In this document: positions 1 through 64,000 of the stretch, in pieces | Layout: each line of letters starts with the position of its first letter | Numbering within the stretch: position 1 is the first letter of the stretch | NCBI GenBank assembly: GCA_043822245.1 | Contig: JBDRBY010000001.1 | Coordinates: forward strand, 4,337 to 68,336 | Direction: 5' to 3' | DNA: 64,000 nt | Source of the DNA: Candidatus Omnitrophota bacterium | GTDB taxonomy: Bacteria; Omnitrophota; Gorgyraeia; Tantalellales; Tantalellaceae | Notes under the pieces: generated by a model | Told to the model about the DNA's origin: nothing | Databases searched by the model: none | Seen by the model: the letters and a program-made list of their open reading frames with translations, nothing else | Translations under genes and position numbers: made by a program

Positions 1-780
1 CGGCACCTTTAGCAACTTCGCGTGAAATTTTATTCTAAATTGTTTATCCGAGCTAAGGCGTTTTTTAAACAAAATACTTATAAAAGTTCCGGCACAGGCT
101 ATCGGAATCCATAACTTCCTTACTGTCCAACCTAATCCAAGGACAATCTTTGTCGGGATAGGAAGTTGCGCGCCTGAAGCGCTGAATACCATTACAAACT
201 TGGGTAAAACCCCGATTACAAGAAAATTAATCACCACAAAAGCGACTACAACCAAAACTACCGGATAGACCAATGCCGATGCTATCCGGGATTGAGTCTC
301 CATCTCTTGTGTTCCTAAAAGAGCTACCCGGTCCAAAATCGTATCCAGCAACCCGCCCGCTTCCCCGACCTGTACCATGCATACAAAAAGCTCGGAAAAG
401 GCCTCCGGATGTTTAGACAGGGCACTTGAAAAGTTTTCTCCTTTTTGCACATCCTGACGAACACCCTCTATGATTAATTTTAGTTTCTTATTCGTTGTTT
501 GTTCCGAAACTGCGGACAAAGCCTCAGAAAGAGGGGTACCCGAGTGGAGTAAAATCGCGATCTGGCGTGTAAACAGGATTATGTCACGTTTCCTGAAATT
601 TTGAAATCTATCTAAAACGGCGGTAATTGAAAAATTTCCGTTTTCTTTGCTTCTAATATCAATAACGCTGTAACCCATCTCACCTAACCGGACAGTAAGA
701 GCACTTTCACTTTCCGATTCCATTGTGCCGGTTATCAATTCTCCCCTGTCATCTCTCGCTCTGTAAGAGTATTGTGCCAT
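1..780 (-). CDS. pilC: Type IV pilus assembly / type II secretion platform protein PilC/GspF, N-terminal ~260 aa; the C-terminus runs off the window start
   Basis: Minus-strand ATG at 778-780 preceded by a GGCGG SD-like site. My manual translation (MAQYSYRARDDRGELITGTMESE...GTPLSEALSAVSEQTTNKKLKLIIEGVRQDV...GEAGGLLDTILDRVA...) shows T2SSF-domain architecture with no stop to position 1. It sits in a pil gene neighbourhood. Confidence 0.7.
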   Translation of the reverse strand, partial: MAQYSYRARDDRGELITGTMESESESALTVRLGEMGYSVIDIRSKENGNFSITAVLDRFQNFRKRDIILFTRQIAILLHSGTPLSEALSAVSEQTTNKKLKLIIEGVRQDVQKGENFSSALSKHPEAFSELFVCMVQVGEAGGLLDTILDRVALLGTQEMETQSRIASALVYPVVLVVVAFVVINFLVIGVLPKFVMVFSASGAQLPIPTKIVLGLGWTVRKLWIPIACAGTFISILFKKRLSSDKQFRIKFHAKLLKVP

Positions 781-839
781 TATGCCGCCTATTTGTTTTC
801 ATTGCGTCAAAAAATATGTTACACTATCTTTTCCGGCTA

Positions 840-1952
840 TTACGAATTCGCGTATTTATCAAAATAGTAACTCGACATTATATCATTTTTTAGATACTTG
901 GCGAAGATCAACGAAAGGTTAAAATAGATCTCTTTATCCGTACCATCTCCTTGTAACGCCTGCTCATAAACCATAACAGCCTTCTTATATTGGCCTTTTT
1001 GCGTATAAAGATATCCCAAATTGTATTTACTTTCTTTTTCATCAGGGCTTATTGCTAAAACCTTGTTGTAATACCGGATTGCTTCATTTAAATTTTCTTC
1101 AAGTGAATAAAGATATCCAAACGCGAGGTACACGCTAACCTTGTCTTTTGCTTTTGTATCAAACTTGCTATTTATCGGCGATAAAATTTCATAGGCGCCT
1201 ATCTTTTTTTTCATTTCGGTTATAGTTCCATTTAACTGAACTTTTTCTTGCTGATTAGTTTTTTGCAAATCCAGAAAATGCTTCTGTATATCATCCTTTT
1301 TTTCCTCTAAGCCTTTATTCCGCGCTGCCAGGCCTTCCAGCTTTTTCCCAAGTTCCGCGTTCGCCAATTCTGTTTCTTTCAGCCTGCCTGCTGTTTTCTC
1401 TGCCGCCTGTTCCCGCGTGTTTAACTCTCCCAGTAACCGTTGGTTTTCCACGCGCGTTTTCTCAACTTGTTCCGCTAACTCGCTTATCTTCTTCTCGCTC
1501 TGGGTATATTCTCCCTTTAACTTGCCCGCGTCTTTTGCCAACACGGCCTTTTCTTCCTCTAAGCCTTTATTCCGCGCTGCCACGCCTTCCAGCTTTTTCC
1601 CAAGTTCCGCGTTCGCCAATTCTGTTTCTTTCAGCCTGCCTGCTGTTTTCTCGGCCGCCTGTTCCCGCGTGTTTAACTCTCCCTGTAACCGTTGGTTTTC
1701 CACTCGCGTTTTCTCAACTTGTTCTTTTAATGTCCTCTTTCCTTCTACAGTAGCATCGTATTGTGCTCGCAATTTTTTATTTTCTACAAAGAGATTCTTT
1801 ATCTTTCCTGTGATAGTTTCCTCTATTTTGTCCAATTCTTTCTCCAGATTGTGTGTTTGCTCCTGCGCTTTAACAGAAACTGCTCCCGCGAAAAATAAAA
1901 AAAGAAAAACCACTGTCGCAACTTCGGCTCTAGACTTAATTTGCTTTTTCAT
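840..1952 (-). CDS. Secreted or membrane-anchored coiled-coil protein with C-terminal TPR repeats (FimV/HubP-like pilus-associated scaffold?). It contains a near-identical internal tandem duplication of ~57 aa.
   Basis: Track ORF 840..1985. An internal Met at 1952 begins a signal/TM segment (MKKQIKSRAEVATVVFLFLFFAGAVSVKA) and is preceded by GGAG. The central region is heptad-rich (ENQRL.GELNTREQAAEK...). The C-terminus has TPR-like repeats (AIRYYNKVLAISPDE...YNLGYLYTQKGQYKKAVMVYEQAL). Confidence 0.6.
   Translation of the reverse strand: MKKQIKSRAEVATVVFLFLFFAGAVSVKAQEQTHNLEKELDKIEETITGKIKNLFVENKKLRAQYDATVEGKRTLKEQVEKTRVENQRLQGELNTREQAAEKTAGRLKETELANAELGKKLEGVAARNKGLEEEKAVLAKDAGKLKGEYTQSEKKISELAEQVEKTRVENQRLLGELNTREQAAEKTAGRLKETELANAELGKKLEGLAARNKGLEEKKDDIQKHFLDLQKTNQQEKVQLNGTITEMKKKIGAYEILSPINSKFDTKAKDKVSVYLAFGYLYSLEENLNEAIRYYNKVLAISPDEKESKYNLGYLYTQKGQYKKAVMVYEQALQGDGTDKEIYFNLSLIFAKYLKNDIMSSYYFDKYANS
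1302..1721. repeat. Intragenic tandem duplication: two 171-bp copies (1302-1472 and 1551-1721), ~98% identical, period 249 bp
   Basis: Direct comparison of the two segments gives 4 mismatches in 171 bp. It encodes the duplicated EKTRVENQRL[QL]GELNTREQAAEKTAGRLKETELANAELGKKLEG block. Confidence 0.85.
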
Positions 1953-2065
1953 TTTTACTCCTATCGTTAGTTTTGGTATTGTCAAAAGTTTTTATCAAAA
2001 TTTTTCTTACCACAATCGACGCGTATTTGATTTTAGATTCATTTTGCGGTTTGTCTTGTTGTATT

Positions 2066-2200
2066 AAATCCCCCTAGCCCCCTTTTTCAAAGGGGGGAAC
2101 GTTCTGCTCCTTTTTCAAAGGGGGGAACGTTCTGACCCTTTTTCAAAGGGGGGAACGTTCTGACCCTTTTTCAAAGGGGGGAAAAGATCTGCCTTTTTTT
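2066..2200 (+). repeat. Array of 4 tandem ~29-bp units, each containing the hairpin CCCCCTTT-TTC-AAAGGGGG followed by GAACGTTCTGA, preceded by the leader AAATCCCCCTAG (locus 1 of a 6-locus family)
   Basis: Read directly: aaatccccctagccccctttttcaaaggggggaacgttctg, then ctcctttttcaaaggggggaacgttctga, ccctttttcaaaggggggaacgttctga, ccctttttcaaaggggggaaaagatctg. It lies between the pilQ stop and the promoter of the coiled-coil gene. Confidence 0.9.
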
Positions 2201-2281
2201 TAAAAAAGAGAATGGAAACTACTTCATTACTTCTTTCATAATTTTTCCATTTTATTTTTAACATTATCTTAGCTTTCGTAA

Positions 2282-4006
2282 TTAAGAATCTTCTGTCAAA
2301 ACCTTCAAATCAGCTTTCCTCGTTCGGCTTACTCTATTGTAAGAAGATAATGACATTATTCTATACTGTTCTTTCGCGTCTTTAACGAAAAAACTGTTCG
2401 GGTAATCAGAAATCACCTGAGAAAATACCTCTTTGGCTTTCGCGTAATCTTTCACTTCATCCTGGTAAATTTTACCTGCAAGATATAATGCCTCAGGCGC
2501 ATGGGCTCCATCCGGAAACTGGGTATAAATATTCATGTAGAGATTAAGCGCTTGTTGTTTTCTGAAATGCTTGTCTTTTCTAACACTTTCCACGCCTTTG
2601 CCTTTATCTAACGCTTTCGCTTTTCTTAAGATTTCCGCGGTAAGGCACAGTTCCGCTGTTTTCTCAATATGTACATGAGTTTCTTCCTCTTCAGCCTCTT
2701 CTTTGTTTAATCGTTTTTTCTCTTCACGTGACCGCAAAATTCGCGGAGTAATAAAAACCGCTAATTCCGTCTGCTGATCCGTACCCTCGGTTCTCGAAAA
2801 CAACGCTCCTAAGAAAGGAATATCGCCTAAAAAAGGGATTTTGTCTCTAGAAACGTCACTCTGCTGTTTTATCAGGCCTCCGATCACCAGCGTCTCGCCT
2901 TCTCTAACTCGCACGGTCGTGTCGGCTTCTCTTGTTGTGATCCTGGGACCCGCGTCCAAAGATTCGGCCAAGGAAGATACTTCCGGGTGTACTCGCATTG
3001 TGATATAACCGTCGTCATTTATCTGCGGAGTTACCTTCAAAGTCGTGCCTATGTCAACAAATGTCGTAGTTTCCGTAGTGCCGGTAGTCGTTTGCGTGCG
3101 CTCTTTGATGGGATATCTCTGCCCTATAATTATGCGCGCCTCCTGACCGTTCAAAACAGCGATAGACGGAGAAGCCAAAAGATTTGCTTTGCCGTCTCTT
3201 ATCAACGCGTCAATTGTCGCGGTAACATTAAGCCCCTTTATACTAAAAGTGTTAAGGACAAACTGCCCCCCGGTTAGAGTGGAAGATTGTTCAGCCATGC
3301 TCATGGTAAGATCCGCTTCCTCTGCGGTTTGCGTAATCCGGTCAAAAAGGCCCTGGCCGGGAGCGTAATCCACATTCCATGTGGTACCCAAAGCTTTTAT
3401 TTCGTTAGATGTGATATCCACAACCTTGGCCTCAACAAGAATCTGCTGAGGGGGGATATCCACTTTTTTAAGCAAATCTTTGATCCTCTGGATATTTACC
3501 GGATAATCCGTAATAATGAGGCTGTTTTGAACGTCATCCGTCTTTATGTCACCTTTTGCCGAAAGAACTTTTCTTAAAAGGTTTTGAGCATCTGCTGACC
3601 TTATGTAATCCAGGAAGATTACCTCCGTTGTAAACTCCACGCTCTCTCCGCCGCCTGAAGACACGTAAATAATGTCATCTCGGACGCTGTAAACTAAGCC
3701 GTTCACATTAAGTATGGCTTTGAGCGCGTTTTCCACGCTCACATTTTTCAAATTTACCGTTACCGTCCCTTTTACATCTGGGCTCGTAACCACGTTAAGG
3801 TTGTACGTCCAAGCGAAAGATCTCAGAATATTCACGACATCCGCGTTTTTGTACTCAAGGTTCACGGGCTGTTGAAATATTTCTTCAACCGTAAGTATTT
3901 TTTTGTCAGGCGCGACGGTTATCCATTCCTCAGCCGCGCCTGAGGCGTTTATAAGGAATAGTCCCGCCACGATGAATACCACGACTTTATTTCTTTTTCT
4001 CAGCAT
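2282..4006 (-). CDS. pilQ: Type IV pilus secretin PilQ with a C-terminal TPR/YbgF-like extension
   Basis: Secretin N-domain and secretin-domain motifs (LLASPSIAVLNGQEARIIIGQ, VFITPRIL). The start is refined to Met19 of the track ORF (ATG at 4006) with a GAGGGG SD 5 nt upstream and signal peptide MLRKRNKVVVFIVAGLFLINASGAA. The last ~120 aa (APEALYLAGKIYQDEVKDYAKAKEVFSQVISDYPNS) resemble the YbgF/TPR fold. Confidence 0.8.
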   Translation of the reverse strand: MLRKRNKVVVFIVAGLFLINASGAAEEWITVAPDKKILTVEEIFQQPVNLEYKNADVVNILRSFAWTYNLNVVTSPDVKGTVTVNLKNVSVENALKAILNVNGLVYSVRDDIIYVSSGGGESVEFTTEVIFLDYIRSADAQNLLRKVLSAKGDIKTDDVQNSLIITDYPVNIQRIKDLLKKVDIPPQQILVEAKVVDITSNEIKALGTTWNVDYAPGQGLFDRITQTAEEADLTMSMAEQSSTLTGGQFVLNTFSIKGLNVTATIDALIRDGKANLLASPSIAVLNGQEARIIIGQRYPIKERTQTTTGTTETTTFVDIGTTLKVTPQINDDGYITMRVHPEVSSLAESLDAGPRITTREADTTVRVREGETLVIGGLIKQQSDVSRDKIPFLGDIPFLGALFSRTEGTDQQTELAVFITPRILRSREEKKRLNKEEAEEEETHVHIEKTAELCLTAEILRKAKALDKGKGVESVRKDKHFRKQQALNLYMNIYTQFPDGAHAPEALYLAGKIYQDEVKDYAKAKEVFSQVISDYPNSFFVKDAKEQYRIMSLSSYNRVSRTRKADLKVLTEDS

Positions 4007-4049
4007 ATTTCCCCTCTTTAGTTTAATTTTCGCCATTGACAACGAAACG

Positions 4050-4907
4050 TTACCTTTCAACCGCTATTAAGTATTCTTCAACACCGTCCGTCAAAATAAT
4101 TTTGTCTTGCTCTATTTTTTTGAGCGTGTACTCGCCTATCACGGAACCTTCCTTCACAACTTCACCTCCTACAATAGCTGTTGGAATCCCAGCGTTGTAG
4201 GTTATTCCTTCTAATTTTATGTCAATCTTAGCTTTTGTCGACTCCGGCCGTACTTTCGAAACAAAAATATCCCGCAGTTCATAAAAACCATCCTTCGTTT
4301 CTTTCGCCTTGAGCTGTTCAGAAAAGGGAACGTCGCCCAGCAGGCTCGATACCACGAGCTTGATTAAACTGTCAGACTCTTTTTTTCTTTTTTGAGGCTC
4401 TGAAATTTCCAATTCTTCTACCTTAAGGAATGGGGATATTGTTTCCACTTGCCGGATGTAATCGACAATTTCCGAAAAAGGCGCGTCAAACCGTATCTCG
4501 ACAAAAATACGGGAATATTCCTCTCCCTTGTCTATTTTCTGGCGTATCGAGTCTATTTTTATATCTTTCGCGAGCCGTGTAAGTTCGGCGATTAAGCGCG
4601 CTGTCGCGTTCTTACTAGGAAGTTTTTTTTCCATCGCCTCTATCTCTTCAAACAGTTCCGCGCCCCTGTTCTGTTCTTCTTCAATCCGTTCCCTGCCTGC
4701 CTGTATCTCCGGATGTTGAGCTTTTATCTGCTCGAATTGCTTTGTCAATCGTTCGGTTTGAGTTTTATATATAAGGAGATTCCCGGTCAAAGGCTTATAG
4801 ACCGCTCCATAATAAAGGATGACACCAAGAATCGCGGCAAAAGCCGTTACGGCAATCCTTTCCCTTTTACTCAAGCTTTTGTATTTTTCTATTATGTTTT
4901 TTCCCAT
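4050..4907 (-). CDS. pilO: Fused PilO-like (TM plus coiled coil) and PilP-like (C-terminal beta domain) pilus alignment protein
   Basis: Start refined to the internal ATG at 4907, 1 nt after the pilMN stop. An N-terminal TM helix is followed by a coiled coil typical of PilO. The C-terminal ~90 aa beta-rich segment sits just upstream of pilQ, as PilP does. Confidence 0.55.
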   Translation of the reverse strand: MGKNIIEKYKSLSKRERIAVTAFAAILGVILYYGAVYKPLTGNLLIYKTQTERLTKQFEQIKAQHPEIQAGRERIEEEQNRGAELFEEIEAMEKKLPSKNATARLIAELTRLAKDIKIDSIRQKIDKGEEYSRIFVEIRFDAPFSEIVDYIRQVETISPFLKVEELEISEPQKRKKESDSLIKLVVSSLLGDVPFSEQLKAKETKDGFYELRDIFVSKVRPESTKAKIDIKLEGITYNAGIPTAIVGGEVVKEGSVIGEYTLKKIEQDKIILTDGVEEYLIAVER

Positions 4908-4908
4908 G

Positions 4909-6774
4909 TTATTGGAATACCACCACCTCAAAGCTATAGACCTGCTTATCCTGCTCTTTTTGCGTGTAACTGAACTTCGCGTCTGAAAACACATCCGTCT
5001 CTTTTACCTTCTCTATAAGCTGAGTAATTAGTACCAGGTTAACAGTAGAACCGACTATCACAAATTTCCCTTCTTCATACTTCAGGCTGTTAACCCATAC
5101 CTCTTCCGGCAAAAGAGCCGCTATCGAACCAAGCATTTTTGAGACATCTACCGGATTTCTTTTCGCGTCGTTAAGAATCTTGAGCTGCGCCTCCAGTATT
5201 TTTTTCCGGTTAACCAATTCATTTTCTTCTTTGGCAAGGTTAATCCGCAAAATCTCATGTTTAGACAAATCAATTTTCGCTTTATCAACCTTTTTTGCCG
5301 ATTCTTCCATCCGCGATTTATAAAACCCTGCCGTTCCCGCCAAAAAACCGCTTAACACAATTGACACGACAAGTAACCCCGTTACTATCTGGACCGGCCG
5401 CTGCCTAAATGCTGTCCACAGAATTTTGAGCGGCTCCTGTCCCGATTCCGGTAGAAAATTCACTCTCCGGGTACTTGCTGCCTTTTGTCCGATAGAAAGC
5501 CCCGCGCCTATCGTAAAGAGGCCGGGTTCCGTTACCAGCACGGCCTTTTGTTTCTTCACACTTTCTAAAACCCTGAACACAGAGAACGGGTCAAAATACT
5601 CTACTGGAACACCTAATTTAACATTCAGAAATTTTTCCAAATTTTTCAGTTTCGCCCCGCCGCCGGATAAAATCACGCGGCTAAACCTCCTGACCTGAGA
5701 CTGCGCGACCTGAAACGAAAAATGCTTAAACAAAAGTTCTATTTCCACCACTAAATTCTCAAGCGCGGATACAAGCGCGTAATAAATCTGTTCCGAGCTG
5801 TCCTTCGATTTTTCAAACAACTCAACATTCCCGCCCAGAGGGGAGAATACTTTATCTTTCGACCAAAAACTAAAGCCATGTTCTTTCTTCAGTTCTTCAG
5901 CCTTTTCTTCGGAAACCCTGCACTGTTTGGCAATGTTCTTGTTTATTCGATCCGAAGTTAAAACAATCTCTTTGGAGAAACATAACGAACGGCTCTTGGA
6001 AACCGCCAAAAAACTTTCCTCCGCGCCTATGTGCACCCATAACTCCACATCCTCTTCATATTCGGACTGCTCATAAATACTGCTGAGGTTCACCAAGCCA
6101 AACTGCGGAGATTCAACGCTGACGGGCTTAAAACCCGCGGCTTCCAACAACGCGATGTGCCTGGCCAGGGCATCTTTGGAAACGCACGCGATAACCACTC
6201 TTTCTTGTGAAACACCTCCGGTATTTTCAGTGATTTTCCATTTTTTGAATTTGCACACCAATTTTGCCCAGCTCAATCCAAATGGTTTAAGCTGGGCAAT
6301 TTTGAACCGGATAGCGGATTCTAATTCTTCATCCGGCATAGGGGGAAACATCATATTGTAAATCTGGACATCCCGCGCGGATAAAGCCGTCACACACGCC
6401 GGGCCGGTATCATTGCGGCCTCTCAGAGCTACTAAAGCGTTTTTTGTCGCGGAAAAAGAATCCTTGACAGAGGGAGCGTCGTAAGGCTGGCTGTCAACAT
6501 TGATGATCTCAAATCTTTTCTTTTCATCCACACCCAAACGGATCATTTTCACAGCTCGGGAACCGATGTCTATAACCACAGGCAGAGGCTTTATATCTTT
6601 CATGTCCGAGAGTGCTTCCGCGAGCTCTTTTTTCGAAGAAGGCACGATTTTGCGGATGTTCTTGCTGTATGTAAAAATACTTGAAACACCTCCTGCCACG
6701 GCTTTCGGGCGGTCAAACACACTTTTTACCAGATCATCCGGCAAGGCATTTGGAGTCTTTTTGTTTTTATCCAT
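4909..6774 (-). CDS. pilM: Fused PilM (actin-like ATPase fold) and PilN (TM plus periplasmic domain) pilus assembly protein
   Basis: The N-terminal half carries PilM/FtsA-like motifs (VVIDIGSRAVKMIRLG...ILSGGGAKLKNLEKFL). It is followed by a TM helix (VTGLLVVSIVLSGFLAG), a coiled coil and a PilN-like C-terminus, and it overlaps the parA stop by 8 nt. Confidence 0.65.
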   Translation of the reverse strand: MDKNKKTPNALPDDLVKSVFDRPKAVAGGVSSIFTYSKNIRKIVPSSKKELAEALSDMKDIKPLPVVIDIGSRAVKMIRLGVDEKKRFEIINVDSQPYDAPSVKDSFSATKNALVALRGRNDTGPACVTALSARDVQIYNMMFPPMPDEELESAIRFKIAQLKPFGLSWAKLVCKFKKWKITENTGGVSQERVVIACVSKDALARHIALLEAAGFKPVSVESPQFGLVNLSSIYEQSEYEEDVELWVHIGAEESFLAVSKSRSLCFSKEIVLTSDRINKNIAKQCRVSEEKAEELKKEHGFSFWSKDKVFSPLGGNVELFEKSKDSSEQIYYALVSALENLVVEIELLFKHFSFQVAQSQVRRFSRVILSGGGAKLKNLEKFLNVKLGVPVEYFDPFSVFRVLESVKKQKAVLVTEPGLFTIGAGLSIGQKAASTRRVNFLPESGQEPLKILWTAFRQRPVQIVTGLLVVSIVLSGFLAGTAGFYKSRMEESAKKVDKAKIDLSKHEILRINLAKEENELVNRKKILEAQLKILNDAKRNPVDVSKMLGSIAALLPEEVWVNSLKYEEGKFVIVGSTVNLVLITQLIEKVKETDVFSDAKFSYTQKEQDKQVYSFEVVVFQ

Positions 6775-7666
6775 TTTTCACTTTTGTTCGCGCGACAACT
6801 TCCTCGGTCAACGCGGCGTAATCCTTCGCGCCCTTGGAAGATGGCTCGTAATCAAATATTGATTTCTTATTCGCCGCCGCCTCAGCCAGCGTAATGTTGA
6901 CCCTTATGACTGACCGAAAAACTTTATCTCCAAAGTATGATTTTAACTGTGAAAAGATAGTCCTATCCATCCTTGTCCGCTTGTTAAACAATGTGGGAAG
7001 TATCCCGAGTATCTCAAGATCGGAATTCAGCCTGCCTTTAATAATCTCGATTGTGGAAAAAAGTTCCCTCATACCCTCCAGCGCGAAGTAATGAGTCTGA
7101 ACGGGAACAAGAATAAATTTCGAAGCTACTATCCCGTTTATGGTCAAGAGGTTTAAAGATGGGGAACAATCAATCACAATATAGTCGTAGTGTTTGTTCC
7201 TCGTGTTTATCATTTTGTAAAGGGCGTTTCTTAAAATTCCTTCCCTGCCCAAAAGATCCGCGATTTCGAGCTGTGCCCCGCTGAGCATCGGGGTCGCAGG
7301 CACAAGGCTTAATCCCGCGCAGGAAGTTCCAACAATAGTTTTTTCCATGTCAATATTTTTGACAAGGACGTCGTAAATCGAACACTCTACGTCGTCCACT
7401 CTGACGCCTAACCCTAACGAAGCGTGAGACTGCGAATCTAAGTCTATGATGAGGACTTCAAAACCCCTCTTCGCCAAAGCCGCCGCGAGGTTAATCGCGG
7501 TTGTGGTTTTTCCGCATCCGCCTTTTCGATTAGCGACACAGATAACCGACGAATCTTTTTTTTCTTCTTTTTCTTCAAAACGCGGCAGGTTGATGTCGGG
7601 AAAGCCCGGAACCTGAAACCCTTTTTGTTTTTGTTCCCTGAACATTGATTTTATCTCATTGAGCAT
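6767..7666 (-). CDS. ParA/Soj/MinD-family P-loop ATPase (deviant Walker A KGGCGKTT) with a ~40-aa N-terminal extension, co-operonic with pilMNOPQ
   Basis: [28 protein letters not shown]...LIIDLDSQ. ATG at 7666 with a GGAGGTGGAG SD. The stop overlaps the pilMN start. Confidence 0.8.
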   Translation of the reverse strand: MLNEIKSMFREQKQKGFQVPGFPDINLPRFEEKEEKKDSSVICVANRKGGCGKTTTAINLAAALAKRGFEVLIIDLDSQSHASLGLGVRVDDVECSIYDVLVKNIDMEKTIVGTSCAGLSLVPATPMLSGAQLEIADLLGREGILRNALYKMINTRNKHYDYIVIDCSPSLNLLTINGIVASKFILVPVQTHYFALEGMRELFSTIEIIKGRLNSDLEILGILPTLFNKRTRMDRTIFSQLKSYFGDKVFRSVIRVNITLAEAAANKKSIFDYEPSSKGAKDYAALTEEVVARTKVKNG

Positions 7667-7684
7667 GCTCCACCTCCGACTCCT

Positions 7685-7921
7685 TTAAACGCTATAGCCT
7701 TTATCAAACCTTCGTTGTATAAGCCGCAGTGTATACCCCTCTTTTCTCATGTTTGTAATCGTGTCAAAGACGCTGCTAATCCCTTTTTTGTCGTACAGCC
7801 GCACGTTACCCTTGCGAACACCGACTTTGAAAAGCCCGATATTTGTGTAATAATTAATTGTCGCGACTGAAACCTTCAAATCTTTCGCCAGCTCTTTCGC
7901 TGTAACAAATTTTTCCAGCAC
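7685..7921 (-). CDS. Small MerR/excisionase-type HTH DNA-binding protein (~79 aa)
   Basis: HTH TAKELAKDLKVSVATINYYTNIGL followed by an LYD motif. The track ORF starts at a TTG (7939). An in-frame GTG at 7921 has the strong SD GGAGAGGAGGTGG and is preferred. It ends 18 nt before parA. Confidence 0.5.
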   Translation of the reverse strand: MLEKFVTAKELAKDLKVSVATINYYTNIGLFKVGVRKGNVRLYDKKGISSVFDTITNMRKEGYTLRLIQRRFDKGYSV

Positions 7922-8107
7922 GAGCCACCTCCTCTCCAATCATGTAAGCAAACAATTGTTTCAAAATGTCATTTTGAAGTGTACACAAAAACCAATGAAT
8001 AGTCAAGCCATTGTGTGTAATTATTTTAGCTCCGCTACATATTGTTTTTCAAAACAAACATCATGTTAGCATCTGTTAACGCATACGGTTGTTTCGTTGA
8101 TTGTTTT

Positions 8108-8306
8108 TAAATAGGGACGTTTTAAATAGGGACGTCACCCATTTATTCACCCATTTATTTGAGACGCGATAAATCGCGTCTCTACGTTATTGGTTTCTTT
8201 TTTAAATAGGGACGTCACCCATTTATCGTTAAATAGGGACGTCACCCATTTATTCACCCATTTATTTGAGACGCGATAAATCGCGTCTCTACGTTATTGG
8301 TTTCTT
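8108..8306. repeat. Tandem duplication of a ~95-bp unit. Each unit has two copies of AAATAGGGACGTCACCCATTTAT plus the perfect 22-bp palindrome GAGACGCGATAAATCGCGTCTC. This is iteron-like and sits upstream of the merR-parA-pil operon.
   Basis: Read directly. Unit 2 overlaps the last codons of yggS, so unit 1 is a duplication of the yggS 3' end region. The palindromes are at 8161-8182 and 8268-8289. Confidence 0.85.
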
Positions 8307-8962
8307 TCTCCAAATATTTTTGTGCCGATTCGGATTATGTTCGCGCCTTCGGCTATCGCGGCGCGATAAGAGTTTGTCATGCCCATTGAAAGATACCGCA
8401 TTTCTACTTCCGCGAGGCCTGCCGACTTTACTTTTTCGAATACACTGCTTGTTTCAACAAAATAAGGCCGGGCATCGTCCGGATTTCCGGAGGCCGGCCC
8501 CATCGTCATTAATCCCTGTACTTTTATGTTGGTCAAAAGCGCGATTTGTTTAACAAGTTCCATAACTTTTTCAGGCAATACACCGTATTTCTGAGATTCT
8601 CTCGCGCTGTTAACTTCAATAAATACCGGCATCACCTTACCGGCCGCTCCGCACCGCCTGTTTATCTCGTCAGCTAATTCTATTGAATCAACTGTTTCAA
8701 TCAAATCAAATATCTCTATGGCTTTTTTTATTTTGTTTTTTTGCAAATGGCCTATAAAATGCCATTTTACTTTGCCGCTGAGAGTATTAACTACCCTGGC
8801 GGCTTCTTGCACATAATTTTCTCCAATGATTTTTATCCCGGCATCAACAGCCTGTTGAATCTCGTCGCGGGTTCTTGTCTTAGCGACCGCTACCAACATA
8901 ACCCGCGTGGGAATTTCTTTTAGCAACTGCTCAACATTCTGTTTAATCAGGCCGCTTCTCAT
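8294..8962 (-). CDS. yggS: YggS/PLPBP-family pyridoxal-phosphate homeostasis protein
   Basis: MLVAVAKTRTRDEIQQAVDAGIKIIGENYVQEA...IGHLQKNKIK, characteristic of the alanine-racemase-N-fold YggS family, ~220 aa. Confidence 0.8.
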   Translation of the reverse strand: MRSGLIKQNVEQLLKEIPTRVMLVAVAKTRTRDEIQQAVDAGIKIIGENYVQEAARVVNTLSGKVKWHFIGHLQKNKIKKAIEIFDLIETVDSIELADEINRRCGAAGKVMPVFIEVNSARESQKYGVLPEKVMELVKQIALLTNIKVQGLMTMGPASGNPDDARPYFVETSSVFEKVKSAGLAEVEMRYLSMGMTNSYRAAIAEGANIIRIGTKIFGERNQ

Positions 8963-9618
8963 CTTGCTATAAGCCTTTGCGGTTTTTTATTTTTGGTATA
9001 ATCTCTCGGGCCGCATATTTTTTTCATATCACTCAGGCGGCCGCGCTGTTTTAAACGGTCATAAATTTCCAGCCAGGCGCAGTCCATATCTTTGTCAATT
9101 TCGCATTTCCCCCGTTTGGTTCCGCCGCATGGCCCGTTTACCAAACCTTTGGCACAAGATGTTACAGGACAAATTCCGGCTGTTTGCGAAAGCAGGCATT
9201 CTCCGCACAAAGAGCATTTTTGAGAAAATTTTATTTGTTTCAAGTTCGCTTCAATAATCGCGCCTTGAAAAAGTGTGTCATTGCCGGGAAGTACCTGCTT
9301 TTCCGTAACCTTGGCGGCAATAATTTGAGTTCCCCCTCCGCACGCGAAACTCAAAATCACGTCGGCATTATCTATCAGGGCTTGCTCTTTCCGGTAAAAC
9401 CTTTTTACTTCTACCGCGCTGCATGCGGGGTCCAAAACCGCCATTCCCAGAACTGAAATCTCTTTATCCAAAAGTTTTTTTGCCATGGCCTTTAGCTCCT
9501 CCTCTCCGCCCGTCTTACACGTAGAGGCGCAAACGGCGCATCCTGCTAAAAAGACCTTCGCTCCGCGCTCTATCTTTTCTGTTATTTCCGCAATGGGTTT
9601 TTGTTTTGTGACGATCAT
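8959..9618 (-). CDS. Cys-rich putative Fe-S/Zn-binding protein (MTHFR C-terminal-like / CCG-like domain)
   Basis: Multiple CxxC/CGG motifs (GCAVCASTC, FACGGGT, CSLCGECLL, NGPCGGTKRGKC) and an overlap with the yggS start. Function is not inferable from the sequence alone. Confidence 0.4.
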   Translation of the reverse strand: MIVTKQKPIAEITEKIERGAKVFLAGCAVCASTCKTGGEEELKAMAKKLLDKEISVLGMAVLDPACSAVEVKRFYRKEQALIDNADVILSFACGGGTQIIAAKVTEKQVLPGNDTLFQGAIIEANLKQIKFSQKCSLCGECLLSQTAGICPVTSCAKGLVNGPCGGTKRGKCEIDKDMDCAWLEIYDRLKQRGRLSDMKKICGPRDYTKNKKPQRLIAR

Positions 9619-9840
9619 GATTTAAACTTTTTTTAGGCAAGTGGAAAAAGCCTGTCATTTATGTTTATCCCTTTACCGGTCGGTACCTTATCAGCTCCCT
9701 TGGGCGGCTGTGTCCATATCCTGATGTCTATCACGTCATTGCCTGAAATTCGGATACGCGCACTTTTACATCTTGATATTTGTTTTTGGCGAATACCGCT
9801 ACATCCTTTTCCATATATTCCTCCTAATTTCACGACAGCC

Positions 9841-9868
9841 CATAGCCTGGGTTTAAACCCAGGCTATG
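9841..9868. promoter_or_regulatory. Perfect 28-bp palindrome CATAGCCTGGGTTTAAACCCAGGCTATG (candidate operator or protein-binding site; no flanking U-tract)
   Basis: Read directly. It is located immediately upstream (on the minus strand) of a strong AGGAGG SD. Confidence 0.5.
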
Positions 9869-9944
9869 AACTACCACCAGAGACCCTCAATATCAATAAT
9901 ATACGCGATAAACCCAAAATGCAAAAAAACTGAGAAAAAAGATC

Positions 9945-10049
9945 TTAATCCATTCTTTTTTTTTGAAATATTTTAAAAAAACAAAACACCGCCAGCCCTA
10001 AAATCAAAGCCCACGACAACAACATAAACACCCATCCTAATAAATTCAT
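9945..10049 (-). CDS. Unannotated 34-aa single-TM peptide (MNLLGWVFMLLSWALILGLAVFCFFKIFQKKRMD) translationally coupled to the NSS transporter; candidate small transporter subunit
   Basis: ATG at 10049 lies 3 nt after the TAA stop of the NSS gene (TAACCTATG). There is a hydrophobic core and a basic C-terminus, and the ORF runs to a TAA at 9945-9947. It is too short for the 60-aa track cutoff. Confidence 0.5.
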   Translation of the reverse strand: MNLLGWVFMLLSWALILGLAVFCFFKIFQKKRMD

Positions 10050-10052
10050 AGG

Positions 10053-11621
10053 TTAGTTTCCCTCTTTTTCATTTACCCTTCGTTTTCCCCAGGCAAGTTT
10101 TACCATAATTGCCAGGGCGAGAAACAGTAGGCATAGGCAAACACGGGTTATTATCACGTAAATTTTATTATCCGCGGGCACGTTATCCATCCGCAGAATC
10201 GGAAGCCATTCTTGAAAAACCCACGCGGCAAGTACTGCTATCAGGAAGGCGGGGGTAACGTATTTGATGACATATTTATATGCTGCTGGTATCTTCATAT
10301 CCGCGCCGTGATGCACTTCTTCCCACGCTTTATTTATGCCGAATACCCATCCGAAGAGTATCACTTCAACCGCGGCAAAAAGCACTAAGCAAAATGTCCC
10401 GCCCCAGAAATCTAACTCATCAACGACACCTTTACCGAGGAAAAATATAACAGCGTTACACAATATAAAGGTGACTGCTCCAAATATCGCTACAGCCCTT
10501 TCCTTTGATACCTTGAATTCATCCTCCAAAAACGCGACCGCGGGCTGTGCCAGAGACACCGACGAAGTCACACCCGCGAGGAACAAAAGGCCAAACCATA
10601 AAAAACCAAAGAGTTCAGGCAAAGGCATCTGTTTGAAAATAAGCGGCATTGAAACAAAACCCAGATTAAACGCGCCTGAATTGGCGATATCTCCTATCGC
10701 CATGGGCCCGAAAAAAACAAACGCCGCCGGTATTACTATGCTGGCGCCAAGCACAACTTCCGCGATTTCATTCATGCTTACCGCGGTAAGGCCGGACAGC
10801 GCGACATCATCACCTTTTTTTAAATAACTGGCATATGTCAATATCACGCCAATCCCCACGCTTAGGGTAAAAAATATCTGCCCGGTCGCGGCAAGCCAAA
10901 CTTTCGCGCTTTTAAGAAGTGAAAAGTCAGGGTTCCACAAATATCCAAGCCCACCCGAAACATTCCAATCCGGGTTCGCGTGGTCTAAAACACCGAGAGT
11001 TAACACCCGAATAACCAGCACAATGCCAAAAATAAACAATGTCGGTACCGCGATTTTGCAAAATTTTTCTATCCCCCCGCGTATCCCATGTTTCAGAATA
11101 ACCATGTTGATCGCGAAAGTCATAAGGAAAAATACGTATGCTGGAAGTATGCTTGAAAAATGTTGATTTTTTTCTAAACCCTGAAACCCTCGCAGGAAGG
11201 CCTGCATGGAGGCTTGGCCGGCTATATTCGAATATTTTTGTGTTAAAGAAAAAAAACTATACGCCAAAGTCCAGGACTCAATATAGGTATAATAAATCAT
11301 AATGACAAGCGGACCGAATATACCTATAACACCGAAATATTTGATAAACCTGTTCTTTTTCCAAAGGCTGTGAAAAACACCGGGCGCGCTCGAGTGGCCA
11401 AAACCACCGCCATAACGCCCTATTGCCCATTCAACCCACATAAGAGGAATCCCTACCAAAAGAAGCGCTATGAAATAAGGTATCATAAACGCGCCGCCGC
11501 CGTTTTTCGCGGCTTGTACCGGAAACCGCAAAAAATTTCCTAATCCCACGGCTGACCCCGCTACCGCCATAATAACCCCCAAACGCGATCCCCATAAATC
11601 CCGAGGCTTCATGTTACTCAT
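10053..11621 (-). CDS. Sodium-dependent transporter of the neurotransmitter:sodium symporter (NSS/SNF) family
   Basis: N-terminal NSS signature GSAVGLGNFLRFP...GGAFMIPYFIALLLVGIPLMWVEWAIGRYGG; ~12 TM helices; 522 aa. Confidence 0.85.
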   Translation of the reverse strand: MSNMKPRDLWGSRLGVIMAVAGSAVGLGNFLRFPVQAAKNGGGAFMIPYFIALLLVGIPLMWVEWAIGRYGGGFGHSSAPGVFHSLWKKNRFIKYFGVIGIFGPLVIMIYYTYIESWTLAYSFFSLTQKYSNIAGQASMQAFLRGFQGLEKNQHFSSILPAYVFFLMTFAINMVILKHGIRGGIEKFCKIAVPTLFIFGIVLVIRVLTLGVLDHANPDWNVSGGLGYLWNPDFSLLKSAKVWLAATGQIFFTLSVGIGVILTYASYLKKGDDVALSGLTAVSMNEIAEVVLGASIVIPAAFVFFGPMAIGDIANSGAFNLGFVSMPLIFKQMPLPELFGFLWFGLLFLAGVTSSVSLAQPAVAFLEDEFKVSKERAVAIFGAVTFILCNAVIFFLGKGVVDELDFWGGTFCLVLFAAVEVILFGWVFGINKAWEEVHHGADMKIPAAYKYVIKYVTPAFLIAVLAAWVFQEWLPILRMDNVPADNKIYVIITRVCLCLLFLALAIMVKLAWGKRRVNEKEGN

Positions 11622-12018
11622 AGCCCACCGGACCTCTCAGCTTTTTCTTTTTCGCTCTCTGCCTCTTGTTTTCAAGCATCTTTTCCTTGGCGCGTTTTGA
11701 ACGTTTCCTTTTTTGCCTGCGAATTTTTTCTATTTGTTTTCTCTTCGCCGAAACTTCACCGGTTACCGCATTTTCGATTTTTTCAACCAGTCTCCCGCGC
11801 GCCAAAAAACGATTAACCGCCTGGGATCTTTCGCTGGAGCATTTAACCTCAATTCCCGTTGGATTATGTTTTAGATAAACACAGGTAGAGACTTTGTTGA
11901 CATGCTGGCCACCACAGCCGGAGGATTTGATAAAACGCTCGGTGAGGTCACTTTCTTTTACTCCCCACCCGCGCATCTTTTCTTCAAGCGCCTTTTTTTT
12001 CGCGGACGAAACATTCAT
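11614..12018 (-). CDS. arfB: Alternative ribosome-rescue factor ArfB (peptidyl-tRNA hydrolase, RF-1 domain with GGQ motif and basic tail)
   Basis: GCGGQHVNKVSTCVYLKH plus a Lys/Arg-rich C-terminal tail; ~134 aa. Confidence 0.8.
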   Translation of the reverse strand: MNVSSAKKKALEEKMRGWGVKESDLTERFIKSSGCGGQHVNKVSTCVYLKHNPTGIEVKCSSERSQAVNRFLARGRLVEKIENAVTGEVSAKRKQIEKIRRQKRKRSKRAKEKMLENKRQRAKKKKLRGPVGYE

Positions 12019-12038
12019 TAGTTCACAGGAACCTGTTT

Positions 12039-12986
12039 TTATCTGTTAAAGCAGGCGTCGACAAGATCTTCAAGCTTTGCTGTTGCTAAACACTGCACCG
12101 TGTCAGCTCCGCCGTAATAGATCTTTACTTCTCCCGTGTCTTCTAAAACCGCGCCGCATGTAAAGACTACCGCGTATGTAAGGCCGTTCAGTTCGTAATC
12201 CATACACGGGGAAAGTATCGGCGCTTTCGCGCGGGCAATTATTTTTGACGGATCTTTTAAATCAAGAAGCATAACTCCTAAGTGATAGACGTACTGCGCG
12301 GCACACTGCACGTTAACCGCGTGGTATATGACAAGCCACCCTTTGTTTGTCCGAATGGGCACGGCCCCGGGCCCGTTCTTTTTCCAACCCCATTCATCTT
12401 GTGTAGTGGCAACAGCCTTTGACTGCCCCCAATGTATCAAATCAGGAGAATATGATACCCATATGTATCCTTTTCCATCACCCGTGTTCGGACGATCAAG
12501 CCGGCAGTAAAAACCATTTACTTTTTCGGGAAAGAGAACCCCATTACGGTTATCTGTCTCTGAAATAAATCCTTTCCAGATAAACTGGCGCATATCCGGC
12601 GATTCCATAAGGCCAAGCCGGCATGAATGCCCGCTATGGCAGGCAAATACCAGATAATATTTGCCTTCAATCCTTGCCACTCTCGGGTCGTAGTACATAC
12701 CAGCGGTGTATTCTTTAAATTCATCCGTATCAGGCATTTTAATCGGTTCCGGGCGTAGTTTAAAATCGATACCGTTATCAGAATCCGCGGGCCAGATAAG
12801 CTGTTTCATGGAAGGAGTCTCCACACGGCATAGCATTACATATTTACCTTCAGGGGTTTTTATGCATCCGGAGTTGTACACTCCCTTCGCGGCGACTGGA
12901 ATATCATCTCTGGTGAGAATAGGATTTCCGGGATAACGAACAACAATATTTTCTTTATTTTTTGGGTAAATAACAGGCTGTGTCAT
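12039..12986 (-). CDS. Glycoside hydrolase family 130 (beta-mannoside/mannooligosaccharide phosphorylase-like)
   Basis: GH130/DUF377 five-bladed-propeller signature segments (GVYNSGCIK, LVFACHSG, GVMLLDLKDPSKIIARAKAPILSP); ~315 aa. Confidence 0.7.
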   Translation of the reverse strand: MTQPVIYPKNKENIVVRYPGNPILTRDDIPVAAKGVYNSGCIKTPEGKYVMLCRVETPSMKQLIWPADSDNGIDFKLRPEPIKMPDTDEFKEYTAGMYYDPRVARIEGKYYLVFACHSGHSCRLGLMESPDMRQFIWKGFISETDNRNGVLFPEKVNGFYCRLDRPNTGDGKGYIWVSYSPDLIHWGQSKAVATTQDEWGWKKNGPGAVPIRTNKGWLVIYHAVNVQCAAQYVYHLGVMLLDLKDPSKIIARAKAPILSPCMDYELNGLTYAVVFTCGAVLEDTGEVKIYYGGADTVQCLATAKLEDLVDACFNR

Positions 12987-13026
12987 GTCTTTTCCTTTCT
13001 TATTCAGTGTTTAAAAATTAGGTAGG

Positions 13027-14070
13027 CTATATTGTCAAAACAGAATCAACTGTGCCGAACGCATTTCTTTTCGCGGAAGGATTTTTGGGATCTCTTATCC
13101 ATTCTTCATCTACCAAAAACTTATACCGGTAAGTTCCTTTGTTTAAAATGAAATGAGCTGACCATTCCCCGTTTTCAAGCCTTGTCAATCTGCTTACTTC
13201 CGCCTTCTGCCACCCGTTAAAATCTCCAAGCACGTATACTCCCCCTGCCTCCGGAGCCTTAAACGCGAACTCATGGATAGCGGCCGAAGTATTCACGCCT
13301 TCGGCAGAGAGAATCTCACTCGTTAAATTGTAAAAATCCAAGGCAACGTTAGACTTACAATCAGTCTCAAATATTGTCCTGCCGACCTTGGCCGCTTCTC
13401 TTAATTTCATACTCACGCGCACTTTTGTTTTTAGCAGATATGGCCCCAGTTTGCGTATCGCGTCTTTTTCAAGTTCTCTTACAAACTTTGACCGATGGTC
13501 GTACATATTCATGACAAAAAAAATCGGCGGCCTTCTCCCTGTTTCCTTTTTTAAGAGCCCTGCCACGCGGTACACGCTGTTTATCCCATTAAACGAAAAG
13601 TAGCTCATATCCATCGGGACAACCATCATATCCGCGGCAAACATAGAATTGAGCGTGAGAAAACCAAAACTCGGAGGTGAATCAATTATCACATATTCGT
13701 ATTTTTCAAAAAACCGAGAAGCTAAAAGCCGGGACAGTATAGATGCCGCGCCTTTTACTGTTCCTAAATTAATTTCAGCCGCGCTCAGCATCATGTTTGC
13801 CGGAATGAACGAAAATTTTTCGCGGCCTGTTATAAGCATCTCTGCCACAGGAACATCCTTGCCGCTGAAGCGCGCTTTAAAAATATCGTAAGATGTTTTA
13901 CAATCAGAAGCCTTCTCGCTATATCCCAGAGCGAAAGTTGCGTGCGCCTGCGGGTCCAAATCTATCAGTAAAATCTCACTGCCAAACCGCGCGAGAGCCG
14001 CCGCGATATTCACCGCGAGTGTCGTTTTCCCACAGCCACCCTTTTGATTTGCAATTGATATGACCTTCAT
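13027..14070 (-). CDS. ParA/MinD-family ATPase fused to a C-terminal AMPK-beta-type glycogen-binding domain (CBM48)
   Basis: N-terminus [27 protein letters not shown]...LLIDLDPQ (deviant Walker A). The C-terminal ~80 aa ([53 protein letters not shown]) matches the AMPK1_CBM/CBM48 consensus (GSFNNW...Y.YKF.VDG.W..DP). SD is GAGGAG. Confidence 0.8.
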
Positions 14071-14233
14071 ATTGCTCCTCTTAGACCATTTTTTGGTATT
14101 GTCAAAAGTTTGTATCCGAATTTTTCTTAATCCTTCGCGTCTAAGACGGTCATCTAATATTAACCTTCATCCCCCTCAAACTTGTCATTGCAATCTCCGC
14201 GAAGCAATCTTATATTCTATCCCACCTTAAAAT

Positions 14234-14325
14234 TCTCCCTGGCCCCCTTTTTCAAAGGGGGGAACGTTCTGACGCTCTTTCAAAGCGCGGAAATATATCT
14301 GTCCTTTTTTCAAAAAAGAGAAGCG
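14234..14325 (+). repeat. CCCCCTTTTTCAAAGGGGGGAACGTTCTGAC hairpin repeat (locus 2) plus two degenerate following copies, in the divergent promoter region
   Basis: tccctggccccctttttcaaaggggggaacgttctgacgctctttcaaagcgcggaaa...tccttttttcaaaaaagagaa. Confidence 0.8.
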
Positions 14326-14492
14326 AAACTACTTCATTATTTTTTTCATAATTCTTTCATGTTATTTTTAACATTATCAATTTTTTAATTTGAAAGAAGT
14401 ATAGCACACGAAAATAAAAAGGGAAAGGCGTATTTTTTTTCATAGCCCCTACACAAAGAACAAATTATGTGGCATACTATGACTGAATTTTT

Positions 14493-15380
14493 ATGTTTAA
14501 CATTTTAAAAAACAAAAACACTAACGACCAGATAGATTTTGAATTGTCCCGGACCTACTTTAGAAACTTTTCAAAAGAATCTGACTTTCAAAATACTGAG
14601 TCAAATATTCCATCGACTAAAATCAATCGAGTAAAACAGGTTTTCTTTGGAGCCGCGATTTTCGCGGTCACCGCGGTTATTGTTTTCTTCGGGGTACATT
14701 TTTTAAAAAGCAAAAGTGTTATATTTGAAGTCAAGCTTAACGTCGCGGATAATGCCACAGAAACTCCCGAAGCGTCAGTCCTTTCTCCCGCTCCCGTAAT
14801 GCCGGAGATTGTGGAAAAACAAAAAAAAGAAGAACCTCAGGTAGTCTTCACCAACGGCAGATTCCTTTCCGGATTTGAAAAAACTCTCGAAGGCTGGGAA
14901 CTTCCTGAATGGACACTTCAAAAAAACTCATACTCCGCGTCCTCAATAGCCAGAAGTACCGCCTTCGCCAGCAAAGGAAACGCGAGCGTCGCGCTTTCCC
15001 TTAACTTTCCCGGGACAGAATGGACTAGAGCTCTCATTGAAAACGAAGAATACTTCAATTTTAAAGATTTTGACGTGATTTTAGTGGATATTTACCTGCC
15101 CAAAACGGCTCCACACCGATTGCGTGGAAGTTTTGTCTTCACCACGGGCGACTCTTGGACTTTTATGGAAATGGCGCGCGGCAGACGGCTAAAGCCGGGC
15201 CAATGGACAACGATCGCGGCAAATATATCAGCCGGCAGTACCGACTGGAAAAGTGCTCACATAGACGAAGCGTTTAGACAAGACATCCACAAAATCGCCT
15301 TAAAAATCGAATCTGTAAACGTCCCCTACTCCGGAAGTGTATACATCGACAATATTCGCGTCGCGACAATACAAAAATAG
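14493..15380 (+). CDS. Membrane-anchored hypothetical protein with a C-terminal CBM-like beta-sandwich domain (W/G-rich, CBM11/CBM35-like pattern)
   Basis: N-terminal cytoplasmic stretch, a TM helix (VFFGAAIFAVTAVIVFFGVHFL), then an extracytoplasmic domain with aromatic-rich motifs (EGWELPEW, GDSWTF, GQWTTI, GSVYIDNIRVA). This is one of three plus-strand genes. Confidence 0.35.
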   Translation: MFNILKNKNTNDQIDFELSRTYFRNFSKESDFQNTESNIPSTKINRVKQVFFGAAIFAVTAVIVFFGVHFLKSKSVIFEVKLNVADNATETPEASVLSPAPVMPEIVEKQKKEEPQVVFTNGRFLSGFEKTLEGWELPEWTLQKNSYSASSIARSTAFASKGNASVALSLNFPGTEWTRALIENEEYFNFKDFDVILVDIYLPKTAPHRLRGSFVFTTGDSWTFMEMARGRRLKPGQWTTIAANISAGSTDWKSAHIDEAFRQDIHKIALKIESVNVPYSGSVYIDNIRVATIQK

Positions 15381-15399
15381 CAATTACTTAGCGAAGGAA

Positions 15400-15435
15400 A
15401 AATCCCCCTCTGTCCCCCTTTTTCAAAGTGGGAAG
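15400..15435 (+). repeat. AAATCCCCCT-CCCCCTTTTTCAAAG(T)GGG hairpin repeat (locus 3, slightly degenerate) between convergent genes
   Basis: aaaatccccctctgtccccctttttcaaagtgggaagtcg. Confidence 0.75.
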
Positions 15436-15462
15436 TCGTGTTTGTTCCAAAGGTAGAATGAA

Positions 15463-16488
15463 TTATCCAAACAAATCATCCGCTTTGGCCTTTGAATTCG
15501 ATATTTCAGTTTTTTTTATCTCTTTGTCTGACCAAAGTTCTTCATTCTTGTCCTTGATAAAATATTTTCGGTTTTTCATGGAAACAAAACTGCTCCATGC
15601 CTGGCCCTCTTTGGATTGGGAAACTTGAATCTCTTTTACCGCGTTCGCCTGGGAAACAAGTTCATCTGTCTGATACACAATAGTCGCCTCAAGTGTCTTT
15701 GGAAGCACCGGCGACTGTTGTTCATACTCTCCGTGATGGCTTAAAATAATATGCTCTAAACGCAGGCGTAAATCATTAGGAAAATCCGGCACTTCCTGAA
15801 TTTTTTGACTGAGAATCCGATACCCGATGGCAATATGCCCTATGAGGCCGCCCTCAACGGTATATTCCATCTTTTTTATATCCAATTCGTACACCTTGCC
15901 TATATCATGTATAAATGCTCCAAAGATAGCCGCGTCTCTATCTGCTTCGGGATACAAAGAACACACGTTATCGACTATGAACATAACTTCATAGGTATGT
16001 TCCAAGAGGCCGCCGATATACGCGTTATGCCAATTTTTTGCCCCTATTCCATCTTTAAACAAAACCATTAGCTCTGTATCCCGGATAAAACATTCGGCTA
16101 ACCGGCTTATCCATGTGTTTTTTATGTTCTTCAAATAACCAATCACAAATCCAAAAAACGTATCCCGGTTTTCTGCCACACGCACCATATCTTCGTACCG
16201 AAACGCCCTTTCATCCGCTTTCACGATATGATCCACTTTCAATTGTTTCTCTTCACGATACTTATCCACCACACCCGTCACGCACACAACATCACCGGTA
16301 TCCGCGGCATCATTAAATTCTTCCGCGTTATCCCACAAACGGCCCTCTATTTTACCCGTTTTGTCTGAAAGAGTCATTTGGAGATACGGTTTGTCATATT
16401 TTGTCAATTTTAGTTCCTTTTTCCTAAGCATAAAAAAAGAATCTATTTTTTCGTTAACCTTAAAATCAGAAATAAATTTTTTGTCCAT
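15463..16488 (-). CDS. yhaM: YhaM-like 3'-5' exoribonuclease (N-terminal OB fold plus HD phosphohydrolase domain)
   Basis: OB-fold N-terminus (MTLSDKTGKIEGRLWD) and HD-domain motifs (FIHDIGKVYE...ILSHHGEYE); 341 aa. Confidence 0.65.
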   Translation of the reverse strand: MDKKFISDFKVNEKIDSFFMLRKKELKLTKYDKPYLQMTLSDKTGKIEGRLWDNAEEFNDAADTGDVVCVTGVVDKYREEKQLKVDHIVKADERAFRYEDMVRVAENRDTFFGFVIGYLKNIKNTWISRLAECFIRDTELMVLFKDGIGAKNWHNAYIGGLLEHTYEVMFIVDNVCSLYPEADRDAAIFGAFIHDIGKVYELDIKKMEYTVEGGLIGHIAIGYRILSQKIQEVPDFPNDLRLRLEHIILSHHGEYEQQSPVLPKTLEATIVYQTDELVSQANAVKEIQVSQSKEGQAWSSFVSMKNRKYFIKDKNEELWSDKEIKKTEISNSKAKADDLFG

Positions 16489-16496
16489 GATAACTC

Positions 16497-16580
16497 CTTT
16501 TGTTTCATTTTTTTGTCATTCCCACGAATAGCGGGAATCTGTAACTCGCTTATCTTGATGGATTCCCGCTTTCGCGGGAA
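16497..16580. repeat. Compound ~80-bp inverted repeat (TTGTCATTCCCACGAATAGCGGGAATC ... GATTCCCGCTTTCGCGGGAATGACAA); each arm is itself palindromic
   Basis: Read directly. It lies between the helicase-nuclease stop and the yhaM start. It is a likely terminator or REP-like structure, but no T-tract is evident. Confidence 0.6.
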
Positions 16581-16599
16581 TGACAAATGGGGCAGTTCT

Positions 16600-19500
16600 T
16601 TACCCCCAGCAAATTGAATCGTATTCGCATCTTGAGCATCTTTTCTTTTCGTCGCGCTCAGGTAATCTGTCGAATTTCAGCGCGCGTATATCTTTCCAGC
16701 ATCGAAGAATAACTGTTTCGAGTTCTTGGGTCATATCGTTCGTTAATTCAACTATTTCATTCCTGAAAATACCTTTTTCAAGGCCGTACTTTATAACGGT
16801 TGAACCTGCCGGCTCTAGAAATTGAATCATGCCTTTAGATATTTTTTCCCTTTTGCCATGCCCGGACGCCTTATCATACAACAATTTGTACGCTACAAGC
16901 TGGCGGTAATAATTATCACATTCATACGCGGAAATATCCCGCGAGTTGGCTATCGCCTTAACGTGATCGTCGGGTTTTCCCGTTTTATAATCAACTACTC
17001 TTACCGCCCCGCCGGGTTCTCTTTCAATTTTGTCAAACGCCCCTTTAAATATTAACCCTTCCGGAAGCTGAATCTCAAGTTTGTTTTCAAGATCAATCGG
17101 CATAAGAGGATCTTTTGAATCTTTCCGGTACCAATCTTTTATAGAAGTCTCCAGTTTGTGCCTGCACCAATTCTTTATCTGATCGTTTACTCCCTGAAAT
17201 TGCAATTCACGGTTAAATACCTTTTCGAAAAAATCAAAAGAAGGAAATTTTTTGTCTTTTATGAAAAGCGAATACAATTCTTCAAGCGCTTTGTGCGCGC
17301 AATTGCCAAATGTCAGATGCTGATTTTTTCTGCCGGGAAGCCTGAGGACATTATCATATAAAAATTTTCGGCCGCAGGAAATATAATTATTAAGGCTGGT
17401 CGGATTTAATGTTAAGTGCCGCACCATATCTTTCAAGATATGAGACGCGCCTTCAAATAAATCCCGGGGTTTACTCCCCGACAAGAACCGTATAAGAAAT
17501 TCTTCTTCTTCAAACGGAATAGTTTCAGCCTTTATATTCAAATTGCTTAAAAATTGAGTCGTTACCGCTTTTTCATGAAGCGCCGCGGTATAGATAAGAT
17601 GAGCCTTCGCGCGGGTAGAAACCACATAGAAAAGCCTTAGTTCGTCATAAACGCTTAACTCTTTTATCCGCTCTTTCTCTTTTACGCGCTGTTTACTCTT
17701 GTAAATTTCCGGCGGCAAAGGCACTGTGTCCGGTTTCCCGCGCACCGGCCAGCTTTCTCTTTGAAGGCAAAACGGCGCGAACACTGTATAAAACTCAAGC
17801 CCTTTTGCCGAGTGAGCGGTATACAGCCTTACGCCATCCTGGCTAAATGTGGCAAGCTCCCCCCGAAGCGGCATACCGTGAGTTTCACGTAAGCCAAGTT
17901 CCCATGTATATTTTTCCAGATTAAGGGCGGGGTCCGTCAAATCAGATTCCTTAATGCTATTTACAAAGGAACCTAACGCCCTTAAATCCCGTATACGAAG
18001 AAGTTTATCCTTTTCATAAGTACTAAGTATATAACGATGAAGATTCACATCGCTAATGTACCGCATAACAAGATCGTGCACAGGCCTTACCGCGCCATCG
18101 GTCATAAGCCTTGAGACAGCCCACGCGGCCATATGAAGAGCACGCGGATTTTTTAAATTCAAATTTTTTGTGATATCTAAAGCCTGGGAATCTTCTTCTT
18201 TCGGCGCGTTTTCATTATCAACAGGGAAACCAGATAAAAACTCTTGAAAAAAACCATAGTCGTTATATTTTTTTAGACCATTACTCAAAACAGCGCGTTT
18301 CCGCGCGCTCACCGATTCTATTATTTTAATAATGTCCGCGTGATTGGCGCGGATATAGTCCGAAGAAAGAACCTTATAAAGCACTGTTGATTTTCTGTCA
18401 TTTTCCCCGCCGAAGAGGCCGGCTAATTCCAACACGTCTAACATTTGCCGCACACGCTTCTCCGGGCGTATATCCTCTTTACCGTCAGTAGCGTAAGGAA
18501 TGCCCGCGCGAAGAAAGGCGTCTATCAATACCTGTATCTGCCGCCTCTTTCTTACAAGAACCGCTATGTTGTTATACGGCTTCGCCCGCTCGTCCAGAGA
18601 AAGATTTTCTTCCTGTGTTATGAATTCCGCCTGCCGTTTTATCTCCTGTGTTAAAAACGCGAGTTCTTCTTCTTTCGCGCTGAATTCTAAAAATCGTACC
18701 CCGTGTTTATCATAACTCCGGCACGACTGAAGGTTCTTCACCGAGAGCCTTTCTTCTTCAGAAAGCTGAGTTATAATCTTGTTAGAAAAGGTTATAATTT
18801 CAGGAGTTGACCGGTAATTAGATTTAAGTTCAATGGTATTGAGGCCTTTTACTTTTTCTTTTAGAGCGCGAAAATTCGCCAAACTCGCGCCCTGGAAACG
18901 GTATATCGCCTGATCATCGTCCCCCACACAGCAGACATTAGGCGCGTCATTTCCTATAACATAAAACAAAAGTTCAAGCTGGGCTCCATTTGTGTCCTGG
19001 AATTCATCAACCATTACGTACTTATACTGAGACCGAAACACATCCCTAAGAGTACTCTCCTTTTTAAGAGCGTCTATGGCGATAAGTATCATATCGTCAT
19101 AATCCATCCGCCCTCTTTGGTCAAAAAGTAACCCGCAATCTTCATTTTTAAGTTTTTCATAATTTTCATAGAGAAGAGCCAGCGCCTTAAGCCGCGGTAG
19201 GTTTTTCCCTTCAAGATTTATACCGTCAGGATGAAGGCCCGTTAACTGCCTTTTAAATTCATCAGGCCGGATACCTTCATTTTTCAATTCACTTATGCGT
19301 TTTTCGATCTCCTGCCGGTGAATATACGGCGCTCCAAAAGGCCTTAAGGGCTCTACGCCTTTAACATTGTCAATAATGTATTCCAGAGCTCTTATCTTTT
19401 CGATTTCACCTATTTCTATCTTTTCTTTGATATATTCAACCGCGCTTTCAGATTCCAGAACAATGGAATTCGCGAAACTGTGAAATGTTTCAACATCAAG

Positions 19501-19764
19501 GTTGTAACCATCAGGGCCGATAATCTCAGAGAGCCTCTCCCGCATAGCGACGCGGGCGGCATTTGAAAAAGTCAGTATGAGGATATTTTCCGGACGCGCC
19601 TTTTTACTTTGAATGATATTCGCGGCACGGATAGAAAGCAGTTGTGTTTTGCCCGTACCCGGGCCCGCCAAAACAAGGAGCGCGCCTTCAGTCATATCAA
19701 CTGCCTGGCGCTGTTCGCTGTTAAGACGCTCGTAATGCTCCTTGAACAAATCCATTCGCTTCAT
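16600..19764 (-). CDS. UvrD/PcrA-family SF1 helicase fused to a C-terminal PD-(D/E)xK (RecB/Cas4-like) nuclease with a 4-Cys cluster (AddA-like architecture)
   Basis: Walker A LVLAGPGTGKTQLL with UvrD motifs through ~aa 700. The C-terminus has DYKTGKP...QLVAYKLLY and CSRCEYDSIC. The start is chosen at the ATG at 19764 (Met7 of the track ORF, whose first codon is TTG). Confidence 0.75.
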   Translation of the reverse strand: MKRMDLFKEHYERLNSEQRQAVDMTEGALLVLAGPGTGKTQLLSIRAANIIQSKKARPENILILTFSNAARVAMRERLSEIIGPDGYNLDVETFHSFANSIVLESESAVEYIKEKIEIGEIEKIRALEYIIDNVKGVEPLRPFGAPYIHRQEIEKRISELKNEGIRPDEFKRQLTGLHPDGINLEGKNLPRLKALALLYENYEKLKNEDCGLLFDQRGRMDYDDMILIAIDALKKESTLRDVFRSQYKYVMVDEFQDTNGAQLELLFYVIGNDAPNVCCVGDDDQAIYRFQGASLANFRALKEKVKGLNTIELKSNYRSTPEIITFSNKIITQLSEEERLSVKNLQSCRSYDKHGVRFLEFSAKEEELAFLTQEIKRQAEFITQEENLSLDERAKPYNNIAVLVRKRRQIQVLIDAFLRAGIPYATDGKEDIRPEKRVRQMLDVLELAGLFGGENDRKSTVLYKVLSSDYIRANHADIIKIIESVSARKRAVLSNGLKKYNDYGFFQEFLSGFPVDNENAPKEEDSQALDITKNLNLKNPRALHMAAWAVSRLMTDGAVRPVHDLVMRYISDVNLHRYILSTYEKDKLLRIRDLRALGSFVNSIKESDLTDPALNLEKYTWELGLRETHGMPLRGELATFSQDGVRLYTAHSAKGLEFYTVFAPFCLQRESWPVRGKPDTVPLPPEIYKSKQRVKEKERIKELSVYDELRLFYVVSTRAKAHLIYTAALHEKAVTTQFLSNLNIKAETIPFEEEEFLIRFLSGSKPRDLFEGASHILKDMVRHLTLNPTSLNNYISCGRKFLYDNVLRLPGRKNQHLTFGNCAHKALEELYSLFIKDKKFPSFDFFEKVFNRELQFQGVNDQIKNWCRHKLETSIKDWYRKDSKDPLMPIDLENKLEIQLPEGLIFKGAFDKIEREPGGAVRVVDYKTGKPDDHVKAIANSRDISAYECDNYYRQLVAYKLLYDKASGHGKREKISKGMIQFLEPAGSTVIKYGLEKGIFRNEIVELTNDMTQELETVILRCWKDIRALKFDRLPERDEKKRCSRCEYDSICWG

Positions 19765-19830
19765 TTTAACCTTTATTAACAAAAATTACTCTTTAAGACT
19801 TTTGCGCGACAATCGGGATTATCGCAACTC

Positions 19831-19898
19831 TTAAATCCCCCTGGCCCCCTTTTTCAAAGGGGGGATGGATTGAAATAAGGGAGCTAGGGGGATTTAAG
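19831..19898 (+). repeat. Most complete copy of the hairpin repeat family: leader TTAAATCCCCCTGG + CCCCCTTTTTCAAAGGGGGG + inverted leader CTAGGGGGATTTAA (MITE-like, with terminal inverted repeats)
   Basis: cttaaatccccctggccccctttttcaaaggggggatggattgaaataagggagctagggggatttaag. Confidence 0.85.
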
Positions 19899-19954
19899 AA
19901 TTAAAATGGAACACAATTTATTTTTCCGCCCTTATGAAAAATAGGTGTCCAACA

Positions 19955-20560
19955 TTACATTTTGCTAATCTGAAACACCGCGTTTAGGGCAAAAACGTTG
20001 GGTAGTAGTTTTATGATTTTTCTTTCGGTTAGAAAGATTCCTTTTTCAATAATTATTCCCTGGCTTGAACAAAAATTCTCAAAATCTTTTATCGAAAGAA
20101 AATGAAGGTTTGGGGTATCGTACCATAAATACGGCAGGGACGCGGTTATGGGAACATGGCCGCCAAAAAATATCTGTATCCTGGCTTTTATGTTACAAAA
20201 ATTCGGAAAACCAGTTATGACCTTTTTGCCTACTCTCAAAGCCTCTATTATCGCTTCTTTGGGCCGATACACCTGCTGCATTGTCTGATTAAATATCACA
20301 TAGTCAAACAGGCCGTCCGGATATTCTTTTAATCCTGAATCAATATCACCGTGTGAAACACTAAGGCCTTTTTCCACACATTTATAAATTGCTTCCTCAT
20401 TTATTTCCACGCCCGCGCCTTTAACACCTTTACTCCGCTCCAAATACTCCAACAGCTCTCCGCGCCCGCATCCGACATCAAGCACTTTTGACCCTTCACC
20501 TATCATATCCCCGATGGCTTTAAGATCAAGGCGCAAATCTTCTTTTTCTCGGCTTATCAT
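19955..20560 (-). CDS. metW: Methionine biosynthesis protein MetW
   Basis: SAM-MTase-like MetW signature ([15 protein letters not shown]), ~200 aa, 4-nt overlap with metX. Confidence 0.8.
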
Positions 20561-21687
20561 TCTTCACTCTCCAGGCCTTTTTCCGTACTCGCCAGAAAAT
20601 GTTTTACAAGTTTAGTTTCTTCATTGAACTTAAGAAGAAAGGCGTCATGTCCATAGTTAGAACTAATTTCACAATAGGTCACATCTAAGCCGTTCATTTT
20701 AAGGGCTCTGACGATCTCTTCAGACTGGCTCGGCGGATACAGCCAGTCTGAACTAAAAGCAATTACCAAAAATCTTGATTCGCATTTTTCGAAGGCGGAA
20801 CACAATTTCTTATTTTTTTGAAGATCAAAATAATCCATCGCCTTGGTAAGATACAAGTAGGAATTAGCATCAAACCGTTTAACAAAACTATCGCTTTTGT
20901 AACGCAAATATCCCTCTACTTCAAACTCGCTTGAAAACTCATATCCCAATTCTTTTTTCTTAAACGCGCGGCCGAATTTTTGTTCCATTGACTCATTGCT
21001 CATGTAAGTAATGTGCCCAATCATGCGGGCAACTGCCAGCCCGCGTAAAGGATGATTTTTTTTATAATAATCCCCGCCATTCCACTCAGGATCCGCCATT
21101 ATGGCCTGGCGGCCTACTTCATCAAACGCTATCTGCTGAGCGGAATGCTTATAACTTGTCGCGATGGGAATACATGAAACAACACTCTGGGGATACGACA
21201 CCGCCCATTGCAACACCTGCATCCCGCCCATTGATCCCCCTGCGACAGAAAGGAGTTTCTTTATTCCTAAAAAATCGACCAGATTTTTCTGCGCGTTTAC
21301 CATGTCCTTTATGGAAATAATGGGAAAACTCAACCCATAAGGTTTCCCTGTGGAAGGATTTATAGATTTGGGGCCGCTTGAACCTTTGCATCCACCAATA
21401 ACATTGGAACATATAACAAAATATTTTTGTGTATCAAAAGCTTTGCCCTCACCAATCATCTCATGCCACCAACCAGGATCTTTTTCGCCTTTGTGAAACC
21501 CTGCAACGTGAGCGTCTCCTGAAAGCGCGTGGCATATCAAAACAGCATTTGTCTTTTTCTTGTTCAACTCGCCATACGTCTCATATGCCAGTTGAAGTCC
21601 TTCCAGATTCGCGCCGCTTTCAAGGATAAACTTCGCGCCATTAGGCAGACTGTAATATTTTGTCTCTACGGTTTCTTTGTTTGTCAT
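20557..21687 (-). CDS. metX: Homoserine O-acetyltransferase MetX (alpha/beta hydrolase)
   Basis: [17 protein letters not shown] and the GGSMGGMQ nucleophile elbow; 376 aa. Confidence 0.85.
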
Positions 21688-21704
21688 ATCTTTCTCGGAT
21701 AACG

Positions 21705-22616
21705 CTACCGGCCGCTCAAATATCTTTCTCCGGTGTCACACAATATTGTGACAACCATCTTACCCGCGTTTTCAGGCCTCGCGGCAACGCGCGTGCTGGC
21801 CGCGACATTTGCCCCTGATGAAATTCCCGCTAAAATTCCTTCTTCCTTAGCGAGCCTTTGAACATAGCTAAGAGCTTCATCGTCTGAGATTTGTATTATC
21901 TCATCTATCAATTCTTCTTTCAAGATTTTAGGGATAAAACCCGCTCCTATTCCCTGTATCTTATGAACACCGGCTTTGCCGCCTGAAAGAACGGCTGAAG
22001 ATGACGGTTCAACTCCAATAATTTTTATGCCGCGCTTCTTTTGTTTTAACACATCCGCGACTCCGGTAATGGTCCCGCCCGTACCGATTCCGCAGGCAAA
22101 AACATCAACCTTTCCTTCCGTATCGTTCCAGATTTCAACAGCGGTAGTCCGTCTATGTACGTCAGGATTAGCCTCATTCTCAAATTGCTGCGGCATAAAC
22201 GAGCCAGGTGTTTTTTTCTTTATTTTTTTCGCTTTTTCTATCGCGCCGGCCATACCTGACTCACCCGGTGTCAGGATAAGTTCCGCGCCCAACATTTTTA
22301 AAAGCGCTTTACGTTCATAGCTCATATTTTCGGGCATAGTTAAGATAAGCTTGTATCCTTTGACCGCTGAAACAAAAGCTAAAGCTATCCCTGTGTTCCC
22401 GCTTGTAGGCTCAATAATCACGGTGCCGGGTTTTACTTCGCCACTTTTCTCCGCCTCTTCTATCATCGCTAAGCCTACACGGTCTTTTATACTTGAAAGA
22501 GGATTAAAAAACTCAGCTTTTGCTATTATTTGGCAGGCCAAACCCCTGCCGATTTTTCGCAACCGGATAAGCGGAGTCCGCCCAATTGTTTGTGTAATGT
22601 CGTCATAGATGGGCAT
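21705..22616 (-). CDS. cysK: Cysteine synthase (O-acetylserine sulfhydrylase), PLP-dependent
   Basis: IGRTPLIRL...[14 protein letters not shown]...[14 protein letters not shown]; 303 aa. Confidence 0.85.
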
Positions 22617-22630
22617 ATATTAAACCTACC

Positions 22631-23935
22631 CTACACTTTCCCCAAAGCCTGGTCAATGTCGTCTATTAGATCCTGAACATTTTCAATACCAATGGATAAA
22701 CGCACAAAATCATCTGTTACACCGGCTGATTTTCTTTCTTTGGCTGAAAGCTGATGATGAGTTGTGGACGCGGGATGTATTGCCAGGCTTTTCGCGTCTC
22801 CTATATTCGCCAGATGCCGAAACAGTTCAAGAGAATCAATAAATTTTTTTCCCGCCTTTAACCCGCCTTTAACGCCAAAACCCGCCAGGCCGGAATACCA
22901 TCCGTTTGTAAAATATTTTTTGGCGATATGATGCGTGAAATGTTCTTTAAGGCCGGGATAATTAACCCAAGACACTTTTTTATGTTCTGTTAAAAACCGC
23001 GCTACCAGCAGCGCGTTCTCACTATGACGCGGCATTCTCAAATGCAGTGTTTCCAGCCCCATTAAAAAAAGAAACGCGTTAAACGGGCTTAAACACGCGC
23101 CAAGATCCCTCAAAAGGCTGGCTCTAAGTTTAGAGGTAAAAACAGTATTTCCTTTTCCTGGAACTTTGTTGAATTTTTTCGAAAAATTTAATCCGTGGTA
23201 ACTGGGATCCGGGCTGGTAAGGTGCTTGAATTTTCCAAGCCTCCAATCAAATTTACCTGAGTCAACAATAATACCGCCGATTGATGTGCCGAACCCCCCG
23301 ATATACTTAGTGGCGGAATGCACAACTATATCAGCGCCAAAACGTATCGGGTTAACCAGGAACGGTGTTCCCACGGTATTATCTATGATAAGCGGAATAG
23401 CATTTTCATGAGCTATTCTTCCGGCTTCCTCAAAATCAAAAGCATCCAGTTTGGGATTTCCCAAGGTTTCCGCGTACACCGCTTTTGTTTTTTTTGTGAT
23501 TTGTTTTTTTAAATTTTTAATATCGGATGGGTCTATAAATTTAAATTTTATGCCTAATTTACGCAATGTGTAATGAAACAAAGTATATGTCCCACCGTAC
23601 AAACTGCTTGAAGAGATAATCTCATCCCCCGGCGAAGCCACATTTAAAATGGTAAGCGCGATTGCCGCCTGGCCTGAAGCCGTCGCGACAGCACTAGTCC
23701 CTCTTTCCAGTGACGCGACTCTCTCTTCGAATATATTCACAGTTGGATTCGCTAAACGGGTGTAGATATTCCCTTCTTTCTTCAACGAAAAAAGATCTGC
23801 CGCGTCTTGAGCGCTCTTAAACACATACGACGCTGTCTGATATATGGGTTCGGCGCTTGAACCGGTCACAGGGTCAAACTCGTATCCCGCGTGCACGGCT
23901 AAAGTTTCAGGCCTCCACTTTTTCTTGCTTGTCAT
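22631..23935 (-). CDS. metY: O-acetylhomoserine aminocarboxypropyltransferase (O-acetylhomoserine sulfhydrylase) MetY
   Basis: Cys/Met-metabolism PLP-enzyme motifs ([16 protein letters not shown]). The ATG at 23935 overlaps the upstream stop (ATGA). Confidence 0.85.
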
Positions 23936-24951
23936 GGTTTTTCCTCCCAATACCCGGGTTCATTGAGCCTTTTCTCCCGCAGGGTTTCTATCTTTGTGTT
24001 TCTGCCGAATATGTATCCTGATCCGTATAAATTACGCGCCCAATACACACCCTCTTTCCACATGTAATACGCCACAAACTCCCATAAAGGCGGGGAGACT
24101 CTTCTTGCCTCGTAAGTCACATAGTCATGATTAACCGTTACCCGGACGTAGTGAAGGTATCCGCCTCGCGCTTCCGGGATTTCCTCAAGCATGCCCCCGC
24201 CGCCGGTTACGATATAATCAACCCCTCCAAAATTTTCATGTTTAAACATATGCCTATGTCCGGAAAAAACCATCCTTACCTTATTTTCGGCGCAAAGTTT
24301 ACGAAATTTATAAGCCCACGGGCTGTTATCTTCGTTATACCAATCCTCTTGATACGGATCAAAAGGCGGCTTATGCATAATTACAAAGGTGTGCGTGTAT
24401 TTTTGGCCTTTTAGAAGCTGATCCTTCAACCAATCAAATTGGGATTTCTTAATCTCACCTTTTTCATTATCCAGCACAATAAAATACGCGTTTCGATTAA
24501 CAAAAACAAACTGGCCTTCTCCTAAAAACCGCCTAAATAAGCTCTTATCATCATGGTTGCCATACCCTGCCAAAACAGGATACTTTATCAATTTTTGCAA
24601 TTTTTTAAAGGCAGAAAAATGCGCTTCCTTGCCGTCAAGAGTAATATCCCCCGGGCTTATCACAAAATCTATCGGGGCCTTACGAAATCTATCCTCCCGG
24701 TTCATATGCCATATTTCTTTAAGCGCGGCGGCATCATTAAAAATGAGCCCCGCGTGGTTATCCCCCCAGACAATAAAAGAAAAATACGCGCCTTTATTCT
24801 CCCCCAAAAGCGCCGACGATTTCTCATTGTTATCATTTAAAGAAGCGCCGTCCATCAGCCAAAAAGGAATAAGAGGAAGAAAAGAATAGATGACCATGCC
24901 GCAAAATAAAACTACCGCCATTCTATTCCAGCTAATGTTTTTTATTTTCAT
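23932..24951 (-). CDS. Membrane-anchored calcineurin-like metallophosphoesterase
   Basis: GDNH, GNHDD, GHRH metallophosphatase motifs; N-terminal TM. Confidence 0.7.
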
Positions 24952-24975
24952 TTTATTCTATGCTCCGCCAAAATT

Positions 24976-25455
24976 CTATTCTCTCGTTATGCTTTCAATC
25001 TTATATTCCAGAATACCTGCCGGCACTTGGATCTCAACCACATCCCCGGCCTTATGCCCCATAAGGGCTTTGCCGACAGGAGAAGAAATCGATATTTTAT
25101 TAAGTGTGAAATCTGATTCCTCTTCCGCGACAAGCATATAATCAAACAGATCACCGGTCTTACTATCTTTTATTTTTACCATGGCACCAATTAATACCTC
25201 ATCTTTGGACATTTCACTATGATTAATTATCCTCGCGCGCATTAAAACATCTTCAAGCTCGGATATCTTTTTTTCATTCATAGCCTGCGCTTCCTTTGCC
25301 GCGTCATATTCAGCATTTTCACTTAGATCGCCATGAGCGCGGGCGGAAGAAAGATCTCTCGCTATAGCCCTGCGCTTTTCTCCCTTCAACACCTCTAACT
25401 CACGGCACATCCTATCCCTGCCTTCACGTGTAAGCATTACATGTTTTGAACTCAT
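24976..25455 (-). CDS. greA: Transcription elongation factor GreA
   Basis: Coiled-coil N-terminus with acidic tip (ENAEYDAAKE) and FKBP-like C-domain; 159 aa. Confidence 0.85.
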   Translation of the reverse strand: MSSKHVMLTREGRDRMCRELEVLKGEKRRAIARDLSSARAHGDLSENAEYDAAKEAQAMNEKKISELEDVLMRARIINHSEMSKDEVLIGAMVKIKDSKTGDLFDYMLVAEEESDFTLNKISISSPVGKALMGHKAGDVVEIQVPAGILEYKIESITRE

Positions 25456-25593
25456 GTCGCATCCTCCTCTAGCCCTGTACCTTTAAACACTTATTTAGTA
25501 TATAGGAATCTTGAAAAAATAACAAATGAAAATTTTGACATAACGCGGAAATCTGTACTCTAATGACAATTAAAACCCACAGATCCCGTTCAA

Positions 25594-25622
25594 GCGGAAC
25601 GGCCGCTACCGTTCCCTACGGG
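25594..25622 (+). repeat. GCGGAACGGCCGCTACCGTTCCCTACGG hairpin element nested in an AAAACCCAC...GGGTTTT outer stem (copy 1 of 2)
   Basis: Read directly. A second copy is at 31535-31560 (CGGAACGGTCGCGCCCGTTCCCTCCG) in the same orientation. Confidence 0.6.
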
Positions 25623-25958
25623 TTTTGATTTTACATTTTCAAGATTGTCGGGGATATTACAGGTCCCCTTACAAATGGGGGGTGGCAAAACGTTAAAAAT
25701 AAAATAGTCAGTCTCTTGACCTTGCTATTTTTACTTTTATGGTTCATACTTGATACATAGAGTAATAATGACGTGTTCTTTCATATTGCTTAAGTTCCAT
25801 CAAACGATAAAGGCAAACTATTCGAAAGAATAGGGCTGCAATGTCATGAGCCTAAATCCCCTTTTGGGGACATGGTCGTCAGACTGCCGAATTTGACTCC
25901 TTTGGATTTTCATCTCAATCTGACTTTTTTGCGGCCCTACTGTTTAAGGCGGGGAGAG

Positions 25959-27011
25959 ATGAAACTCTTAAGGAAAAATTCAAATTTAATTATTTTTTTT
26001 GTTCTAGCTGTTTTTTTCTCATCGATTATCTCCTGCCCTTCAATTTCCTTAAGTTCCGAAATAGACTTTTTGCCTATGCAAAAAGGCATGTGTTACGTGA
26101 CGTGGGATAAAAACAAGTTTTCTTCCTATTACTCGGATGAGTCTTTAGAAAAATTAGTATCAATGGGTGTCGAATATGTATCAATAACTCCAACCCATTA
26201 CCAGGAAAGTTTTGCCTCTACTGATATAAAAAGCACGGACCAAACTACCTCTATCTCGAGTTTAATCCATGCGATAAAAAAATCTCACGCGCTCGGCTTA
26301 AAGGTTATGATAAAGCCGCACATTGATCTTATTGACAAGTATGACGGCACTTATTGGCGCGCGGACATCGGATTTTCTAATGAAAAAGACTGGCAAAAAT
26401 GGTTCACTGGATATAAAAAACTAATGAATTCCTACGCGAGCATATGTGAAAAACATAATGTCGAACTCTTCTGCGTGGGCACAGAGCTCGCTTTTGCCGC
26501 GCAAAAAACCTCTGAATGGCGTATCATCATAAGCTCAATAAGAGGAATATATTCCGGCAGGCTTGTATACGCGGCAAACTGGGATAATTTCAAAAATATC
26601 GGATTTTGGGATGACTTGGATTATATCGGCATAAACGCTTTTTTCCCTCTTTCGCAAAAAACAAATCCAAGTTTAGAAGATTTAAAAAACGGATGGAATA
26701 AGTGGAAACAAGACCTCCAACTATGGCAGGGGAATCTTAAAAAACCGATTATCTTCACAGAAATAGGTTATCCCAGCATCTGGCACGCGCCAAATTCTCC
26801 GTGGCAAAACCCTGGAAGCGGGAATTGCGACTTAATTATTCAGGCGAAATGTTACAAAGCTTTTTTTGAAACCATCTGGACAGAGCCATGGCTCGCGGGG
26901 GTGTACTGGTGGAAGTGGGATACGAATATCCACGCGGGAGGAAAAAATAACCGTAATTTTACGCCGCAGAATAAACCCGCGCAGGAAATCATAGAGGCTC
27001 ATTACAAATGA
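25959..27011 (+). CDS. Secreted clan GH-A glycoside hydrolase, GH113/GH5-like (putative beta-mannanase)
   Basis: Signal peptide from the internal ATG 25959 (MKLLRKNSNLIIFFVLAVFF, GGGGAGAG SD). Candidate catalytic glutamates are in VGTELAF and IFTEIGYP, with GH-A spacing. Assignment to a specific family is tentative. Confidence 0.5.
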   Translation: MKLLRKNSNLIIFFVLAVFFSSIISCPSISLSSEIDFLPMQKGMCYVTWDKNKFSSYYSDESLEKLVSMGVEYVSITPTHYQESFASTDIKSTDQTTSISSLIHAIKKSHALGLKVMIKPHIDLIDKYDGTYWRADIGFSNEKDWQKWFTGYKKLMNSYASICEKHNVELFCVGTELAFAAQKTSEWRIIISSIRGIYSGRLVYAANWDNFKNIGFWDDLDYIGINAFFPLSQKTNPSLEDLKNGWNKWKQDLQLWQGNLKKPIIFTEIGYPSIWHAPNSPWQNPGSGNCDLIIQAKCYKAFFETIWTEPWLAGVYWWKWDTNIHAGGKNNRNFTPQNKPAQEIIEAHYK

Positions 27012-27018
27012 GGAACAT

Positions 27019-27435
27019 ATGCGCTATTTAATCTACAAAAAAATGATTTTTGTTTCATTCTTAGGAATATTTGTCCTTAGCTCGGCCCTGTTACACGCAG
27101 CGCCTGAGAAAAAAATCAGGTACATCAGGTCTAAATATGGCATCAAGGCCTTAACTGAGATCGACAAAAATCGCGAAAAAATGACTACGGCCTACGAAAA
27201 AGAAACTAAAAACTATACGGCCGTTAAAAACGCTTTGATATCAAACAATCTTCAGAAAGGAGATCCCGCCGTTAAAATTACAGGTCTATACGGCAATCCC
27301 GTGATAATCCTTTCAGAATATAGCGGTACCAAGTCAAAATGGTTATACAAACCTCATTCAGCCAGTTTTTTTTCAAAAGAGAAAATATACCTTATCTTTG
27401 ATAATAACAATAATCTTTCAGGGTGGATAGCTTAG
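27019..27435 (+). CDS. Secreted hypothetical protein
   Basis: N-terminal signal peptide; no recognisable domain. Confidence 0.4.
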   Translation: MRYLIYKKMIFVSFLGIFVLSSALLHAAPEKKIRYIRSKYGIKALTEIDKNREKMTTAYEKETKNYTAVKNALISNNLQKGDPAVKITGLYGNPVIILSEYSGTKSKWLYKPHSASFFSKEKIYLIFDNNNNLSGWIA

Positions 27436-27443
27436 AACATTGT

Positions 27444-27468
27444 AGAGACGAGGCAATGCCTCGTCTCT
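27444..27468. repeat. 25-bp perfect palindrome AGAGACGAGGCAATGCCTCGTCTCT (extendable to ~19-bp arms) between convergent genes
   Basis: Read directly. It is a member of the AGAGACG...CGTCTCT family. Confidence 0.8.
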
Positions 27469-27483
27469 GCAATGTGGAATCAC

Positions 27484-28821
27484 CTACAGCAATTCGGCCG
27501 CTAAGGAGGCCAGGGAACTTCTTTCACTTTTGGACAATGTCATATGGCCAAAGGTTTTTTGACCTTTCATCTTCTCCACACAATACGCCAGCCCGTTGCT
27601 TGACGAATCCAAATAAGGGTTATCTATTTGATAGGGATCGCCGGTAAGAACCATTTTGGTATGATTTCCCGCGCGGCTTATGACTGTCTTTACTTCATGC
27701 GGTGTCATATTCTGCGCTTCGTCAATTATAATGAACCTATGCGGGATACTGCGGCCCCGCATAAAGGTCATGGCTTCAAGTTCTATAAGATTGTCTTTAA
27801 TATACTTTTCAATCTGTGTTTTTGGTTTGCCTTTCGCGTCCTTAGGTTCCGTTCCCACGTCAAAAATGTACTCAAGATTATCAAAAATCGGCCCCATCCA
27901 GTTTTCAAGCTTCTCTTCCTTTGTGCCCGGAAGATAACCTATATCATTTCCTAAAGGCATCACGGGGCGTGAAATTAAAAGCCCTGAATATTTTTTCTCC
28001 TTTACTACTTTTTGAAGCCCCGCCGCTATAGCTAAAAGAGTTTTACCGGTACCAGCCGAGCCTACAAGCGTGACCAAACTAATATCGTCATTTAACAACA
28101 AGTCTATTGCCATAACCTGTTCTTTATTTCTCGGTTTTATGGACATTAAGTGCGGTTTGTCAAAAATAAGCGGTACCAACACGTCCTCGTCCTTCTTATA
28201 CCTGGCCAGGGCAGTATGTTTTGAATTTTCTTTATCTTTTATAAACGCGAATTCATTCGGGTAAAATGTCTTTCCGCTCGCTTTGTACTCCTTTTTAGAA
28301 AAGAAAGTATCCACAACATTACTGTCAACCTCTACAGTCTGCCATCCTCCATAGAGACGCTCAAAATCAACTTTCTGCTTTTCAAAATCCACGCTATCAA
28401 TCCCTAAGGCGTCCGCCTTGATCCTGGCGTTGATGTCTTTTGACACAAAAATTACTTGTTCACCCTTTTTTTTCTGAGCGTACGCGGCCATTAATATTCG
28501 ATTATCCACGATTTTCATGGAAAGACCCATTTCAGGCATTTTGCTAAAATCCTCCGCTATAAATATTTTGAGCATCCCGCCCTTATCCAGCGGATATCCC
28601 TCTCCGGGTTCGCCTTTTTGTCGCAATTCGTCTAACATACGTATGGCCATCCTCGCGTTGCGCCCTTTCTCATCATGGTTTCGCTTGAAGCCATCAAGTT
28701 CTTCCAAAACTTCTATCGGGACTAAAACAATATTATCCGCGAACGATAAAAGAGAATACGGGTTATGCAATATCACGTTGGTATCAAGCACAAATGTTTT
28801 TCTCAAAGTTCCTCCTTTCAT
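27484..28821 (-). CDS. PhoH2-type protein: N-terminal PIN domain plus C-terminal PhoH-like P-loop ATPase
   Basis: PIN: FVLDTNVILHNPYSL...VLVPIEVLEELD. ATPase: LVGSAGTGKTLLAIAAGL...IIDEAQN. The start is chosen at Met21 of the track ORF. Confidence 0.75.
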   Translation of the reverse strand: MKGGTLRKTFVLDTNVILHNPYSLLSFADNIVLVPIEVLEELDGFKRNHDEKGRNARMAIRMLDELRQKGEPGEGYPLDKGGMLKIFIAEDFSKMPEMGLSMKIVDNRILMAAYAQKKKGEQVIFVSKDINARIKADALGIDSVDFEKQKVDFERLYGGWQTVEVDSNVVDTFFSKKEYKASGKTFYPNEFAFIKDKENSKHTALARYKKDEDVLVPLIFDKPHLMSIKPRNKEQVMAIDLLLNDDISLVTLVGSAGTGKTLLAIAAGLQKVVKEKKYSGLLISRPVMPLGNDIGYLPGTKEEKLENWMGPIFDNLEYIFDVGTEPKDAKGKPKTQIEKYIKDNLIELEAMTFMRGRSIPHRFIIIDEAQNMTPHEVKTVISRAGNHTKMVLTGDPYQIDNPYLDSSSNGLAYCVEKMKGQKTFGHMTLSKSERSSLASLAAELL

Positions 28822-28870
28822 AAAGAGATTAGATTCTTCAGGCCCCTCCGGGCCCTGGAATGACAGAATT

Positions 28871-29680
28871 TTACAAACCATCCCGCGCCGGGGGCATATT
28901 TATGTATGAGTCAAAATCCATATGCCCGGTGATGTATTTTTTCAAATACGATATACGCTCAGAAAGATACGGATGACTTCTAAAATACGAGTACCGCCTC
29001 GTTGGAGCTTTTTTTCGAAAATCGCGCAGTGTCTCTAACGCTCTAATTGTACCATAAGCGTCAAACCCGGCTAACCGCAAATATTTAACCGAAAGTTCAT
29101 CCGCCTGCCTTTCATCTTTGCGCGAATAAGCGGACATTAACTGGCCTATGGCATTACCCAACGCGGCATAAGTCCCCTGTTCAGCCTCAATCTGAGTTCC
29201 CAACAACAATAAAGCGGTTACACCAAGATTCGCCTGCATCCGTTTTACTGAATGTTTAGCTTCAACATGCGCCATTTCATGGGATAAAACCGCCGCTGTA
29301 TTGTCGTCTGTTTTTAGAGCTTCCATCAGGTCGGAAAAAATATATATGTATCCGCCGGGCGCGGCAAACGCGTTGTAATTATTATCCTTTTCGTCCTCCA
29401 AAACTTTAAATCTATAAACTAAATCTTTTCTGTCGGTGCAAAGAGCAAGGCTGTCTCCTATTTGCTTCACGCGCTGATCGAGAAGAGGGTCAACAGGCAT
29501 TTTGTATTGCTTTCTTACCTGCTCATCGATCTTTTTCCCTATATTCCGTTCCTTAACGACAGGAACAAGTATAACTTCTTCTTCGTCAGTAGCCGGGTTA
29601 ATCGAGACAATACTACCTAAAAAAAAAGGGGTTAAGAACAATATTACTATTGGCACTATCTTAGCAGCATTAAACCCCAT
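28871..29680 (-). CDS. Secreted M48-family zinc metallopeptidase
   Basis: HEMAHVEAKH (HExxH) plus a downstream Glu; signal peptide. Confidence 0.7.
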   Translation of the reverse strand: MGFNAAKIVPIVILFLTPFFLGSIVSINPATDEEEVILVPVVKERNIGKKIDEQVRKQYKMPVDPLLDQRVKQIGDSLALCTDRKDLVYRFKVLEDEKDNNYNAFAAPGGYIYIFSDLMEALKTDDNTAAVLSHEMAHVEAKHSVKRMQANLGVTALLLLGTQIEAEQGTYAALGNAIGQLMSAYSRKDERQADELSVKYLRLAGFDAYGTIRALETLRDFRKKAPTRRYSYFRSHPYLSERISYLKKYITGHMDFDSYINMPPARDGL

Positions 29681-29681
29681 A

Positions 29682-30431
29682 TTATTTCCGATTTTTGGTT
29701 TTACTCATTGTTAAATATTCATGTCTTATTCTACTGGGAGCGTAAAGGATATTAGTTTTTACATCTTGTGCTTCTTTTTCTAAACGAATGATTAAATCCT
29801 TAACAAGGGCCCTTTTAGAATCAGAATTTCTCGGACAGCAAGATCTGACTGCCCTAATGCGTTTATGTTTTACATAGCTCTCAATCTGCTTCTCTTCTAA
29901 AAGAACCAGCGGCCTGATGATAACAATTTTCCCGCCAAACAGCTTTTGTTCCGGATTCATAGATGATATTTCACCTTTCCAAAACATATTCATCAATATT
30001 GTTTCGACAATATCATCTTTGTGATGCCCAAACGCGATTTTATTGTATCCTATTTCATCCGCTGTTTCAAATAACATCTTGCGCCTCATCCATGAACACC
30101 AAAAACAATCCTGCCTTTCAAGTTTATTTGTTTTACTAATGGCAATGTCGCGAAAAAGATAATCACACCCGATAGATTTAAAAAATCTTTTAAGCTTAGC
30201 AGACTTTTTCTCTTGATCTTGGTCATAATCAGTTCTTATGTGCACAGCCTTAATCATGTAATCTATGGGCAGTCGTTTTTTTCGCTCTTGAAGCTCTTTT
30301 AATAAAACCAGGCTGTCTTTACCGCCGGATACAGCGACAAGAACACGATCCCCTGCCTCTATCATTTTATACCGATTAATTGCCATACCAATTTTTCTGA
30401 CTACTAAATGTTCGATCTTATTTCTTTTCAT
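29682..30431 (-). CDS. PP-loop ATP pyrophosphatase, TtcA-like tRNA thiolation enzyme
   Basis: SGGKDS PP-loop and Cys pairs (CFWCS...CCPRN). Confidence 0.6.
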   Translation of the reverse strand: MKRNKIEHLVVRKIGMAINRYKMIEAGDRVLVAVSGGKDSLVLLKELQERKKRLPIDYMIKAVHIRTDYDQDQEKKSAKLKRFFKSIGCDYLFRDIAISKTNKLERQDCFWCSWMRRKMLFETADEIGYNKIAFGHHKDDIVETILMNMFWKGEISSMNPEQKLFGGKIVIIRPLVLLEEKQIESYVKHKRIRAVRSCCPRNSDSKRALVKDLIIRLEKEAQDVKTNILYAPSRIRHEYLTMSKTKNRK

Positions 30432-30493
30432 AATTACGCCATATTATGCTATAATCCCCGGCTATAACCTTCAGAAAATCAAGAAATGATTTT

Positions 30494-30910
30494 TCACGCG
30501 CGAGTTCCCAACCGTTTAAGCGCTACGCCTAAAATTTTAAGCATCACAACTTTCTCGAGATAATCCAGGCTGAAAGGTTTAAGAATGTAATCATCCGCTC
30601 CCAGTGTAAAAGCGTTTTCGATAACAGCCTTGTCTTCCACGCTCGTCATCATTATAACTTTTGTTTCGGGAGCGATATTTTTTATTTCTTCGAGCACTTG
30701 TATACCGTCTTTTCCCCATCCAAGTTTCACATCTAAAAGTACTATTGAAGGCGCGTCTTTTTTAACAATCTTTAAGGCTTTACTCCCATTCGTAGCTTGC
30801 AACACTAAAAAATTTTTACAACTAAAAAAATCATACAAGAAAGAAACAATACCAATTTGATCGTCAACAACAAGTATTTTGTTTCCCGGCAATGGCCTTT
30901 TATTTTTCAT
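30494..30910 (-). CDS. Stand-alone response-regulator receiver domain (CheY-like)
   Basis: ILVVDDQ...LLDVKL...MMTS...ILKPF. Start at the ATG at 30910 with an AAAGGGA SD (the track ORF begins at an upstream TTG). Confidence 0.7.
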   Translation of the reverse strand: MKNKRPLPGNKILVVDDQIGIVSFLYDFFSCKNFLVLQATNGSKALKIVKKDAPSIVLLDVKLGWGKDGIQVLEEIKNIAPETKVIMMTSVEDKAVIENAFTLGADDYILKPFSLDYLEKVVMLKILGVALKRLGTRA

Positions 30911-31058
30911 TTTATTCCCTTTCTTTGTTATGGCGAGTATACCTAAGATTCCTTTCATTTTCAAAAAAAATAGGGAGAATTTTTAATATTTCTCCCTATC
31001 ATACGTTTAATTTATAACTGAACTATTTCTTTATTTTTCTATTTAACTTACAATCGAT

Positions 31059-31451
31059 TTACTGTTTTAAATAGTTTAACACGGCTTTTTCTTTAGACTT
31101 TTTCCATTTGTCCATAAAATCCACTTTGTTTTTCGTTTTTAACACAGGGCCTATCGTAGAAATTTCAGAAAAAGCTTGATATCCCGCGCCATTCTTCTTT
31201 TCACACACTCCAATCGGGGTAACCTTTAGAATAAGCGACGATGAAATAATAAAAATCGCGACTACCAAAACAGCATATTTCTTTATTTGGTGAGACATTA
31301 GAGATACTGTTTTACACTTCATCGTCACGCCAAAATCCACATCACCTTTGAGATATTCACCGGCAAGATTGCCGGCATCTTCTGTGTCCTGCCCCTCACA
31401 GATAAGCTCAATCACTGTACGGTATTTCACTTTTCTGTACCTCCTGTGCAT
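31059..31451 (-). CDS. Hypothetical membrane protein
   Basis: One TM helix; no recognisable domain. Confidence 0.35.
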   Translation of the reverse strand: MHRRYRKVKYRTVIELICEGQDTEDAGNLAGEYLKGDVDFGVTMKCKTVSLMSHQIKKYAVLVVAIFIISSSLILKVTPIGVCEKKNGAGYQAFSEISTIGPVLKTKNKVDFMDKWKKSKEKAVLNYLKQ

Positions 31452-31482
31452 TGTTGAGTTAATAGAACCTATACCTCATTTA

Positions 31483-31511
31483 ATTGTACAGAAACAAAGT
31501 GAAACTGTCAA
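31483..31511 (-). promoter_or_regulatory. Consensus sigma-70 promoter TTGACA-17-TACAAT on the minus strand upstream of the 31059..31451 gene
   Basis: Minus-strand TTGACA (31511-31506) and TACAAT (31488-31483) with a 17-bp spacer. Confidence 0.4.
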
Positions 31512-31522
31512 CTAACTTTTTT

Positions 31523-32374
31523 TTATCTAACCGACGGAACGGTCGCGCCCGTTCCCTCCGATGTGAAATTGGGAAACGCGCCCCTACGGTTAAACAATCT
31601 TATCATTTCATCATGAATTAATCCGTTTGTCGCGATAATTTCTTTTTTAAAAATATCAAATTGGTTTCCATTAAGCGTGGTTACCAAACCCCCAGCCTCT
31701 TTCACTATTAATTGCCCTGCCGCGGTATCCCATGGATTTAGGTTAAATTCCCAAAATCCGTCAAACCTGCCGGAGGCTACATAACAGAGATCTATTGCCG
31801 CTGACCCCGCGCGGCGCAGTGCCTGAGAGTTTTCCAGCATAATTTTAAAGTAATCAAGATTAGCAATCCTTCCATCAATATCATACGCGAATCCGGTTGC
31901 TAAAAGCGAATCTTGTACTTTTCTCTGTTTAGAAACACTTATCCGCCTTTTGTTCAAAAACGCGCCAGTGCCCTCTTCCGCTGAGAAGAGTTCATCCCGT
32001 GAAGGATCGTACACCACCCCTACACGGACAACATCCTCAAAAATAATCCCGATTGACACACAAAAAAATGGAAATGTATGCGCGTAATTTGTAGTTCCAT
32101 CAAGCGGATCAATAACCCACCTAATCCCGCCTTTTGCCCCATGTTCCCCGCTCTCTTCCGCTAAAATGGAATGGCCGGGAAATGTTTTATTTATTTTCGA
32201 AATTATCATTTCTTCGCATTTTTTGTCCACGTCAGTAACAAGATTATTTACCCCCTCCTTATGCTTTATTTCTTTCAGGTTTCCCATACGCTTAAGCGCG
32301 TATTTGCCAGCCTTTTCCGCTATTGAAACGGCAAGTTTTTTAATCCGCTTATATTCTTTTGTCTTATTTTGCAT
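31523..32374 (-). CDS. suhB: Inositol monophosphatase family protein (SuhB/CysQ-like)
   Basis: WVIDPLDGTTNYAHTFPFFCVSIGI and GGL.D motifs. The C-terminal tail overlaps the CGGAACGG hairpin element. Confidence 0.75.
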   Translation of the reverse strand: MQNKTKEYKRIKKLAVSIAEKAGKYALKRMGNLKEIKHKEGVNNLVTDVDKKCEEMIISKINKTFPGHSILAEESGEHGAKGGIRWVIDPLDGTTNYAHTFPFFCVSIGIIFEDVVRVGVVYDPSRDELFSAEEGTGAFLNKRRISVSKQRKVQDSLLATGFAYDIDGRIANLDYFKIMLENSQALRRAGSAAIDLCYVASGRFDGFWEFNLNPWDTAAGQLIVKEAGGLVTTLNGNQFDIFKKEIIATNGLIHDEMIRLFNRRGAFPNFTSEGTGATVPSVR

Positions 32375-32442
32375 GGTTCATCCTTTCCAATTCGCGCCCT
32401 AAAAAATACATTTAAATGCTTCGGCAAAGGCATGCCTTTGCC

Positions 32443-32694
32443 CTACAATTTCCTCAATGGACAAATTTGACACTTGGGTTTTCGTTTAACACAAAACTGT
32501 TTGGCTGTTTCCACTAAAAGAGCGTGTAACTGATTTAAGGCTTTTGTTGAGGCTGGAAAATTTTCACGCGCGAGGCGTTGTACTTCCTCATACGAGGCAT
32601 CTTCGCGTATAATCTTATGCCGAAAAAATATTCTTTTAGCGTATTCGTCAACTACAAATACAGGCTTTCGCAAAGCATACAAAATGATTTTCAA
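32443..32694 (-). pseudogene. C-terminal remnant (~83 aa) of an endonuclease III/HhH-GPD glycosylase gene. The N-terminal two-thirds and the fourth cluster cysteine are missing, and it is flanked on both sides by a repeat element.
   Basis: Aligns to the Nth C-terminus (VDTHxxRVxxR ... C-x6-C-x2-C) but terminates exactly where the 4th Cys should be. Only 81 bp separate it from the next gene upstream. Confidence 0.45.
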
Positions 32695-32775
32695 GAATTC
32701 TATATATCTTTTGAATGCTTTTCAAAGTTTTGGCGGAAAAGGCATACCCGTACCCGCAAGGGTGCATTTTCCCTA

Positions 32776-33111
32776 CTATTTCTTTTTACCGGCTTTCGCG
32801 ATGCGGGATATTTTCTTTCTCATCTTCGCGCCTTCGGAGTCTATCTTTTCAAGTCTTGCCTTGTACTTCTGTAAAATAGAGATGTCAAAATCTTCTTTTT
32901 TTAACTGTTCAGCCACATATTTCCCGATCTCGTGATAAAGTTTTTCTTTTTGCAAATTCTTCATCTGTATCTCAATGTGAGTCTGCGCTATCCTATAAAG
33001 CTTGCTGATATCCTCTTCCGCGGTCTTCGCCACCTTGGCCAATTGTTCACCGGTTTTTTTAACTATCGGCTGGTATTTTTTCATAAAACTGTCCATCTCT
33101 GTTTTTTTCAT
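32776..33111 (-). CDS. Small Lys/Glu-rich coiled-coil protein (hypothetical)
   Basis: 111 aa, predicted all-helical, KAGKKK tail. Confidence 0.4.
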   Translation of the reverse strand: MKKTEMDSFMKKYQPIVKKTGEQLAKVAKTAEEDISKLYRIAQTHIEIQMKNLQKEKLYHEIGKYVAEQLKKEDFDISILQKYKARLEKIDSEGAKMRKKISRIAKAGKKK

Positions 33112-33137
33112 TTCTCCTCCTTTATGAATCTTTCTAC

Positions 33138-33161
33138 AGAGACGCGATTAATCGCGTCTCT
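33138..33161. repeat. 24-bp perfect palindrome AGAGACGCGATTAATCGCGTCTCT (same family as 8161 and 8268)
   Basis: Read directly; it lies between lpxA and the coiled-coil gene. Confidence 0.85.
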
Positions 33162-33282
33162 ACCTCTTCCTGACAGCATCGCTCTGAAACCATTTGGTCG
33201 AACATGTGTCCGTGCCGCTTGGGGGAAATGTTGCTTGCAAGATTTCCCCCAAATTCCCAGGCGGCCGGACCAGTTTTCACGG

Positions 33283-34068
33283 TCACTCCTCTTTTTCTGC
33301 GCGAATACGGCATACTCCGCGTTTTGAAGATTCTATAAACGAAACGAAATGCGAAATTTCTTCTGAATTAAACGATTTTTTTATTTCCTCAAGCGCTTGT
33401 TTATTTGATATTCCGGAGAGAAAAAAGATTTTATATGCCTCTTTAACTTCTCTTATAACTTCCCTGCTGAATCCGGCACGACGCAATCCGACAAGATTGA
33501 TACCCCTGACAATGGAAGAGCCCCTAACATTAACATAGGGCGGAACATCTTTATTAACACCTGTAAACCCGCCTACAATGGCATATCTTCCCACACGGCA
33601 AAACTGATGGAAAACCACATTGCCTGAAATAAACGCGCCTTTCTCAACCTGCACATAACCAGCCAACAAAGCTCCATTCGCTATTATGATATTATCTTGT
33701 AAAACACAATTGTGCCCCAGATGAGACTGCACCATTAAAAAATTATTGTCTCCAATGATTGTAGCTGAAGCTTCAGTCGTCCCACGATGAATTGTTACAT
33801 ACTCTCTGATAATATTATTTTTCCCAATCTTTGTGAAAGTTTCAGCCCCTTTATACGCGTAATCCTGAGGTTCTCCCCCTACAACCGCGCCCGGATGAAT
33901 AATTGTGCCTTCTCCGATCTCTGTACCTCTGCATATGTACACGTTAGACATAACCCTGACACGCTCATGTATAATTACATTGTCTTCAATTATGGTGCCC
34001 GGGCCTACACTCGCGGAGGGAGCAATTTCCGAAAATTTAGAGACCATTGCCAATTTATGAATGTCCAT
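33283..34068 (-). CDS. lpxA: UDP-N-acetylglucosamine O-acyltransferase LpxA (left-handed beta-helix hexapeptide repeats)
   Basis: Hexapeptide repeats through ~190 aa and an LpxA C-terminal helical domain; 261 aa. Confidence 0.85.
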   Translation of the reverse strand: MDIHKLAMVSKFSEIAPSASVGPGTIIEDNVIIHERVRVMSNVYICRGTEIGEGTIIHPGAVVGGEPQDYAYKGAETFTKIGKNNIIREYVTIHRGTTEASATIIGDNNFLMVQSHLGHNCVLQDNIIIANGALLAGYVQVEKGAFISGNVVFHQFCRVGRYAIVGGFTGVNKDVPPYVNVRGSSIVRGINLVGLRRAGFSREVIREVKEAYKIFFLSGISNKQALEEIKKSFNSEEISHFVSFIESSKRGVCRIRAEKEE

Positions 34069-34448
34069 TAGTTTTTTCCCTTAATCCTTTCAAGTTGATC
34101 CATCAGATCATTTATAACATTCGCGATTGGGCTGAGATCATGGTCTTTACTGATCTGAAGCCTTACCCCGTAATCTCCTTCATCTATCCGCTTTATATCT
34201 TCTTCCAGTCTCTCCAGGGGCGCGACAAATCTATAGGATAATACAATCGCCCATGTAAGCAAAATGACAAAAATCGACGGCAATGCCACGGCAAGAACAA
34301 AATTTATTCTCTGTATAACGGGAAGAAGATCCCGGGCTATTACATCGGGTAAAATAATCTGTTCCGCCATTACGGTGAAAATAAAGTAGTATAGACAGCC
34401 CCCGACAAACGCCGCCGGAATTATCATCGACAAAACGAGAATAAGCAA
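34068..34448 (-). CDS. Small membrane protein with two TM helices plus a HAMP-like domain
   Basis: A TM pair followed by YRFVAPLERLEEDIKRIDEGDYGVRLQISKDHDLSPIANVINDLMDQL, which fits the HAMP consensus. Confidence 0.5.
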   Translation of the reverse strand: MLILVLSMIIPAAFVGGCLYYFIFTVMAEQIILPDVIARDLLPVIQRINFVLAVALPSIFVILLTWAIVLSYRFVAPLERLEEDIKRIDEGDYGVRLQISKDHDLSPIANVINDLMDQLERIKGKN

Positions 34449-34471
34449 ATAATGTGCTCTTAGAGATTTGT

Positions 34472-35224
34472 TTAAGTATTTGATGCTAACCTCCTTAATG
34501 AGACTTTGGTTTCATATCCAAACTCTATTTCATCGTAATACGCGACAGCGTTACTGCCTGTTGAATCTGAATCTGTCATAAAAGCGATACCCATTACGTC
34601 TTTGTCTTCTTCTGAAGAAAAAAGTTCTTTAAAATCCTTATTGATATCCCTTTCTTCCTTCCTCCACTCATCAGACTCACCTGAAGCAAGTACCAAAATT
34701 TTAACATTGTTTGTATAAGGGCTGGAAACCACGGTGCCGACAGGCACCTCTTTCGCCCAAACGTACTGTATAGCTTTGGTCTTCAAAAAAAACCTTGAGA
34801 AGAATACAACATAGACCTGCGCGGAAAAATCAAACTCCGCTTTTTTATCTAAAGCCTCTTTTCTTTTTAACGAAGGGAATCTCTCGACCTTCCATTCCCA
34901 GCTGATGAAGGGATTTTTATCCGAGAAAAGCCGCTCTTTTAAAAAAAGCGCTGAAGCTGAATTTTCACTCATCGCTTTCACGCATTTACGCGCGCCGTAA
35001 CTCATTACTCTATAACTTGTTTTGTTTTGAACAAACGACTTTTCTTCCCACTTTTCCAGCTCTTCACGCGATAAAAATTCAAAATGTGCTAAAACTTCCT
35101 TCTTGCCGAATTCGACTAGCGGCTTTTTCTTAATAGATGAAAAGTACACGACATACAGACTAATCCCTGTGAAAACAATAAGCATTAACGTTAGTATTAA
35201 TTTTATCAGCCGTTTCACATTCAC
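34472..35224 (-). CDS. Hypothetical exported protein (possibly DUF3047-like)
   Basis: N-terminal TM/signal; weak recollection of DUF3047 (ISWEWKVE). Confidence 0.3.
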   Translation of the reverse strand: MNVKRLIKLILTLMLIVFTGISLYVVYFSSIKKKPLVEFGKKEVLAHFEFLSREELEKWEEKSFVQNKTSYRVMSYGARKCVKAMSENSASALFLKERLFSDKNPFISWEWKVERFPSLKRKEALDKKAEFDFSAQVYVVFFSRFFLKTKAIQYVWAKEVPVGTVVSSPYTNNVKILVLASGESDEWRKEERDINKDFKELFSSEEDKDVMGIAFMTDSDSTGSNAVAYYDEIEFGYETKVSLRRLASNT

Positions 35225-35229
35225 CTTTG

Positions 35230-35559
35230 TTATACATTCATCTTCTCAGCCCATTCGCCAATAATCGGTATTCTCCATTTATTCCCCATGAGAACCTGCA
35301 CTATCGCGATAAGGGAAATGAGGCCGAAAATGAGCACGCCTAATGTATAAATCAGCGGGCCAAAAATTGGTATAATACTGATTATTCCGACTCCCACTTC
35401 AATAATAAAAAGCATAAGACCCTGCCGGCTGTGAAAGCGGACAAACTCATCGTTTTTTTTCATTAAAACAGGTATAAGGCACAATACCCACAGATACGAG
35501 AGTACAGCATACACACTGCCGCTTGAAGCGGATTTTAACGGTTTTTCTTCTGTCATCAT
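35230..35559 (-). CDS. DUF4870-family small membrane protein
   Basis: VLSYLWVLCLIPVLMKKNDEFVRFHSRQGLML pattern; 109 aa. Confidence 0.5.
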   Translation of the reverse strand: MMTEEKPLKSASSGSVYAVLSYLWVLCLIPVLMKKNDEFVRFHSRQGLMLFIIEVGVGIISIIPIFGPLIYTLGVLIFGLISLIAIVQVLMGNKWRIPIIGEWAEKMNV

Positions 35560-35635
35560 TAAGCCCCCTTTCTTTTAGTGTTTAAAACATTCATGATAAC
35601 TATTGTAATGTATGTAGGGTAAAAGTCAAATGAAT

Positions 35636-35666
35636 TATAGAGACACAGCAATGCCTCGTCTCTATA
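35636..35666. repeat. Degenerate copy of the AGAGACGAGGCAATGCCTCGTCTCT palindrome (TATAGAGACACAGCAATGCCTCGTCTCTATA)
   Basis: The right arm is identical to the 27444 copy; the left arm has diverged. Confidence 0.7.
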
Positions 35667-35676
35667 CCTGACAAAT

Positions 35677-35716
35677 AAAAAAAACCTGGCTCGCTTTCAC
35701 GAGCCAGGTTTTTTTA
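35677..35716. terminator. Bidirectional rho-independent terminator: A8-CCTGGCTCG-cttt-CACGAGCCAGG-T7
   Basis: A GC-rich 9-bp stem with an A-tract and a T-tract; downstream of the OMP gene on the minus strand. Confidence 0.85.
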
Positions 35717-35734
35717 CGTTGCTGAAATAACTTC

Positions 35735-37198
35735 TTAGAAGCTTAATTTAACTGAACCTACAATATCTGTCGCAACATTGTTCTGGTCGGTGTCAAAATG
35801 ACTACCTGGAACAAACCAACCGGCTAAGAGGTCAAAAGACACATCTTCCGTGTAATCCCAAGTCAACTTAACATCAAATTCATCGCCCAGATTTGTCTGG
35901 CTATTTGTTGCGCTGTATCTTTCCGCCAGCCAGAAGTGGCCATACGTAGCATCAATCTTCAAATTGTCCATCGGTTCTAAACAACCTTTGACTAGAAGCT
36001 GATGCTGGTTTGTCGTTGCAGGTGAACTTGTTGTGGCGGTTCCGTAGTACACATTCTGGAACTCTCTAATCGCCGTATCAAATTTTCCTCTATACATTGG
36101 ATCCCATCCTGAGTAGTGGCCGGTATCAGACGCGGATTCATCTATTTGATCCAAATTCTTTTCGCCGGAATAATAGATGTACTCCATTCCTACAACAGGC
36201 TTCCACTCGAAATTGTCCTGCCAATAACGGCACTCAACCATAGCGTCAAGCGCAATAGCCGCTCTTGGCTTCTCATGAATCTGGCTCGCGGCACCGATAT
36301 AGTTGCCAAGCTGTGTGGCGCATTCAAGAGCCATTGTCCAATCTTCAAGAGGATCAAAACTACCTCTCAATCCAAGCACATGAATGTCGTTCGAATTCTG
36401 CCCGCCAACAACGGTAACAACCTGCGCGGCATCATAAGCATTGCCGGAAAATTTCTGCTGTCTATACCACCAATAAGCTTCAGCTTCCGCGTTGTACTTG
36501 TCAAACGCGTATCCGACGTTTACACCCCAAAGATTAACATCATCATCCGCTCTTCTGCCATTTTCAGCTATCTTTGAATAAACCGCGTCGATTGTCCACG
36601 GCGCGTAATCCAAGGTCGCCCTAACGGCGTCAAAAGAATTAATCGCTGTGTATTCCTTCGCGTACAACGCCGCGTTCGGATCCTGCTGTTGGGCGCCGAC
36701 GATAAACCCTTTACCAAACCAAATGTCCTGTCGTCCAATCTTCAACGTTAAAGGAGAATACAGGAACTCTTTCAGTTCGATATACGCCAAGTCAACCAAC
36801 ACATCGAACGCTGAATTGTTGGCACTCGGGTCAACCGCTACCGCGGTAAACCGATCTCTGTAGGGTACACCAATTGTCCCTGTTTCACTAGCCGCACTTT
36901 CATATTCCCCATTTCCCCATACTCTCTGGTTAACCAATCTGACGCATCCAGCAACGTTGTCGGTAAGATCAGCGTCTACCTGCATCTCGGTGGTGCTCAT
37001 GAGATGGGTCGCGTAGTTGCTGGTTACCATACCGTCATTCGCAACCGGAGCGGCATCTTTATCCAGATTGTAAGAACCTCTCGCGAAGGCGCGAAGCGCG
37101 ATATCACCGCTTATCTTCACGCTCTGCGTCTCGGCGTACGCGATAGTCGATACAGCGCACACAAGCATCGCAACACACATAACCTTAAATAACTTCAT
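35735..37198 (-). CDS. Outer-membrane beta-barrel protein (porin-like), 487 aa
   Basis: Signal peptide MKLFKVMCVAMLVCAVSTIAYA, alternating amphipathic beta-strand pattern, C-terminal ...VKLSF (terminal Phe), AGGAGG SD. Confidence 0.65.
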   Translation of the reverse strand: MKLFKVMCVAMLVCAVSTIAYAETQSVKISGDIALRAFARGSYNLDKDAAPVANDGMVTSNYATHLMSTTEMQVDADLTDNVAGCVRLVNQRVWGNGEYESAASETGTIGVPYRDRFTAVAVDPSANNSAFDVLVDLAYIELKEFLYSPLTLKIGRQDIWFGKGFIVGAQQQDPNAALYAKEYTAINSFDAVRATLDYAPWTIDAVYSKIAENGRRADDDVNLWGVNVGYAFDKYNAEAEAYWWYRQQKFSGNAYDAAQVVTVVGGQNSNDIHVLGLRGSFDPLEDWTMALECATQLGNYIGAASQIHEKPRAAIALDAMVECRYWQDNFEWKPVVGMEYIYYSGEKNLDQIDESASDTGHYSGWDPMYRGKFDTAIREFQNVYYGTATTSSPATTNQHQLLVKGCLEPMDNLKIDATYGHFWLAERYSATNSQTNLGDEFDVKLTWDYTEDVSFDLLAGWFVPGSHFDTDQNNVATDIVGSVKLSF

Positions 37199-37672
37199 TT
37201 TACCTCCTCAAAGGTAATTGCATCAAACAGCTCAAAGCTGTCTCTTTGAAACATTTATTAAAGAGCAAACATTGTGTCTGCACTTATTTTTTATATGAGT
37301 ATCGCCGATAAGTTTGCAGTTTCAGGCTATTCTCCACGTGAAAATTATTTCCTCCCCCCTTTCTTTGCCAGAATCGAAACTACTTTGGCGGTACAGGTCT
37401 CTCTCACCAATGTTATGTGAAGTATAACACGAAACACGACTTAGTCAAGAGTGAAAAGTAGAAAAAAATAATGTTAGGTCAAAAAAAATTTTACTTAGAT
37501 CTGAGTGAAAGGATAGGTATCCGTTTGGCGGCGAATCGTTCCAGTGCTCGAACACAGCCATCCGCCTCTTTTGCTGCTCTGCGAGAAGTTATACCAACTC
37601 TAAAAATTAAATGCCCACAATTTTCCACCACTTTGGAAAAGAGGGTAGGGGAATTTTTTGTAAATCCGGAAT

Positions 37673-37707
37673 AAAATCTCCCATATCCCCTCTTTGTCAA
37701 AGAGGGG
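37673..37707 (+). repeat. Degenerate hairpin-family member AAAATCTCCCATATCCCCTCTTTGTCAAAGAGGGG (locus 6)
   Basis: Read directly, inside the 580-bp non-coding region upstream of the OMP gene. Confidence 0.6.
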
Positions 37708-37778
37708 TAAGACATAGGAATGGTTGTTTCTTGGTAGGATAGTCGCGAATATCCATTTATTTTCTGTAATTGGTATTA

Positions 37779-38429
37779 CTATCCTTTTGCCACACGTACT
37801 ATTTCAACAGAATTATCTATGATTGAGGAATGAATTTTTTCAGAATCGGTAAGTGACAATAACAGTTTTTTGTAACTCTCGCGCGTAAAAAGGTCACCTG
37901 GCGCGTGCGAGTCAGTATTGACAACCATTTTAGCTCCTGTTTTACTCGCCATATCAAAGACATGTTTGTTACCGTCCCGATGCCCTCCGCGGGCTGTAAT
38001 CTCAAGATAAACTCCTTTTTCAGCCGCCAAACACGCGTCATGTTCAAGAATAAATCCCGGATGCGCCAGGATATCAACTCTAGCGTTTATTGCCGCGTTA
38101 TTTGTGCCCGTCAAAACCGGCTCAGCCGGCGACTCCCCGTGCGCGACAACTATTTTAGCACCTTTTTTTCGCGCGTAGCGCGTAAGTTCGCCAAAAAGCT
38201 CCAATGGCGCGTGAGTTATCTCAACCCCGGGTATCACTAAGACATCCCAGTACTTGTTTAACTTCTTGGAAACTTTTATAAGCCCTGAAAGCACCGCGTC
38301 AATGTTCGAATGATCAACATGATCGGTAATCGCGATTGCCTCGTAACCGGAAACCTTCGCGCGCCGTACGAGTTCACTGGGCAGAAGTACTCCGTCGCTC
38401 AAAATTGTGTGAGTGTGCAGGTCTATCAT
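37779..38429 (-). CDS. PHP-domain phosphoesterase (histidinol-phosphatase-like)
   Basis: MIDLHTHTILSDG...ITDH. The start is refined to the ATG at 38429, with a perfect AGGAGG SD 5 nt upstream. Confidence 0.7.
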   Translation of the reverse strand: MIDLHTHTILSDGVLLPSELVRRAKVSGYEAIAITDHVDHSNIDAVLSGLIKVSKKLNKYWDVLVIPGVEITHAPLELFGELTRYARKKGAKIVVAHGESPAEPVLTGTNNAAINARVDILAHPGFILEHDACLAAEKGVYLEITARGGHRDGNKHVFDMASKTGAKMVVNTDSHAPGDLFTRESYKKLLLSLTDSEKIHSSIIDNSVEIVRVAKG

Positions 38430-38482
38430 TTTTCCTCCTAAATAGGTCATCTGTTGTACATTCTTTTTCGCTCATGGGTAAG

Positions 38483-38600
38483 CATAGGTATAAAATCCCC
38501 CTAACCCCCTTTTTCAAAGGGGGGAAAGTTGTAATTGTTTACCATCTTTTTCAAATTGGGGAAAGTTGTAATTGTTTACCATCTTTTTTGAAGGGGGGAA
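38483..38600 (+). repeat. Hairpin-family array (locus 5): AAAATCCCCCTAACCCCCTTTTTCAAAGGGGGG followed by ~2.5 tandem 37-bp units (CTTTTTCAAA[GT]TGGGGAAAGTTGTAATTGTTTACCAT)
   Basis: Read directly; it overlaps the 3' end of the transglutaminase-like gene. Confidence 0.85.
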
Positions 38601-39214
38601 ATTTCGTCACCATTTTCTCTTAAATCACTGAGCCATTTATTAAACATCATGGAAAAACGAAAAAGTTTCAGCTTTTCCGGAAAATCATACACCTCCTCAG
38701 CTCGCCCTTCGCTCAAGCTCTCAACTCTTCGCCCGAGACGCTGTGATACCTTTAACGGCATCACAGCGTTCAGCATAGAACTTTTCCCATCCCAACGATC
38801 GTTAATTGGAAAACCTGCGGTTTTTAGCGCCCGATCCCATGTCGCGTCTATGAGTATCCATCTATTGACAATGTATGCTTCACACGCGAAATGATATGTT
38901 ACAGGCAGTTTTTCTGCCGCGGCTTTTAACGAATCAGAAGATATCGCTTTAAGTTCACTCCATCTAAAAGGATAGGAGCAATACTTCACCGGAATGCCTA
39001 ATTCCTTAAACATCACGCCTAAGAGGTAGTGTTTGGAAACACAAAATCCTTTGTTCTTTTTTATCATGGCCTCAGAGCTTTTTTCATTATCGAAAAGCTT
39101 TAAGTCTATCGCGTAAGGGATGTCTCTAATGTGCTCAAAAACACTTACGCGCGCTCTGTCCGTGGCCTCCCCTTTTGTCCATTCCCTGAATGTTTCCTTT
39201 ATAATTCCTTCCAT
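38576..39214 (-). CDS. Transglutaminase-like (Cys-His-Asp) superfamily protein
   Basis: Candidate triad in GFCVSKHYLL, YHFACEAY, LIDATWD. Confidence 0.5.
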   Translation of the reverse strand: MEGIIKETFREWTKGEATDRARVSVFEHIRDIPYAIDLKLFDNEKSSEAMIKKNKGFCVSKHYLLGVMFKELGIPVKYCSYPFRWSELKAISSDSLKAAAEKLPVTYHFACEAYIVNRWILIDATWDRALKTAGFPINDRWDGKSSMLNAVMPLKVSQRLGRRVESLSEGRAEEVYDFPEKLKLFRFSMMFNKWLSDLRENGDEISPLQKRW

Positions 39215-40413
39215 AAAAAAACCTTGTCTTTCGGCTTAACCTCAAAATCCAGTTTAATTCCCGCGGTTTCGCCTTTGTTAATAACACGCACAGGTTTGTG
39301 GTCTATCTCAATTTCCTTAATCCTTGAAAAACACGCGGCTGTCTTTTTGCCTGTTATCAAAATCATTTGTCCGGATTCTAATTTTCCAGCTGACATTAAA
39401 ACTTCCGCGACAGCCAATTTTTTATAAAACTTTTTTATTTCGCCTAAATAAATTTTTTCATATTTTTTAGCGGGCGGTTCACCTAAATCCAACGGTTGTT
39501 TGAAATAAAACCCGTCAGTAAAACCTCTGTTGAAAGTAAATCCAAGCTGTTTAAACAGTTCTTTTTTTAACTTTGAATCCAGTTTTTTCTCAAAAAAAGC
39601 GTCTATCGCTTTTCTGTAAACAGAAGTAACTCTGCTCACGTATTCCGGCGGACGCATCCGGCCTTCTATCTTAAAAGCGTTGATTCCCGCCTCGATTAAC
39701 TTATCGATAAAACCAACCGTACAAAGATCCTTGGTGCTCAGGATATAATCCTCCGCTAATAAATACTCACATTCTTTGTCCTTGTCGGTAATTACAAACT
39801 GCCTCCTGCACGGCTGGATACACTCACCACGATTAGCGGATTTATTAAACGAATATTGGGAAAGCAGGCATCTGCCTGATACGCTTAAACACATCGCGCC
39901 ATGAATAAAAACTTCAATACCACATTTTAGTTTTTCTCCGCGGATTCCGAGAATGATCTTTCTTATATCTGATAGTCCGCATTCTCTGGCAAGAACAAGC
40001 CTTTCCACGCCAAGCCGGCAATAAACTTTTAAAGCTTCTAAATTCGAAACACTAGCCTGAGTTGACAAATGCGCTTTTATCCCCAACTCTTTCGCCGCGG
40101 ACAAAACCGCCATATCCCACAATATTACCGCGTCAATACCGGCTTTTGACGCTTTTTCCAATATCGTTTTTACCTTGTCCAACTCATCGTTATAAACCAG
40201 AACGTTTAAAGCCAAATAACTCTTTTTGCCTTCTCCGTGGAGATATTCTGCAATCTTTTTCATCTCAAGCGCGTCAAAGTTACGCGCGCCGTAGCGCATA
40301 TTCATGCCCTTAACTCCGAAATAAACCGCATCAGCTCCGGCCTCTGCCGCGCTGTACAACGACGCCCAATCCCCCGCGGGCGCGACTAATTCTGGTTTCT
40401 TGAATTTGGTCAT
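39199..40413 (-). CDS. Peptidase U32 family protein
   Basis: PELVAPAGDW...AGADAVYFG...LSTQ and a Cys cluster (CLSVSGRCLLSQ...CIQPCRRQF). The start is the internal ATG at 40413, overlapping the upstream stop. Confidence 0.75.
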   Translation of the reverse strand: MTKFKKPELVAPAGDWASLYSAAEAGADAVYFGVKGMNMRYGARNFDALEMKKIAEYLHGEGKKSYLALNVLVYNDELDKVKTILEKASKAGIDAVILWDMAVLSAAKELGIKAHLSTQASVSNLEALKVYCRLGVERLVLARECGLSDIRKIILGIRGEKLKCGIEVFIHGAMCLSVSGRCLLSQYSFNKSANRGECIQPCRRQFVITDKDKECEYLLAEDYILSTKDLCTVGFIDKLIEAGINAFKIEGRMRPPEYVSRVTSVYRKAIDAFFEKKLDSKLKKELFKQLGFTFNRGFTDGFYFKQPLDLGEPPAKKYEKIYLGEIKKFYKKLAVAEVLMSAGKLESGQMILITGKKTAACFSRIKEIEIDHKPVRVINKGETAGIKLDFEVKPKDKVFLWKEL

Positions 40414-41222
40414 CCTTTTGACTTGGCCCTGCAGAGCGCCTCTTCCGCTTCTCTTAAGAGGATGTAAGGCTCGTCTGACTGTATTAGGCGGCCTATGCCA
40501 ATTTTCTCGCATATATTTTCCGTGGCAACATAGTTTTTGAGGTCGTCATTTTTTTCTGATGTGTACAAAACTATAGCGCTGTTTTTTGTTCCCACCGTTT
40601 GTTTTAGTTTAGCGGCAATTATGTCACCCGGCAGATCATCTAATCCCAGCCGAATCATTATTAAATCCGGGATTTCCGTGGCTACACGCTCAAACGCCGC
40701 CATACCGTTTTTCGCGGAACTTACAACATATCCGGCGTTTAGAAACGCGATCGCTAATTTATCTAGAGCGTATCCGTTATTTTCAATGATCAAAACTTTA
40801 TTCGGTCTTACCGCGATCATAGGTTTTTCAGTCACAGCCTGTCGCGCGCGTTTTGACATTATTGTGTCAACCTCTTTTAAGAGATCATCCAACTCAAAAG
40901 GCTTAGAAATAAAACCATCCACTTTAAGTTCTTTGAAAAGTTCTTCCAAATTTGCCCTTGCCGTTAGAATAAGAACCGGATACTTTGTTTTACCTGACGA
41001 ATCACATATGTTCTTATATAATTCAACCCCGCCCATCTGGGGCATATTCATATCCAAGATAATCAAATCGGGTTTAATAAATCTAAGTTTTTCCAAAGCC
41101 TCTACCCCATTGTAAGCGGCAACTACTTCAACATCTTTCTTCGCCTCAAGTTGAAACTTTAAAGCTTCAACAAAACCCGCCTCATCATCAACAATCAAAA
41201 TCACTTTTTTCTCATTAGCCAT
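40410..41222 (-). CDS. Tandem-receiver response regulator (REC plus second REC-like domain, no output domain)
   Basis: REC1 VILIVDDE...LIILDMNMP...LILTA...ISKPF; REC2 VLIIEN...LIMIRLGLDD. SD GGGGGAG. Confidence 0.7.
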   Translation of the reverse strand: MANEKKVILIVDDEAGFVEALKFQLEAKKDVEVVAAYNGVEALEKLRFIKPDLIILDMNMPQMGGVELYKNICDSSGKTKYPVLILTARANLEELFKELKVDGFISKPFELDDLLKEVDTIMSKRARQAVTEKPMIAVRPNKVLIIENNGYALDKLAIAFLNAGYVVSSAKNGMAAFERVATEIPDLIMIRLGLDDLPGDIIAAKLKQTVGTKNSAIVLYTSEKNDDLKNYVATENICEKIGIGRLIQSDEPYILLREAEEALCRAKSKG

Positions 41223-41225
41223 ATT

Positions 41226-41290
41226 TTCTCCCCCTGTGTTCGTCGTTCGTCATTCGTCGCTAGTTGCTCGTGGCTCGTTAAGCGGTAGGA
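41226..41290. repeat. Heptamer tandem array (GTNNNTC x7: tgttcgt cgttcgt cattcgt cgctagt tgctcgt ggctcgt) running into the 3' end of the REC-HK gene
   Basis: Read directly; 7-bp periodicity. Confidence 0.6.
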
Positions 41291-42428
41291 GGAAACAAAA
41301 AGAACTGCCCAGTCCATCCGGACGGCTTTCCACCCAAATCCTACCGCCATGCTGCTCTAAAATTTCTTTACAGATTGCCAGGCCCAAACCTGTCCCCTTT
41401 GAACGTTTCGCGTTTTGACTGCCTATCTGCTGAAATTTAGAAAACAATTTTACCTTATCCGCCTCTCGAATGCCTACTCCCGTATCTTCCACACGCACTT
41501 CAACGTTATTCGCGTCCGGATTAACGCTAGAGGATACTGTTATCCCGCCCGTGGTTGTAAACTTTATCGCGTTGTTGATGAGGTTATTGAGCACCTGAAT
41601 AATCTTATCAGAATCGTAAACCACATTCGGCATATCTTTGGCTAACTCCATTTTAAGATACAGATTCTGTTTTTCCGCCACAGGTTTTTGCATTTCCGCG
41701 ACATCCGTAATCACTTTGTTAATGTCGCCTTTCTTCATGTCAAGCTCAGTTTTGCGTACTTCATATTTAGCAAGGCTCAAAAGATCAGCTATAAGCCGAG
41801 CCAGCCTATCAACATTGTCCTCTGCCTTCTTCAAAAAGTTCCTTTGTTTATCGGTAAGTTCCCCCGCGGTATTGCTCATCACAACATCCAGCATAAGCTT
41901 AATAGAAGCCAGAGGTGTGCCTAATTCATGAGACACTTTTGAACTAAATTCCCTCTGCAGCACGTACAAGCCCTGCAATTTTTCATTTAATTTCGCCAAT
42001 TCTTCGTTTTGTTTTTTTACCGACTCGTTAAGACGTTTATTTTCTTCGGATAAATCAAACCTGTTTATGGCCTCTCTAACACAATTTTTCAATTCACTAT
42101 CATCCCAGGGCTTTTCAATAAACCGATAAACCTCACCCAGATTAATCGCGTCTTCCGCGACTTTGATATCAGCATACCCTGTAAACAAAACACGCAGGGT
42201 GCCTGGATATTTTTCATTAACTTTTTTCAAAAATTCTATGCCCGAGATAAGCGGCATCTTTTGATCTGTTATCACTACTTTCACCTTATTTTTTTCCATC
42301 GCTTCTAACGCTTCCGCGTAAGAAGTAGTAACATACACGCCAAAAGCCTCATCTCTGAAAAGCCGTTTTAACGCCTTCAGTATATTCGTTTCATCGTCCA
42401 GAATCACCACGCTTATTTCTTTGGCCAT
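41250..42428 (-). CDS. Hybrid REC-histidine kinase (N-terminal receiver, HisKA, HATPase_c)
   Basis: REC VVILDDE...VVITDQKMP; H-box SHELGTPL; G-boxes DTGVGI, GTGLGLAI. SD GAGGGAG. Confidence 0.75.
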   Translation of the reverse strand: MAKEISVVILDDETNILKALKRLFRDEAFGVYVTTSYAEALEAMEKNKVKVVITDQKMPLISGIEFLKKVNEKYPGTLRVLFTGYADIKVAEDAINLGEVYRFIEKPWDDSELKNCVREAINRFDLSEENKRLNESVKKQNEELAKLNEKLQGLYVLQREFSSKVSHELGTPLASIKLMLDVVMSNTAGELTDKQRNFLKKAEDNVDRLARLIADLLSLAKYEVRKTELDMKKGDINKVITDVAEMQKPVAEKQNLYLKMELAKDMPNVVYDSDKIIQVLNNLINNAIKFTTTGGITVSSSVNPDANNVEVRVEDTGVGIREADKVKLFSKFQQIGSQNAKRSKGTGLGLAICKEILEQHGGRIWVESRPDGLGSSFCFLLPLNEPRATSDE

Positions 42429-42465
42429 GTTACTCCCTCTGTTAAAAAAAAATTAAAATGTAAAA

Positions 42466-44415
42466 TTAAACCGGCAGACAAACTGTAAATTTCGCGCCTT
42501 TTCCTATTTCACTTTCGACATCAATCTTCCCGTTATGCTTTCTTACTATGTCATAACTAATACTCAGGCCAAGCCCAGTACCTTTATCTTTTTCTTTTGT
42601 CGTAAAAAACGGATCAAATATTTTTGTCAAATATTCCTGCCGGATCCCTCCTCCAGTATCGGATATTTCAACGCACACCTGTTTTTCTCTTAGACAAGTC
42701 CTGAGGGTAATAGTCCCCTTCTCTTCTATGGCCTGCGCGGCGTTTAAAATCAAATTAACAAAAACCTGTCCCATCTGCTGCGCGCTACAGTTAACTAAAG
42801 GAATCTTCCCGTAGTCTTTCTTTAGTTCGGCTTTATATTTTATTTCATTCCACACAACGCCTAAAATTCCTTCCACAATTTCATTCAAATCAGAAGGAGT
42901 CATAACCCCCTCATCTCTTCGGGAAAAACTCTTCAAATCTTTAACTATCTTGCTTATTCGGTCAACACCATCCTTCGTCTCTCCAATAAGGTTGTTAATG
43001 TCTTTTACCATAAAATCGGATTCTGTTTTTCCCGCTATCTCGAAAAGCTTATTTTTATACTCTTCAAACGTGTTCAAATTGCTTTTTATAAACCCTATTG
43101 GATTGTTAATTTCATGCGCTATCCCCGCGGCAAGTTGTCCAATAGAAGCAAGTTTTTCTGATTGAACCAGTTGGCTTTGCGCGTCTTTTAAGCTCTCGTG
43201 AGATTTTTTAAGGTCATCCAGCATACTTTTAAGTTTCAATCTTCCCTCTTCGGATTCAATTTCCGCTTTCTTTCTGAGGGAAATATCCTGAAACGATTCC
43301 ACAACGCCCGTTATTTTACCATGCTCAATGAGGGGTGTGGCTGTTAAATGAAAATAACCTTTTCTTTTTACGTTTGAGATTTTGACCTCTTTTTCTATCT
43401 CCAGTTCAACCTTCTTCTCTCCTTTCAATATCCTCTCTATGGTACATAGCTTTGTATGGCAAATATTTCCGAAAAACTGATTGTAACACTTTTGCGTCCC
43501 TGAACACTTTCTTGGCACTCCCAACAGCTCCGCCATAGCGTTATTTACCGCTACAACATTAAAATCCAAATCAACAATACGCATGGCATCACCGGCGCTG
43601 TCAAAAACATTATTCATGTAATCCCTCGAAACCATAGTCTCTTTCAAATTTTCACTCATGAGTTTGAAAGTCTCCGCCAATTTGCCGATTTCATCGTTTT
43701 TGAAAGCGAAATCTATTTTCGCGTCTAAATTTCCTCTTCCTATTTCAGAAGCGGCTTTTTCCAATCGAGTAAGCGGCAGATATACTATGCGTGAAATAAA
43801 TAGCCCTACACCTATGGCAAAAAATAAAGCGATGAAACTTATTACAGTAATGACGGCCGTGGTTATATTTATCTGCTGTACAATCTTTGTCATCGCGGGT
43901 TTTACCCGCTTCTCCGTAACATATTCAATCATCGGCACCATTGCTTCTTCATGCGCGATTTCAAGAAACCTGTCGGCTTCTTTGTCCTTGCGCGTTATGA
44001 GAGTTTTTTCCGCGCCGTGATCAGAAAGATTGAAAGCGTCTTCTATCCCCATCTGATATTTTTGTAAATTCGCGTACAATTTCTCCGCTAAAGATGTCAT
44101 ATATTCTTTTACTTCTACAGGCTGTTTTTGGATATATTCATCCAGGTTTCTATACGCTTTTCCTGAACGCTCTTTAGCTTTCAAATATTCATTGTTACCC
44201 GTTTCGAAAAAGAGACAATGCTTCGCCGCTATCTCTTGATGTTCAAACATCTCCATCATCCGCCACGCGCTCTGTAATAAAAACACAGAGTCATATATCC
44301 GGTATTCAGCTATTTCACGCAGGCGACTGTTCTGAAAAATAACAAACGCTCCCATTATTCCTGACAGGAGCGCGATTCCTACGAAACCTATTACCAGTTT
44401 GCGGCTGATTTTCAT
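42466..44415 (-). CDS. Membrane sensor histidine kinase with a periplasmic/sensor region, HAMP, a Cys-rich PAS domain, HisKA and HATPase_c
   Basis: Two TM segments; HAMP ([24 protein letters not shown]); PAS with [21 protein letters not shown]; H-box AHEINNP; G-boxes [14 protein letters not shown]. Start at the internal ATG at 44415. Confidence 0.75.
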
Positions 44416-44425
44416 TTTTACCTGA

Positions 44426-44839
44426 TCATGGCCTGCGTTCAGGCGACTTATTGACGGAAAAAGTTTTCTGTCCAAAAACTTCTCCGTTCGCGAAAATACG
44501 AAATTCGTATTTTCCCTGATGCTCAAACTTAAGCGCGGCCAAATTAAACACAAGGTCATGAATCGTGAGCGGACTTGTTATCTCTATGTCTTTAGGCATT
44601 TCGCCTTTGCCGATAATGCTGTTTGTTTCTAAGTCAACTAATTCAAGGCAAAATTTATATTTTCCATTCGCGTCGGTAAGCTTTATGTACACCGTAAGTG
44701 AGTGATGCACGCAAGGGAACATATGCGCGCTTATATTCTCAAACACACCAATCAAGCTCTTTTTATTTGTCCCAACTTCCGTAATAATCTTATCGCAGAC
44801 AAGCATCGCGTTTAATATCGGTTTTGACGCTTTTGACAT
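44426..44839 (-). CDS. Hypothetical 137-aa protein, first gene of the phosphorelay operon
   Basis: AAAGGAA SD; predicted beta-rich; no recognisable domain. Confidence 0.35.
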   Translation of the reverse strand: MSKASKPILNAMLVCDKIITEVGTNKKSLIGVFENISAHMFPCVHHSLTVYIKLTDANGKYKFCLELVDLETNSIIGKGEMPKDIEITSPLTIHDLVFNLAALKFEHQGKYEFRIFANGEVFGQKTFSVNKSPERRP

Positions 44840-44855
44840 TTATGTTCCTTTCTTT

Positions 44856-45437
44856 TTATTTCAAAAACAGTTCCACTAATCCCTTTCGTATCATCATAAC
44901 GGCAAAGGCCGCCAAGAAAAGGCTTATTATCTTTGAGAGCGCCTTGGTACCTGTTTTTCCTACTAGTTTTATAATCCCCCCGGCAAAAGAAAATATTATA
45001 CCCGCTAACAAGACGTTGATAACAACTGACAATACAGTTAAATAAGGTCCATATTCTTCAACTAAAATAAGTGTCGCGGTCAAAACCGCGGGGCCAACTA
45101 TGAGCGGTGTCCCAAGCGGAACTATTCCCATTTCATCCAGCGGAACCCGCCGTTTTTTCCCCGGCGTTAAAACGTCCATTATCGCGATAACAAAAAGTAT
45201 ACTTCCGCCCGCGATTAAAAAATCTCCAATGGTTATCCCCACGCTACGGAAAACAAATTTTCCTAAAAAGATAAAACCCACCGCGAGACAAACAGCAACA
45301 CCCATCGACTGAAATATTATCCGTTTTCTCACATTCCCTTTTACCCCACTGGTAAAATTTATAAAAATAGGCAGAACACCTATCGCGTCAACCGCCACAA
45401 AAATCGGTATGAACACAAATAAAAAATTTTTGATCAT
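44856..45437 (-). CDS. MarC-family (UPF0056) integral membrane protein
   Basis: Six TM helices, IFINFTSGVKGNVRKRII and GTPLIVGPAVLT motifs. SD AAGGAAG. Confidence 0.7.
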   Translation of the reverse strand: MIKNFLFVFIPIFVAVDAIGVLPIFINFTSGVKGNVRKRIIFQSMGVAVCLAVGFIFLGKFVFRSVGITIGDFLIAGGSILFVIAIMDVLTPGKKRRVPLDEMGIVPLGTPLIVGPAVLTATLILVEEYGPYLTVLSVVINVLLAGIIFSFAGGIIKLVGKTGTKALSKIISLFLAAFAVMMIRKGLVELFLK

Positions 45438-45454
45438 GTTTCTTCCTTATTTTC

Positions 45455-45654
<200 letters not shown>

Positions 45655-45660
<6 letters not shown>

Positions 45661-46518
45661 ATTGCTTTGTCGTGTTTTTTGACGGTTTTTTTTAATTCGA
45701 AGTTCGGACTCTTCTTCTTGTTCCTGCATCATTTTTCGCAACTTTACCATACACGCCGCTTCTATCTGCCTTACTCTTTCCCTGGTTATCCCAAAATTTT
45801 TCGCGGTGTCTCTCAGGGTATAAGAAATACCATCTTCTCCCAAACCAAAGCGAAGAGCAAGAATTTTCTTTTCTCTATCCGTCATTTTCTCCAACAAGCC
45901 GCTAATTCTCTCATGAAGAAGAAATTTGGAAAGTTCGTCGACAGAGTTGACAATATTCTCATCTTCAATGAGGTCCATAAATTCCGAATCTCCGGACTCT
46001 CCTATCGGCGCGTTTAAACTGGATATGCTTGAGGCCATCCGGCTAAGCTGGCGCACCCGCAGTACCGGCATTCTCATTTTTTTAGCAATATCACTCACTT
46101 GCGGAGTTCTTGCCATTTTCTGCAAGAGATGTTTCTTTACCTTATTAAACCTCATCAACATTTCCATTACATAAACCGGAATGCGGACTGTCTTTCCTTG
46201 GTTCGCGACCGCCCTCGTAATAAACTGTTTAATCCACCACGCCGCGTAAGTACTAAAACGGTACCCTTTATCAGGATCGAACTTGATCACAGCTTTCATC
46301 AAGCCTAAATTCCCCTCCTCTATTAGATCCAGCATAGGAACACCTAAATAACTGTATTTTTTGGCAATATTGATCACTAAACGAAGGTTGCTGTTGATCA
46401 TCCTCTGGCGGGCTTTTTTACTGCCTTTTTTAATCTTGTATGCCAGTTCTTTTTCTTCCACCGCCGTAAGAAGTGGCAGGTCGCGTATGTCCTTTAGATA
46501 AAGTTTTATCGCATCCAT
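45655..46518 (-). CDS. RNA polymerase sigma-70-family factor (regions 1.2-4; RpoD/RpoS-like, 287 aa)
   Basis: Region 2 (DLIEEGNLGLMKAVIKFD...FSTYAAWWIKQ), region 3, region 4 (LRDTAKNFGITRERVRQIE). The ATG at 46518 has no SD and is directly preceded by (ATAACTG)x4. Confidence 0.8.
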
Positions 46519-46711
46519 AGTTCAGTTATCAGTTATCAGTTATCAGTTATCATGTACAACCCACAAAACCTCAAACCAACCACCGATACATTTCCCTCCT
46601 TCTTTTTCAGTTATCAGTAAACAGTCATCAGTTAGCAGTATTCAGTGGAGAGTTAACAACCATCGATAAACAACAAAGCGCTAATCTCTGGTAACTGATC
46701 GCTGGTAACTG
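46519..46711. repeat. 193-bp intergenic region built almost entirely of drifting heptamer repeats: (ATCAGTT)x4 ... (NNNCAGT)x7 ... (TGGTAAC-like)x4
   Basis: Read directly, in 7-bp register: atcagtt atcagtt atcagtt atcagtt ... tttcagt tatcagt aaacagt catcagt tagcagt attcagt ggagagt ... tggtaac tgatcgc tggtaac tgttaac. Confidence 0.75.
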
Positions 46712-49450
46712 TTAACTAAGCACCGCCTGCGCGGCCGCGAGCCTCGCGATAGGCACACGAAATGGAGAACAACTTACATAATCCATACCCGCGTCATAGC
46801 AGAATTTGATAGAATCAGGGTCTCCTCCATGTTCGCCGCAGATACCTACTTTAAGGCCCGGACGCGTTTTCCTGCCGCGTTTTATACCCATTGTAACAAG
46901 CTGCCCAACACCTTCAATGTCTAAAGATTGAAATGGATCTTTATCAAGTATTTTTTTATCCAAATAAGGTGCTAGAAAAGAGCCCATATCATCTCTGGAA
47001 AACCCAAAACTCATCTGCGTAAGATCGTTCGTCCCGAACGAGAAAAACTCAACCTGCTTAGCTATTTTATCCGCGATTAAAGCGGCTCTTGGAATCTCTA
47101 TCATTGTGCCAACCATAAAATTGAGTTTTTTAATTTTATATTTGGCCTTGGTTTCTTCATAAACGCGGTCAACAATCGCCCGTTGATCGCCTATTTCCAT
47201 CTCGCTTCCAACAACCGGAATCATTATTTCGGGAAGGACGGTCCTGCCAGCTTTAACGAGTTCCGCCGAAGCCTCCAGTATGGCCCTAACCTGCATTTCC
47301 GTAATCTCGGGGTACGTAACGCCAAGCCTGACACCGCGGTGCCCCATCATCGGATTACTTTCTTTGAGAAGCGCGACACGTTTTGCAAGGCTTGCCATAT
47401 CCACGCCTAAACTTTTTGCCAGCACCTCCAACTGATCTTTCTGATGCGGCACAAACTCATGCAAAGGTGGATCCAAAAGCCGTATTGTCACAGGAAGCCC
47501 GTCCATCGCTTCAAGCGTACCCTTAATATCGGCCTTTACATAAGGAAACAGCTCATTAAGCGCGGTTTGTCTCTCGCTGACTGATTTCGAAAGTATCATC
47601 TTACGGAGTAAAAAAAGCGGTTGTTCCGCGCCTTCTCCGTAAAACATATGCTCAGTCCTGAAAAGGCCTATACCTTCCGCCCCAAATTCACGCGCTTTTT
47701 TTGCATCCTTCGGAGTATCAGCGTTGGTACGTACCTTTAATTTTCTGATGGAATCGCAAATTTTCAGGTACTTGTCCAATACCATATTTTCTTTTGTGGC
47801 ATCAATCATTGGAAGCACGTCTTTGTAAACAAGGCCTTTTGTCCCATTGAGCGTAATCCAATCACCCTCTTTGAGGACAACGTTTCCAACTTTAACAGTT
47901 TTTTCAGCATGGCTGATTTCGAGGCTAGAGCATCCAACAATACAGCATTTTCCCCAGCCGCGAGCGACAAGCGCGGCATGCGAGGTCATGCCTCCACGGC
48001 CGGTAAGGATTGCCTGCGCCGCTCTCATGCCCTCTACATCTTCGGGATTCGTTTCCTGCCTGACAAGAATAACTTTTTTACCGGCCTTTGCCCATTCCAC
48101 AGAACTCTCTGAATCAAAAACAATCATACCGGAAGCTCCTCCCGGCCCTGCAGGTAGCCCTTTAGCTAGGGGAGTGTTCTTTTTCTCTTCCACTGGATCG
48201 ATAATAGGATGTAAAAGCTCATCCAGTTGCGAGGGCTTTACTCTTACAACCGCTTCCTTATTCGTAATAAGCTTTTCCTTCACCATATCAACCGCCATCT
48301 TAACAGCCGCGGGCCCATTCCGTTTTCCCACGCGCGTCTGCAAAAGAAAAAGCCGGCCTTCCTCAATAGTAAACTCGATATCCTGCATATCACGATAATG
48401 TTTCTCAAGCCTGGCTTGTATCGAATGTAATTCTTTGTAGATTTTCGGCATACAATCCTTCAGCATAACTTCATGTTTATTTTGGTCATTCTGAGAAGCT
48501 TCATTAATCGGCGCGGGCGTCCTTGTCCCTGCTACCACATCCTCTCCCTGCGCGTTGATTAGGTACTCACCATAAAAGTTATTGTCCCCATTCCCCGGAT
48601 TGCGGGTAAACGCGACTCCGGTAGCTGAATTTGTCCCCATGTTTCCAAATACCATTGCCTGAACATTTACCGCGGTACCCCATTCATGAGGAATGTTTTC
48701 TATCCGGCGGTAAGATATCGCTCTTTTGCCGTTCCACGAAGAAAAAACAGCGCCTATCCCACCCCATAACTGTTCACAGGCATCATCCGGGAATTCCTTC
48801 CCCAAAACCTCTTTAATCTTTTTTTTGTATTTCACGCAAATGTCCTTTAGATCGCCCGCATCAAGTTCGGTATCAAGTGTAACGCCCTTCTCTTTTTTCT
48901 TTTGCCCCAAAATCTTTTCAAGTTGATGGCGTATTCCTTTATTCTCTCCAGGCTCAATGCCAGCGGCTTTTTCCATAACCACGTCCGAATACATTGTTAT
49001 AAGCCTGCGGTACGCGTCATAAGCAAAACGTTCTTTTCCGGTTTTTTTAATTATTCCAGCGAGGGTTTTTGTTGTAAGGCCCACATTGAGCACAGTTTCC
49101 ATCATCCCAGGCATTGATTGCCGCGCCCCTGACCGCACAGATACTAAAAGCGGATTTGCTTCATTATCGAACTTTTTACCCATAACTTTTTCGACCTTTT
49201 TCATCGCGGAATTAACTTCCGCCTTGAGCTCTTTCGTATACTTACCACCATTCTCATAAAAATGAGTACACACTTTTGTGGTTATTGTAAATCCGGCAGG
49301 CACAGGAAGTTTAAGGCCAGGATGTCCGGCCATTTCTCCCAAGTTAGCGCCTTTACCGCCCAAAAGATTTTTCATACTTCCTTTCCCATCCGCGTGAGCA
49401 TTTCCGAAAAAATACACATTCTTTTTACCTTTCGCTGTCCCTTTTGTCAT
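46712..49450 (-). CDS. ppdK: Pyruvate, phosphate dikinase
   Basis: ATP-grasp N-terminus (GGKGANLGEM), the phosphohistidine domain and the PEP-utilising C-terminal domain; 912 aa. Confidence 0.9.
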   Translation of the reverse strand: MTKGTAKGKKNVYFFGNAHADGKGSMKNLLGGKGANLGEMAGHPGLKLPVPAGFTITTKVCTHFYENGGKYTKELKAEVNSAMKKVEKVMGKKFDNEANPLLVSVRSGARQSMPGMMETVLNVGLTTKTLAGIIKKTGKERFAYDAYRRLITMYSDVVMEKAAGIEPGENKGIRHQLEKILGQKKKEKGVTLDTELDAGDLKDICVKYKKKIKEVLGKEFPDDACEQLWGGIGAVFSSWNGKRAISYRRIENIPHEWGTAVNVQAMVFGNMGTNSATGVAFTRNPGNGDNNFYGEYLINAQGEDVVAGTRTPAPINEASQNDQNKHEVMLKDCMPKIYKELHSIQARLEKHYRDMQDIEFTIEEGRLFLLQTRVGKRNGPAAVKMAVDMVKEKLITNKEAVVRVKPSQLDELLHPIIDPVEEKKNTPLAKGLPAGPGGASGMIVFDSESSVEWAKAGKKVILVRQETNPEDVEGMRAAQAILTGRGGMTSHAALVARGWGKCCIVGCSSLEISHAEKTVKVGNVVLKEGDWITLNGTKGLVYKDVLPMIDATKENMVLDKYLKICDSIRKLKVRTNADTPKDAKKAREFGAEGIGLFRTEHMFYGEGAEQPLFLLRKMILSKSVSERQTALNELFPYVKADIKGTLEAMDGLPVTIRLLDPPLHEFVPHQKDQLEVLAKSLGVDMASLAKRVALLKESNPMMGHRGVRLGVTYPEITEMQVRAILEASAELVKAGRTVLPEIMIPVVGSEMEIGDQRAIVDRVYEETKAKYKIKKLNFMVGTMIEIPRAALIADKIAKQVEFFSFGTNDLTQMSFGFSRDDMGSFLAPYLDKKILDKDPFQSLDIEGVGQLVTMGIKRGRKTRPGLKVGICGEHGGDPDSIKFCYDAGMDYVSCSPFRVPIARLAAAQAVLS

Positions 49451-49467
49451 TGTCTTTCCTCTCCTTT

Positions 49468-49545
49468 TTTCAACCGTCCGCTGTCCGCCGCCCGCCTATG
49501 AGCGACTAGCAACTAGCGACTATGCACCCAACCTACTATCCACAT
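49468..49545. repeat. Heptamer arrays (CCGTCCG CTGTCCG CCGCCCG) and (GCGACTA GCAACTA GCGACTA) between ppdK and glyQS
   Basis: Read directly. Confidence 0.65.
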
Positions 49546-50824
49546 ATTCCTTAAGCTGCGAGGAGCTTACACGCTCCTGCTTCATCGTGTCCCGTTCTCT
49601 CACGGTAACCTTATCATCACTTAAAGAATCAACATCCACTGTAACACAATAAGGTGTTCCTATTTCATCCTGCCTGCGGTATAGCCTCCCTATCGCCGCG
49701 GTATCATCATAAACTACTCGATAATTATCCCTCAAATCATCTCTCAGTCTTTTTGCCATCTCTACTATCTCCGGCCGATTTTTAAGAAGCGGAAAAACCG
49801 CTACTTTGATCGGAGCTAAACGTTTATCTATAGAAAGATAAACCCGTTTTCTATCATTAACCGTCTCTTGCCGAAACGCGTCAACAAGAAACGCGAGAAC
49901 TGCCCGGTCCACGCCGCCTGAAGGCTCTATTACATAAGGGGCGTATCTTTCACCTGTATTCTCGTCGAAATATTGAAGCCCTCCCCCACTTAATTTAGAA
50001 TGTTGCCGGAGATCGTAATCCGTTCTATTGGCAATCCCTTCTAATTCAGACCAGCCCATCGGAAAAAGAAACTCAATATCATGACATCTCTTCGCGTAAT
50101 GCGCGAGTTCATCTTTTTTATGTTCTCTCAGCCTTAAGTTTTCTTTCCTTATTCCAAAAGAATGGTACCAATTTAAACGTTCACCTACCCAATAATCATA
50201 CCACTTGTCATCTTCTCCAGGCTTAACAAAAAACTCTAATTCCATCTGCTCAAACTCCCGGCTTCTAAAGATAAAATTTCCTGTTGTTATTTCATTACGA
50301 AAAGCTTTTCCTATCTGAGCCACGCCAAACGGCAGTTTACGGCGACTGGAGGTGAGGATGTTATCAAAATTCACAAATATTCCCTGCGCGGTCTCAGGCC
50401 TTAGATAAACATCCATTGAAGAGCCTTCTACTGAACCTACCCGCGTTTTAAACATGAGATTAAAACTCTTAGGTTCAGTAAGGGCCCCACCGCACTCCGG
50501 ACACTTCTTTTCTTTAAGATGATCTATTCTAAACCTCTTCTTACAATCTTTACAATCTACCATTATGTCCGCGAAAGATGTGACATGGCCCGACGCCTTC
50601 CAAATTTCCGGATTCATAAGGATAGATGAATCCAGCCCCTCAACATCGTTACGATTATAGACCATACTCCTCCACCACTGATCTTTTACCTGCTTTTTCA
50701 GTTCAACACCAAGCGGGCCATAATCCCACACACTGCCTATTCCCCCGTAAATCTCGCTACTCTGGAAGATAAAACCACGGCGTTTACAAAGATTCGCTAT
50801 GTCCTTAAGAGTTACATCATTCAT
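49520..50824 (-). CDS. glyQS: Glycine--tRNA ligase (alpha2 type)
   Basis: Class II aaRS motifs and N-terminus MNDVTLKDIANLCKRRGFIFQSSEIYGG; ATGA overlap with recO. Confidence 0.85.
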   Translation of the reverse strand: MNDVTLKDIANLCKRRGFIFQSSEIYGGIGSVWDYGPLGVELKKQVKDQWWRSMVYNRNDVEGLDSSILMNPEIWKASGHVTSFADIMVDCKDCKKRFRIDHLKEKKCPECGGALTEPKSFNLMFKTRVGSVEGSSMDVYLRPETAQGIFVNFDNILTSSRRKLPFGVAQIGKAFRNEITTGNFIFRSREFEQMELEFFVKPGEDDKWYDYWVGERLNWYHSFGIRKENLRLREHKKDELAHYAKRCHDIEFLFPMGWSELEGIANRTDYDLRQHSKLSGGGLQYFDENTGERYAPYVIEPSGGVDRAVLAFLVDAFRQETVNDRKRVYLSIDKRLAPIKVAVFPLLKNRPEIVEMAKRLRDDLRDNYRVVYDDTAAIGRLYRRQDEIGTPYCVTVDVDSLSDDKVTVRERDTMKQERVSSSQLKEYVDSRLGA

Positions 50825-51606
50825 AGTTTAACACCTGCCATTTGTATATCATCAAGAAACTTCAATGATTTAACCGGCCTGTCTATATGATACTTCATAA
50901 AGCGGCCAAGAATTTTCTCTGTCTCTTTCCCCACTTCTCTGGAAACTTTGATACCCATTGTTTTTACCATCGGGCTTCTCTGAATGTTACGGATAAACTT
51001 TATTGTCCCCAAAGATATACTTAAATTTGTTCCTCCGTTTTTTTTCACACACATTCCGCATACCAGGCCACCGTCTCGCACACTGAACAGAAAACTACTC
51101 TGGTTGTCTATCTGTGCCGTACAAAGCACGCATCTTTCAAACTCTGGCGCCATACCTAATGCCTTTAAAAATTTCAATTCAAATATCCGAGCCGTACGTT
51201 TAGCACTGGAAGTTGTGCTTAACATTTTAAGGCTTTCGCATAAAACCTGATATAAGTCCTCATTTACATCATAATCATCGCTAACCACATCTACTAATTC
51301 TATAAAATAATTCGCGTATGTCAACCTTTCTATATCTTTTCTTATGGGAAGAAAAAAATCCAAGGCCTCACATTGAGTTATGAGGTCTAGAGTTCTTCTG
51401 TTTTTTTTATAAAAGATCAGCTGACAGCGCGTAAAAATTTCAAAATTTCCGGCAAATTGCGGATACGGTTTTCGTACACCTTTCATTACGCCCTTTATTT
51501 TTCCAAAGTCCTTTGTATACACAACCAGTATGTAACTCGTTTCCCGCAGGAAATATTTGCGCAGAACAACCCCCTCTGCCTTCAAAACGCCCCTACTCCT
51601 ATCCAC
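50821..51606 (-). CDS. recO: DNA repair protein RecO
   Basis: OB-fold N-terminus and Cys4 zinc motif (CVLC...CGMC); 261 aa. Confidence 0.75.
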   Translation of the reverse strand: MDRSRGVLKAEGVVLRKYFLRETSYILVVYTKDFGKIKGVMKGVRKPYPQFAGNFEIFTRCQLIFYKKNRRTLDLITQCEALDFFLPIRKDIERLTYANYFIELVDVVSDDYDVNEDLYQVLCESLKMLSTTSSAKRTARIFELKFLKALGMAPEFERCVLCTAQIDNQSSFLFSVRDGGLVCGMCVKKNGGTNLSISLGTIKFIRNIQRSPMVKTMGIKVSREVGKETEKILGRFMKYHIDRPVKSLKFLDDIQMAGVKL

Positions 51607-51670
51607 TTCTTCACCATCCCCTATCCCCTATTCACTATTCACTATTCACTAACCCCTATTCACCATCCGG
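51596..51670. repeat. Heptamer array (CNCYATY x8: caccatc ccctatc ccctatt cactatt cactatt cactaac ccctatt caccatc)
   Basis: Read directly, between recO and the DUF502 gene. Confidence 0.7.
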
Positions 51671-52282
51671 CGCCACCGAACCTCCGGAAATCACAAGTTT
51701 CATCCCCTCTTCCACGCTCATTTTTAAAAAACATACATCGCTTTTCGGCACCGCCAAAAAAACACCGCTTGTGGGATTCGGCGTAGTAGGGACAAAAACA
51801 TTAACCCCACCGGGACCTATCTCCCCCTTTATCTCGCCTTTCGCGAGGCCTGTGATAAAACCAACCGAGTATAATCCCTTACGCGGATACTCGATAAGAA
51901 CAACTTGTTTAAATATGGTCTTTCCATGTCCAAAAAACGCTGAAAAAATCTGCTTCGCGGCATTGTAAAACTTTCCCATAACCGGCACATTGAGAAGAAG
52001 TCTTTCTCCTAAAACGAAAATTCTTTTAATAAAAATTATTTTCGCGCCCCATCCAAACATGGCTACAGTAAAAACAACGGCACAAAAGATTACAATTCTT
52101 GCCGCGTACACGCGGTAAGGCCCGCTTATCATAGGCGCGAAAAATCCCATTATGGGATCTAGCACCATTTTATTCATCTGCAAAACTAAAAACCTAATAA
52201 GCGCTACTGTTATTATCACAGGCAGTAAGATCACAATTCCATTAATGAAATTTATAAAAAAACCATTCCATACCCTCTTCAT
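51656..52282 (-). CDS. DUF502-family membrane protein
   Basis: N-terminal TM pair and conserved DUF502 core; 208 aa. Confidence 0.55.
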   Translation of the reverse strand: MKRVWNGFFINFINGIVILLPVIITVALIRFLVLQMNKMVLDPIMGFFAPMISGPYRVYAARIVIFCAVVFTVAMFGWGAKIIFIKRIFVLGERLLLNVPVMGKFYNAAKQIFSAFFGHGKTIFKQVVLIEYPRKGLYSVGFITGLAKGEIKGEIGPGGVNVFVPTTPNPTSGVFLAVPKSDVCFLKMSVEEGMKLVISGGSVAPDGE

Positions 52283-52311
52283 AATTGCTCCCGCCTTCTG
52301 GTATCAGGGCA

Positions 52312-53037
52312 TCAACCTATTAACTGAAAAATAAACAGCGTGATTAACGCGCCCAAGACACTTCCTAAGACAACCTGGCCTAACGTATGAATCCGCCCAA
52401 CCATTCGGCTCTTAGCAATACCAAGCGCCATAAATAAGGATAAAAAACTTATCAGAACATTCTCCGCAATAAGCGAAATTATTACCCAGATCGCGAATGC
52501 CACAGCTGAATGCCCGCTGGGCATGCCTCCTCTTAAAAGATGTTTTTCTTTCCTCAATATCTTAATCAACAGTACCAGCCCAACAACCACTAAAAGCACA
52601 ATAAGTGTCACATGCCACGGAGACTGCTTGATTATATGAAAAACTGTGACAACACGGCCTAAAGCGTGCCTCAAAAGCAGTAAATACCCTACAACCAAAG
52701 CGTTAATCGAACTAACAAAAACAGCACCCGCGGATATATCCTTTACTATCTTTACCGTCGGATGATATTCGCCGCTAATAAGATCAACAGCGTGCTCAAT
52801 AACAGTATTTATCATTTCCGCGACTAAAACAAAAGTCACGGCGAAACATAACAGCATAAATTCTACGGCGTTAAAATTTAAATAAATGCCTCCGATTAAA
52901 ACTAAAAACGCCACGAAAAAGTGCAAGCGCATATTACGCTCTGTCTTAAGAGTATGAATTATCCCTTCTAAAGCCGCGTCAACACTGCTAAAAAATCCTT
53001 TATTCTGAAATTTTCCCGATCTTTTGGATAAGTTCAA
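52312..53037 (-). CDS. dgkA: Fusion of diacylglycerol kinase (DgkA) and a PAP2-family phosphatase
   Basis: N-terminus aligns to E. coli DgkA (EMINTVIEHAVD). The C-terminal half carries PAP2 motifs (KxxxxxxRP-like, PSGHS, SRxxxxxH). Confidence 0.65.
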   Translation of the reverse strand: MNLSKRSGKFQNKGFFSSVDAALEGIIHTLKTERNMRLHFFVAFLVLIGGIYLNFNAVEFMLLCFAVTFVLVAEMINTVIEHAVDLISGEYHPTVKIVKDISAGAVFVSSINALVVGYLLLLRHALGRVVTVFHIIKQSPWHVTLIVLLVVVGLVLLIKILRKEKHLLRGGMPSGHSAVAFAIWVIISLIAENVLISFLSLFMALGIAKSRMVGRIHTLGQVVLGSVLGALITLFIFQLIG

Positions 53038-53458
53038 TTTCTTTTCTCCTCATTACAGATCTATCTCTGTTAGTTTTATCTCTGTATCCGTCTAAATGCA
53101 GTATACCATGTATGACATAAAGAAGGGTTTCGTCAAAAAATGTTGTCCGATAGATTTTGGTATTTTTCACGGCTCTGTCCAGGGAAATAATTATATCTCC
53201 CAAAAAGTTACGCTCACAGATTTCTGTGTAGTCTCTTCGAGCACTTCGCGCGGGAAACGCTATCACATCGGTTGAAGTGTCCTTACCGAAATAGACACGT
53301 TTAAACACCCGTATTTTCTGGCTTGTCACCAGCATTATGTTTAATTCCGCATTATTTTTTTTAAGCAATTTTAAAATTTTCTCCGCGGCCAGTTTTAATT
53401 TGGCAAGACTAATTTTTCTTTTGCTGTTTTGGTTTTTGATATTTACCCTTACCATCAT
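53000..53458 (-). CDS. ybeY: rRNA maturation endoribonuclease YbeY
   Basis: HGILHLDGY zinc motif; 152 aa. Confidence 0.8.
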   Translation of the reverse strand: MMVRVNIKNQNSKRKISLAKLKLAAEKILKLLKKNNAELNIMLVTSQKIRVFKRVYFGKDTSTDVIAFPARSARRDYTEICERNFLGDIIISLDRAVKNTKIYRTTFFDETLLYVIHGILHLDGYRDKTNRDRSVMRRKEIELIQKIGKISE

Positions 53459-55664
53459 TGCCAGCCCTTCTATCCTGAGATTTTAAACTGGTTTCAGGAT
53501 AATCTAACCTTGTATGAAAAGTACCAATAAGCACCCGCACAAAACTTTCCGCGATTTTATACATCTCCTTCAGCGTAAGAGCGCAGTCATCAAGCTGTCC
53601 GTCAATAAACTTGTTGTTTATAATCTTCTTTACCAGATTTCTTATGCTTGAAGGAGTGGGGTCATCAAGCGCCCTGCTTGATGCTTCAACGGAATCCGCT
53701 AAAAGTATGATAGCGCTTTCTTTTGTCTGAGGTTTCGGCCCTTCATAACGAAAATCTTCTTCTTTTACGGATACGTCATTCCCCGCTTTTTCCATAGCTT
53801 TTTGATAAAAATAAGATATCAACCCGTCACCATGATGTTGTGTGATAAAGTCAATGATCAATGTGTGAAGTTTGTGTTTTTTGGCTATATCCACGCCGTC
53901 TTTCACGTGTTTTGAAATAATAAGGGCGCTCATAGAAGGCGTTAGTTTTGAATGCCGGGAAGGCGCGCCCATTTCATTCTCGCTGAAATATTCAGCCTTA
54001 GGAATTTTTCCAATATCATGAAAATACGCTCCTACCCTTGCCTGCAGGCTGTTTGCACCAATGGCATTACACGCGGCTTCTGCCAAATTTCCAACCATTA
54101 TGCTGTGATGATAAGTTCCCGGAGCTTCTATGGCCAGCTCTTTTAGTAAAGGATGGTTCAGATCCGAGAGTTCTAAAAGGCTTATATTAGTCGGTACTTT
54201 AAAAAAATACTCAAAAGCTGGTAAAAGCCCCATAACCATAAATCCTGAAAATAGACCGCTAGCCACGCCCCAAATACCGTCTCTTATGTAGTGTTCCGCT
54301 TCTATCTGATTGATTAAACCTATGCATACTATGGCGGTAAATTTCGCTACCCCTGCCAGAAGGCCTGCCCATAAGATGTTCGCGCGCCTCCTCGTATCTC
54401 TTACCGCAAAGATACCAACCATACTGCCTGTCAAAAGCACCAACATGACTTCTATCCCCCCGCCTACCAAAAGGGATATTAGAAGACTTATCACAACGAC
54501 ACTAAGAAACGCCATATTCGCGCCAACAAGAAGCATGATAAGCATGCCCATGCCTGCCATTGGGATGAAATAGCTGGGTTGCGGGGAACGCGTAATAAAA
54601 TCGGAGATAAGAATTATAAAGAACATATTCAGAAGGATAATCGCTATTTCTTTCGTATTTTGCAAAAAATTAGTCTTTCGGATGAAAGAAATATAAATAA
54701 CTGAAATCAACCCTAATAACAAAAATAAAAGAAGTATCCCAATAAAAAATGTCGGAGTAGTCCCCGGTTTAAAAATTCTTCTAAGCTTTGTTATCTGGGC
54801 AAGATGACGCGCGTTTACTCTTTTTCCTTTTTCTATTATAAGTTCGTTTTTTTCCACCTGCCAACTAAGATATGCCGGCTCAACTTTTTTAACAGCGATA
54901 TCTCTTTCTTCACCGGTTCTTTTCTGGTCAATTTTAATGTTGGGCACGGCATATTCTGAAATAACCGCGGTAACGGCCTGCTTTAACCGCCGGTTACCTT
55001 CAAATTGTTCCGGAATACAATCGGATGTGTCAGATTGTATTTTTGTTTTATCTAAAAGTTCTTCCACTTTTTTTTCGCTTGATGAAGAGGCCTCTTCATC
55101 AACCACCACAATTAGATTCGCGTTTTCCTTTTTCAAATAAACTAAATCTTCATCACTTACGCACCCCGCCAAAAAAATCCTTTTAATAATTTCCGCGCTT
55201 TTAGCTTTCAAAGCCAGAGTGTCAGGATACTCCAGCAGGTATTTAAGATTTTTCTCTGAAACTTTTACTTTTAGTTTTTTGTTTAGCACCTCTATTTTTT
55301 CCGCGAGAGGGCTCTCGTTCTCTTTTTCAGCGTCAAGAATGTCAAAAAAATCTTCAAGAGCGAATATGGCCTTTTCCTCAAGCTGTGAATTTCGTTGAAA
55401 AAAATACGGCGCTTTTTGAATCACTGCCTGTTTTGCCTTTTCCATACGTTCTTCATCAATCCCCCAAAAATAGGAAAAATCATAAGGGGCATACACGTTT
55501 CTTAACGCGATATCTCCTTCGTGCACATCCCTTTGATACAACTGCGGGCTTATGAATACACTGTAAAGCGCCGCGGCAAGAAACGCGAGTATGAAAAGAA
55601 ATGAAACTATTTCCTTTTGTCTGGCTTCTTTTATCGCGTCCCGCATTTTACGTATTTTAATCAT
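53409..55664 (-). CDS. pgpH: 7TM-receptor-type HD phosphohydrolase (PgpH/YqfF-like cyclic-di-AMP phosphodiesterase family)
   Basis: An N-terminal extracytoplasmic domain, 7 TM helices and a C-terminal HD domain (HSIMVGNLAEAA...HDIGK). The conserved order is pgpH-ybeY-dgkA. Confidence 0.75.
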   Translation of the reverse strand: MIKIRKMRDAIKEARQKEIVSFLFILAFLAAALYSVFISPQLYQRDVHEGDIALRNVYAPYDFSYFWGIDEERMEKAKQAVIQKAPYFFQRNSQLEEKAIFALEDFFDILDAEKENESPLAEKIEVLNKKLKVKVSEKNLKYLLEYPDTLALKAKSAEIIKRIFLAGCVSDEDLVYLKKENANLIVVVDEEASSSSEKKVEELLDKTKIQSDTSDCIPEQFEGNRRLKQAVTAVISEYAVPNIKIDQKRTGEERDIAVKKVEPAYLSWQVEKNELIIEKGKRVNARHLAQITKLRRIFKPGTTPTFFIGILLLFLLLGLISVIYISFIRKTNFLQNTKEIAIILLNMFFIILISDFITRSPQPSYFIPMAGMGMLIMLLVGANMAFLSVVVISLLISLLVGGGIEVMLVLLTGSMVGIFAVRDTRRRANILWAGLLAGVAKFTAIVCIGLINQIEAEHYIRDGIWGVASGLFSGFMVMGLLPAFEYFFKVPTNISLLELSDLNHPLLKELAIEAPGTYHHSIMVGNLAEAACNAIGANSLQARVGAYFHDIGKIPKAEYFSENEMGAPSRHSKLTPSMSALIISKHVKDGVDIAKKHKLHTLIIDFITQHHGDGLISYFYQKAMEKAGNDVSVKEEDFRYEGPKPQTKESAIILLADSVEASSRALDDPTPSSIRNLVKKIINNKFIDGQLDDCALTLKEMYKIAESFVRVLIGTFHTRLDYPETSLKSQDRRAGNDGKGKYQKPKQQKKN

Positions 55665-56077
55665 TTAACCCACTCTTCTTCCTCTATAACGTTATGTTTG
55701 GCTACTACCGCGGGTTTAACCACCCCTTTGGTCACTTCCAAATCTTTCTTTATTACTTCTTGCGGCAATTCGGTCACTTCAGGGATATTTTGCGAGGCTT
55801 GCTGTTTTTTTAATCGGGGTTGTTTGTCTTTCTTTTTCATGACAAATAAATTTTCATCAAGCTCTACATCTACACCCATAAACGTTCTTGTCGCTTTTTT
55901 ATTACTTTTGGGCGCTTCGGGAACATTTCCCGTCACATACCCTCGATTTCCGTGTATTTTTTGATCCACCCTATCTTCTTCAAACGTGTAAATATCAATT
56001 TTTTTTACCGCGGGATTGGCACATCCTGTCATCGAAAAAACAGCAATCATAGCGAGCATCACAAACATATTCAACAT
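55661..56077 (-). CDS. Lipoprotein, hypothetical
   Basis: Lipobox SMTGC after the signal peptide. Confidence 0.45.
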   Translation of the reverse strand: MLNMFVMLAMIAVFSMTGCANPAVKKIDIYTFEEDRVDQKIHGNRGYVTGNVPEAPKSNKKATRTFMGVDVELDENLFVMKKKDKQPRLKKQQASQNIPEVTELPQEVIKKDLEVTKGVVKPAVVAKHNVIEEEEWVK

Positions 56078-56129
56078 TTCCCCTCCCTTTTGTTTATTGA
56101 GTACTGTCGAAATTTTTTATTCGTACCAA

Positions 56130-57923
56130 TTACCCGTTATCCTCGAGTTTTATCCCTAATTCTCTTAACTGTCTGTCATCAACGCTTGACGGCGCTCCGG
56201 TAAGAGGGCAACTACCTTTTTGTGTTTTCGGAAAAGGTATCACCTCCCGGATTGATAAATCTTTCGAAAAAAACGTCAGGAGACGGTCCAAACCAAACGC
56301 TATTCCACCATGCGGAGGCGGCCCATAACAAAAAGCCTCCAATAAAAAACCAAATTTTTTTTCACATTCGTCTTTGGCAAGACCAAGCACATCGAATATC
56401 TCCTGTTGGATATCTCTCCTATGAATCCTTATGCTCCCCGAACCTATTTCACTACCGTTTAAAACCAAATCATAAGAACGTGATTTTACTTTTGATAACT
56501 CACGTTTTTTTATTAGATCTAGATCTTCATCCCAAAAAGACGTAAACGGATGATGCTCTGATACCCATCTATTCTCTTCTTTGTTATATTGAAAAAGCGG
56601 AAAATTTACTATCCACAAAAAATTAAATTTATCTTCATCAATGAGCTTTTTCTCTTTCCCTATTTTTAAACGCAGCGCCCCCAATGCTTCACACGCAAGG
56701 CGCCTGGAATCAGCGACCATAAATATCATGTCACCGGATTTCGCGCCCGTTTTTTCGCGAATCTCGCGTAATACTTCTTCGGAAAAAAACTTTGCTATGG
56801 GCGAAGTGAATTTTTCCCCTTCGACTTTAAAGTAAGCAAGCCCCTTCGCTCCATACCCCGCGACAAAAGAGGTGAGATCATCTATCTCTCGCCGGCTTAC
56901 GCTTCCATACTCAGGAGCGGCTAAAGCCATAACACAGCCTTCTTCTTCAATACACGTTTTGAATACCTTAAAGGAGCTATTTTTAACCTCCTGCGAAATA
57001 TCATTTAAACGCATATCAAACCGAGTATCCGGCTTATCTGAACCGTATTGATTCATCGCGTCTTCGTAATCCATTCTCACGAACGGAACTTTAATCTTGC
57101 TACCAAAAATTTCTTCAAAAATGCCCTGAAATAAATGTTCACATACCTTAAAAATGTCTTCTTCGTCAACAAATGACATTTCTATATCCAGTTGCGTGAA
57201 TTCCGGTTGTCTGTCAGAACGAAGATCCTCATCACGAAAACAGCGGGCGATTTGAAAATATTTTTCTACGCCTGAGACCATTAAAAGCTGTTTAAATAGC
57301 TGCGGGGATTGAGGTAACGCGTAAAAATAACCTTTCTGTGTTCTTGAAGGAACAAGATAATCCCTCGCTCCCTCCGGAGTAGATTTGGTCAACATGGGCG
57401 TTTCAATCAATAAAAAACCTTCTTTATCAAGAAAATCGATTATCTTCTTATAAACTTTGTGTTTTATCGCTATCTTTTTCTGCATCACGGGCCTTCTCAA
57501 ATCAAGATAACGATATTTGAGCCGTACATCCTCCGCCACATCAAGCGCGTCTTTAATCTCAAAAGGCGGGGTTTCAGAGGTTGATAACACTTCAACTTTT
57601 TTTACTTCTACCTCAATTTCACCCGTTGATATCTTTGAATTAACAGTGCCGCGAGGCCTGGCTGAAACTTTGCCAAAAATTTTTACGCAAAATTCACCAC
57701 GCAGACAGTGCGCCTCTTTGTGAGCCAACTCGTTCTTCTCAGGGTCAAAAACTACCTGTGTCAACCCGTGCTTATCTCTCAGATCCATGAAGATTATCTC
57801 TCCATGATCTCTCTGTGACGCGATCCATCCGCACAAAAAAACTTCTTTGCCAATATCCTTTGAAGTAAGTTCTCCACAATTATGAGTCCTTAACATAATC
57901 TCCCTCTTCTTACTGATTCCCAC
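56130..57923 (-). CDS. aspS: Aspartate--tRNA ligase
   Basis: Anticodon-binding OB fold, class II catalytic core and GAD insertion domain; 597 aa. Confidence 0.9.
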   Translation of the reverse strand: MGISKKREIMLRTHNCGELTSKDIGKEVFLCGWIASQRDHGEIIFMDLRDKHGLTQVVFDPEKNELAHKEAHCLRGEFCVKIFGKVSARPRGTVNSKISTGEIEVEVKKVEVLSTSETPPFEIKDALDVAEDVRLKYRYLDLRRPVMQKKIAIKHKVYKKIIDFLDKEGFLLIETPMLTKSTPEGARDYLVPSRTQKGYFYALPQSPQLFKQLLMVSGVEKYFQIARCFRDEDLRSDRQPEFTQLDIEMSFVDEEDIFKVCEHLFQGIFEEIFGSKIKVPFVRMDYEDAMNQYGSDKPDTRFDMRLNDISQEVKNSSFKVFKTCIEEEGCVMALAAPEYGSVSRREIDDLTSFVAGYGAKGLAYFKVEGEKFTSPIAKFFSEEVLREIREKTGAKSGDMIFMVADSRRLACEALGALRLKIGKEKKLIDEDKFNFLWIVNFPLFQYNKEENRWVSEHHPFTSFWDEDLDLIKKRELSKVKSRSYDLVLNGSEIGSGSIRIHRRDIQQEIFDVLGLAKDECEKKFGFLLEAFCYGPPPHGGIAFGLDRLLTFFSKDLSIREVIPFPKTQKGSCPLTGAPSSVDDRQLRELGIKLEDNG

Positions 57924-57942
57924 TTTGAAAAACTATCATCAA

Positions 57943-59238
57943 TTATGACGAGGTATCCTCTCGAAAACAACCGGTATTAAAATGCTTCCTTAATTTATTT
58001 TTCGCATTTTCAATCGTTAAAGATTCCTGACTGCCGGTTTTCATATCTTTAAGGATGAGTTCCCTCTTTTTCACTTCCTCATCACCTATTAAAACTACAA
58101 ACCCTTTTTTATCCCGATGGGCCATGCGCATTTGGCCTTTGAAAGAACGGCCCGTATGGTCCACTTCACAAGAAATGCCTGCTTCCCAAAATCGAGAGGC
58201 AGTTTTAAAAACTTCGGCGTAATTTTTTTCATCAATAGGGATCACAAGTATTCCCTGTGAATCCGGAAGAATTTCTTTTTCCTTCAGGATCAAAGCCAAT
58301 CTTTCTATCCCTACCGCGTACCCTGTGGCAGGAGTGTCATGCCCTCCCATTTGTTCAGCAAGATTATCATATCTGCCTCCCGCGGCCACAGCATCCTGGC
58401 CGCCCAAGTCCGGATGGACCACTTCAAATATAATCCCGGTATAGTAGTCTAGGCCACGCACCATATCCCGAGTCTCTTTAAAAGGGATGTTCAAATCTGA
58501 AAGAATGTTTTTAAAAGAAGTATATCCGTTTTCGCAGGTTCCGCACAGATACGACAAAATATTTGGTGAATTTTTAACTACCTGAGCGCATTTTTCTTTT
58601 TTGCAATCAAGCACGCGCAGCACGTTTGTTTCAACGCGCCTCTGACAGTCTTCGCATAGTGAATCTCTTTTTTTAGCCAAATATTCACCCAGCTCTTTTT
58701 TATACACAATCCTGTCTTTACCACATCCTAATGAATTAATCAGGATAGTAAAATTTGTAATTCCGAGACCTTTGAGCAGTAGATAAAGTGAAAATATAAG
58801 TTCCGCGTCAACATAAGGGCTCTTAGATCCCAAGATCTCAGCGCCTATCTGATGAAACTGGCGCAGTCGCCCTTTTTGTGGCCTCTCTCCCCTAAACATC
58901 GCTCCAAGATAAAACAGCTTAAGAATATCCGTGGAATTATATTTCCCGTTTTCTATGACAGCTCTTATGACTGATGCTGTTCCTTCCGGCCGGAGAGATA
59001 CATCCCTGTTGGACCTATCTTTAAATGAATACATCTCTTTCTCGACAATATCCGTACTTCCGCCTATGCTCCTGGTAAAAAGCGCTGTCTCCTCAAGCAG
59101 AGGCGTCCGGATCTCTCCATACCCAAACACTTTGAACACAGCGCGCGAGTGTTCCTCTATGCGGCGCATGATGTCAGATTCCGGCGGAAATATATCCGTC
59201 ATCCCCCTCAATGATCTATACTTCAGATTATTCCCCAT
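57943..59238 (-). CDS. hisS: Histidine--tRNA ligase
   Basis: Class II motifs and HisRS anticodon-binding domain; 431 aa. Confidence 0.85.
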   Translation of the reverse strand: MGNNLKYRSLRGMTDIFPPESDIMRRIEEHSRAVFKVFGYGEIRTPLLEETALFTRSIGGSTDIVEKEMYSFKDRSNRDVSLRPEGTASVIRAVIENGKYNSTDILKLFYLGAMFRGERPQKGRLRQFHQIGAEILGSKSPYVDAELIFSLYLLLKGLGITNFTILINSLGCGKDRIVYKKELGEYLAKKRDSLCEDCQRRVETNVLRVLDCKKEKCAQVVKNSPNILSYLCGTCENGYTSFKNILSDLNIPFKETRDMVRGLDYYTGIIFEVVHPDLGGQDAVAAGGRYDNLAEQMGGHDTPATGYAVGIERLALILKEKEILPDSQGILVIPIDEKNYAEVFKTASRFWEAGISCEVDHTGRSFKGQMRMAHRDKKGFVVLIGDEEVKKRELILKDMKTGSQESLTIENAKNKLRKHFNTGCFREDTSS

Positions 59239-59264
59239 GGTTTATTCCATCTTCTGTTTTCTCA

Positions 59265-59543
59265 TCAGCGCCCCTCAACATCTAACTTCATCTTCATCCC
59301 TGACCTGAAACAAACGACTTTTTTATCGGGGATAGCTACATTTTCACCCGTTCTTGGGTTTCGTCCCGCTCTGCCTTTACGCGTCTTAACTTTAAAAATT
59401 CCAAAATTTCTTAATTCAATTTTATCACCACGGCACAGACTATTTACCATCACATCGAAAGCCCTTTGTACAACATCCTTCACCATTATCTGCTTAAACC
59501 CAGTATCCTCAGCTATCTTCATTATAATATCTTTCTTGGTCAT
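59265..59543 (-). CDS. hup: HU/IHF-family nucleoid-associated DNA-binding protein
   Basis: GFGxFxxxxRxxRxGRNPxTGE arm motif; 92 aa. Confidence 0.85.
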   Translation of the reverse strand: MTKKDIIMKIAEDTGFKQIMVKDVVQRAFDVMVNSLCRGDKIELRNFGIFKVKTRKGRAGRNPRTGENVAIPDKKVVCFRSGMKMKLDVEGR

Positions 59544-59545
59544 AT

Positions 59546-59640
59546 TTTCCCCTCCTCTTTGATTAGCGTATAGCGAATAGCGTATGGCCTATAAGCCCTA
59601 AACGCTATCCGCTATTCGCTAAATAAGTCCTTATGCTATC
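59546..59640. repeat. Inverted heptamer arrays (ATAGCGN x3 ... CTANNCG x4), forming the long imperfect palindrome TTAGCGTATAGCGAATAGCG...CGCTATCCGCTATTCGCTAA between dnaE and hup
   Basis: Read directly. Confidence 0.7.
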
Positions 59641-59657
59641 ATGGGTTAGATTTTATG

Positions 59658-62600
59658 TCAATGCCGCGTTTCTTGTTTTGGCAAAAATTTAATATTACCG
59701 TGGCCCACAATAACGCTAATCTCATCAATTAGTTCGTCTTTCGGACATACGAATAAATCTTTATCCGCCTGAAGCCTGACGGTACGGCCTTGCCGCGAAG
59801 TTAAATCTATAAATAACGGCGTGCTGCCTTTAAACTTAACAAGTACGTTTTTTATACGCCTCATCATCTCGTGTTCAAGCCCGGGGCTAGCTAGTTTTAT
59901 GAGCACTGCCTTTGTAAACTGCTCTTTCACTTTCTCAAGCGGCATCACTTGTTCCGCGATTATTTTGGGGGCTTCCTCTCGAAGGTTTAATCGGCCGTAC
60001 ACATATACCAGGTTGTCTTCTTTTAAAAATTCCTGCGCGCTTCTATAAGTTTTTGGGAAAACTAAAACTTCGACAAAACTCTCAAGATCTCCAAGGCTCA
60101 GTATTGCCATTTTTTCGGCTTTTTTTCGTGTTACCGTTATCTTCACTTTAGACAATATCCCCCCTATCAACAGCTCCTTCCCGTCCACCATATCCGCTAA
60201 TTCAGAAATCTTCGCGGTTGAATAAACACTTAACAACCGCTCAAATTTGGCCAAAGGATGCTTTGTGATATAAAATCCTATCATCTCCTTTTCATTAGCA
60301 AGAAGCTCATTTTCGGGCCATTCAGGGATATTCGGTATGTTTTGAAAATTTCCTTTAAAACTTTCATCGCAGGAGGACTCATCAAAAAAAGACATCTGCC
60401 CAAGATTCTTGTCTTTATTACTTCTCGCGGCCATATCCAAAACCTTATCAAGCACACTCATTACCTGAGATCTATGTATAAGTGTTGAATCAAAAGCTCC
60501 GCATTTGACTAAGCTTTCAACAACTTTTCTGTTAACGGCTCTTGTCTCAACCTTGTAAGCGAAATCATAGATATTCTCAAACCGCCCGTACTCTTGCCTC
60601 CTGGAAATTATAGTTTCGGCCGCGCCTGTCCCGACATTTTTTACGGCTGAAAGCCCAAATCTTATGTCCTTTTCAACAACCGTAAAATCCTTAAAACTCT
60701 CGTTAATATCCGGCGGCAATATGCCAATGCCCATGCGGGAACATTCATTTATGTAATCTGACAATTTATCGCTATTGCCTTTTTCACTGGTAAGAAGCGC
60801 TGTCATAAACTCCACCGGATAATTTGCCTTAAGATAGGCGGTTCTATAGCTCACCATCGCGTATGCCGCGCTATGTGACTTATTAAAACCATAGCCGGCG
60901 AAATAGGATATAAAATCCCATATCTTTTCAGCCGTTGCCGCGTCAACACTGTTTTTTTGCGCTCCCTTTAAAAATTGTTTCTTTATTTCCGCTAAGGCTT
61001 CCTGTATTTTTTTTCCCATAACTTTACGCACATTGTCCGCTTCCGCCATGGTAAATCCGGCAAGATCGGAAACAATCTTCATAACTTGTTCCTGAAAAAC
61101 AATAATTCCATAAGTTTCTTTGAGTATAGGCTCCAGTATCGGATGATCATATTTAACTTCAATCTGCCCCTGTTTTCTTTTTATAAATTCATCAAGCATC
61201 CCGCTTCCCATCGGCCCCGGACGATAAAGCGCTAAAATTGCTATTAGATCTTCAAACTTTTCCGGCCTTAGTTTTCGCAACAGGTCCTTCATCCCACTGG
61301 ATTCAAGTTGGAATATTCCTGAAGTTTCAGCCTTGGATAAAAGCTCAAAAGTAAGCTTATTTTCCAGAGAAATGTTGTTTATATCCACTTGCTCCTTTTT
61401 TACGCGTTTAATTATTTTGATAGCCTGATCTATGACCGTCAGCGTCTTTAGCCCGAGAAAATCCATCTTTAACATACCTATCTTCTCCAATGAATTCATT
61501 GAAAAACCGGTAGTTATTTGATCATCCGCGGTCTTAAACAACGGTATGCGTTTTTGCAAAGGTTTATCTGAAATTACAACTCCGGCCGCGTGCGTTGACG
61601 CGTGACGGTTAAGCCCTTCAAGCCGTCTTGATATATCAATAAGCTGGCGAATCTCAGGGTCGGTTTCATATCTAGAGCTAAGTTCCGGCTCAATTTCAAG
61701 CGCCTGTTTAAGAGTTATACCCGGATCGTTTGGAACAAGTTTTGCTATCTTATCCACTTCAGCGTACGCTAGCCCCATAACCCTGCCCACATCTCTTAAA
61801 ACACCCTTTGCCATCATACTGCCGAAAGTAATTATTTGAGCCACATTCTGTTTGGAATATTTTTCAATGACGTAATCTATAACCTCACATCTTCTTTCAA
61901 AACAAAAGTCTATATCAATATCCGGCATGGTCACCCTTGCCGGATTAAGAAATCTTTCAAATATAAGCCCGTACTTAAGAGGATCAATATCTGTAATGCC
62001 TAAGGCATAGCTGACAATACTCCCGGCCGCGGACCCCCTTCCCGGGCCTACCGGTATACCTTTAGTTTTCGCGTGGTTTATAAAATCCCACACAATAAGA
62101 AAATAGCTTACATACCCCGACTCTTGGATAATCTTCAGTTCATGATTAACCCGCTCCGTTATTTCGTTTGAAGATGCGGGATACCGCTCTTTAATACCGC
62201 CGGCAACAAGCCGCTTGAAAAATACGTCATTATCCTCGTTTTCAGGGGCTTTAAAATGGGGCAGATGCAGCTGATCGAAATCAAGGTCTACCTTGCATCT
62301 TTCAGCGATTTTCACCGTATTGGTAACAGCTTCAGGAATCTCAGAAAACGCTTTTTTCATCTCTTCCGCGGTTTTGAAATATAACTGGTCCGTCTCAAAC
62401 CGCATCCGGTTAGGATCACTCAGAGTAGTTTGGGTCTGTATGCATAAAAGCGCGTCATGCGCTTTCGCGTCAGTTTTATCTAAATAATGAACGTCATTGG
62501 CAGCCACAAGCGGAAGGTCCATCTCACGCGCTAACTTAATTAGCTCTCGATTAAGCCGGTTTTGCTCATTAAGATGATTATCTTGAATTTCTAAATAAAA

Positions 62601-63128
62601 ATTATCCTTGCCAAAAATATCGGCATATTCACCCGCTGTTTTTTTAGCATTGCTATACTGATTGGATAAAAGAAAATGGGGCACTTCCCCTTTCAGGCAC
62701 GCGGAAGACGCGATAAGCCCCTTACTGTATTTCGCGAGTATTTCCTTATCCACTCTGGGTTTGTAATAAAACCCTTCCAAATAACCGATGGAAACTATTT
62801 CCATCAGATTTTTGTATCCTGTGATATTTTTCGATAAAAGAAGAAGATGGTAGCCGGCACCTTTAATTCCGTGGCTGGTCTTATCAAAGCGGCTTTTCGG
62901 AGCGACATAAATTTCGCATCCAAGAATAGGGTTAATACCTCTTTGTTTTGCCTGCTCATAAAAGTCAACCGCGCCGAACATATTCCCATGATCGGTTATA
63001 GCGCACGCGGGCATATTATTGGTAACCGCTAAGTCAAGCAATTCCCCTAAACGGCACGCCCCGTCGAGAAGGCTATACTGCGTATGCACATGCAGATGTA
63101 CAAAGTCGGATTGTAGTTTGTTCGTCAT
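59658..63128 (-). CDS. dnaE: DNA polymerase III alpha subunit
   Basis: PHP N-domain FVHLHVHTQYSLLDGA, polymerase core and OB fold. Start chosen at MTNKLQSD (ATG at 63128) by alignment with DnaE N-termini. Confidence 0.85.
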   Translation of the reverse strand: MTNKLQSDFVHLHVHTQYSLLDGACRLGELLDLAVTNNMPACAITDHGNMFGAVDFYEQAKQRGINPILGCEIYVAPKSRFDKTSHGIKGAGYHLLLLSKNITGYKNLMEIVSIGYLEGFYYKPRVDKEILAKYSKGLIASSACLKGEVPHFLLSNQYSNAKKTAGEYADIFGKDNFYLEIQDNHLNEQNRLNRELIKLAREMDLPLVAANDVHYLDKTDAKAHDALLCIQTQTTLSDPNRMRFETDQLYFKTAEEMKKAFSEIPEAVTNTVKIAERCKVDLDFDQLHLPHFKAPENEDNDVFFKRLVAGGIKERYPASSNEITERVNHELKIIQESGYVSYFLIVWDFINHAKTKGIPVGPGRGSAAGSIVSYALGITDIDPLKYGLIFERFLNPARVTMPDIDIDFCFERRCEVIDYVIEKYSKQNVAQIITFGSMMAKGVLRDVGRVMGLAYAEVDKIAKLVPNDPGITLKQALEIEPELSSRYETDPEIRQLIDISRRLEGLNRHASTHAAGVVISDKPLQKRIPLFKTADDQITTGFSMNSLEKIGMLKMDFLGLKTLTVIDQAIKIIKRVKKEQVDINNISLENKLTFELLSKAETSGIFQLESSGMKDLLRKLRPEKFEDLIAILALYRPGPMGSGMLDEFIKRKQGQIEVKYDHPILEPILKETYGIIVFQEQVMKIVSDLAGFTMAEADNVRKVMGKKIQEALAEIKKQFLKGAQKNSVDAATAEKIWDFISYFAGYGFNKSHSAAYAMVSYRTAYLKANYPVEFMTALLTSEKGNSDKLSDYINECSRMGIGILPPDINESFKDFTVVEKDIRFGLSAVKNVGTGAAETIISRRQEYGRFENIYDFAYKVETRAVNRKVVESLVKCGAFDSTLIHRSQVMSVLDKVLDMAARSNKDKNLGQMSFFDESSCDESFKGNFQNIPNIPEWPENELLANEKEMIGFYITKHPLAKFERLLSVYSTAKISELADMVDGKELLIGGILSKVKITVTRKKAEKMAILSLGDLESFVEVLVFPKTYRSAQEFLKEDNLVYVYGRLNLREEAPKIIAEQVMPLEKVKEQFTKAVLIKLASPGLEHEMMRRIKNVLVKFKGSTPLFIDLTSRQGRTVRLQADKDLFVCPKDELIDEISVIVGHGNIKFLPKQETRH

Positions 63129-63140
63129 AGATAATAAAAA

Positions 63141-63209
63141 GGGTGTTGGATACCTTGATTGGGCCCCTCCGCCCGGTGTGGATCCTCCCACTCAAGGTAT
63201 CCAACACCC
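63141..63209. promoter_or_regulatory. 18-bp perfect inverted repeat GGGTGTTGGATACCTTGA ... TCAAGGTATCCAACACCC (33-nt loop), followed on the minus strand by TTTTTATTATCT and then the dnaE ATG
   Basis: Read directly; a terminator/attenuator-like structure abutting the dnaE start codon, which lacks an SD. Confidence 0.6.
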
Positions 63210-63384
63210 TCTCTAATATCCAACAGTTCACAATAGGTTTTTTACTTTTTAAGCCTTGTATTACCACTTCATTCTAGTCCAGGCCACGGGGCAGGGACAC
63301 GCGTTCGCAAACTGGAGCGATTTGCCAATCGGATAAAAAAACACACTCCACCGCTAATTTGACATACTTATTTTTAATTGAGAA

Positions 63385-64000
63385 TTACTTCCTCATCCCG
63401 ACGCGCTGGGCGGTTTGATAAACTTTCCCCTCTGTCTGAATTGAAGGAGCTATAATCACATTGACCAACTGCATCTCCCTGATATTGTGAGCGCCTAAGT
63501 TACCCATGCTTGTTGCCAAAGCACCTACCAAATTCTGCGTGCCGTCATCAAGACGAGCCGGGCCGTATAATATCTCCTCCAAGGTACTTGTTGTGCCAAC
63601 TTGTATGCGGGTTCCTCTGGGTAAGGAAGGATGCGGCATTGCCATTCCCCAATGATAACCCCTGCCGGGCGCTTCTTTGGCTCTAGCGAACGCGTTGCCA
63701 AGCATTACGGCATCAGCCCCAGCCGCGAAAGCCTTGCAAACATCCCCTCCGGTAGCCATGCCACCATCAGTTATGATTGGGATATACTTCCCTGTTTTTT
63801 TGTAATAAGCGTCTCTAGCACCGGCACAGTCGCATGTCGCGGTAATCTGCGGCACACCTATCCCAAGCACGCCTCTGGACGTGCAAGCCGTACCCGGGCC
63901 TATTCCAACAAAAATCCCCTGGCATCCGGTTTCCATAAGCTGAAGCGCGACATCATAATCCACGCAATTTCCCAAAAGAACGGGAATTTTCATATCTTTG
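63385..64000 (-). CDS. IMP dehydrogenase/GMP reductase-family protein, C-terminal part (the gene starts beyond the window end)
   Basis: Catalytic loop GIGPGTACTSRGVLGIGVPQ and downstream TIM-barrel segments (ITDGGMATGGDV). The frame is open to position 64000. Confidence 0.65.
   Translation of the reverse strand, partial: KDMKIPVLLGNCVDYDVALQLMETGCQGIFVGIGPGTACTSRGVLGIGVPQITATCDCAGARDAYYKKTGKYIPIITDGGMATGGDVCKAFAAGADAVMLGNAFARAKEAPGRGYHWGMAMPHPSLPRGTRIQVGTTSTLEEILYGPARLDDGTQNLVGALATSMGNLGAHNIREMQLVNVIIAPSIQTEGKVYQTAQRVGMRK

Follow-up and report, generated by a model that had tools for sequence, protein, structure and literature searches.

Six loci in the stretch of DNA analysed here (64 kb from a Candidatus Omnitrophota MAG; hereafter the window) are best read, with a probability of roughly 0.55, as dispersed, non-coding triplex repeats of the BoxC/PIT/TMECO kind, which are non-autonomous and REP/REPIN-like and whose cognate DUF559 nuclease is encoded elsewhere. 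Triplex repeats of this kind are already known, as a poorly understood class (Holder et al., 2015, PMC4666352). We infer that the window copies are non-autonomous members of the family, like REPs and REPINs, and that the cognate protein of the family is to be sought in a small nuclease of the DUF559 type (Vsr-like PD-(D/E)XK), which may spread or maintain the elements. No DUF559 gene was found in the 64-kb window, and none could be shown in any Omnitrophota genome; both count against the proposed partner.

Copies of the element in the Omnitrophota window

The plus-strand pattern AAATCCCCCT-NN-CCCCCTTTTTCAAAGGGGGG was found at six loci of the window, with 0.02 expected by chance from a shuffled-sequence control. 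The core CCCCCTTTTTCAAAGGGGG, with up to three mismatches, occurred at positions 2078, 2106, 2134, 2162, 14243, 15414, 19845, 37688, and 38505, all on the plus strand; its minus-strand "matches" were the identical palindromes read in reverse and not extra copies. The leader AAATCCCCCT by itself was not enriched in the window (8 seen and 7.5 expected). At 2066, 15400, 19833, and 38493, however, it preceded the hairpin by exactly 2–4 nt, and it was inverted at 19886–19895. A covariance model run with filters off, whose training rows included five window copies, recovered six full copies of 40–49 bits, every one on the plus strand, and no full copy in the 40–64 kb region, which confirmed the hairpin-plus-leader repeat that the initial annotation had described at six loci. 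Its statement that the repeat always lies on the plus strand held for these full copies but not for two degenerate minus-strand copies added by the model (37620–37659 and 19865–19897), each of which is partnered with a plus-strand copy.

Tandem units were present as described, although their period was 28–37 nt rather than 29–37 nt. The array at 2080–2183 had a period of 28 nt (3.7 copies, 96% matches), that at 38509–38601 had a period of 37 nt (2.5 copies), and 14243–14327 comprised three consecutive hairpins of about 29–30 nt each. The hairpin-only units at 2104–2188 probably arose by local slippage duplication. The copy at 19831–19898 was indeed bounded by inverted leaders, and 19828–19900 was predicted to fold as a single long hairpin (−23.7 kcal/mol, z = −6.5), with 19831–19870 and 19865–19897 together making up a 68-nt REPIN-like long hairpin. 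The copies at 37620–37659 and 37672–37713 form an inward-facing pair with central leaders. Moreover, no T-tract followed the stems at the six loci, in agreement with the earlier view that they are not classical terminators. The flanking genes named earlier and the near-uniform minus-strand gene orientation were also as described. The neighboring genes encode a TPR protein, a secretin, ParA-CBM48, a UvrD/PD-(D/E)XK helicase-nuclease, MetW, and a PHP protein, and the GC skew is negative along the whole window.

Table 1. Positions and composition of the element copies in the window.
Feature	Position	Strand	Composition and score	Context
Full unit	2064–2103	+	Leader AAATCCCCCT, linker AG, hairpin CCCCCTTT-TTC-AAAGGGGG(G); 43.4 bits; 8-bp stem, −7.7 kcal/mol	3' of secretin gene (2282–4060, minus strand)
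Same unit, read on the minus strand	2064–2103	−	Pyrimidine block CCCCCTTT, loop GAA, purine block AAAGGGGG, loop CTA, reverse-Hoogsteen block GGGGGATT(T)	
Three more hairpin-only units, 28-nt period	2104–2188	+	Leader absent; cores 2106–2124, 2134–2152, 2162–2180	
A/T-rich hairpin closing the array	2189–2212	+	CTGCCTTTTTTTTTAAAAAAGAG	Homologue at 14300–14323
Full unit, degenerate leader	14228–14268	+	AAAATTCTCCCT-GG-CCCCCTTTTTCAAAGGGGGG; 41.8 bits	Gap between parA-CBM48 (start 14070, minus) and 295-aa gene (start 14493, plus)
Two more hairpin units	14269–14327	+	GACGCTCTTTCAAAGCGCGG (stem off-consensus on both arms), then A/T hairpin TCCTTTTTTCAAAAAAGAG	
Single full unit, type B, one stem mismatch	15398–15439	+	AAATCCCCCT-CTG-TCCCCCTTTTTCAAAGTGGGA; 49.2 bits	Between convergent genes; syntenic relative has Zincin_1 gene there
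Full unit, left half of inverted pair	19831–19870	+	40.2 bits	Between metW (stop 19955) and helicase-nuclease gene
Degenerate inverted partner	19865–19897	−	Leader intact (AAATCCCCCT, 19886–19895, minus), hairpin decayed; 9.1 bits	
Degenerate copy	37620–37659	−	Plus-strand reading CCACTTTGGAAAAGAGGGTAGGGGAATTTT; 19.8 bits	
Variant full unit	37672–37713	+	AAAATCTCCC-ATAT-CCCCTCTTT-GTC-AAAGAGGGG; 41.5 bits	3' of PHP gene
Full unit	38490–38530	+	47.7 bits	Between PHP gene (start 38450) and transglutaminase-like gene (stop 38576)
Two more units, 37-nt period	38531–38606	+	Hairpins decaying; final unit ends in inverted leader-like GGGGGGAAATTT	Last unit overlaps closing codons of ORF 38576–39214

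In a syntenic Omnitrophota relative, no element was found in 20 kb, including the same gaps as those of the window. For instance, the gap between metW and the helicase gene is 51 nt in the relative vs 172 nt in the window. The window copies were probably gained in this Omnitrophota lineage and then amplified locally by slippage into hairpin-only arrays.

Block symmetry and known triplex motifs

On the G-rich (minus) strand, the blocks are ordered CCCCC(C)TTT, a 3-nt loop, AAAGGGGG(G), a variable 3-nt loop, and GGGGG(G)ATT. AAAGGGGG(G) is the Watson-Crick purine partner of the pyrimidine block, and the reverse-Hoogsteen block reads GGGGGGATT. Given that this second purine block mirrors the first, it could lie antiparallel in the major groove. 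The fold could form G.G:C, A.A:T, and T.A:T triads of the class II purine motif, of which the plus strand would be the complementary class IV pyrimidine version.

The copies with an interrupted C-run, 34 of the 407 full copies, were informative about this symmetry. Their leader fitted the mirror image better than a direct repeat in 31 of the 34, including 27 perfect mirrors, and two exceptions to the mirror rule were parsing artefacts. The rule was kept in CCCCTC copies with the leader TCTCCCC (15 copies, 10 loci) as well as in CCTCCC copies of opposite asymmetry with the leader TCCCTCC (7 copies, 7 loci), and the linker was 3 nt. In unit 37672–37713 of the window, the interrupted arm is also mirrored by the leader, as the triplex rule demands. 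Such mirroring is the mark of an intrastrand triplex at the sequence level. Judged from sequence symmetry only, and with informative variants that may represent few independent events, the element would be an intrastrand triplex motif. The leader is conserved, as the initial annotation had it, but rather than a preface to the hairpin it would be the third strand of this motif. The arrays are not wholly fitted by the triplex picture, as a third strand is absent from their hairpin-only tandem units.

The closest known system is BoxC/PIT/TMECO, an intrastrand triplex motif that E. coli shares with further proteobacteria and that has the form 5'-CCCTCNCCC-N3-6-GGGNGAGGG-N3-GGGNGAGGG (Holder et al., 2015, PMC4666352). 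TMECO folds into a triplex in vitro as single-stranded DNA, but no sign of a triplex was obtained from the double-stranded form or by DMS footprinting in vivo, which counts against the triplex reading. It is always intergenic and without strand bias, its inverted pairs join type A and type B, and it was reported from 262 proteobacterial genomes; in E. coli, neither promoter nor terminator activity was seen for PIT/BoxC elements (PMC4666352). Similar to BoxC/PIT/TMECO, the window family has a C-rich block, a loop, a complementary G-rich block, a 3-nt loop, and a mirroring G-rich block (class II purine). It is also multi-copy, intergenic, and about 35 nt long, with conserved stems, variable loops, two subtypes that pair as inverted repeats, a copy number that varies among relatives, and no transposase nearby. 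The loop after the C-rich block is 3 nt in the window family and 3–6 nt in TMECO. Different from TMECO, however, its blocks are C5-6T3 / A3G5-6 / G5-6ATT rather than CCCTCNCCC / GGGNGAGGG / GGGNGAGGG, so that in the window family the triads nearest the loop would include A.A:T and T.A:T. Moreover, the family has a far wider host range, with many phyla, and forms hairpin-only tandem arrays in the window. A motif of the BoxC/PIT/TMECO type was reportedly also described by Hoyne and Maher in 2000.

Similar to H-DNA, the element contains a mirror repeat of pyrimidines with a short linker at its center, and the triad chemistry would be identical. Different from H-DNA, all three blocks, including the Watson-Crick partner, are on one strand. 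The fold would thus require a single strand or an extruded hairpin, vs the supercoiled duplex with a half-strand unpaired of H-DNA.

Distribution of the family and its association with DUF559 genes

The search was seeded with a 19-mer from the hairpin alone, for which about four matches were expected by chance in 596 Gb (arithmetic estimate). Among the matches listed, a 35-nt consensus was nearly identical in more than 119 loci of many phyla, with hosts from beta-, gamma-, and deltaproteobacteria, Omnitrophota, Kapaibacterium, Chloroflexi, Acidobacteriota, and Elusimicrobia whose GC contents ranged from 0.31 to 0.73. The unseeded leader was also present in 107 of the 119 listed loci by regular-expression search. 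The DNA common to the window and the listed loci was the element itself only; its stems and leader were extremely conserved in sequence, and its loops varied. The near identity of the family across phyla had been missed by the initial annotation.

Elsewhere the element occurred as 63 singles and 55 isolated inverted pairs, of which 29 had their leaders outside and 26 inside. Types A and B both exist, and A-B pairs were enriched (51 A-B, 33 A-A, and 3 B-B). The copies were mostly intergenic and were distributed among convergent, co-directional, and divergent gaps as expected from the lengths of these gaps, without positional preference relative to genes in these genomes; singles in co-directional gaps ran along transcription in 9 cases and opposite in 10, and these context statistics rest on crude gene calls. 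Among 72,556 plasmids, only two weak matches were found. As a dispersed, non-coding, and mostly intergenic element that occurs in singles, inverted pairs, and clusters and is missing from the orthologous gaps of the syntenic relative, it fits the REP/MITE-like category proposed earlier.

Clustering of the 3,982 ORFs of the 119 listed loci revealed one small family that, in three unrelated genomes, is closely enclosed by element copies. The flanked protein matched Pfam DUF559 (E = 1.7e-34) and PDB 3hrl (E = 3e-19); it is about 120 amino acid residues long, without an extra DNA-binding domain, and its conserved residues are D52, E63, D65, and H69. A metagenome scan seeded solely on internal protein motifs of this family identified 80 DUF559 loci. 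The element was found in 70 of these, on both sides or one side of the gene, within 260 nt and at stereotyped offsets. The element density was about 2.7 copies/kb beside the DUF559 gene vs 0.16/kb elsewhere in the same loci, and the flanking contexts were diverse (99 flanks fell into 74 unrelated groups). At the junctions, ...GGGGGGATTT abuts the ATG and the stop codon abuts AAATCCCCCC.... The adjacency could instead mean that the DUF559 gene is a cargo gene, or that its surroundings are a preferred insertion site, and not that it encodes the acting enzyme. We know of no DUF559 protein that acts enzymatically on such motifs, nor of a cleavage activity or target for one.

In E. coli, where ycjD is the only DUF559 gene, a perfect copy of the independent TMECO family is located 165 nt 3' of it. 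The ycjD stop codon is overlapped by a degenerate TMECO, after which part of the ycjD 3' end is present a second time. A TMECO beside ycjD is also in Supplementary Table S2 of the TMECO paper, where ycjD is merely a flanking gene and no DUF559 link is mentioned (PMC4666352); the link was not found in the literature searched. The number of TMECO copies ranged from 1 to 27 across E. coli genomes. In a sample of 60 evenly spaced complete genomes, compared without regard to phylogeny, the ycjD-positive ones (n = 37) had 10–23 TMECO places (median 17), and the ycjD-negative ones (n = 23) had 1–16 (median 3), with at most four in 14 of the 23. The ycjD-negative genomes, however, include the sampled O157:H7 strains, which retain 8–16 copies and count against the link.

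Alternative explanations and proposed mechanism

It is unlikely that the units are transcription terminators or mRNA-stabilizing 3' hairpins of minus-strand genes, whose uniform orientation would follow the direction of transcription. Five of the six loci are 20–130 nt downstream of a minus-strand stop codon, minus-strand RNA would hold the 8-bp G/C hairpin, and the window is not enriched in consensus intrinsic terminators. However, no U-tract follows the stems, locus 14228 is in a gap between divergent genes, and this organism uses canonical terminators, such as that at 35715–35678. Copies in other genomes occupy all kinds of gaps by length, with evenly oriented co-directional singles, and PIT/BoxC is inactive as a terminator (PMC4666352). 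Moreover, leader-arm mirroring is not explained by an RNA hairpin, and RNA forms no purine-motif triplexes. Slightly less probable is a reading of the units as sites that benefit the host and are bound by a conserved DNA-binding or structure-specific protein, for example one of the nucleoid, replication, or repair, with DUF559 merely regulated or insulated by them. The conservation of stem and leader in sequence, beyond structure, over the whole range of GC contents agrees with such sites, and the G-run abutting the DUF559 ATG could be its ribosome-binding site. Copy number, however, swings between close relatives, from none in 20 kb of the syntenic Omnitrophota genome to the wide range of E. 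coli, and an essential host signal would not be expected to vary in this way. Moreover, a candidate factor is not known, and the copies do not favor any position with respect to genes.

Classical REPs/REPINs moved by a REP-associated tyrosine transposase (RAYT, an HUH Y1 enzyme), the partner suggested earlier, are very improbable. Similar to REP/REPIN with RAYT and to BIME, the units are dispersed, short extragenic palindromes found as singles, long-hairpin inverted doublets, clusters, and mosaics, and one single-copy protein gene is flanked by repeats that are apparently fewer in genomes without it. RAYT genes are likewise said to be flanked by their repeats, in work by Nunvar in 2010 and by Bertels and Rainey in 2011. 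However, no recurrent transposase-like family was seen among the ORFs of the listed loci; the recurrent neighbor encodes a PD-(D/E)XK Vsr-like nuclease (DUF559) and not an HUH Y1 transposase. The conserved GTAG head is also absent, the mirror-repeat leader is foreign to REPs, and the consensus is nearly invariant across phyla, whereas REP families are lineage-specific. An equally poor candidate is a MITE of a DDE-type insertion sequence, with leader and hairpin as its terminal inverted repeat. Inverted pairs of 70–120 nt do have near-identical ends (e.g., 19831–19897), but neither a target-site duplication nor a nearby transposase was visible, single half-units were the commonest form, plasmids were nearly devoid of matches, and the similar numbers of pairs with leaders outside and inside differ from what a fixed terminal-repeat polarity predicts. 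Least credible is a strand-oriented chromosomal signal, KOPS- or Chi-like, read relative to replication direction, which the initial annotation had also raised. In all six full copies, the G-rich form is carried by the minus strand, which is itself G-rich under the uniformly negative GC skew, and GGGGG-NN-AGGGGG is loosely reminiscent of GGGNAGGG, the KOPS sequence of E. coli. This orientation, however, gives p = 0.03 and is confounded with all genes here being on one strand; the two degenerate copies are on the opposite strand, inverted pairs are frequent elsewhere, singles face either way, TMECO has no strand bias (PMC4666352), and six loci in 64 kb, none of them in 40–64 kb, are far too sparse.

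If the repeats are triplex elements with a DUF559 partner, the nuclease would recognize the folded hairpin or triplex while the G-rich strand is transiently single-stranded. In the window, this strand is the presumed lagging-strand template, and transcription leaves it as the non-template strand. Nicking would then favor the copying of the element, its gain, or its loss or, alternatively, let the DUF559 gene home into gene-less inward-facing pairs. Similar to IS200/IS605 and other ssDNA-transposing elements, the family may depend on folded single strands, possibly of the lagging-strand template, where the G-rich strand of all full window copies would lie. A strand bias is not established. Different from IS200/IS605, the enzyme class is another one, and the flanks are symmetric inverted copies, whereas in IS200/IS605 the left and right hairpins differ and are on one strand. 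Vsr and the homing endonuclease I-Bth0305I share a PD-(D/E)XK clade with DUF559 (PMC3424549), and I-Bth0305I sets a precedent for the selfish spread of a site-specific nuclease gene by copying into target sites that are gene-less. Different from I-Bth0305I, the DUF559 gene has no intron or intein context, and its small product has no extra DNA-binding domain. Gene-less inward-facing pairs, which parallel homing targets, exist in the family with spacers of 10–47 nt, and the pair 37620–37659/37672–37713 of the window is the gene-less form of the arrangement around DUF559 genes elsewhere.

Repeat copies in the window

With up to 3 mismatches allowed, the repeat core CCCCCTTTTTCAAAGGGGG occurred nine times in the window, always on the plus strand, compared with 0.02 occurrences expected. 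Six full units, each consisting of a leader and a hairpin, were identified by direct reading and with an unfiltered covariance model (R1), whose training sequences included five of the window copies. The six-locus repeat family described in the initial annotation is thus real, and Pfam confirmed the identities that it gave to the flanking genes. The same covariance model and direct reading found no full unit in 40–64 kb of the window. The plus-strand-only orientation claimed for the family held for the six full units but not for two degenerate copies, which are on the minus strand. The full unit at 19831–19870 and the degenerate copy at 19865–19897 form one long hairpin (−23.7 kcal/mol, z = −6.5; ViennaRNA). 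Tandem extensions were present at all three loci for which they had been reported, with periods of 28–37 nt rather than the 29–37 nt originally given, and their extra units were without the leader. The GC content of the window was ~0.42, its GC skew was negative throughout and nearly all its genes were on the minus strand.

Table. Repeat copies of the window and the blocks of one unit
Feature	Position	Strand	Description
Full unit	2064-2103	+	Direct reading, covariance model
Full unit	14228-14268	+	Direct reading, covariance model
Full unit	15398-15439	+	Direct reading, covariance model
Full unit	19831-19870	+	Direct reading, covariance model
Full unit	37672-37713	+	Direct reading, covariance model
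Full unit	38490-38530	+	Direct reading, covariance model
Degenerate copy	19865-19897	-	Leader intact, hairpin decayed
Degenerate copy	37620-37659	-	19.8 bits; inward-facing pair with 37672-37713
Tandem extension	2080-2183		28-nt period, 3.7 copies
Tandem extension	38509-38601		37-nt period, 2.5 copies
Three consecutive hairpins	14243-14327		Middle one off-consensus on both stem arms (CGC...GCG)
Unit blocks		-	CCCCC(C)TTT, GAA, AAAGGGGG(G), NNA, GGGGG(G)ATT; window copies read directly
G-rich-strand unit as oligonucleotide			5'-TTCCCCCCTTTGAAAAAGGGGGGCTAGGGGGGATTT-3'

The MetW protein of the window is 100% identical to one from a Candidatus Omnitrophota MAG. In a syntenic relative, another Omnitrophota genome (MetW 79% identity), gene order is conserved along 20 kb, with zero copies of the element. 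One lineage has therefore acquired the element or the other has lost it, and the repeats are variably present between relatives. The gap between metW and the helicase gene is 172 nt in the window and 51 nt in the relative, which is too diverged at this identity to set insertion boundaries or target sites. The relative also has a Zincin_1 gene at the place of the window unit 15398–15439. This gene (15024–15392 of the relative) encodes a 122-aa protein and has the OB/HD gene on one side and the convergent gene for 292 aa on the other; the same interval of the window (15380–15463) is only 82 nt and holds the unit. In either direction of change, this difference would fit the reported local instability around such motifs.

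Triplex symmetry and distribution of the repeat family

In the family the loops were variable and the stems nearly invariant, so that the rare stem variants are the informative copies. The sample comprised 407 full copies with a perfect hairpin, 34 with an interrupted C-run. A register-free script was used, as MAFFT loses the register of the leader and nested brackets cannot express parallel triplex relations. In 31 of the 34 copies the leader was closer to a mirror image than to a direct repeat of the 5' arm, and in 27 it was a perfect mirror; in two exceptions the computed stem had taken in the linker. One variant class, with the arm CCCCTCT and the leader TCTCCCC, comprised 15 copies at 10 loci, including the window copy at 37672, and a class with the opposite asymmetry (arm CCTCCC, leader TCCCTCC) comprised 7 copies at 7 loci. 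The spacing between leader and arm was 3 nt. Since a triple helix requires a pyrimidine tract that mirrors the pyrimidine arm of the hairpin, the leader would be the third strand, and the three blocks have, by their sequence, the symmetry of an intrastrand triplex motif. The comparison of copies (leader mirroring arm, arm pairing with arm) shows selection on the third block as a mirror image, which is a requirement of a triplex, not of a plain hairpin or a protein-bound palindrome. An attenuator-like switch, in which the C-run of the leader pairs with the G-run, was rejected because the variant classes keep the mirror rather than the complementary relation.

In a class IV form, on the plus strand, the leader could lie parallel to the purine arm through T.A:T and C+.G:C triads. 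In a class II purine motif, on the minus strand, GGGGGGATT could lie antiparallel to AAAGGGGGG through G.G:C, A.A:T and T.A:T triads; this second reading also explains why the AAAT of the leader is conserved. The unit contains the three blocks of a class II purine intrastrand triplex motif, i.e., a pyrimidine block, its Watson–Crick purine partner and a mirror purine-rich block, and is multi-copy and intergenic with two pairing subtypes. Its 8–9 possible triads (five to six G.G:C, A.A:T and two T.A:T) and two 3-nt loops are within the ITxF ranges of 6–15 triads and 1–6-nt loops (PMC4666352). The ViennaRNA calculations modeled only the hairpin.

A scan of one genome per species with the hairpin CCCTTTTTCAAAGGGGGGA yielded at least 119 loci, compared with ~4 expected by chance by our own arithmetic. 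Among the matches listed, the hosts included beta-, gamma- and delta-proteobacteria, Lysobacter, Luteimonas, Geobacter, Omnitrophota, Kapaibacterium, Chloroflexi, Acidobacteriota and Elusimicrobia, whose GC contents ranged from 0.31 to 0.73. Nearly all matches had the leader AAATCCCCCCT and a 2-nt variable linker 5' of the hairpin, neither of which was in the search pattern, and the element was the sole DNA that BLAST found in common between the window and these loci. The repeats thus belong to a cross-phylum family with a nearly identical consensus. The listed loci included 63 isolated singles, 29 pairs with the leaders outside and 26 with the leaders inside as well as larger clusters. By crude gene calls, 113 of 168 non-edge copies were intergenic, although only ~11% of the DNA was; these were distributed over convergent (23), co-directional (71) and divergent (19) gaps in proportion to gap length, and singles in co-directional gaps ran with transcription in 9 cases and against it in 10. 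Such a distribution argues against a general terminator-like or strand-signal role. Two loop subtypes were distinguished, A (linker T+NN, 262 copies) and B (T-NNN-T with C5 runs, 91 copies), and inverted pairs were enriched for A-B (51) relative to A-A (33) and B-B (3). The linker bases in GGGGGG-NN-AGGGGGG of the G-rich strand varied freely (CT, CC, GC, TT, GT, TC). Around locus 1, Rfam returned no family at the gathering threshold or at E up to 10 apart from chance miRNA-like matches. The plasmid collection gave only two weak Planktothrix matches and thus no indication of a plasmid-borne element, and a literature search with the exact motif and its peptide translations found no relevant report.

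In Lysobacter sp. Root916 (984–1913) and Thalassocella, the unit is inside longer tandem repeats of ~229 nt, and in Xanthomonadales hexamer runs (AGCAAG AGCAAA AGCAAA) are found 5' of it. The family therefore also builds larger lineage-specific composite repeats.

Intrastrand triplex motifs were previously surveyed in 5,246 prokaryotic genomes and plasmids, and their main example is TMECO of E. coli, also called BoxC or PIT (PMC4666352). TMECO is a class II purine motif, 5'-CCCTCNCCC-N3-6-GGGNGAGGG-N3-GGGNGAGGG, whose triplex is stable as single-stranded DNA in vitro and undetectable in duplex DNA or in vivo (PMC4666352). Its 23 copies in E. coli MG1655 are always intergenic and without strand bias, its units of types A and B form inverted pairs, and it is without promoter or terminator activity and linked to local genomic instability; transposase or integrase remnants and mobility genes were never found near it (PMC4666352). 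Similar to TMECO, the element of the window has a three-block architecture and two pairing subtypes. Different from TMECO, however, the window units read CCCCCTTT...AAAGGGGG...GGGGGATT and do not match the TMECO sequence pattern. Thus, the Omnitrophota element is not a TMECO but represents another sequence family of the same structural kind. The main text and the examined supplementary files of the survey (PMC4666352) do not contain the C6/G6 motif. BoxC/PIT/TMECO has been known for ~thirty years without an assigned function, origin or mobilizing activity, and a second sequence family with the three-block architecture, far more widespread than TMECO, can now be set beside it.

DUF559 genes and the repeats

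When every ORF of 80 aa or more in the at least 119 loci was clustered, one small ORF family stood out, being immediately flanked on both sides by the element in three unrelated genomes (Thalassocella, Sulfuricella and a betaproteobacterial MAG). It matched Pfam DUF559 (E = 1.7e-34), and the closest solved relative of the flanked protein was 3hrl of Neisseria gonorrhoeae (E = 3e-19). DUF559 belongs to the Vsr/I-Bth0305I clade of PD-(D/E)XK nucleases (PMC3424549). A metagenome scan seeded on two motifs internal to the protein confirmed at least 564 relatives; among the best 80 of these, 70 had an element within 260 nt of the DUF559 gene. The offsets were stereotyped. On the upstream side, a reverse-orientation copy ends with ...AGGGGGGATTT, 0–15 nt from the start codon; on the downstream side, a forward copy starts at the stop codon, and the TAA often forms the beginning of AAATCCCCCC. 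Distal partner copies are frequent, giving the order pair, gene, pair, and the loop variants are identical between both flanks of one gene. The element density was ~2.7 per kb beside the DUF559 gene vs. 0.16 per kb elsewhere in the same loci. The 99 flanks fell into 74 unrelated groups, with a few syntenic groups of 3–6, and residues D52, E63, D65, H69, D78, R81 and R94 were conserved in at least 93% of the sequences. In other genomes, the element family is thus tightly associated with a DUF559 gene.

Inward-facing pairs without a gene and with spacers of 10–47 nt were also common, and the window pair at 37620–37713 is one of them. In all frames of the window, no DUF559-like ORF was found (best hmmsearch E = 1.9), nor is there such a gene within ~260 nt of any of its elements. 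The window copies are thus presumably orphan, non-autonomous units amplified locally by slippage. Two homologue searches each gave more than 2,600 cluster representatives; the sources named among their top 120 matches were proteobacterial, Desulfobaccales and similar, with no Omnitrophota. Many representatives are on contigs only 0.5–2 kb long, and many predicted proteins end in repeat-derived tails, such as ...IPPNPPFSKGG, ...PLFQRGE and PPFSKGG. Evidently, the repeats break metagenomic assemblies and lengthen gene calls.

The association was also examined in E. coli, of which ycjD is the single DUF559 gene. A perfect type-A TMECO lies 165 nt 3' of ycjD; it matches the published pattern exactly and can also be drawn as a long imperfect hairpin. 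A degenerate TMECO overlaps the ycjD stop codon and is followed by a duplicated fragment of the ycjD 3' end. Supplementary Table S2 of PMC4666352 gives fabI and ycjD as the two flanking genes of TMECO no. 9 and makes no further remark on it. Among 5,426 complete genomes, 3,378 contained ycjD, in one copy each except for one case with two, and TMECO places ranged from 1 to 27 per genome. Sixty genomes were sampled in even steps through the ranking obtained with a concatenated ycjD and TMECO query. The 37 ycjD-positive genomes had 10–23 TMECO places (median 17) and the 23 ycjD-negative ones 1–16 (median 3), with no more than 4 in 14 of the 23; ycjD-negative O157:H7 strains and some others of the sample keep 8–16. 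The Mann–Whitney test gave p = 1.4e-9 and the Fisher test p = 5e-8; neither takes phylogeny into account, and few independent events may therefore underlie the difference. A similar pattern was reportedly described by Bertels and colleagues for REPIN populations after the loss of their RAYT. DUF559 thus recurs as protein partner of two unrelated motif families in two data sets.

The ycjD–fabI gap of MG1655 (1351039–1351407) contains a partial second copy of the last ~60 nt of ycjD (GGAGACGGTGCTGGAGAATATTC...CTGAACCG), after which another degenerate motif follows. The partial copy suggests past recombination or duplication at the motif.

The most far-reaching reading, to which we assign a probability of roughly 0.4, is that intrastrand triplex repeats, both BoxC/PIT/TMECO of enterobacteria and the C6T3/A3G6/G6ATT family of many phyla, are non-autonomous partners of a previously unrecognized selfish or domesticated DUF559 nuclease system. 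We infer that the nuclease would be the cognate enzyme rather than cargo or a favored neighbor. It would recognize the folded hairpin or triplex on single-stranded DNA, probably acting on the G-rich strand while this is single-stranded, and nicking of the fold would lead to spread, turnover or homing of the repeats. Similar to REPIN-RAYT, the short palindromic repeats with their REP-associated tyrosine transposase, such a system would be a genome inhabitant; different from it, the enzyme would be of another class and the recognition element a three-stranded DNA structure. If true, this reading would provide a function for the orphan DUF559/YcjD and for repeats unexplained since the 1990s. Were the link causal, a large orphan nuclease family would gain a function, a second and mechanistically distinct inhabitant of the REPIN-RAYT type would be recognized, and an old question could be tested directly, using a single small protein and an oligonucleotide of 35 nt.

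Alternative explanations and other features of the window

The units might instead be intrinsic terminators or 3' hairpins of minus-strand genes, an explanation that keeps some weight because five of the six window loci are just 3' of such genes. However, no T-tract follows any repeat unit in the window, as was noted initially, and no U-tract would thus be transcribed: the bases after the stem read CTAGGGGGATTTAA in the minus-strand and GAACGTTCTG in the plus-strand direction. Moreover, the mirror leader would be left unexplained, the locus at 14228 is in the gap between divergent genes, and the gap spread and orientation in other genomes are contrary to such a role. A terminator scan of the window reported none of the repeat copies; a canonical terminator was found at 35715–35678. 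That the G-rich strand of all six full units is the minus strand would be expected of a strand-oriented chromosomal signal, but with 6 loci (p = 0.03) and confounded with gene-strand bias, the orientation is not told apart from chance or from that bias. By the usual GC-skew rule, the G-rich minus strand is leading-strand sequence and hence serves as lagging-strand template, and in the transcription of nearly all window genes it is the non-template strand. This could explain the uniform orientation.

A REP/REPIN system would include a tyrosine transposase, the partner suggested for the repeats in the initial annotation. However, all-against-all ORF clustering revealed no recurrent Y1/HUH ORF family in the at least 119 loci, where the flanked gene is DUF559 instead. 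The conserved GTAG/GGAG head of REP is also absent, the linker is free, and the consensus is common to phyla rather than lineage-specific. As for MITEs derived from an insertion sequence, singles predominate, both pair polarities occur, and neither a target-site duplication nor an insertion sequence was found in these loci. Large ORF clusters of signaling proteins, ABC ATPases and alcohol dehydrogenases were dismissed as coincidental; from the member sequences, we take one of the signaling proteins to have diguanylate-cyclase/EAL-like motifs and one to be sigma-54 activator-like. Likenesses of the motif with a tRNA T-arm/acceptor, KOPS (GGGNAGGG) and a Dcm/Vsr site (CCWGG vs. CTAGG in the linker) were dropped because the linker varies freely. 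A coding repeat was rejected since the copies are mostly intergenic and their linker often contains stop codons.

Several other features of the window were observed. A 30-nt box, TGTCAAAAGTTTnTATCnnAATTTTTCTTA (minus strand TAAGAAAAATTnnGATAnAAACTTTTGACAATACCAAAA), none of which is expected by chance, is common to 1980–2009 and 14100–14129, immediately preceding the ribosome-binding sites of the TPR/coiled-coil gene (840–1985) and parA-CBM48 (13027–14070); it may be a shared promoter or operator of the two genes. Directly upstream of the hairpin arrays at loci 1 and 2, in the minus-strand sense, is a conserved module of ~65 nt (2213–2275 and 14328–14385) with a tiny ORF (MKEVMK* or MKKIMK*); the module may represent a small RNA or encode a leader peptide. 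A TATACT-like box precedes it at locus 2 and is also found in the syntenic relative. This makes loci 1 and 2 paralogous composite regions of ~280 nt, not repeat insertions alone.

A ~100-nt block with no relation to the triplex repeats is duplicated in tandem at 8105–8300, within the gap that lies upstream of minus-strand genes (7685–7939). The block contains TTTTAAATAGGGACG, TCACCCATTTAT twice and the hairpin GAGACGCGATAAATCGCGTCTC. A c-di-GMP-I riboswitch aptamer (RF01051; 25802–25891, plus strand; 66 bits, E = 1e-10) precedes the plus-strand gene at 25872–27011 and contains, at 25854, a chance leader-like match, AAATCCCCTT. Finally, Tandem Repeats Finder identified heptamer tandem repeats at 45572–45658 (GAATAGT/CACTATT), beside tRNA-Arg(CCT) at 45493–45566, and at 51590–51668 (CTATCCA/CCCCTAT), both of which are unrelated to the triplex repeats.

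Follow-up and report, generated by a model that had tools for sequence, protein, structure and literature searches.

The window analysed here, a stretch of 64,000 nucleotides from an uncultivated Omnitrophota bacterium, contains a region that is best explained as the beginning of a type IV pilus operon on the chromosome, the model set out below being considered moderately probable as a whole. All of the genes of the operon lie on the minus strand and encode an HTH protein, a ParA ATPase, a PilM-PilN fusion, a PilO-like protein, a secretin, a TPR protein and PilC, in that order. Taken in the direction of transcription, the features are as follows.

8294-8962: yggS-like gene, upstream of the repeat array; stop codon at 8294-8296
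8105-8307: tandem repeat array, between the yggS-like stop codon and the operator
8268-8289: 22-bp palindrome GAGACGCGATAAATCGCGTCTC, copy 1, 4 nt past the yggS-like stop on the minus strand
8161-8182: 22-bp palindrome GAGACGCGATAAATCGCGTCTC, copy 2 of the duplication
8066-8089, minus: GTTAAC-centred palindromic site ACCGTATGCGTTAACAGATGCTAA (PWM scan; family consensus TAGTAcTTGTTAACAAgTACTA)
7978-8006, minus: sigma-70-type promoter TTGACT-17-TACACT (promoter scan and sequence comparison)
7960-7978: perfect 19-bp palindrome TTCAAAATGtCATTTTGAA, abutting the -10 (direct reading of the sequence)
7685-7921, minus: HTH gene, 78 aa, first gene of the operon
6767-7666, minus: ParA gene, 299 aa, Soj-like ATPase, second gene
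4909-6774, minus: PilM-PilN fusion, 621 aa (Pfam PilM_2 from residue 68, plus PilN)
4050-4994, minus: PilO/GspM-like protein (profile match; synteny with relatives)
2282-4060, minus: PilQ-type secretin with a C-terminal TPR (YbgF/CpoB-like) extension (profile matches)
840-1985, minus: coiled-coil and TPR protein (profile matches)
1-780, minus: PilC/T2SSF platform protein, cut by the window edge

The PilC assignment is based on 56% identity (3e-83, tblastn with the PilC of locus L002 as query), the true start of the PilO/GspM-like gene is likely to be an ATG at 4907, and the gene for the coiled-coil and TPR protein has a repeat array of its own upstream (2066-2199). The parA stop overlaps the start of the pilM-pilN gene by exactly 8 nt (ATGGATAA), as the first-pass annotation had stated.

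The open reading frame called for the HTH gene ran from 7685 to 7939, but its real start is a GTG at 7921, which matches NCBI protein P0121 (100% identical over 78 aa) and its homologues; the SD GAGAGGAGGTGG precedes this codon. The gene had been read as encoding an approximately 80-aa protein of MerR/excisionase type with a strong SD, and whilst the gene, the SD and the MerR assignment all hold (Pfam MerR_1, 40.1 bits against a cut-off of 21.6), the match to the excisionase-type model HTH_17 falls below its cut-off. The product is a minimal MerR-family DNA-binding protein, composed of a winged HTH and a two-helix wing, and neither a coiled-coil nor an effector domain was found in its 78 aa by AF2 modelling or Pfam. 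In the AF2 model (pLDDT 88) the fold starts at residue 5, and a flexible basic tail at the N-terminus is lacking. Foldseek comparisons gave TM values of 0.75-0.79 with the DNA-binding domains of BmrR, MtaN and SoxR and similarity over the whole length to GlnR/TnrA. These last, like other minimal MerR-family proteins, resemble the HTH protein in size and in possessing a DNA-binding-domain-only fold, and they bind palindromic sites, as the HTH protein would at the candidate operator described below. However, identity to them is about 18-25%, the operator sequence is different, the HTH protein heads pilus or secretin operons, and no C-terminal regulatory tail is evident.

Comparison of upstream regions shows that the site at 8066-8089 is conserved and marks it as the candidate operator for the MerR-type HTH protein. 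When a PWM built from GTTAAC sites was scanned over about 800 kb, all matches at or above the threshold of 14 bits lay 38-215 nt upstream of an HTH start, including about a dozen variant sites that lack GTTAAC and were outside the training set. GTTAAC-type sites are present in one to three copies that flank or overlap a strong promoter, and the promoter in the window is the counterpart of the strong TTGACA-17-TATAnT promoters of its relatives. No proximal operator site was detected in the window, where some 72 nt separate the operator from the -35 downstream of it, and this spacing is kept at 71-72 nt in the window and in L004 and L005. The 19-bp palindrome at 7960-7978 is possibly a second operator; it was not seen in L004 or L005 and is specific to this genome. 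It may well be the case that a dimer of the HTH protein binds the GTTAAC palindrome and autoregulates the pilus operon, in which case it would be the transcription factor of the operon and not an adaptor for ParA.

Between this site and the yggS-like gene lies the array, which had been described as a tandemly duplicated unit of approximately 95 bp with four 23-bp repeats and two perfect 22-bp palindromes. The duplication is real, but its unit is a perfect 79 nt occurring twice at 107-nt spacing (8122-8200 and 8229-8307). The 23-mer AAATAGGGACGTCACCCATTTAT is indeed repeated, but as three full copies (8124, 8204 and 8231) and one half copy (8109-8119), and five 12-mers TCACCCATTTAT are also found in the array. 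Both palindromes are present, but in each of them the two perfect 10-nt arms are separated by an AA centre that is not complementary, which leaves 20 of the 22 positions paired. The repeats are far beyond chance (0 expected from shuffled sequences) and are perfectly conserved copies, 10 nt from the operator, where they may have a regulatory role peculiar to this lineage or bind another protein. The duplicated unit takes in the last 14 nt of the yggS-like gene, stop codon included, and the palindrome at 8268-8289 probably represents the hairpin that originally marked the 3' end of the gene. The array is absent from 57 comparison loci searched and from the 268 nt of upstream sequence available for L004, the closest relative (84% ParA identity), and among 46 other loci none has a comparable array ahead of its HTH gene. 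The 22-bp palindrome recurs within the window at 33139-33160 with one central base changed; this copy and the elements at 27439 and 35634 are other members of the same dispersed family of hairpins, (G)TAGAGACG...CGTCTCT(AC). The 22-mer also occurs in unrelated metagenome contigs, and in L056/L058 a perfect inverted pair begins at the stop codon with which a gene for an RND transporter ends. Judged by these comparisons, the array is lineage-specific, lies outside the conserved module and is unlikely to be a centromere.

ParA matches Pfam AAA_31 (5.9e-54) and also CbiA, carries the deviant Walker A motif KGGCGKT and has all catalytic motifs intact. The core begins near residue 40, giving an N-terminal extension of about 40 aa, and the original description of a ParA/Soj-like protein extended to this degree is borne out. 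Residues 1-36 are predicted by AF2 to form a disordered tail, which opens with the conserved, clade-specific motif M[FL][DE][DE][LI]K[SA]xF. The position of the DNA-binding Arg of Soj, which bears on any use of the nucleoid as a matrix by ParA, is occupied by Thr in the window ParA and by Lys or Arg in many orthologues in the alignment.

A search with the HTH profile gathered 49 Omnitrophota loci, of which about 33 non-redundant ones keep the order HTH-ParA-PilM(N)-PilO-secretin with differing upstream neighbours; the order, which can run on through PilC and the pilins to PilB, is kept in L001, L002, L004 and L005, where the upstream genes are unrelated. In the comparison with relatives that had been proposed, the HTH-ParA pair is thus a conserved companion of the pilM/N/O/secretin genes, and no relative was found in which this ParA is unlinked from the pil genes, a situation that would have told against the original proposal. 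From gene order, the HTH-ParA-headed pilus operon is a layout conserved across the phylum. The two genes are separable, however: the HTH gene stands at the head of pil or secretin clusters that lack ParA in at least six loci (L027, L030, L032, L034, L038 and L047) and ExeA-like/secretin clusters in L051-L054, whilst ParA-PilM(N) occurs without any HTH in three (L059-L061). The HTH-secretin loci without ParA may represent a different pilus or secretion system and not derivatives of this one.

An important consideration in attempting to establish what ParA does is the Lys/Pro/Ser-rich N-terminal extension of PilM, which in the window occupies codons 1-65 of the fusion (6580-6774), is 55-75 aa long across the loci and contains the motifs [DN][IL]VKx[IV]F[DE]Rx and [VI]Sx[IL]FT[HY]. 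All 38 ParA-containing loci with a readable PilM have an extension bearing both motifs, and it is absent from four ParA-less loci (L027, L032, L038 and L047). The ParA-less loci fall at two separate places in the secretin tree, indicating at least two independent co-losses of ParA and extension, a correlation resting on few independent events (about two losses), a rough NJ tree and a fifth locus, L030, that is ambiguous. ParA/MinD ATPases commonly bind the N-terminal regions of their partners (PMC11407121), and the ParB motif consists of hydrophobic residues around one Lys/Arg (PMC12462528), a pattern that the IVKxIF of the PilM extension resembles. The extension, which strictly accompanies ParA, is put forward as the candidate ParA-docking peptide. 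By analogy with such N-terminal peptides, an ATP-bound ParA dimer would engage the disordered, Lys-rich tail of PilM(-N) and, through it, control the site, the timing or the number of the cytoplasmic platforms that are assembled, so that ParA would be a dedicated accessory of the pilus machine. The model that is favoured, with moderate confidence, is that the HTH protein regulates the operon, that ParA acts on the pilus machine via the PilM tail and that the array is not part of the machinery. The earlier suggestion that ParA may help to place, count or regulate the pilus machine is still the best interpretation of this protein.

Under this model the HTH-ParA-pilus module would belong among the ParA/MinD cargo systems, with the PilM tail as partner. 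TadZ is MinD-like with an N-terminal receiver-like domain and belongs to Tad loci (CpaF, RcpA, Flp), whereas the present ParA resembles Soj, has no more than a short disordered tail, is encoded in a PilM/N/O/Q-PilB/C (T4a/MSHA-like) cluster and scores 27 bits against a cut-off of 154 with the NCBIfam CpaE-type model. The likeness lies in an ATPase gene within a type IV pilus cluster, TadZ/CpaE being ParA/MinD-superfamily ATPases encoded within Tad (type IVc) pilus loci and needed for placement or assembly of the apparatus (PMC11407121); the same review lists FleN. With FlhG/FleN the module shares an ATPase dedicated to one envelope machine, encoded with that machine and linked to a transcription factor of the same regulon. 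FlhG, however, is MinD-like, has a C-terminal membrane-targeting helix and acts with FlhF; neither the helix (in the AF2 model) nor FlhF is seen here, and the link between ParA and HTH is dispensable in the lineages of L059-L061.

The solved structures closest to ParA in sequence and fold are chromosomal proteins, Myxococcus ParA (8RAY, 2e-58) and Thermus Soj (1WCV, 3e-53), with the same deviant Walker A and catalytic motifs, and it could be argued that ParA is the segregation Soj of the chromosome (or a plasmid), adjacent to the pilus genes by accident and without function in the pilus. This is highly improbable, as ParA sits in a pilus operon and has an extra conserved N-terminal motif, neither ParB nor parS is nearby, and no ParB gene adjoins it in any of the listed loci with called genes. 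In ParA-containing loci it is always directly upstream of pilM, in lineages with different flanks, usually follows the HTH gene and often overlaps pilM, and it is lost jointly with the PilM extension. The partner peptide is carried by a DNA clamp in ParA/Soj-ParB systems and putatively by PilM, a component of a membrane machine, here. A feedback loop is less easily dismissed, though still unlikely: the HTH protein would be the main partner of ParA, and ATP-bound ParA would modulate its binding to the GTTAAC operator, tuning operon transcription and machine number. The binding of the regulator FleQ by FleN, a MinD/ParA ATPase, is an established precedent, minimal MerR proteins such as TnrA/GlnR, whose structures were among those matched, are controlled by protein partners, and the HTH and ParA genes are adjacent, often 12-30 nt apart, in the 33 or so loci. 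Against this, each gene is retained with its pilus or secretin neighbours where the other is missing, no feature of the HTH protein tracks the presence of ParA, and the ParA-linked PilM extension is left unexplained. Such feedback could coexist with the favoured action of ParA on PilM.

The first-pass annotation had seen in this locus the layout of a type Ib partition cassette, in which the HTH protein would bind the 23-bp centromere-like repeats and recruit or stimulate ParA, which in turn would position or count pilus machines. A ParA, a small DNA-binding protein and upstream perfect repeats with dyad symmetry do adjoin, and the centromere-binding proteins of type Ib systems also use repeats upstream of parA to regulate their own operon. 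Like the locus, cassettes such as ParF-ParG/parH and delta-omega combine a small Walker ParA that has no HTH of its own with a small dimeric DNA-binding protein, and the operon is preceded by palindromic or repeated sites at which autoregulation would also take place. The reading is nevertheless very unlikely. As a centromere the 23-bp repeats find no support, for they are conserved in no relative examined, contain yggS coding sequence and include a 22-mer that recurs in unrelated contexts, and the conserved element linked to the HTH gene is another, GTTAAC-centred, palindrome. As an adaptor the HTH protein fared no better: the gene order is reversed, with HTH first and then ParA, the fold is MerR and not RHH, the flexible stimulatory tail is lacking and the genes are separable, in a chromosomal setting where pilus genes follow. 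It is possible, if doubtful, that the array has some other function in this lineage: it might terminate the yggS-like transcript or stabilise its 3' end and insulate the pilus promoter that follows, or it might provide binding sites for an unrelated protein. Such a function would be compatible with the favoured explanation of the genes. The first hairpin follows the yggS stop by 4 nt, the fold of the array transcript is very stable (z = -10), and in L056 the inverted 22-mer pair starts at a stop codon. However, extreme fold energy is expected of any duplicated palindromes, there is no U-tract after the hairpins on the coding strand, and neither the terminator scan nor Rfam gave a match.

The array has the look of a segmental duplication of recent date into which the 3' end of yggS was drawn, and it probably arose by tandem amplification of that end, of the hairpin terminating it and of a small palindromic element of a dispersed, REP/MITE-like kind. 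REP/BIME, Correia-type and other small intergenic elements of this sort are short GC-cored palindromes found at gene ends, dispersed, in inverted pairs and prone to local tandem amplification. The array and other families in the window match this pattern, although only a handful of copies is seen in the 64 kb of genome viewed, with no associated transposase identified. Several other dispersed hairpin families in the window also display tandem amplification.

The ParA-like ATPase and the small helix-turn-helix (HTH) protein stand at the head of a minus-strand pilus operon, the features of which are listed here.

8294-8962, minus strand: yggS-like PLP-binding protein, first in the listed order
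372-nt intergenic region between the yggS-like gene and the HTH gene
7685-7921, minus strand: MerR-type HTH gene, 78 aa
6767-7666, minus strand: ParA
4909-6774, minus strand: PilM-PilN fusion, overlapping ParA by 8 nt (ATGGATAA)
4050-4994, minus strand: PilO/GspM-like gene
2282-4060, minus strand: PilQ-type secretin with a C-terminal TPR extension
840-1985, minus strand: coiled-coil/TPR protein
1-780, minus strand: PilC, truncated by the window edge

The 8-nt overlap between ParA and the pilM-pilN fusion had been reported in the first-pass annotation and was confirmed. The start of the HTH gene was set at the GTG at 7921 by its homologues and by the matching NCBI protein P0121 (100% identity, 78 aa), and is preceded by the Shine-Dalgarno sequence GAGAGGAGGTGG; the reading frame returned by the ORF tool, at 84 aa, is longer than the 78 aa supported by homologues. 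PilM, PilN, PilO and the secretin were all matched by Pfam and NCBIfam models and PilC lies at 1-780, which identifies a pilus of the type IVa/MSHA-like class; pilins and a PilB with an MshEN domain are present in relatives, the window's own PilB and pilins lying beyond its edge. The PilM-PilN fusion and the secretin also scored, below threshold, with the pilus-complex models Amuc_1101 and Amuc_1098 of Akkermansia, and thus the fused PilM-N architecture may extend to Verrucomicrobiota (Akkermansia). The coiled-coil/TPR gene contains an internal duplication of 178 nt (1295-1472 and 1547-1724, 97% identical, offset 252 nt) that gives rise to a repeated protein segment.

Searching the GTDB representative genomes with an HTH profile yielded 49 loci from Omnitrophota or from contigs labelled 'uncultured Planctomycetia/Planctomycetales', which were taken to belong to the same phylum, and neighbouring genes were assigned by tblastn and blastp with the window proteins. 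The order HTH-ParA-PilM(N)-PilO-secretin was found at approximately 33 non-redundant loci, bearing out the expectation that the HTH-ParA pair would be conserved with the pil genes in relatives. Wherever the sequence of a ParA-containing locus runs past ParA, pilM(N) follows directly, the cases set apart being L010, which breaks off within pilMN, L011, which contains runs of N, and L031, which gave no PilM match. L011 (CP070780.1, labelled a complete Omnitrophota chromosome) was considered as a counter-example with ParA and no pilM, and was rejected; the runs of N (10250-11062) fall within the ParA gene and the adjoining giant ORF, so that the apparent lack of pilM after ParA is uninformative. 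ParA was missing from two loci with the order HTH-PilM-PilN-PilO-secretin (L027, L030) and from four with HTH-secretin (L032, L034, L038, L047). In L051-L054 a more remote HTH homologue is the first gene of an ExeA/MshM-like plus secretin or EPS cluster, other remote homologues preceding unrelated genes. The reverse test of co-occurrence used three loci sampled through ParA homologues (L059-L061), all of which have ParA-PilM(N)-PilO-secretin and no HTH by tblastn; the gap upstream of ParA is 182-185 nt in L059 and L060, too short for an HTH gene, and 404 nt in L061. The HTH and ParA are separable in both directions, and the occurrence of each without the other argues against the HTH being an obligate adaptor of ParA.

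An important consideration is whether any other part of the operon follows ParA, and here the N-terminus of PilM is informative. The Pfam PilM_2 match begins at residue 68, the canonical PilM start lying approximately 65 residues into the protein, and the intervening extension, rich in Lys, Pro and Ser, has the conserved motifs [DN][IL]VKx[IV]F[DE]Rx and [VI]Sx[IL]FT[HY]. A PilM sequence was readable in 38 ParA-containing loci (35 seeded through the HTH, together with L059-L061), all of which have the extension, and it was missing from four ParA-less loci (L027, L032, L038, L047), L030 being ambiguous. A neighbour-joining tree of the secretins, which is rough and carries no support values, places the ParA-less loci at two separate positions inside the ParA-containing diversity, and suggests that ParA was lost at least twice, on each occasion along with the PilM extension. 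A ParB peptide in the pocket of a ParA dimer has been described as hydrophobic residues around one Lys or Arg (PMC12462528). The IVKxIF motif would fit that description by resemblance.

The ATPase itself was matched by Pfam AAA_31 (5.9e-54) with a confidently predicted AF2 core, and has the deviant Walker A of the ParA/MinD family (KGGCGKT, 48-54) with D75/D77 and D166, invariant in 55 orthologues; all catalytic motifs are kept. Its nearest neighbours in sequence are chromosomal ParA/Soj proteins (Myxococcus 8RAY, 2e-58; Thermus Soj, 3e-53). Residues 1-36 are predicted to be disordered by AF2 and open with the clade-conserved M[FL][DE][DE][LI]K[SA]xF, and after the core the AF2 model shows no amphipathic helix at the C-terminus. 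Where Soj has its DNA-binding arginine, the residue is Thr here, Thr or Ala in this subclade and Lys or Arg in others; loss of this arginine as a clade feature was ruled out, the position varying between T, A, S, K and R among orthologues.

The HTH protein has the winged-HTH DNA-binding domain of the MerR family. The first-pass annotation had termed it MerR/excisionase-type, and the former designation holds, with 40.1 bits to Pfam MerR_1 (PF13411) against a cut-off of 21.6, while an excisionase/AlpA-type protein was rejected on a sub-threshold HTH_17 match (PF12728, 18.6 bits against a cut-off of 27), the lack of a nearby integrase or other mobile-element context and the setting in a conserved chromosomal pilus operon. 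The AF2 model (pLDDT 88) has the topology β-α-α-β-β-α-α, is structured from residue 5 and, past the second wing helix, stops at residue 78, with no coiled-coil, effector domain or flexible basic tail. In Foldseek the DNA-binding domains of BmrR, MtaN, SoxR and NmlR matched it at TM 0.75-0.79, with GlnR/TnrA as the whole-length match, also by sequence profile. Alignment by eye of the upstream regions of relatives revealed a common palindrome centred on GTTAAC, and a position weight matrix trained on these sites (consensus ATAGTAtaTGTTAACAaaTACTAT, the best sites being perfect 22-bp palindromes such as TAGTACTTGTTAACAAGTACTA) was run across the entire window and every non-redundant locus, approximately 800 kb in all. 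All matches of at least 14 bits precede an HTH start codon by 38-215 nt, with none elsewhere, and these matches include about 12 GTTAAT, ATTAAC or GATAAC variants that were absent from the training set. There are between one and three sites per locus, and these may precede, overlap or follow a strong TTGACA-17-TATAnT promoter, with the site overlapping the promoter spacer in L040 and L042-L044. The window site (8066-8089, 18.8 bits) is 10 nt from the repeat array and its centre precedes the first base of the -35 of the promoter TTGACT-17-TACACT (8006-7978) by ~71-72 nt, the equivalent distance being 71 nt in the closest relative (L004, 84% ParA identity) and 72 nt in L005. Classical MerR regulators have a long coiled-coil dimerisation helix and a C-terminal effector domain and act on an operator within a 19-20 bp promoter spacer, whereas the protein here has neither domain, the spacer is 17 nt and the site is ~72 nt upstream of the -35. 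On co-occurrence the GTTAAC palindrome is the obvious candidate for the operator of the HTH protein. The leader of the HTH gene also contains two perfect palindromes, TTCAAAATGtCATTTTGAA (7960-7978, abutting the -10) and AAACAATTGTTT (7950-7961), both of which are absent from L004 and L005.

The repeats upstream of these genes are real, giving no matches in shuffles, and their anatomy differs from that first described (a ~95-bp unit, four repeats and perfect palindromes). A perfect 79-nt unit occurs twice with a spacing of 107 nt (8122-8200 and 8229-8307), and the array contains three full 23-mers and one half copy, five 12-mers (TCACCCATTTAT) and two 22-bp palindromes with 10-nt arms and a non-pairing AA centre. 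On the coding strand the duplicated unit starts with AAAGAAACCAATAA, in which the yggS-like gene ends with its final codons and stop, and the hairpin begins 4 nt after that stop, inside the unit. The array is therefore a tandem duplication of a segment starting inside yggS, and the 100% identity of all copies points to a recent one. The sub-repeats were not found in any of 57 comparison loci, with up to four mismatches allowed for the long elements, and L004 has no such repeat in the 268 nt that could be read upstream. Tandem Repeats Finder, applied at 47 loci to the 500 nt preceding the HTH gene, found a substantial array in the window only, a 29-nt repeat (x2.3) upstream of the gene in L001 being unrelated. 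Rfam gave nothing relevant to the repeats for either the repeat region or the whole window and a terminator scan found no canonical terminator at the array hairpins. An iteron origin from a plasmid or phage is unsupported, as the repeat unit had no match in plasmid and phage collections, nor had the 21-mer in viral contigs. The 23-mer was also ruled out as a DNA-uptake sequence, all its copies in 64 kb being at one locus.

Elements of the array are dispersed beyond it. The palindrome GAGACGCGATnAATCGCGTCTC(TAC) recurs at 33139-33160, with an lpxA-like gene on one side and a small ORF on the other, and related GTAGAGACG...CGTCTCT hairpins occur at 27439 and 35634; with the two array copies (8161 and 8268) these make up a GC-cored hairpin family, (G)TAGAGACG...CGTCTCT(AC), in intergenic positions. 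A second dispersed intergenic family, AAATCCCCCTnGCCCCCTTTTTCAAAGGGGGG, was found at six loci (2066-2199, 14231-14292, 15390-15432, 19833-19894, 37664-37706 and 38493-38614) and is tandemly amplified at the first and last of these (x4 and x3), the former lying between the secretin and TPR genes of the pilus operon. Such dispersal and tandem amplification indicate that the genome is prone to intergenic amplification of the array's kind. An exact-match scan of JGI metagenomes recovered the 21-mer core in three independent contexts. One is a contig unrelated to the window (L056, GC 0.47; L058 is identical) in which the 22-mer AAATAGGGACGTCACCCATTTA forms a perfect inverted pair (9069-9090/9111-9132, 20-nt loop) starting at the stop codon of an RND-transporter gene, beside a Memo-like gene and without pilus genes; another (L057) has one 21-mer copy within an array of CCATTTCTATAAATGG palindromes, and the third (L055) has a match inside a coding region that may be due to chance. 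We conclude that a dispersed palindromic element, together with the yggS 3' end, was recently amplified in place to give the array, which is not a conserved centromere; any role it has may be specific to the lineage. Arrays of CACTATT/CCCTATT-type heptads flank a tRNA gene (45493-45566) at 45461-45659 and recur 6 kb away at 51590-51668.

The question of what kind of ParA system this is can be considered against several known ones. The first-pass annotation had proposed a type Ib partition cassette with the repeats as its centromere. In type Ib systems a small centromere-binding protein is encoded downstream of parA and stimulates ParA through a flexible N-terminal tail, an array of binding-site repeats travels with the pair, and the pairing is obligate. 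Here, in contrast, the HTH gene is upstream of parA and its product has a MerR fold with no basic tail; the 23-mer/12-mer array is absent from 57 comparison loci, with none comparable in 46 other upstream regions; the conserved cis element is a different palindrome in one to three copies; and at least six loci have the HTH without ParA, with L059-L061 having ParA without the HTH. The proposal therefore fails on gene order, type of DNA-binding protein, repeat conservation and obligate pairing, and a centromere made of repeats that are absent from relatives and recur in unrelated contexts is unsupported. Chromosomal Soj proteins, which work with ParB and parS, are nearest in sequence, but neither ParB nor parS was seen at this locus. 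In cargo-positioning ParA/MinD systems (McdAB, ParC/ParP, PpfA, FlhG, TadZ) the ATPase gene lies within or beside the cargo genes, the partner contacts the ATPase via its N-terminal region, and the matrix is bound through a basic DNA-binding surface or an amphipathic membrane helix; of these traits the gene arrangement is seen here, ParA lying immediately upstream of pilM(N). Functionally the closest counterpart is TadZ/CpaE of Tad pili, a different pilus class, in which a MinD-like protein with an N-terminal receiver-like domain is encoded in a Tad (CpaF/RcpA/Flp) locus, whereas the ParA described here has a 36-residue disordered tail, its neighbours are PilM/N/O/Q/C and PilB-MshEN, and the CpaE-type NCBIfam model scored far below cut-off. 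To our knowledge no ParA/MinD ATPase other than TadZ/CpaE has yet been connected with pili, and a literature search for ParA linked to PilM/N/O/Q found no paper. We rate the locus as encoding a probable cargo-dedicated ParA/MinD ATPase, with the centromere part unsupported.

From the gene order, conservation, site specificity, folds and co-occurrence observed we infer a set of binding events and a physiological output. An HTH dimer would bind the GTTAAC palindrome(s) and control the operon promoter, while ParA, often translationally coupled to PilM-N, would cycle between a monomer and an ATP-bound dimer and, by engaging the PilM tail, govern the assembly, position or number of the cytoplasmic platform. 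Feedback between ParA and the HTH of the FleN/FleQ type may be additional to this mechanism and is not taken to be the core function. We regard as possible, though rather short of probable, the full reading that Omnitrophota recruited a Soj-like ParA into the PilMNOQ pilus machine, docked on a new motif-bearing PilM tail, as a first for non-Tad type IV pili, perhaps placing or counting (possibly DNA-uptake) machines in ultra-small cells via the nucleoid or ATP cycling, with a minimal MerR protein and the GTTAAC palindrome for operon control. If true, a Soj-like ParA in a PilM-N/O/Q operon with a co-evolving PilM tail would constitute a new ParA/MinD cargo class, ParA and the PilM tail forming a simple peptide-ATPase pair that is testable. 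Type IVa pilus placement and counting are understood in only a few model species (polar landmarks, small GTPases), and such appendages are believed to underlie the lifestyle of Omnitrophota (attachment, possibly DNA uptake or host contact). For pilus/secretin operons across this uncultivated phylum the analysis also defines a small MerR-type regulator with a candidate operator, and the negative result, that such striking repeats are not a centromere, counts as well.

A number of observations were made in neighbouring regions. In L059 the ParA-pil cluster is immediately preceded by ComEA-like (HHH_3), ComEC-like (Competence) and PilZ genes (1741-4815), and in L002 a PilZ gene (9094-9489) lies upstream; together with the MshEN domain of PilB these neighbours hint at a DNA-uptake and/or c-di-GMP-controlled pilus. 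The window encodes a second ParA-like ATPase (13027-14070, minus strand) fused to a C-terminal AMPK1_CBM/CBM48 glycogen-binding module, which might position glycogen granules, and L011 too has a homologue, a few kb away from its HTH-ParA pair. Approximately 300 nt upstream of this gene (14091-14378) are homologous (82-92% identity) to those upstream of the TPR/coiled-coil pilus gene (1971-2268), suggesting a shared promoter or leader and possibly co-regulation of the two genes. A c-di-GMP-I riboswitch at 25802-25891 on the plus strand (66 bits against a gathering score of 35) is followed by a 379-aa ORF with an N-terminal signal-like segment.

Follow-up and report, generated by a model that had tools for sequence, protein, structure and literature searches.

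A conserved single-helix peptide encoded directly behind LeuT-type transporters, probably a small partner subunit

The window (the whole analysed stretch of 64,000 nucleotides, from a Candidatus Omnitrophota genome) carries a very short open reading frame (ORF) directly behind a gene of the NSS/SNF transporter family. The locus raises the question of whether this ORF encodes a real peptide and, if so, whether the peptide belongs to the transporter as a small subunit, in the way that MetS belongs to its carrier. LeuT is the template for most mechanistic thinking on neurotransmitter:sodium symporters, and it is well studied as a lone transporter. The peptide is probably a small partner subunit of LeuT-type transporters, and is best read as a new and uncatalogued example of the small subunits of NSS transporters, one that is particular to the LeuT clade and occurs across phyla. 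No new principle is involved, yet the observation bears on the model system of the NSS family.

The small ORF and its partner transporter

The small ORF is located on the minus strand at positions 9945..10049 (ATG at 10049-10047, TAA at 9947-9945) and consists of 34 codons followed by TAA. The product, a single-pass membrane peptide of 34 residues (MNLLGWVFMLLSWALILGLAVFCFFKIFQKKRMD, window translation), comprises a hydrophobic helix at residues ~5-25 and the basic tail KIFQKKRMD. The preliminary description had given a 34-residue ORF opening 3 nt past the transporter TAA, with a hydrophobic helix and a basic cytoplasmic tail. The ORF is present, its translation is exactly as quoted (the strand being minus), and the position of the tail agrees with the charge bias of the whole peptide family towards the C-terminal side. 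The ORF had also been called unannotated, and the exact peptide sequence was indeed not found in a collection of 15 billion proteins, although the transporter is present there (recorded as NCBI MFH1797735.1, from a MAG of Candidatus Omnitrophota). The peptide is therefore not recorded as a called protein for the window sequence.

The gene preceding the small ORF, at 10053..11621 of the minus strand, encodes an NSS/SNF transporter of 522 residues (PF00209, E=8e-58), the presumed partner of the peptide. Like LeuT, it extends over all 12 helices: residues 7-519 align with residues 5-512 of Aquifex aeolicus LeuT (PDB 2a65/3qs4) at E about 1e-150 and ~57% identity. The assignment to the NSS family, already proposed in the preliminary description, is confirmed by this end-to-end alignment, which places the transporter in the LeuT clade. 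The protein shows 12 hydrophobic segments, TM12 included. Since the transporter is already of full length and of LeuT type, the peptide would be a 13th helix.

The junction between the two genes (10050..10055, minus strand) is formed by the transporter stop codon (10055-10053) and a 3-nt spacer, and reads TAA-CCT-ATG. A Shine-Dalgarno-like AGAGGG, read from the sequence, is located at 10060..10065 on the same strand, within the last codons of the transporter and 10 nt before the peptide ATG. For the related loci (n=111) the junction offset is -4 (an ATGA overlap) in 57, -11 in 14, and 0 to +4 in ~15 cases. A Shine-Dalgarno core is found at -20..-4 in 83 of the 111 loci (75%), compared with 12% of control windows within the transporter gene. 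As both the motif and the start/stop overlap are conserved, tight co-translation of the transporter and the peptide is credible, and the translational coupling suggested earlier can be upheld at this strength.

The linkage of the two genes was followed in two samples. The genome scan with the window transporter returned 80 loci, and the peptide is encoded directly downstream, on the same strand, in 49 of 79. LeuT itself, used to scan metagenomes, led to 80 further loci (77 evaluable); the same arrangement is found in 68 of the 77, with transporters 50-66% identical to LeuT. When both samples are pooled, the peptide directly follows the transporter in 117 of 154 LeuT-clade loci from many phyla, and no peptide ORF is found downstream in the remaining 37. 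The adjacency is kept in Omnitrophota, Ignavibacteriota, Acidobacteriota, KSB1 and others, while the other neighbouring genes change.

In contrast to the window transporter, which has the peptide gene behind it, the six loci nearest to Aquifex LeuT (75-88% identity; L095-L099 and L145, metagenome) have no such ORF downstream. The gene that follows the transporter in these loci is SppA-like in two (L095, L098), and encodes a different multi-helix membrane protein in four (L096, L097, L099, L145). To explain the distribution of the peptide on a neighbour-joining tree of the 154 transporters, it must have been gained or lost no fewer than 10 times, and the peptide-free transporters share 71-79% of their residues with relatives that have the peptide. 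A search for a MetS-like peptide in the loci devoid of the peptide family gave no match; in the peptide-free lineages the gene could sit elsewhere in the genome. The peptide is strongly tied to the LeuT clade and is dispensable in some lineages. It cannot be universally required, because of the 37 loci without the ORF, its absence behind the LeuT-nearest transporters, and the study of LeuT alone.

Most of the 50-66% identical relatives of LeuT thus share their locus with a conserved one-helix partner, unnamed in databases. When LeuT-clade transporters are expressed in another host without the peptide, the native carrier may not be reproduced, and the peptide offers a concrete way to study the action of accessory helices on the LeuT fold.

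The peptide family and its relation to MetS

A search through all 1.84 billion representative proteins yielded 88 representative homologues (clusters) of the peptide at E<=1e-3, nearly all of them 31-60 residues long and with the alignment starting at residue 1. The consensus of 192 unique members is M..GWIFM.LSW..IL.L..FCF.K(I/V)F.KK, with conservation of 97% at W13, 95% at C23, 91% at F8, and 79% at L19. The C-terminal tails vary, and some are long and charged. The database members show no Pfam domain and are either unnamed or called 'hypothetical protein'. For three homologues, chosen solely by their similarity to the peptide, the gene in each case overlaps the end of an upstream PF00209 gene (519-535 aa) by 4 nt, and all their other neighbours differ between the contigs. 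The peptide is a member of an uncatalogued family of small membrane peptides, which is widespread and stands outside every protein-family library; annotation pipelines gain with it a missing gene family, which counts 88 or more clusters at 50% identity. Some carriers seem to be cultivable (the locus of a Melioribacter roseus MAG, L076, encodes a 52-residue version).

The preliminary description had pointed to MetS as a small accessory subunit described for bacterial NSS-family importers. MetS is the small subunit of MetPS, the methionine/alanine NSS importer of Corynebacterium glutamicum. For MetPS, Trotschel and colleagues reportedly found in 2008 that MetS co-purifies with the transporter and is needed for its activity. 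Passages of PMC3219685 and PMC2807442 cite MetPS as a two-subunit NSS carrier (Trotschel et al. 2008, doi 10.1021/bi801206t), and a literature search turned up no small subunit of an NSS transporter other than that of MetPS.

In general architecture the window peptide resembles MetS: both are single-helix peptides of 30-60 residues, encoded in the same orientation directly downstream of a PF00209 gene, which they often touch or overlap. MetS-like genes annotated by PGAP are found behind other NSS genes in Priestia megaterium, Acinetobacter baumannii, and Peptoclostridium acidaminophilum. The transporters that carry them have 12 hydrophobic segments, as does the window partner; a distinction in which MetS types replace a missing TM12 and the window peptide adds a 13th helix was rejected, since the MetS-associated transporters examined are complete in this respect. 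The window transporter differs from the MetS partners in belonging to the LeuT clade, and is ~31-34% identical to transporters carrying MetS-like genes. The peptides themselves differ as well. The hallmarks of MetS are a mid-helix W-G-G-(L/A) and a start of the M-x-x-S-(A/S)-(I/V) type, whereas the peptide family is devoid of WGGL and is characterised by F8...S-W13...F-C23-F followed by K/R, an MNTSA-type start being present in a subset only.

The MetS-like families are described by the models NCBIfam NF033493 and NF033494 and Pfam PF16951 (MaAIMP_sms). The window peptide matched nothing at E<=1 against NF033493 and PF16951. For alignment A1 (the window peptide with 88 relatives, 89 sequences) the best value was E=0.093, with NF033493 and for one sequence of the 89, and PF16951 matched none of the 89; for four distant family members nothing was found at E<=10. 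The curated MetS cut-off is reached by 0 of 93 peptides, while the P. megaterium and A. baumannii proteins used as positive controls pass it (E=5e-15 and 5e-14 with NF033493, 6e-7 and 3e-11 with PF16951). As judged by the MetS models, the peptide is an analogue of MetS and not a member of the MetS family. The earlier reference to MetS thus stands as an analogy of position, size, and architecture. By the same analogy, the peptide may work functionally like MetS.

It is possible, although we regard it as rather doubtful, that the peptide is a very divergent MetS homologue (NF033493/PF16951), a branch beyond the reach of the present models and of no new kind, which would serve LeuT-type carriers as MetS serves MetP. 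Such a relationship would agree with the identical gene position, size, and architecture. The hhalign comparison with a shallow MetS-like alignment (6 sequences) is ambiguous: it gave a probability of 61% for alignment A2 (P=8e-5) and 24% for A1, at an identity of 11-16% and with the hallmark residues displaced against each other, the family W13 being placed against Met and the MetS WGG against I-x-L. One MetS-like protein of the Acinetobacter type scores 16.5 bits on the HMM of the peptide family, compared with at most 9.9 bits in 1000 shuffles, and 29% of the family peptides outscore all 20 of their own shuffles on a MetS HMM, where ~5% would be expected. The two MetS-like proteins from Firmicutes, on the other hand, score no better than shuffles. 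The resemblance to the Acinetobacter type is weak, position-specific, and mainly N-terminal, following MNTSA(L/I)I(F/M)M: the peptides of two loci (L127 and L128) begin with MNTSALIFM, to be compared with MNTSAIVML and MNTSAIIMM in the Acinetobacter MetS-like proteins (L088:2695-2838), and the rest of the helix differs. Single hydrophobic helices are easily spuriously alike. The HMM of the peptide family also matches TM12 and the basic tail of transporters (E=1e-8 to 1e-10; 2e-8 and 2e-10 in L049 and L080), which cautions that an HMM overrates single helices.

Predicted topology and proposed role

The net charge of the regions flanking the helix, averaged over 192 unique peptides, is +0.1 on the N-terminal and +2.5 on the C-terminal side, from which the positive-inside rule predicts an N-out/C-in orientation. 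Conservation along the helix is periodic, with a moment at 100 degrees of 8.07 compared with 3.86±1.93 in permutations (p about 0.025). The conserved face is formed by F8, S12, I16, L19, and C23, with W13 beside it. Because the conservation is one-sided and has α-helical periodicity, the helix is likely to be packed against a partner.

We consider it likely that the product is a bitopic N-out/C-in peptide, made together with a LeuT-type symporter, onto which it packs as a 13th-helix accessory subunit. Given the adjacency of the genes, their translational coupling, and the one-sided conservation of the helix, co-translational assembly is the likeliest mechanism. The peptide and the LeuT-type Na+/amino-acid symporter would be read from one mRNA, with the ribosome either initiating at the Shine-Dalgarno sequence buried in the last codons of the transporter or re-initiating at the overlapping stop and start. 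The shared mRNA would keep the two products matched in place and amount. The peptide would then insert with its short N-terminus outside, a single helix across the membrane, and the basic C-terminal tail in the cytoplasm, and the conserved face (F8, S12, W13, I16, L19, C23) would pack on the lipid-exposed surface of the 12-helix transporter. As an accessory subunit outside the catalytic core, the additional helix may stabilise the transporter or tune it; such a non-catalytic role is suggested by the existence of near-identical transporters without the peptide. Physical binding, the binding site, and a functional effect on the transporter are what we infer from these features.

Covariation between the peptide and the transporter was calculated as mutual information from 111 pairs, a set without power (Neff about 42), and showed a signal splitting the clades only, with no interface. 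No natural fusion of the transporter and the peptide was found in the family search of 1.84 billion representatives or among the transporter loci. Two apparent fusions, in L049 and L080, were rejected, as the HMM match corresponds to the transporters' own TM12 with its basic tail. The resemblance of TM12 to the peptide (in these two loci, and in the window at 10056-10130) could be a matter of composition, or could hint at an origin of the peptide from a duplicated TM12.

Accessory helices of this kind have parallels in other systems. Collectrin and ACE2 are single-pass partners of B0AT1/SLC6A19, a eukaryotic SLC6 carrier. By analogy, the peptide would resemble them in placing one transmembrane helix of a separate polypeptide outside a LeuT-fold transporter, in support of expression or function. 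The comparison is functional only, since collectrin and ACE2 are type-I glycoproteins of large size that show no sequence relationship to the peptide, and their genes do not form an operon with that of the carrier. Among bacterial proteins, MctB is listed with MctC as a transporter subunit (PMC2807442), and AcrZ, KdpF, and MgtS are reviewed as small-protein modulators of transporters (PMC12648545). The likeness would be that of a small bitopic peptide, often missed by annotation, which binds a polytopic transporter and stabilises or tunes it; these four, however, belong with other transporter superfamilies and their sequences are unrelated. The same 2025 review of bacterial small membrane proteins (PMC12648545) makes no mention of NSS, LeuT, or MetS.

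A bolder version, which we hold only tentatively, is that the peptides form an independent, non-MetS family in stoichiometric complex with 12-helix LeuT-type transporters, in most of the bacterial phyla that have them. If this is true, the best-studied clade of bacterial NSS transporters would be natively two-subunit, with Aquifex LeuT as the exception. The 13th helix would then modulate the conformational cycle or the oligomeric state, and the peptide would correspond, in bacteria, to the single-pass partners that mammalian SLC6 carriers have.

An improbable alternative is that the peptide is a small membrane protein acting independently of the transporter (in membrane stress, toxin-like, or as a regulator of another protein), and merely shares the operon. 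The repeated loss of the gene from loci in which the transporter stays would be compatible with such independence, and the variable, sometimes long and charged C-terminal tails could contact other partners. Against it stand the adjacency to one transporter clade, kept across phyla while all other neighbours change, the overlap of stop and start as the norm, and the finding that all three homologues picked by peptide similarity alone adjoin an SNF gene.

Coding character of the ORF and its surroundings

The preliminary description had named as a check whether a small ORF is conserved 3' of orthologous NSS genes, and the outcome was decisively positive. A homologous ORF directly follows the transporter in all 30 Omnitrophota-type loci with retained downstream DNA, and is exactly 34 codons long in 29 of them and 29 codons long in one. 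The mean pairwise identity is 0.67, 0.78, and 0.41 at the first, second, and third codon positions, respectively. With pN of 0.27 against pS of 0.83, the median dN/dS (unsaturated pairs) amounts to 0.17, whereas the ratios in the two shifted frames are 1.0 and 1.3, and stop codons are present there. Synonymous sites are nearly saturated across the orthologues, yet the frame and the length are kept. The small ORF thus has the marks of a coding gene: selection is purifying in its own frame and in no other, the length is kept, and a ribosome-binding site is present. Judged on sequence data, it is a translated gene selected for its amino-acid sequence, because of the conservation of the ORF and its length, the dN/dS value, the Shine-Dalgarno core, and the ATGA overlap.

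The same data bear on the very improbable case in which translation of the ORF alone matters, by acting on the mRNA 3' end, a hairpin, or control of the next gene, and the peptide itself is irrelevant. A strong hairpin does follow the ORF: a near-perfect palindrome of ~19 bp (9834..9875, minus strand; core CATAGCCTGGGTTTAAACCCAGGCTATG) lies between the peptide stop and a PC4-like gene, in a 133-nt spacer with an MFE of -41.7 kcal/mol (z = -3.65). The PC4-domain gene is moreover syntenic downstream in Omnitrophota. These features are outweighed by the selection on amino acids, with W13, C23, and F8 near-invariant across phyla at saturated DNA divergence, and by the variation of the downstream genes between lineages. 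The hairpin is followed by no U tract and was not reported by the terminator scan; without the U tract it is not a canonical intrinsic terminator, and it may form the transcript 3' end of the transporter-peptide unit or act as a stabiliser. Promoter and terminator scans remained at background level, and an Rfam scan of 9000-12500 matched no RNA family.

A homopolymer near the 3' end had been thought to make the reading frame error-prone. In the coding sense the run is A9, on the plus strand T9 (9956..9964, feature on the minus strand); it lies within Q-K-K-R of the cytoplasmic tail, which is spelled CAA AAA AAA AGA at codons 29-32 of 34. In the orthologues the same KK(K) stretch is written with a mixture of AAA and AAG codons, and the ORF ends in the same frame with KK(x)(V/L/M/I)D and the stop codon. 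The window tail, which ends in QKKRMD and the stop, is in frame with this conserved C-terminus. Since the frame after the run gives the C-terminus of the family, the comparison with the orthologues shows nine to be the right length. A run of 8 or 10 would change or extend only the last residues and leave the helix intact. The concern is therefore unfounded, and a collapse of the ORF at a different run length, also raised earlier, cannot arise, because the run lies past the helix.

That the ORF arose by chance or from a miscalled homopolymer, to which the AT-rich region with its A9 run and a gene close by that a one-base difference in a G run has broken might point, is effectively refuted by the 30 of 30 Omnitrophota loci, the dN/dS of 0.17, the 88 representative homologues, and the family C-terminus reproduced after a run whose length could not remove the ORF.

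The broken gene is the PC4-domain gene itself (9633-9814, minus strand), the next one after the peptide. It is intact in 18 Omnitrophota loci, where it is syntenic and 77-80 residues long (PF02229, E=2e-10 for an orthologue). The window copy is one base short in a G run near 9742 (CAGGCAAT in place of the orthologues' CAGGGnAAT) and is also devoid of ~60 nt for the C-terminal helix; either the gene is decaying or the assembly is wrong at this point. The shortfall in the G run is an instance of the run-length differences that do occur in the window sequence.

On the other side of the transporter, an RF-1-domain gene (ArfB-like, with the GGQ motif; PF00472, E=5.6e-23) is located at 11614..12018 on the minus strand. 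Its stop overlaps the transporter start by 8 nt, and both genes probably belong to one transcription unit. An ArfB-like gene is an unusual operon partner for an amino-acid transporter. Farther downstream of the peptide gene, the intergenic region 8203-8289 contains a 24-nt direct repeat (TAAATAGGGACGTCACCCATTTAT, at 8203-8226 and 8230-8253, with a partial third copy) and, after it, a GC-rich palindrome (GAGACGCGATAAATCGCGTCTC, 8268-8289).
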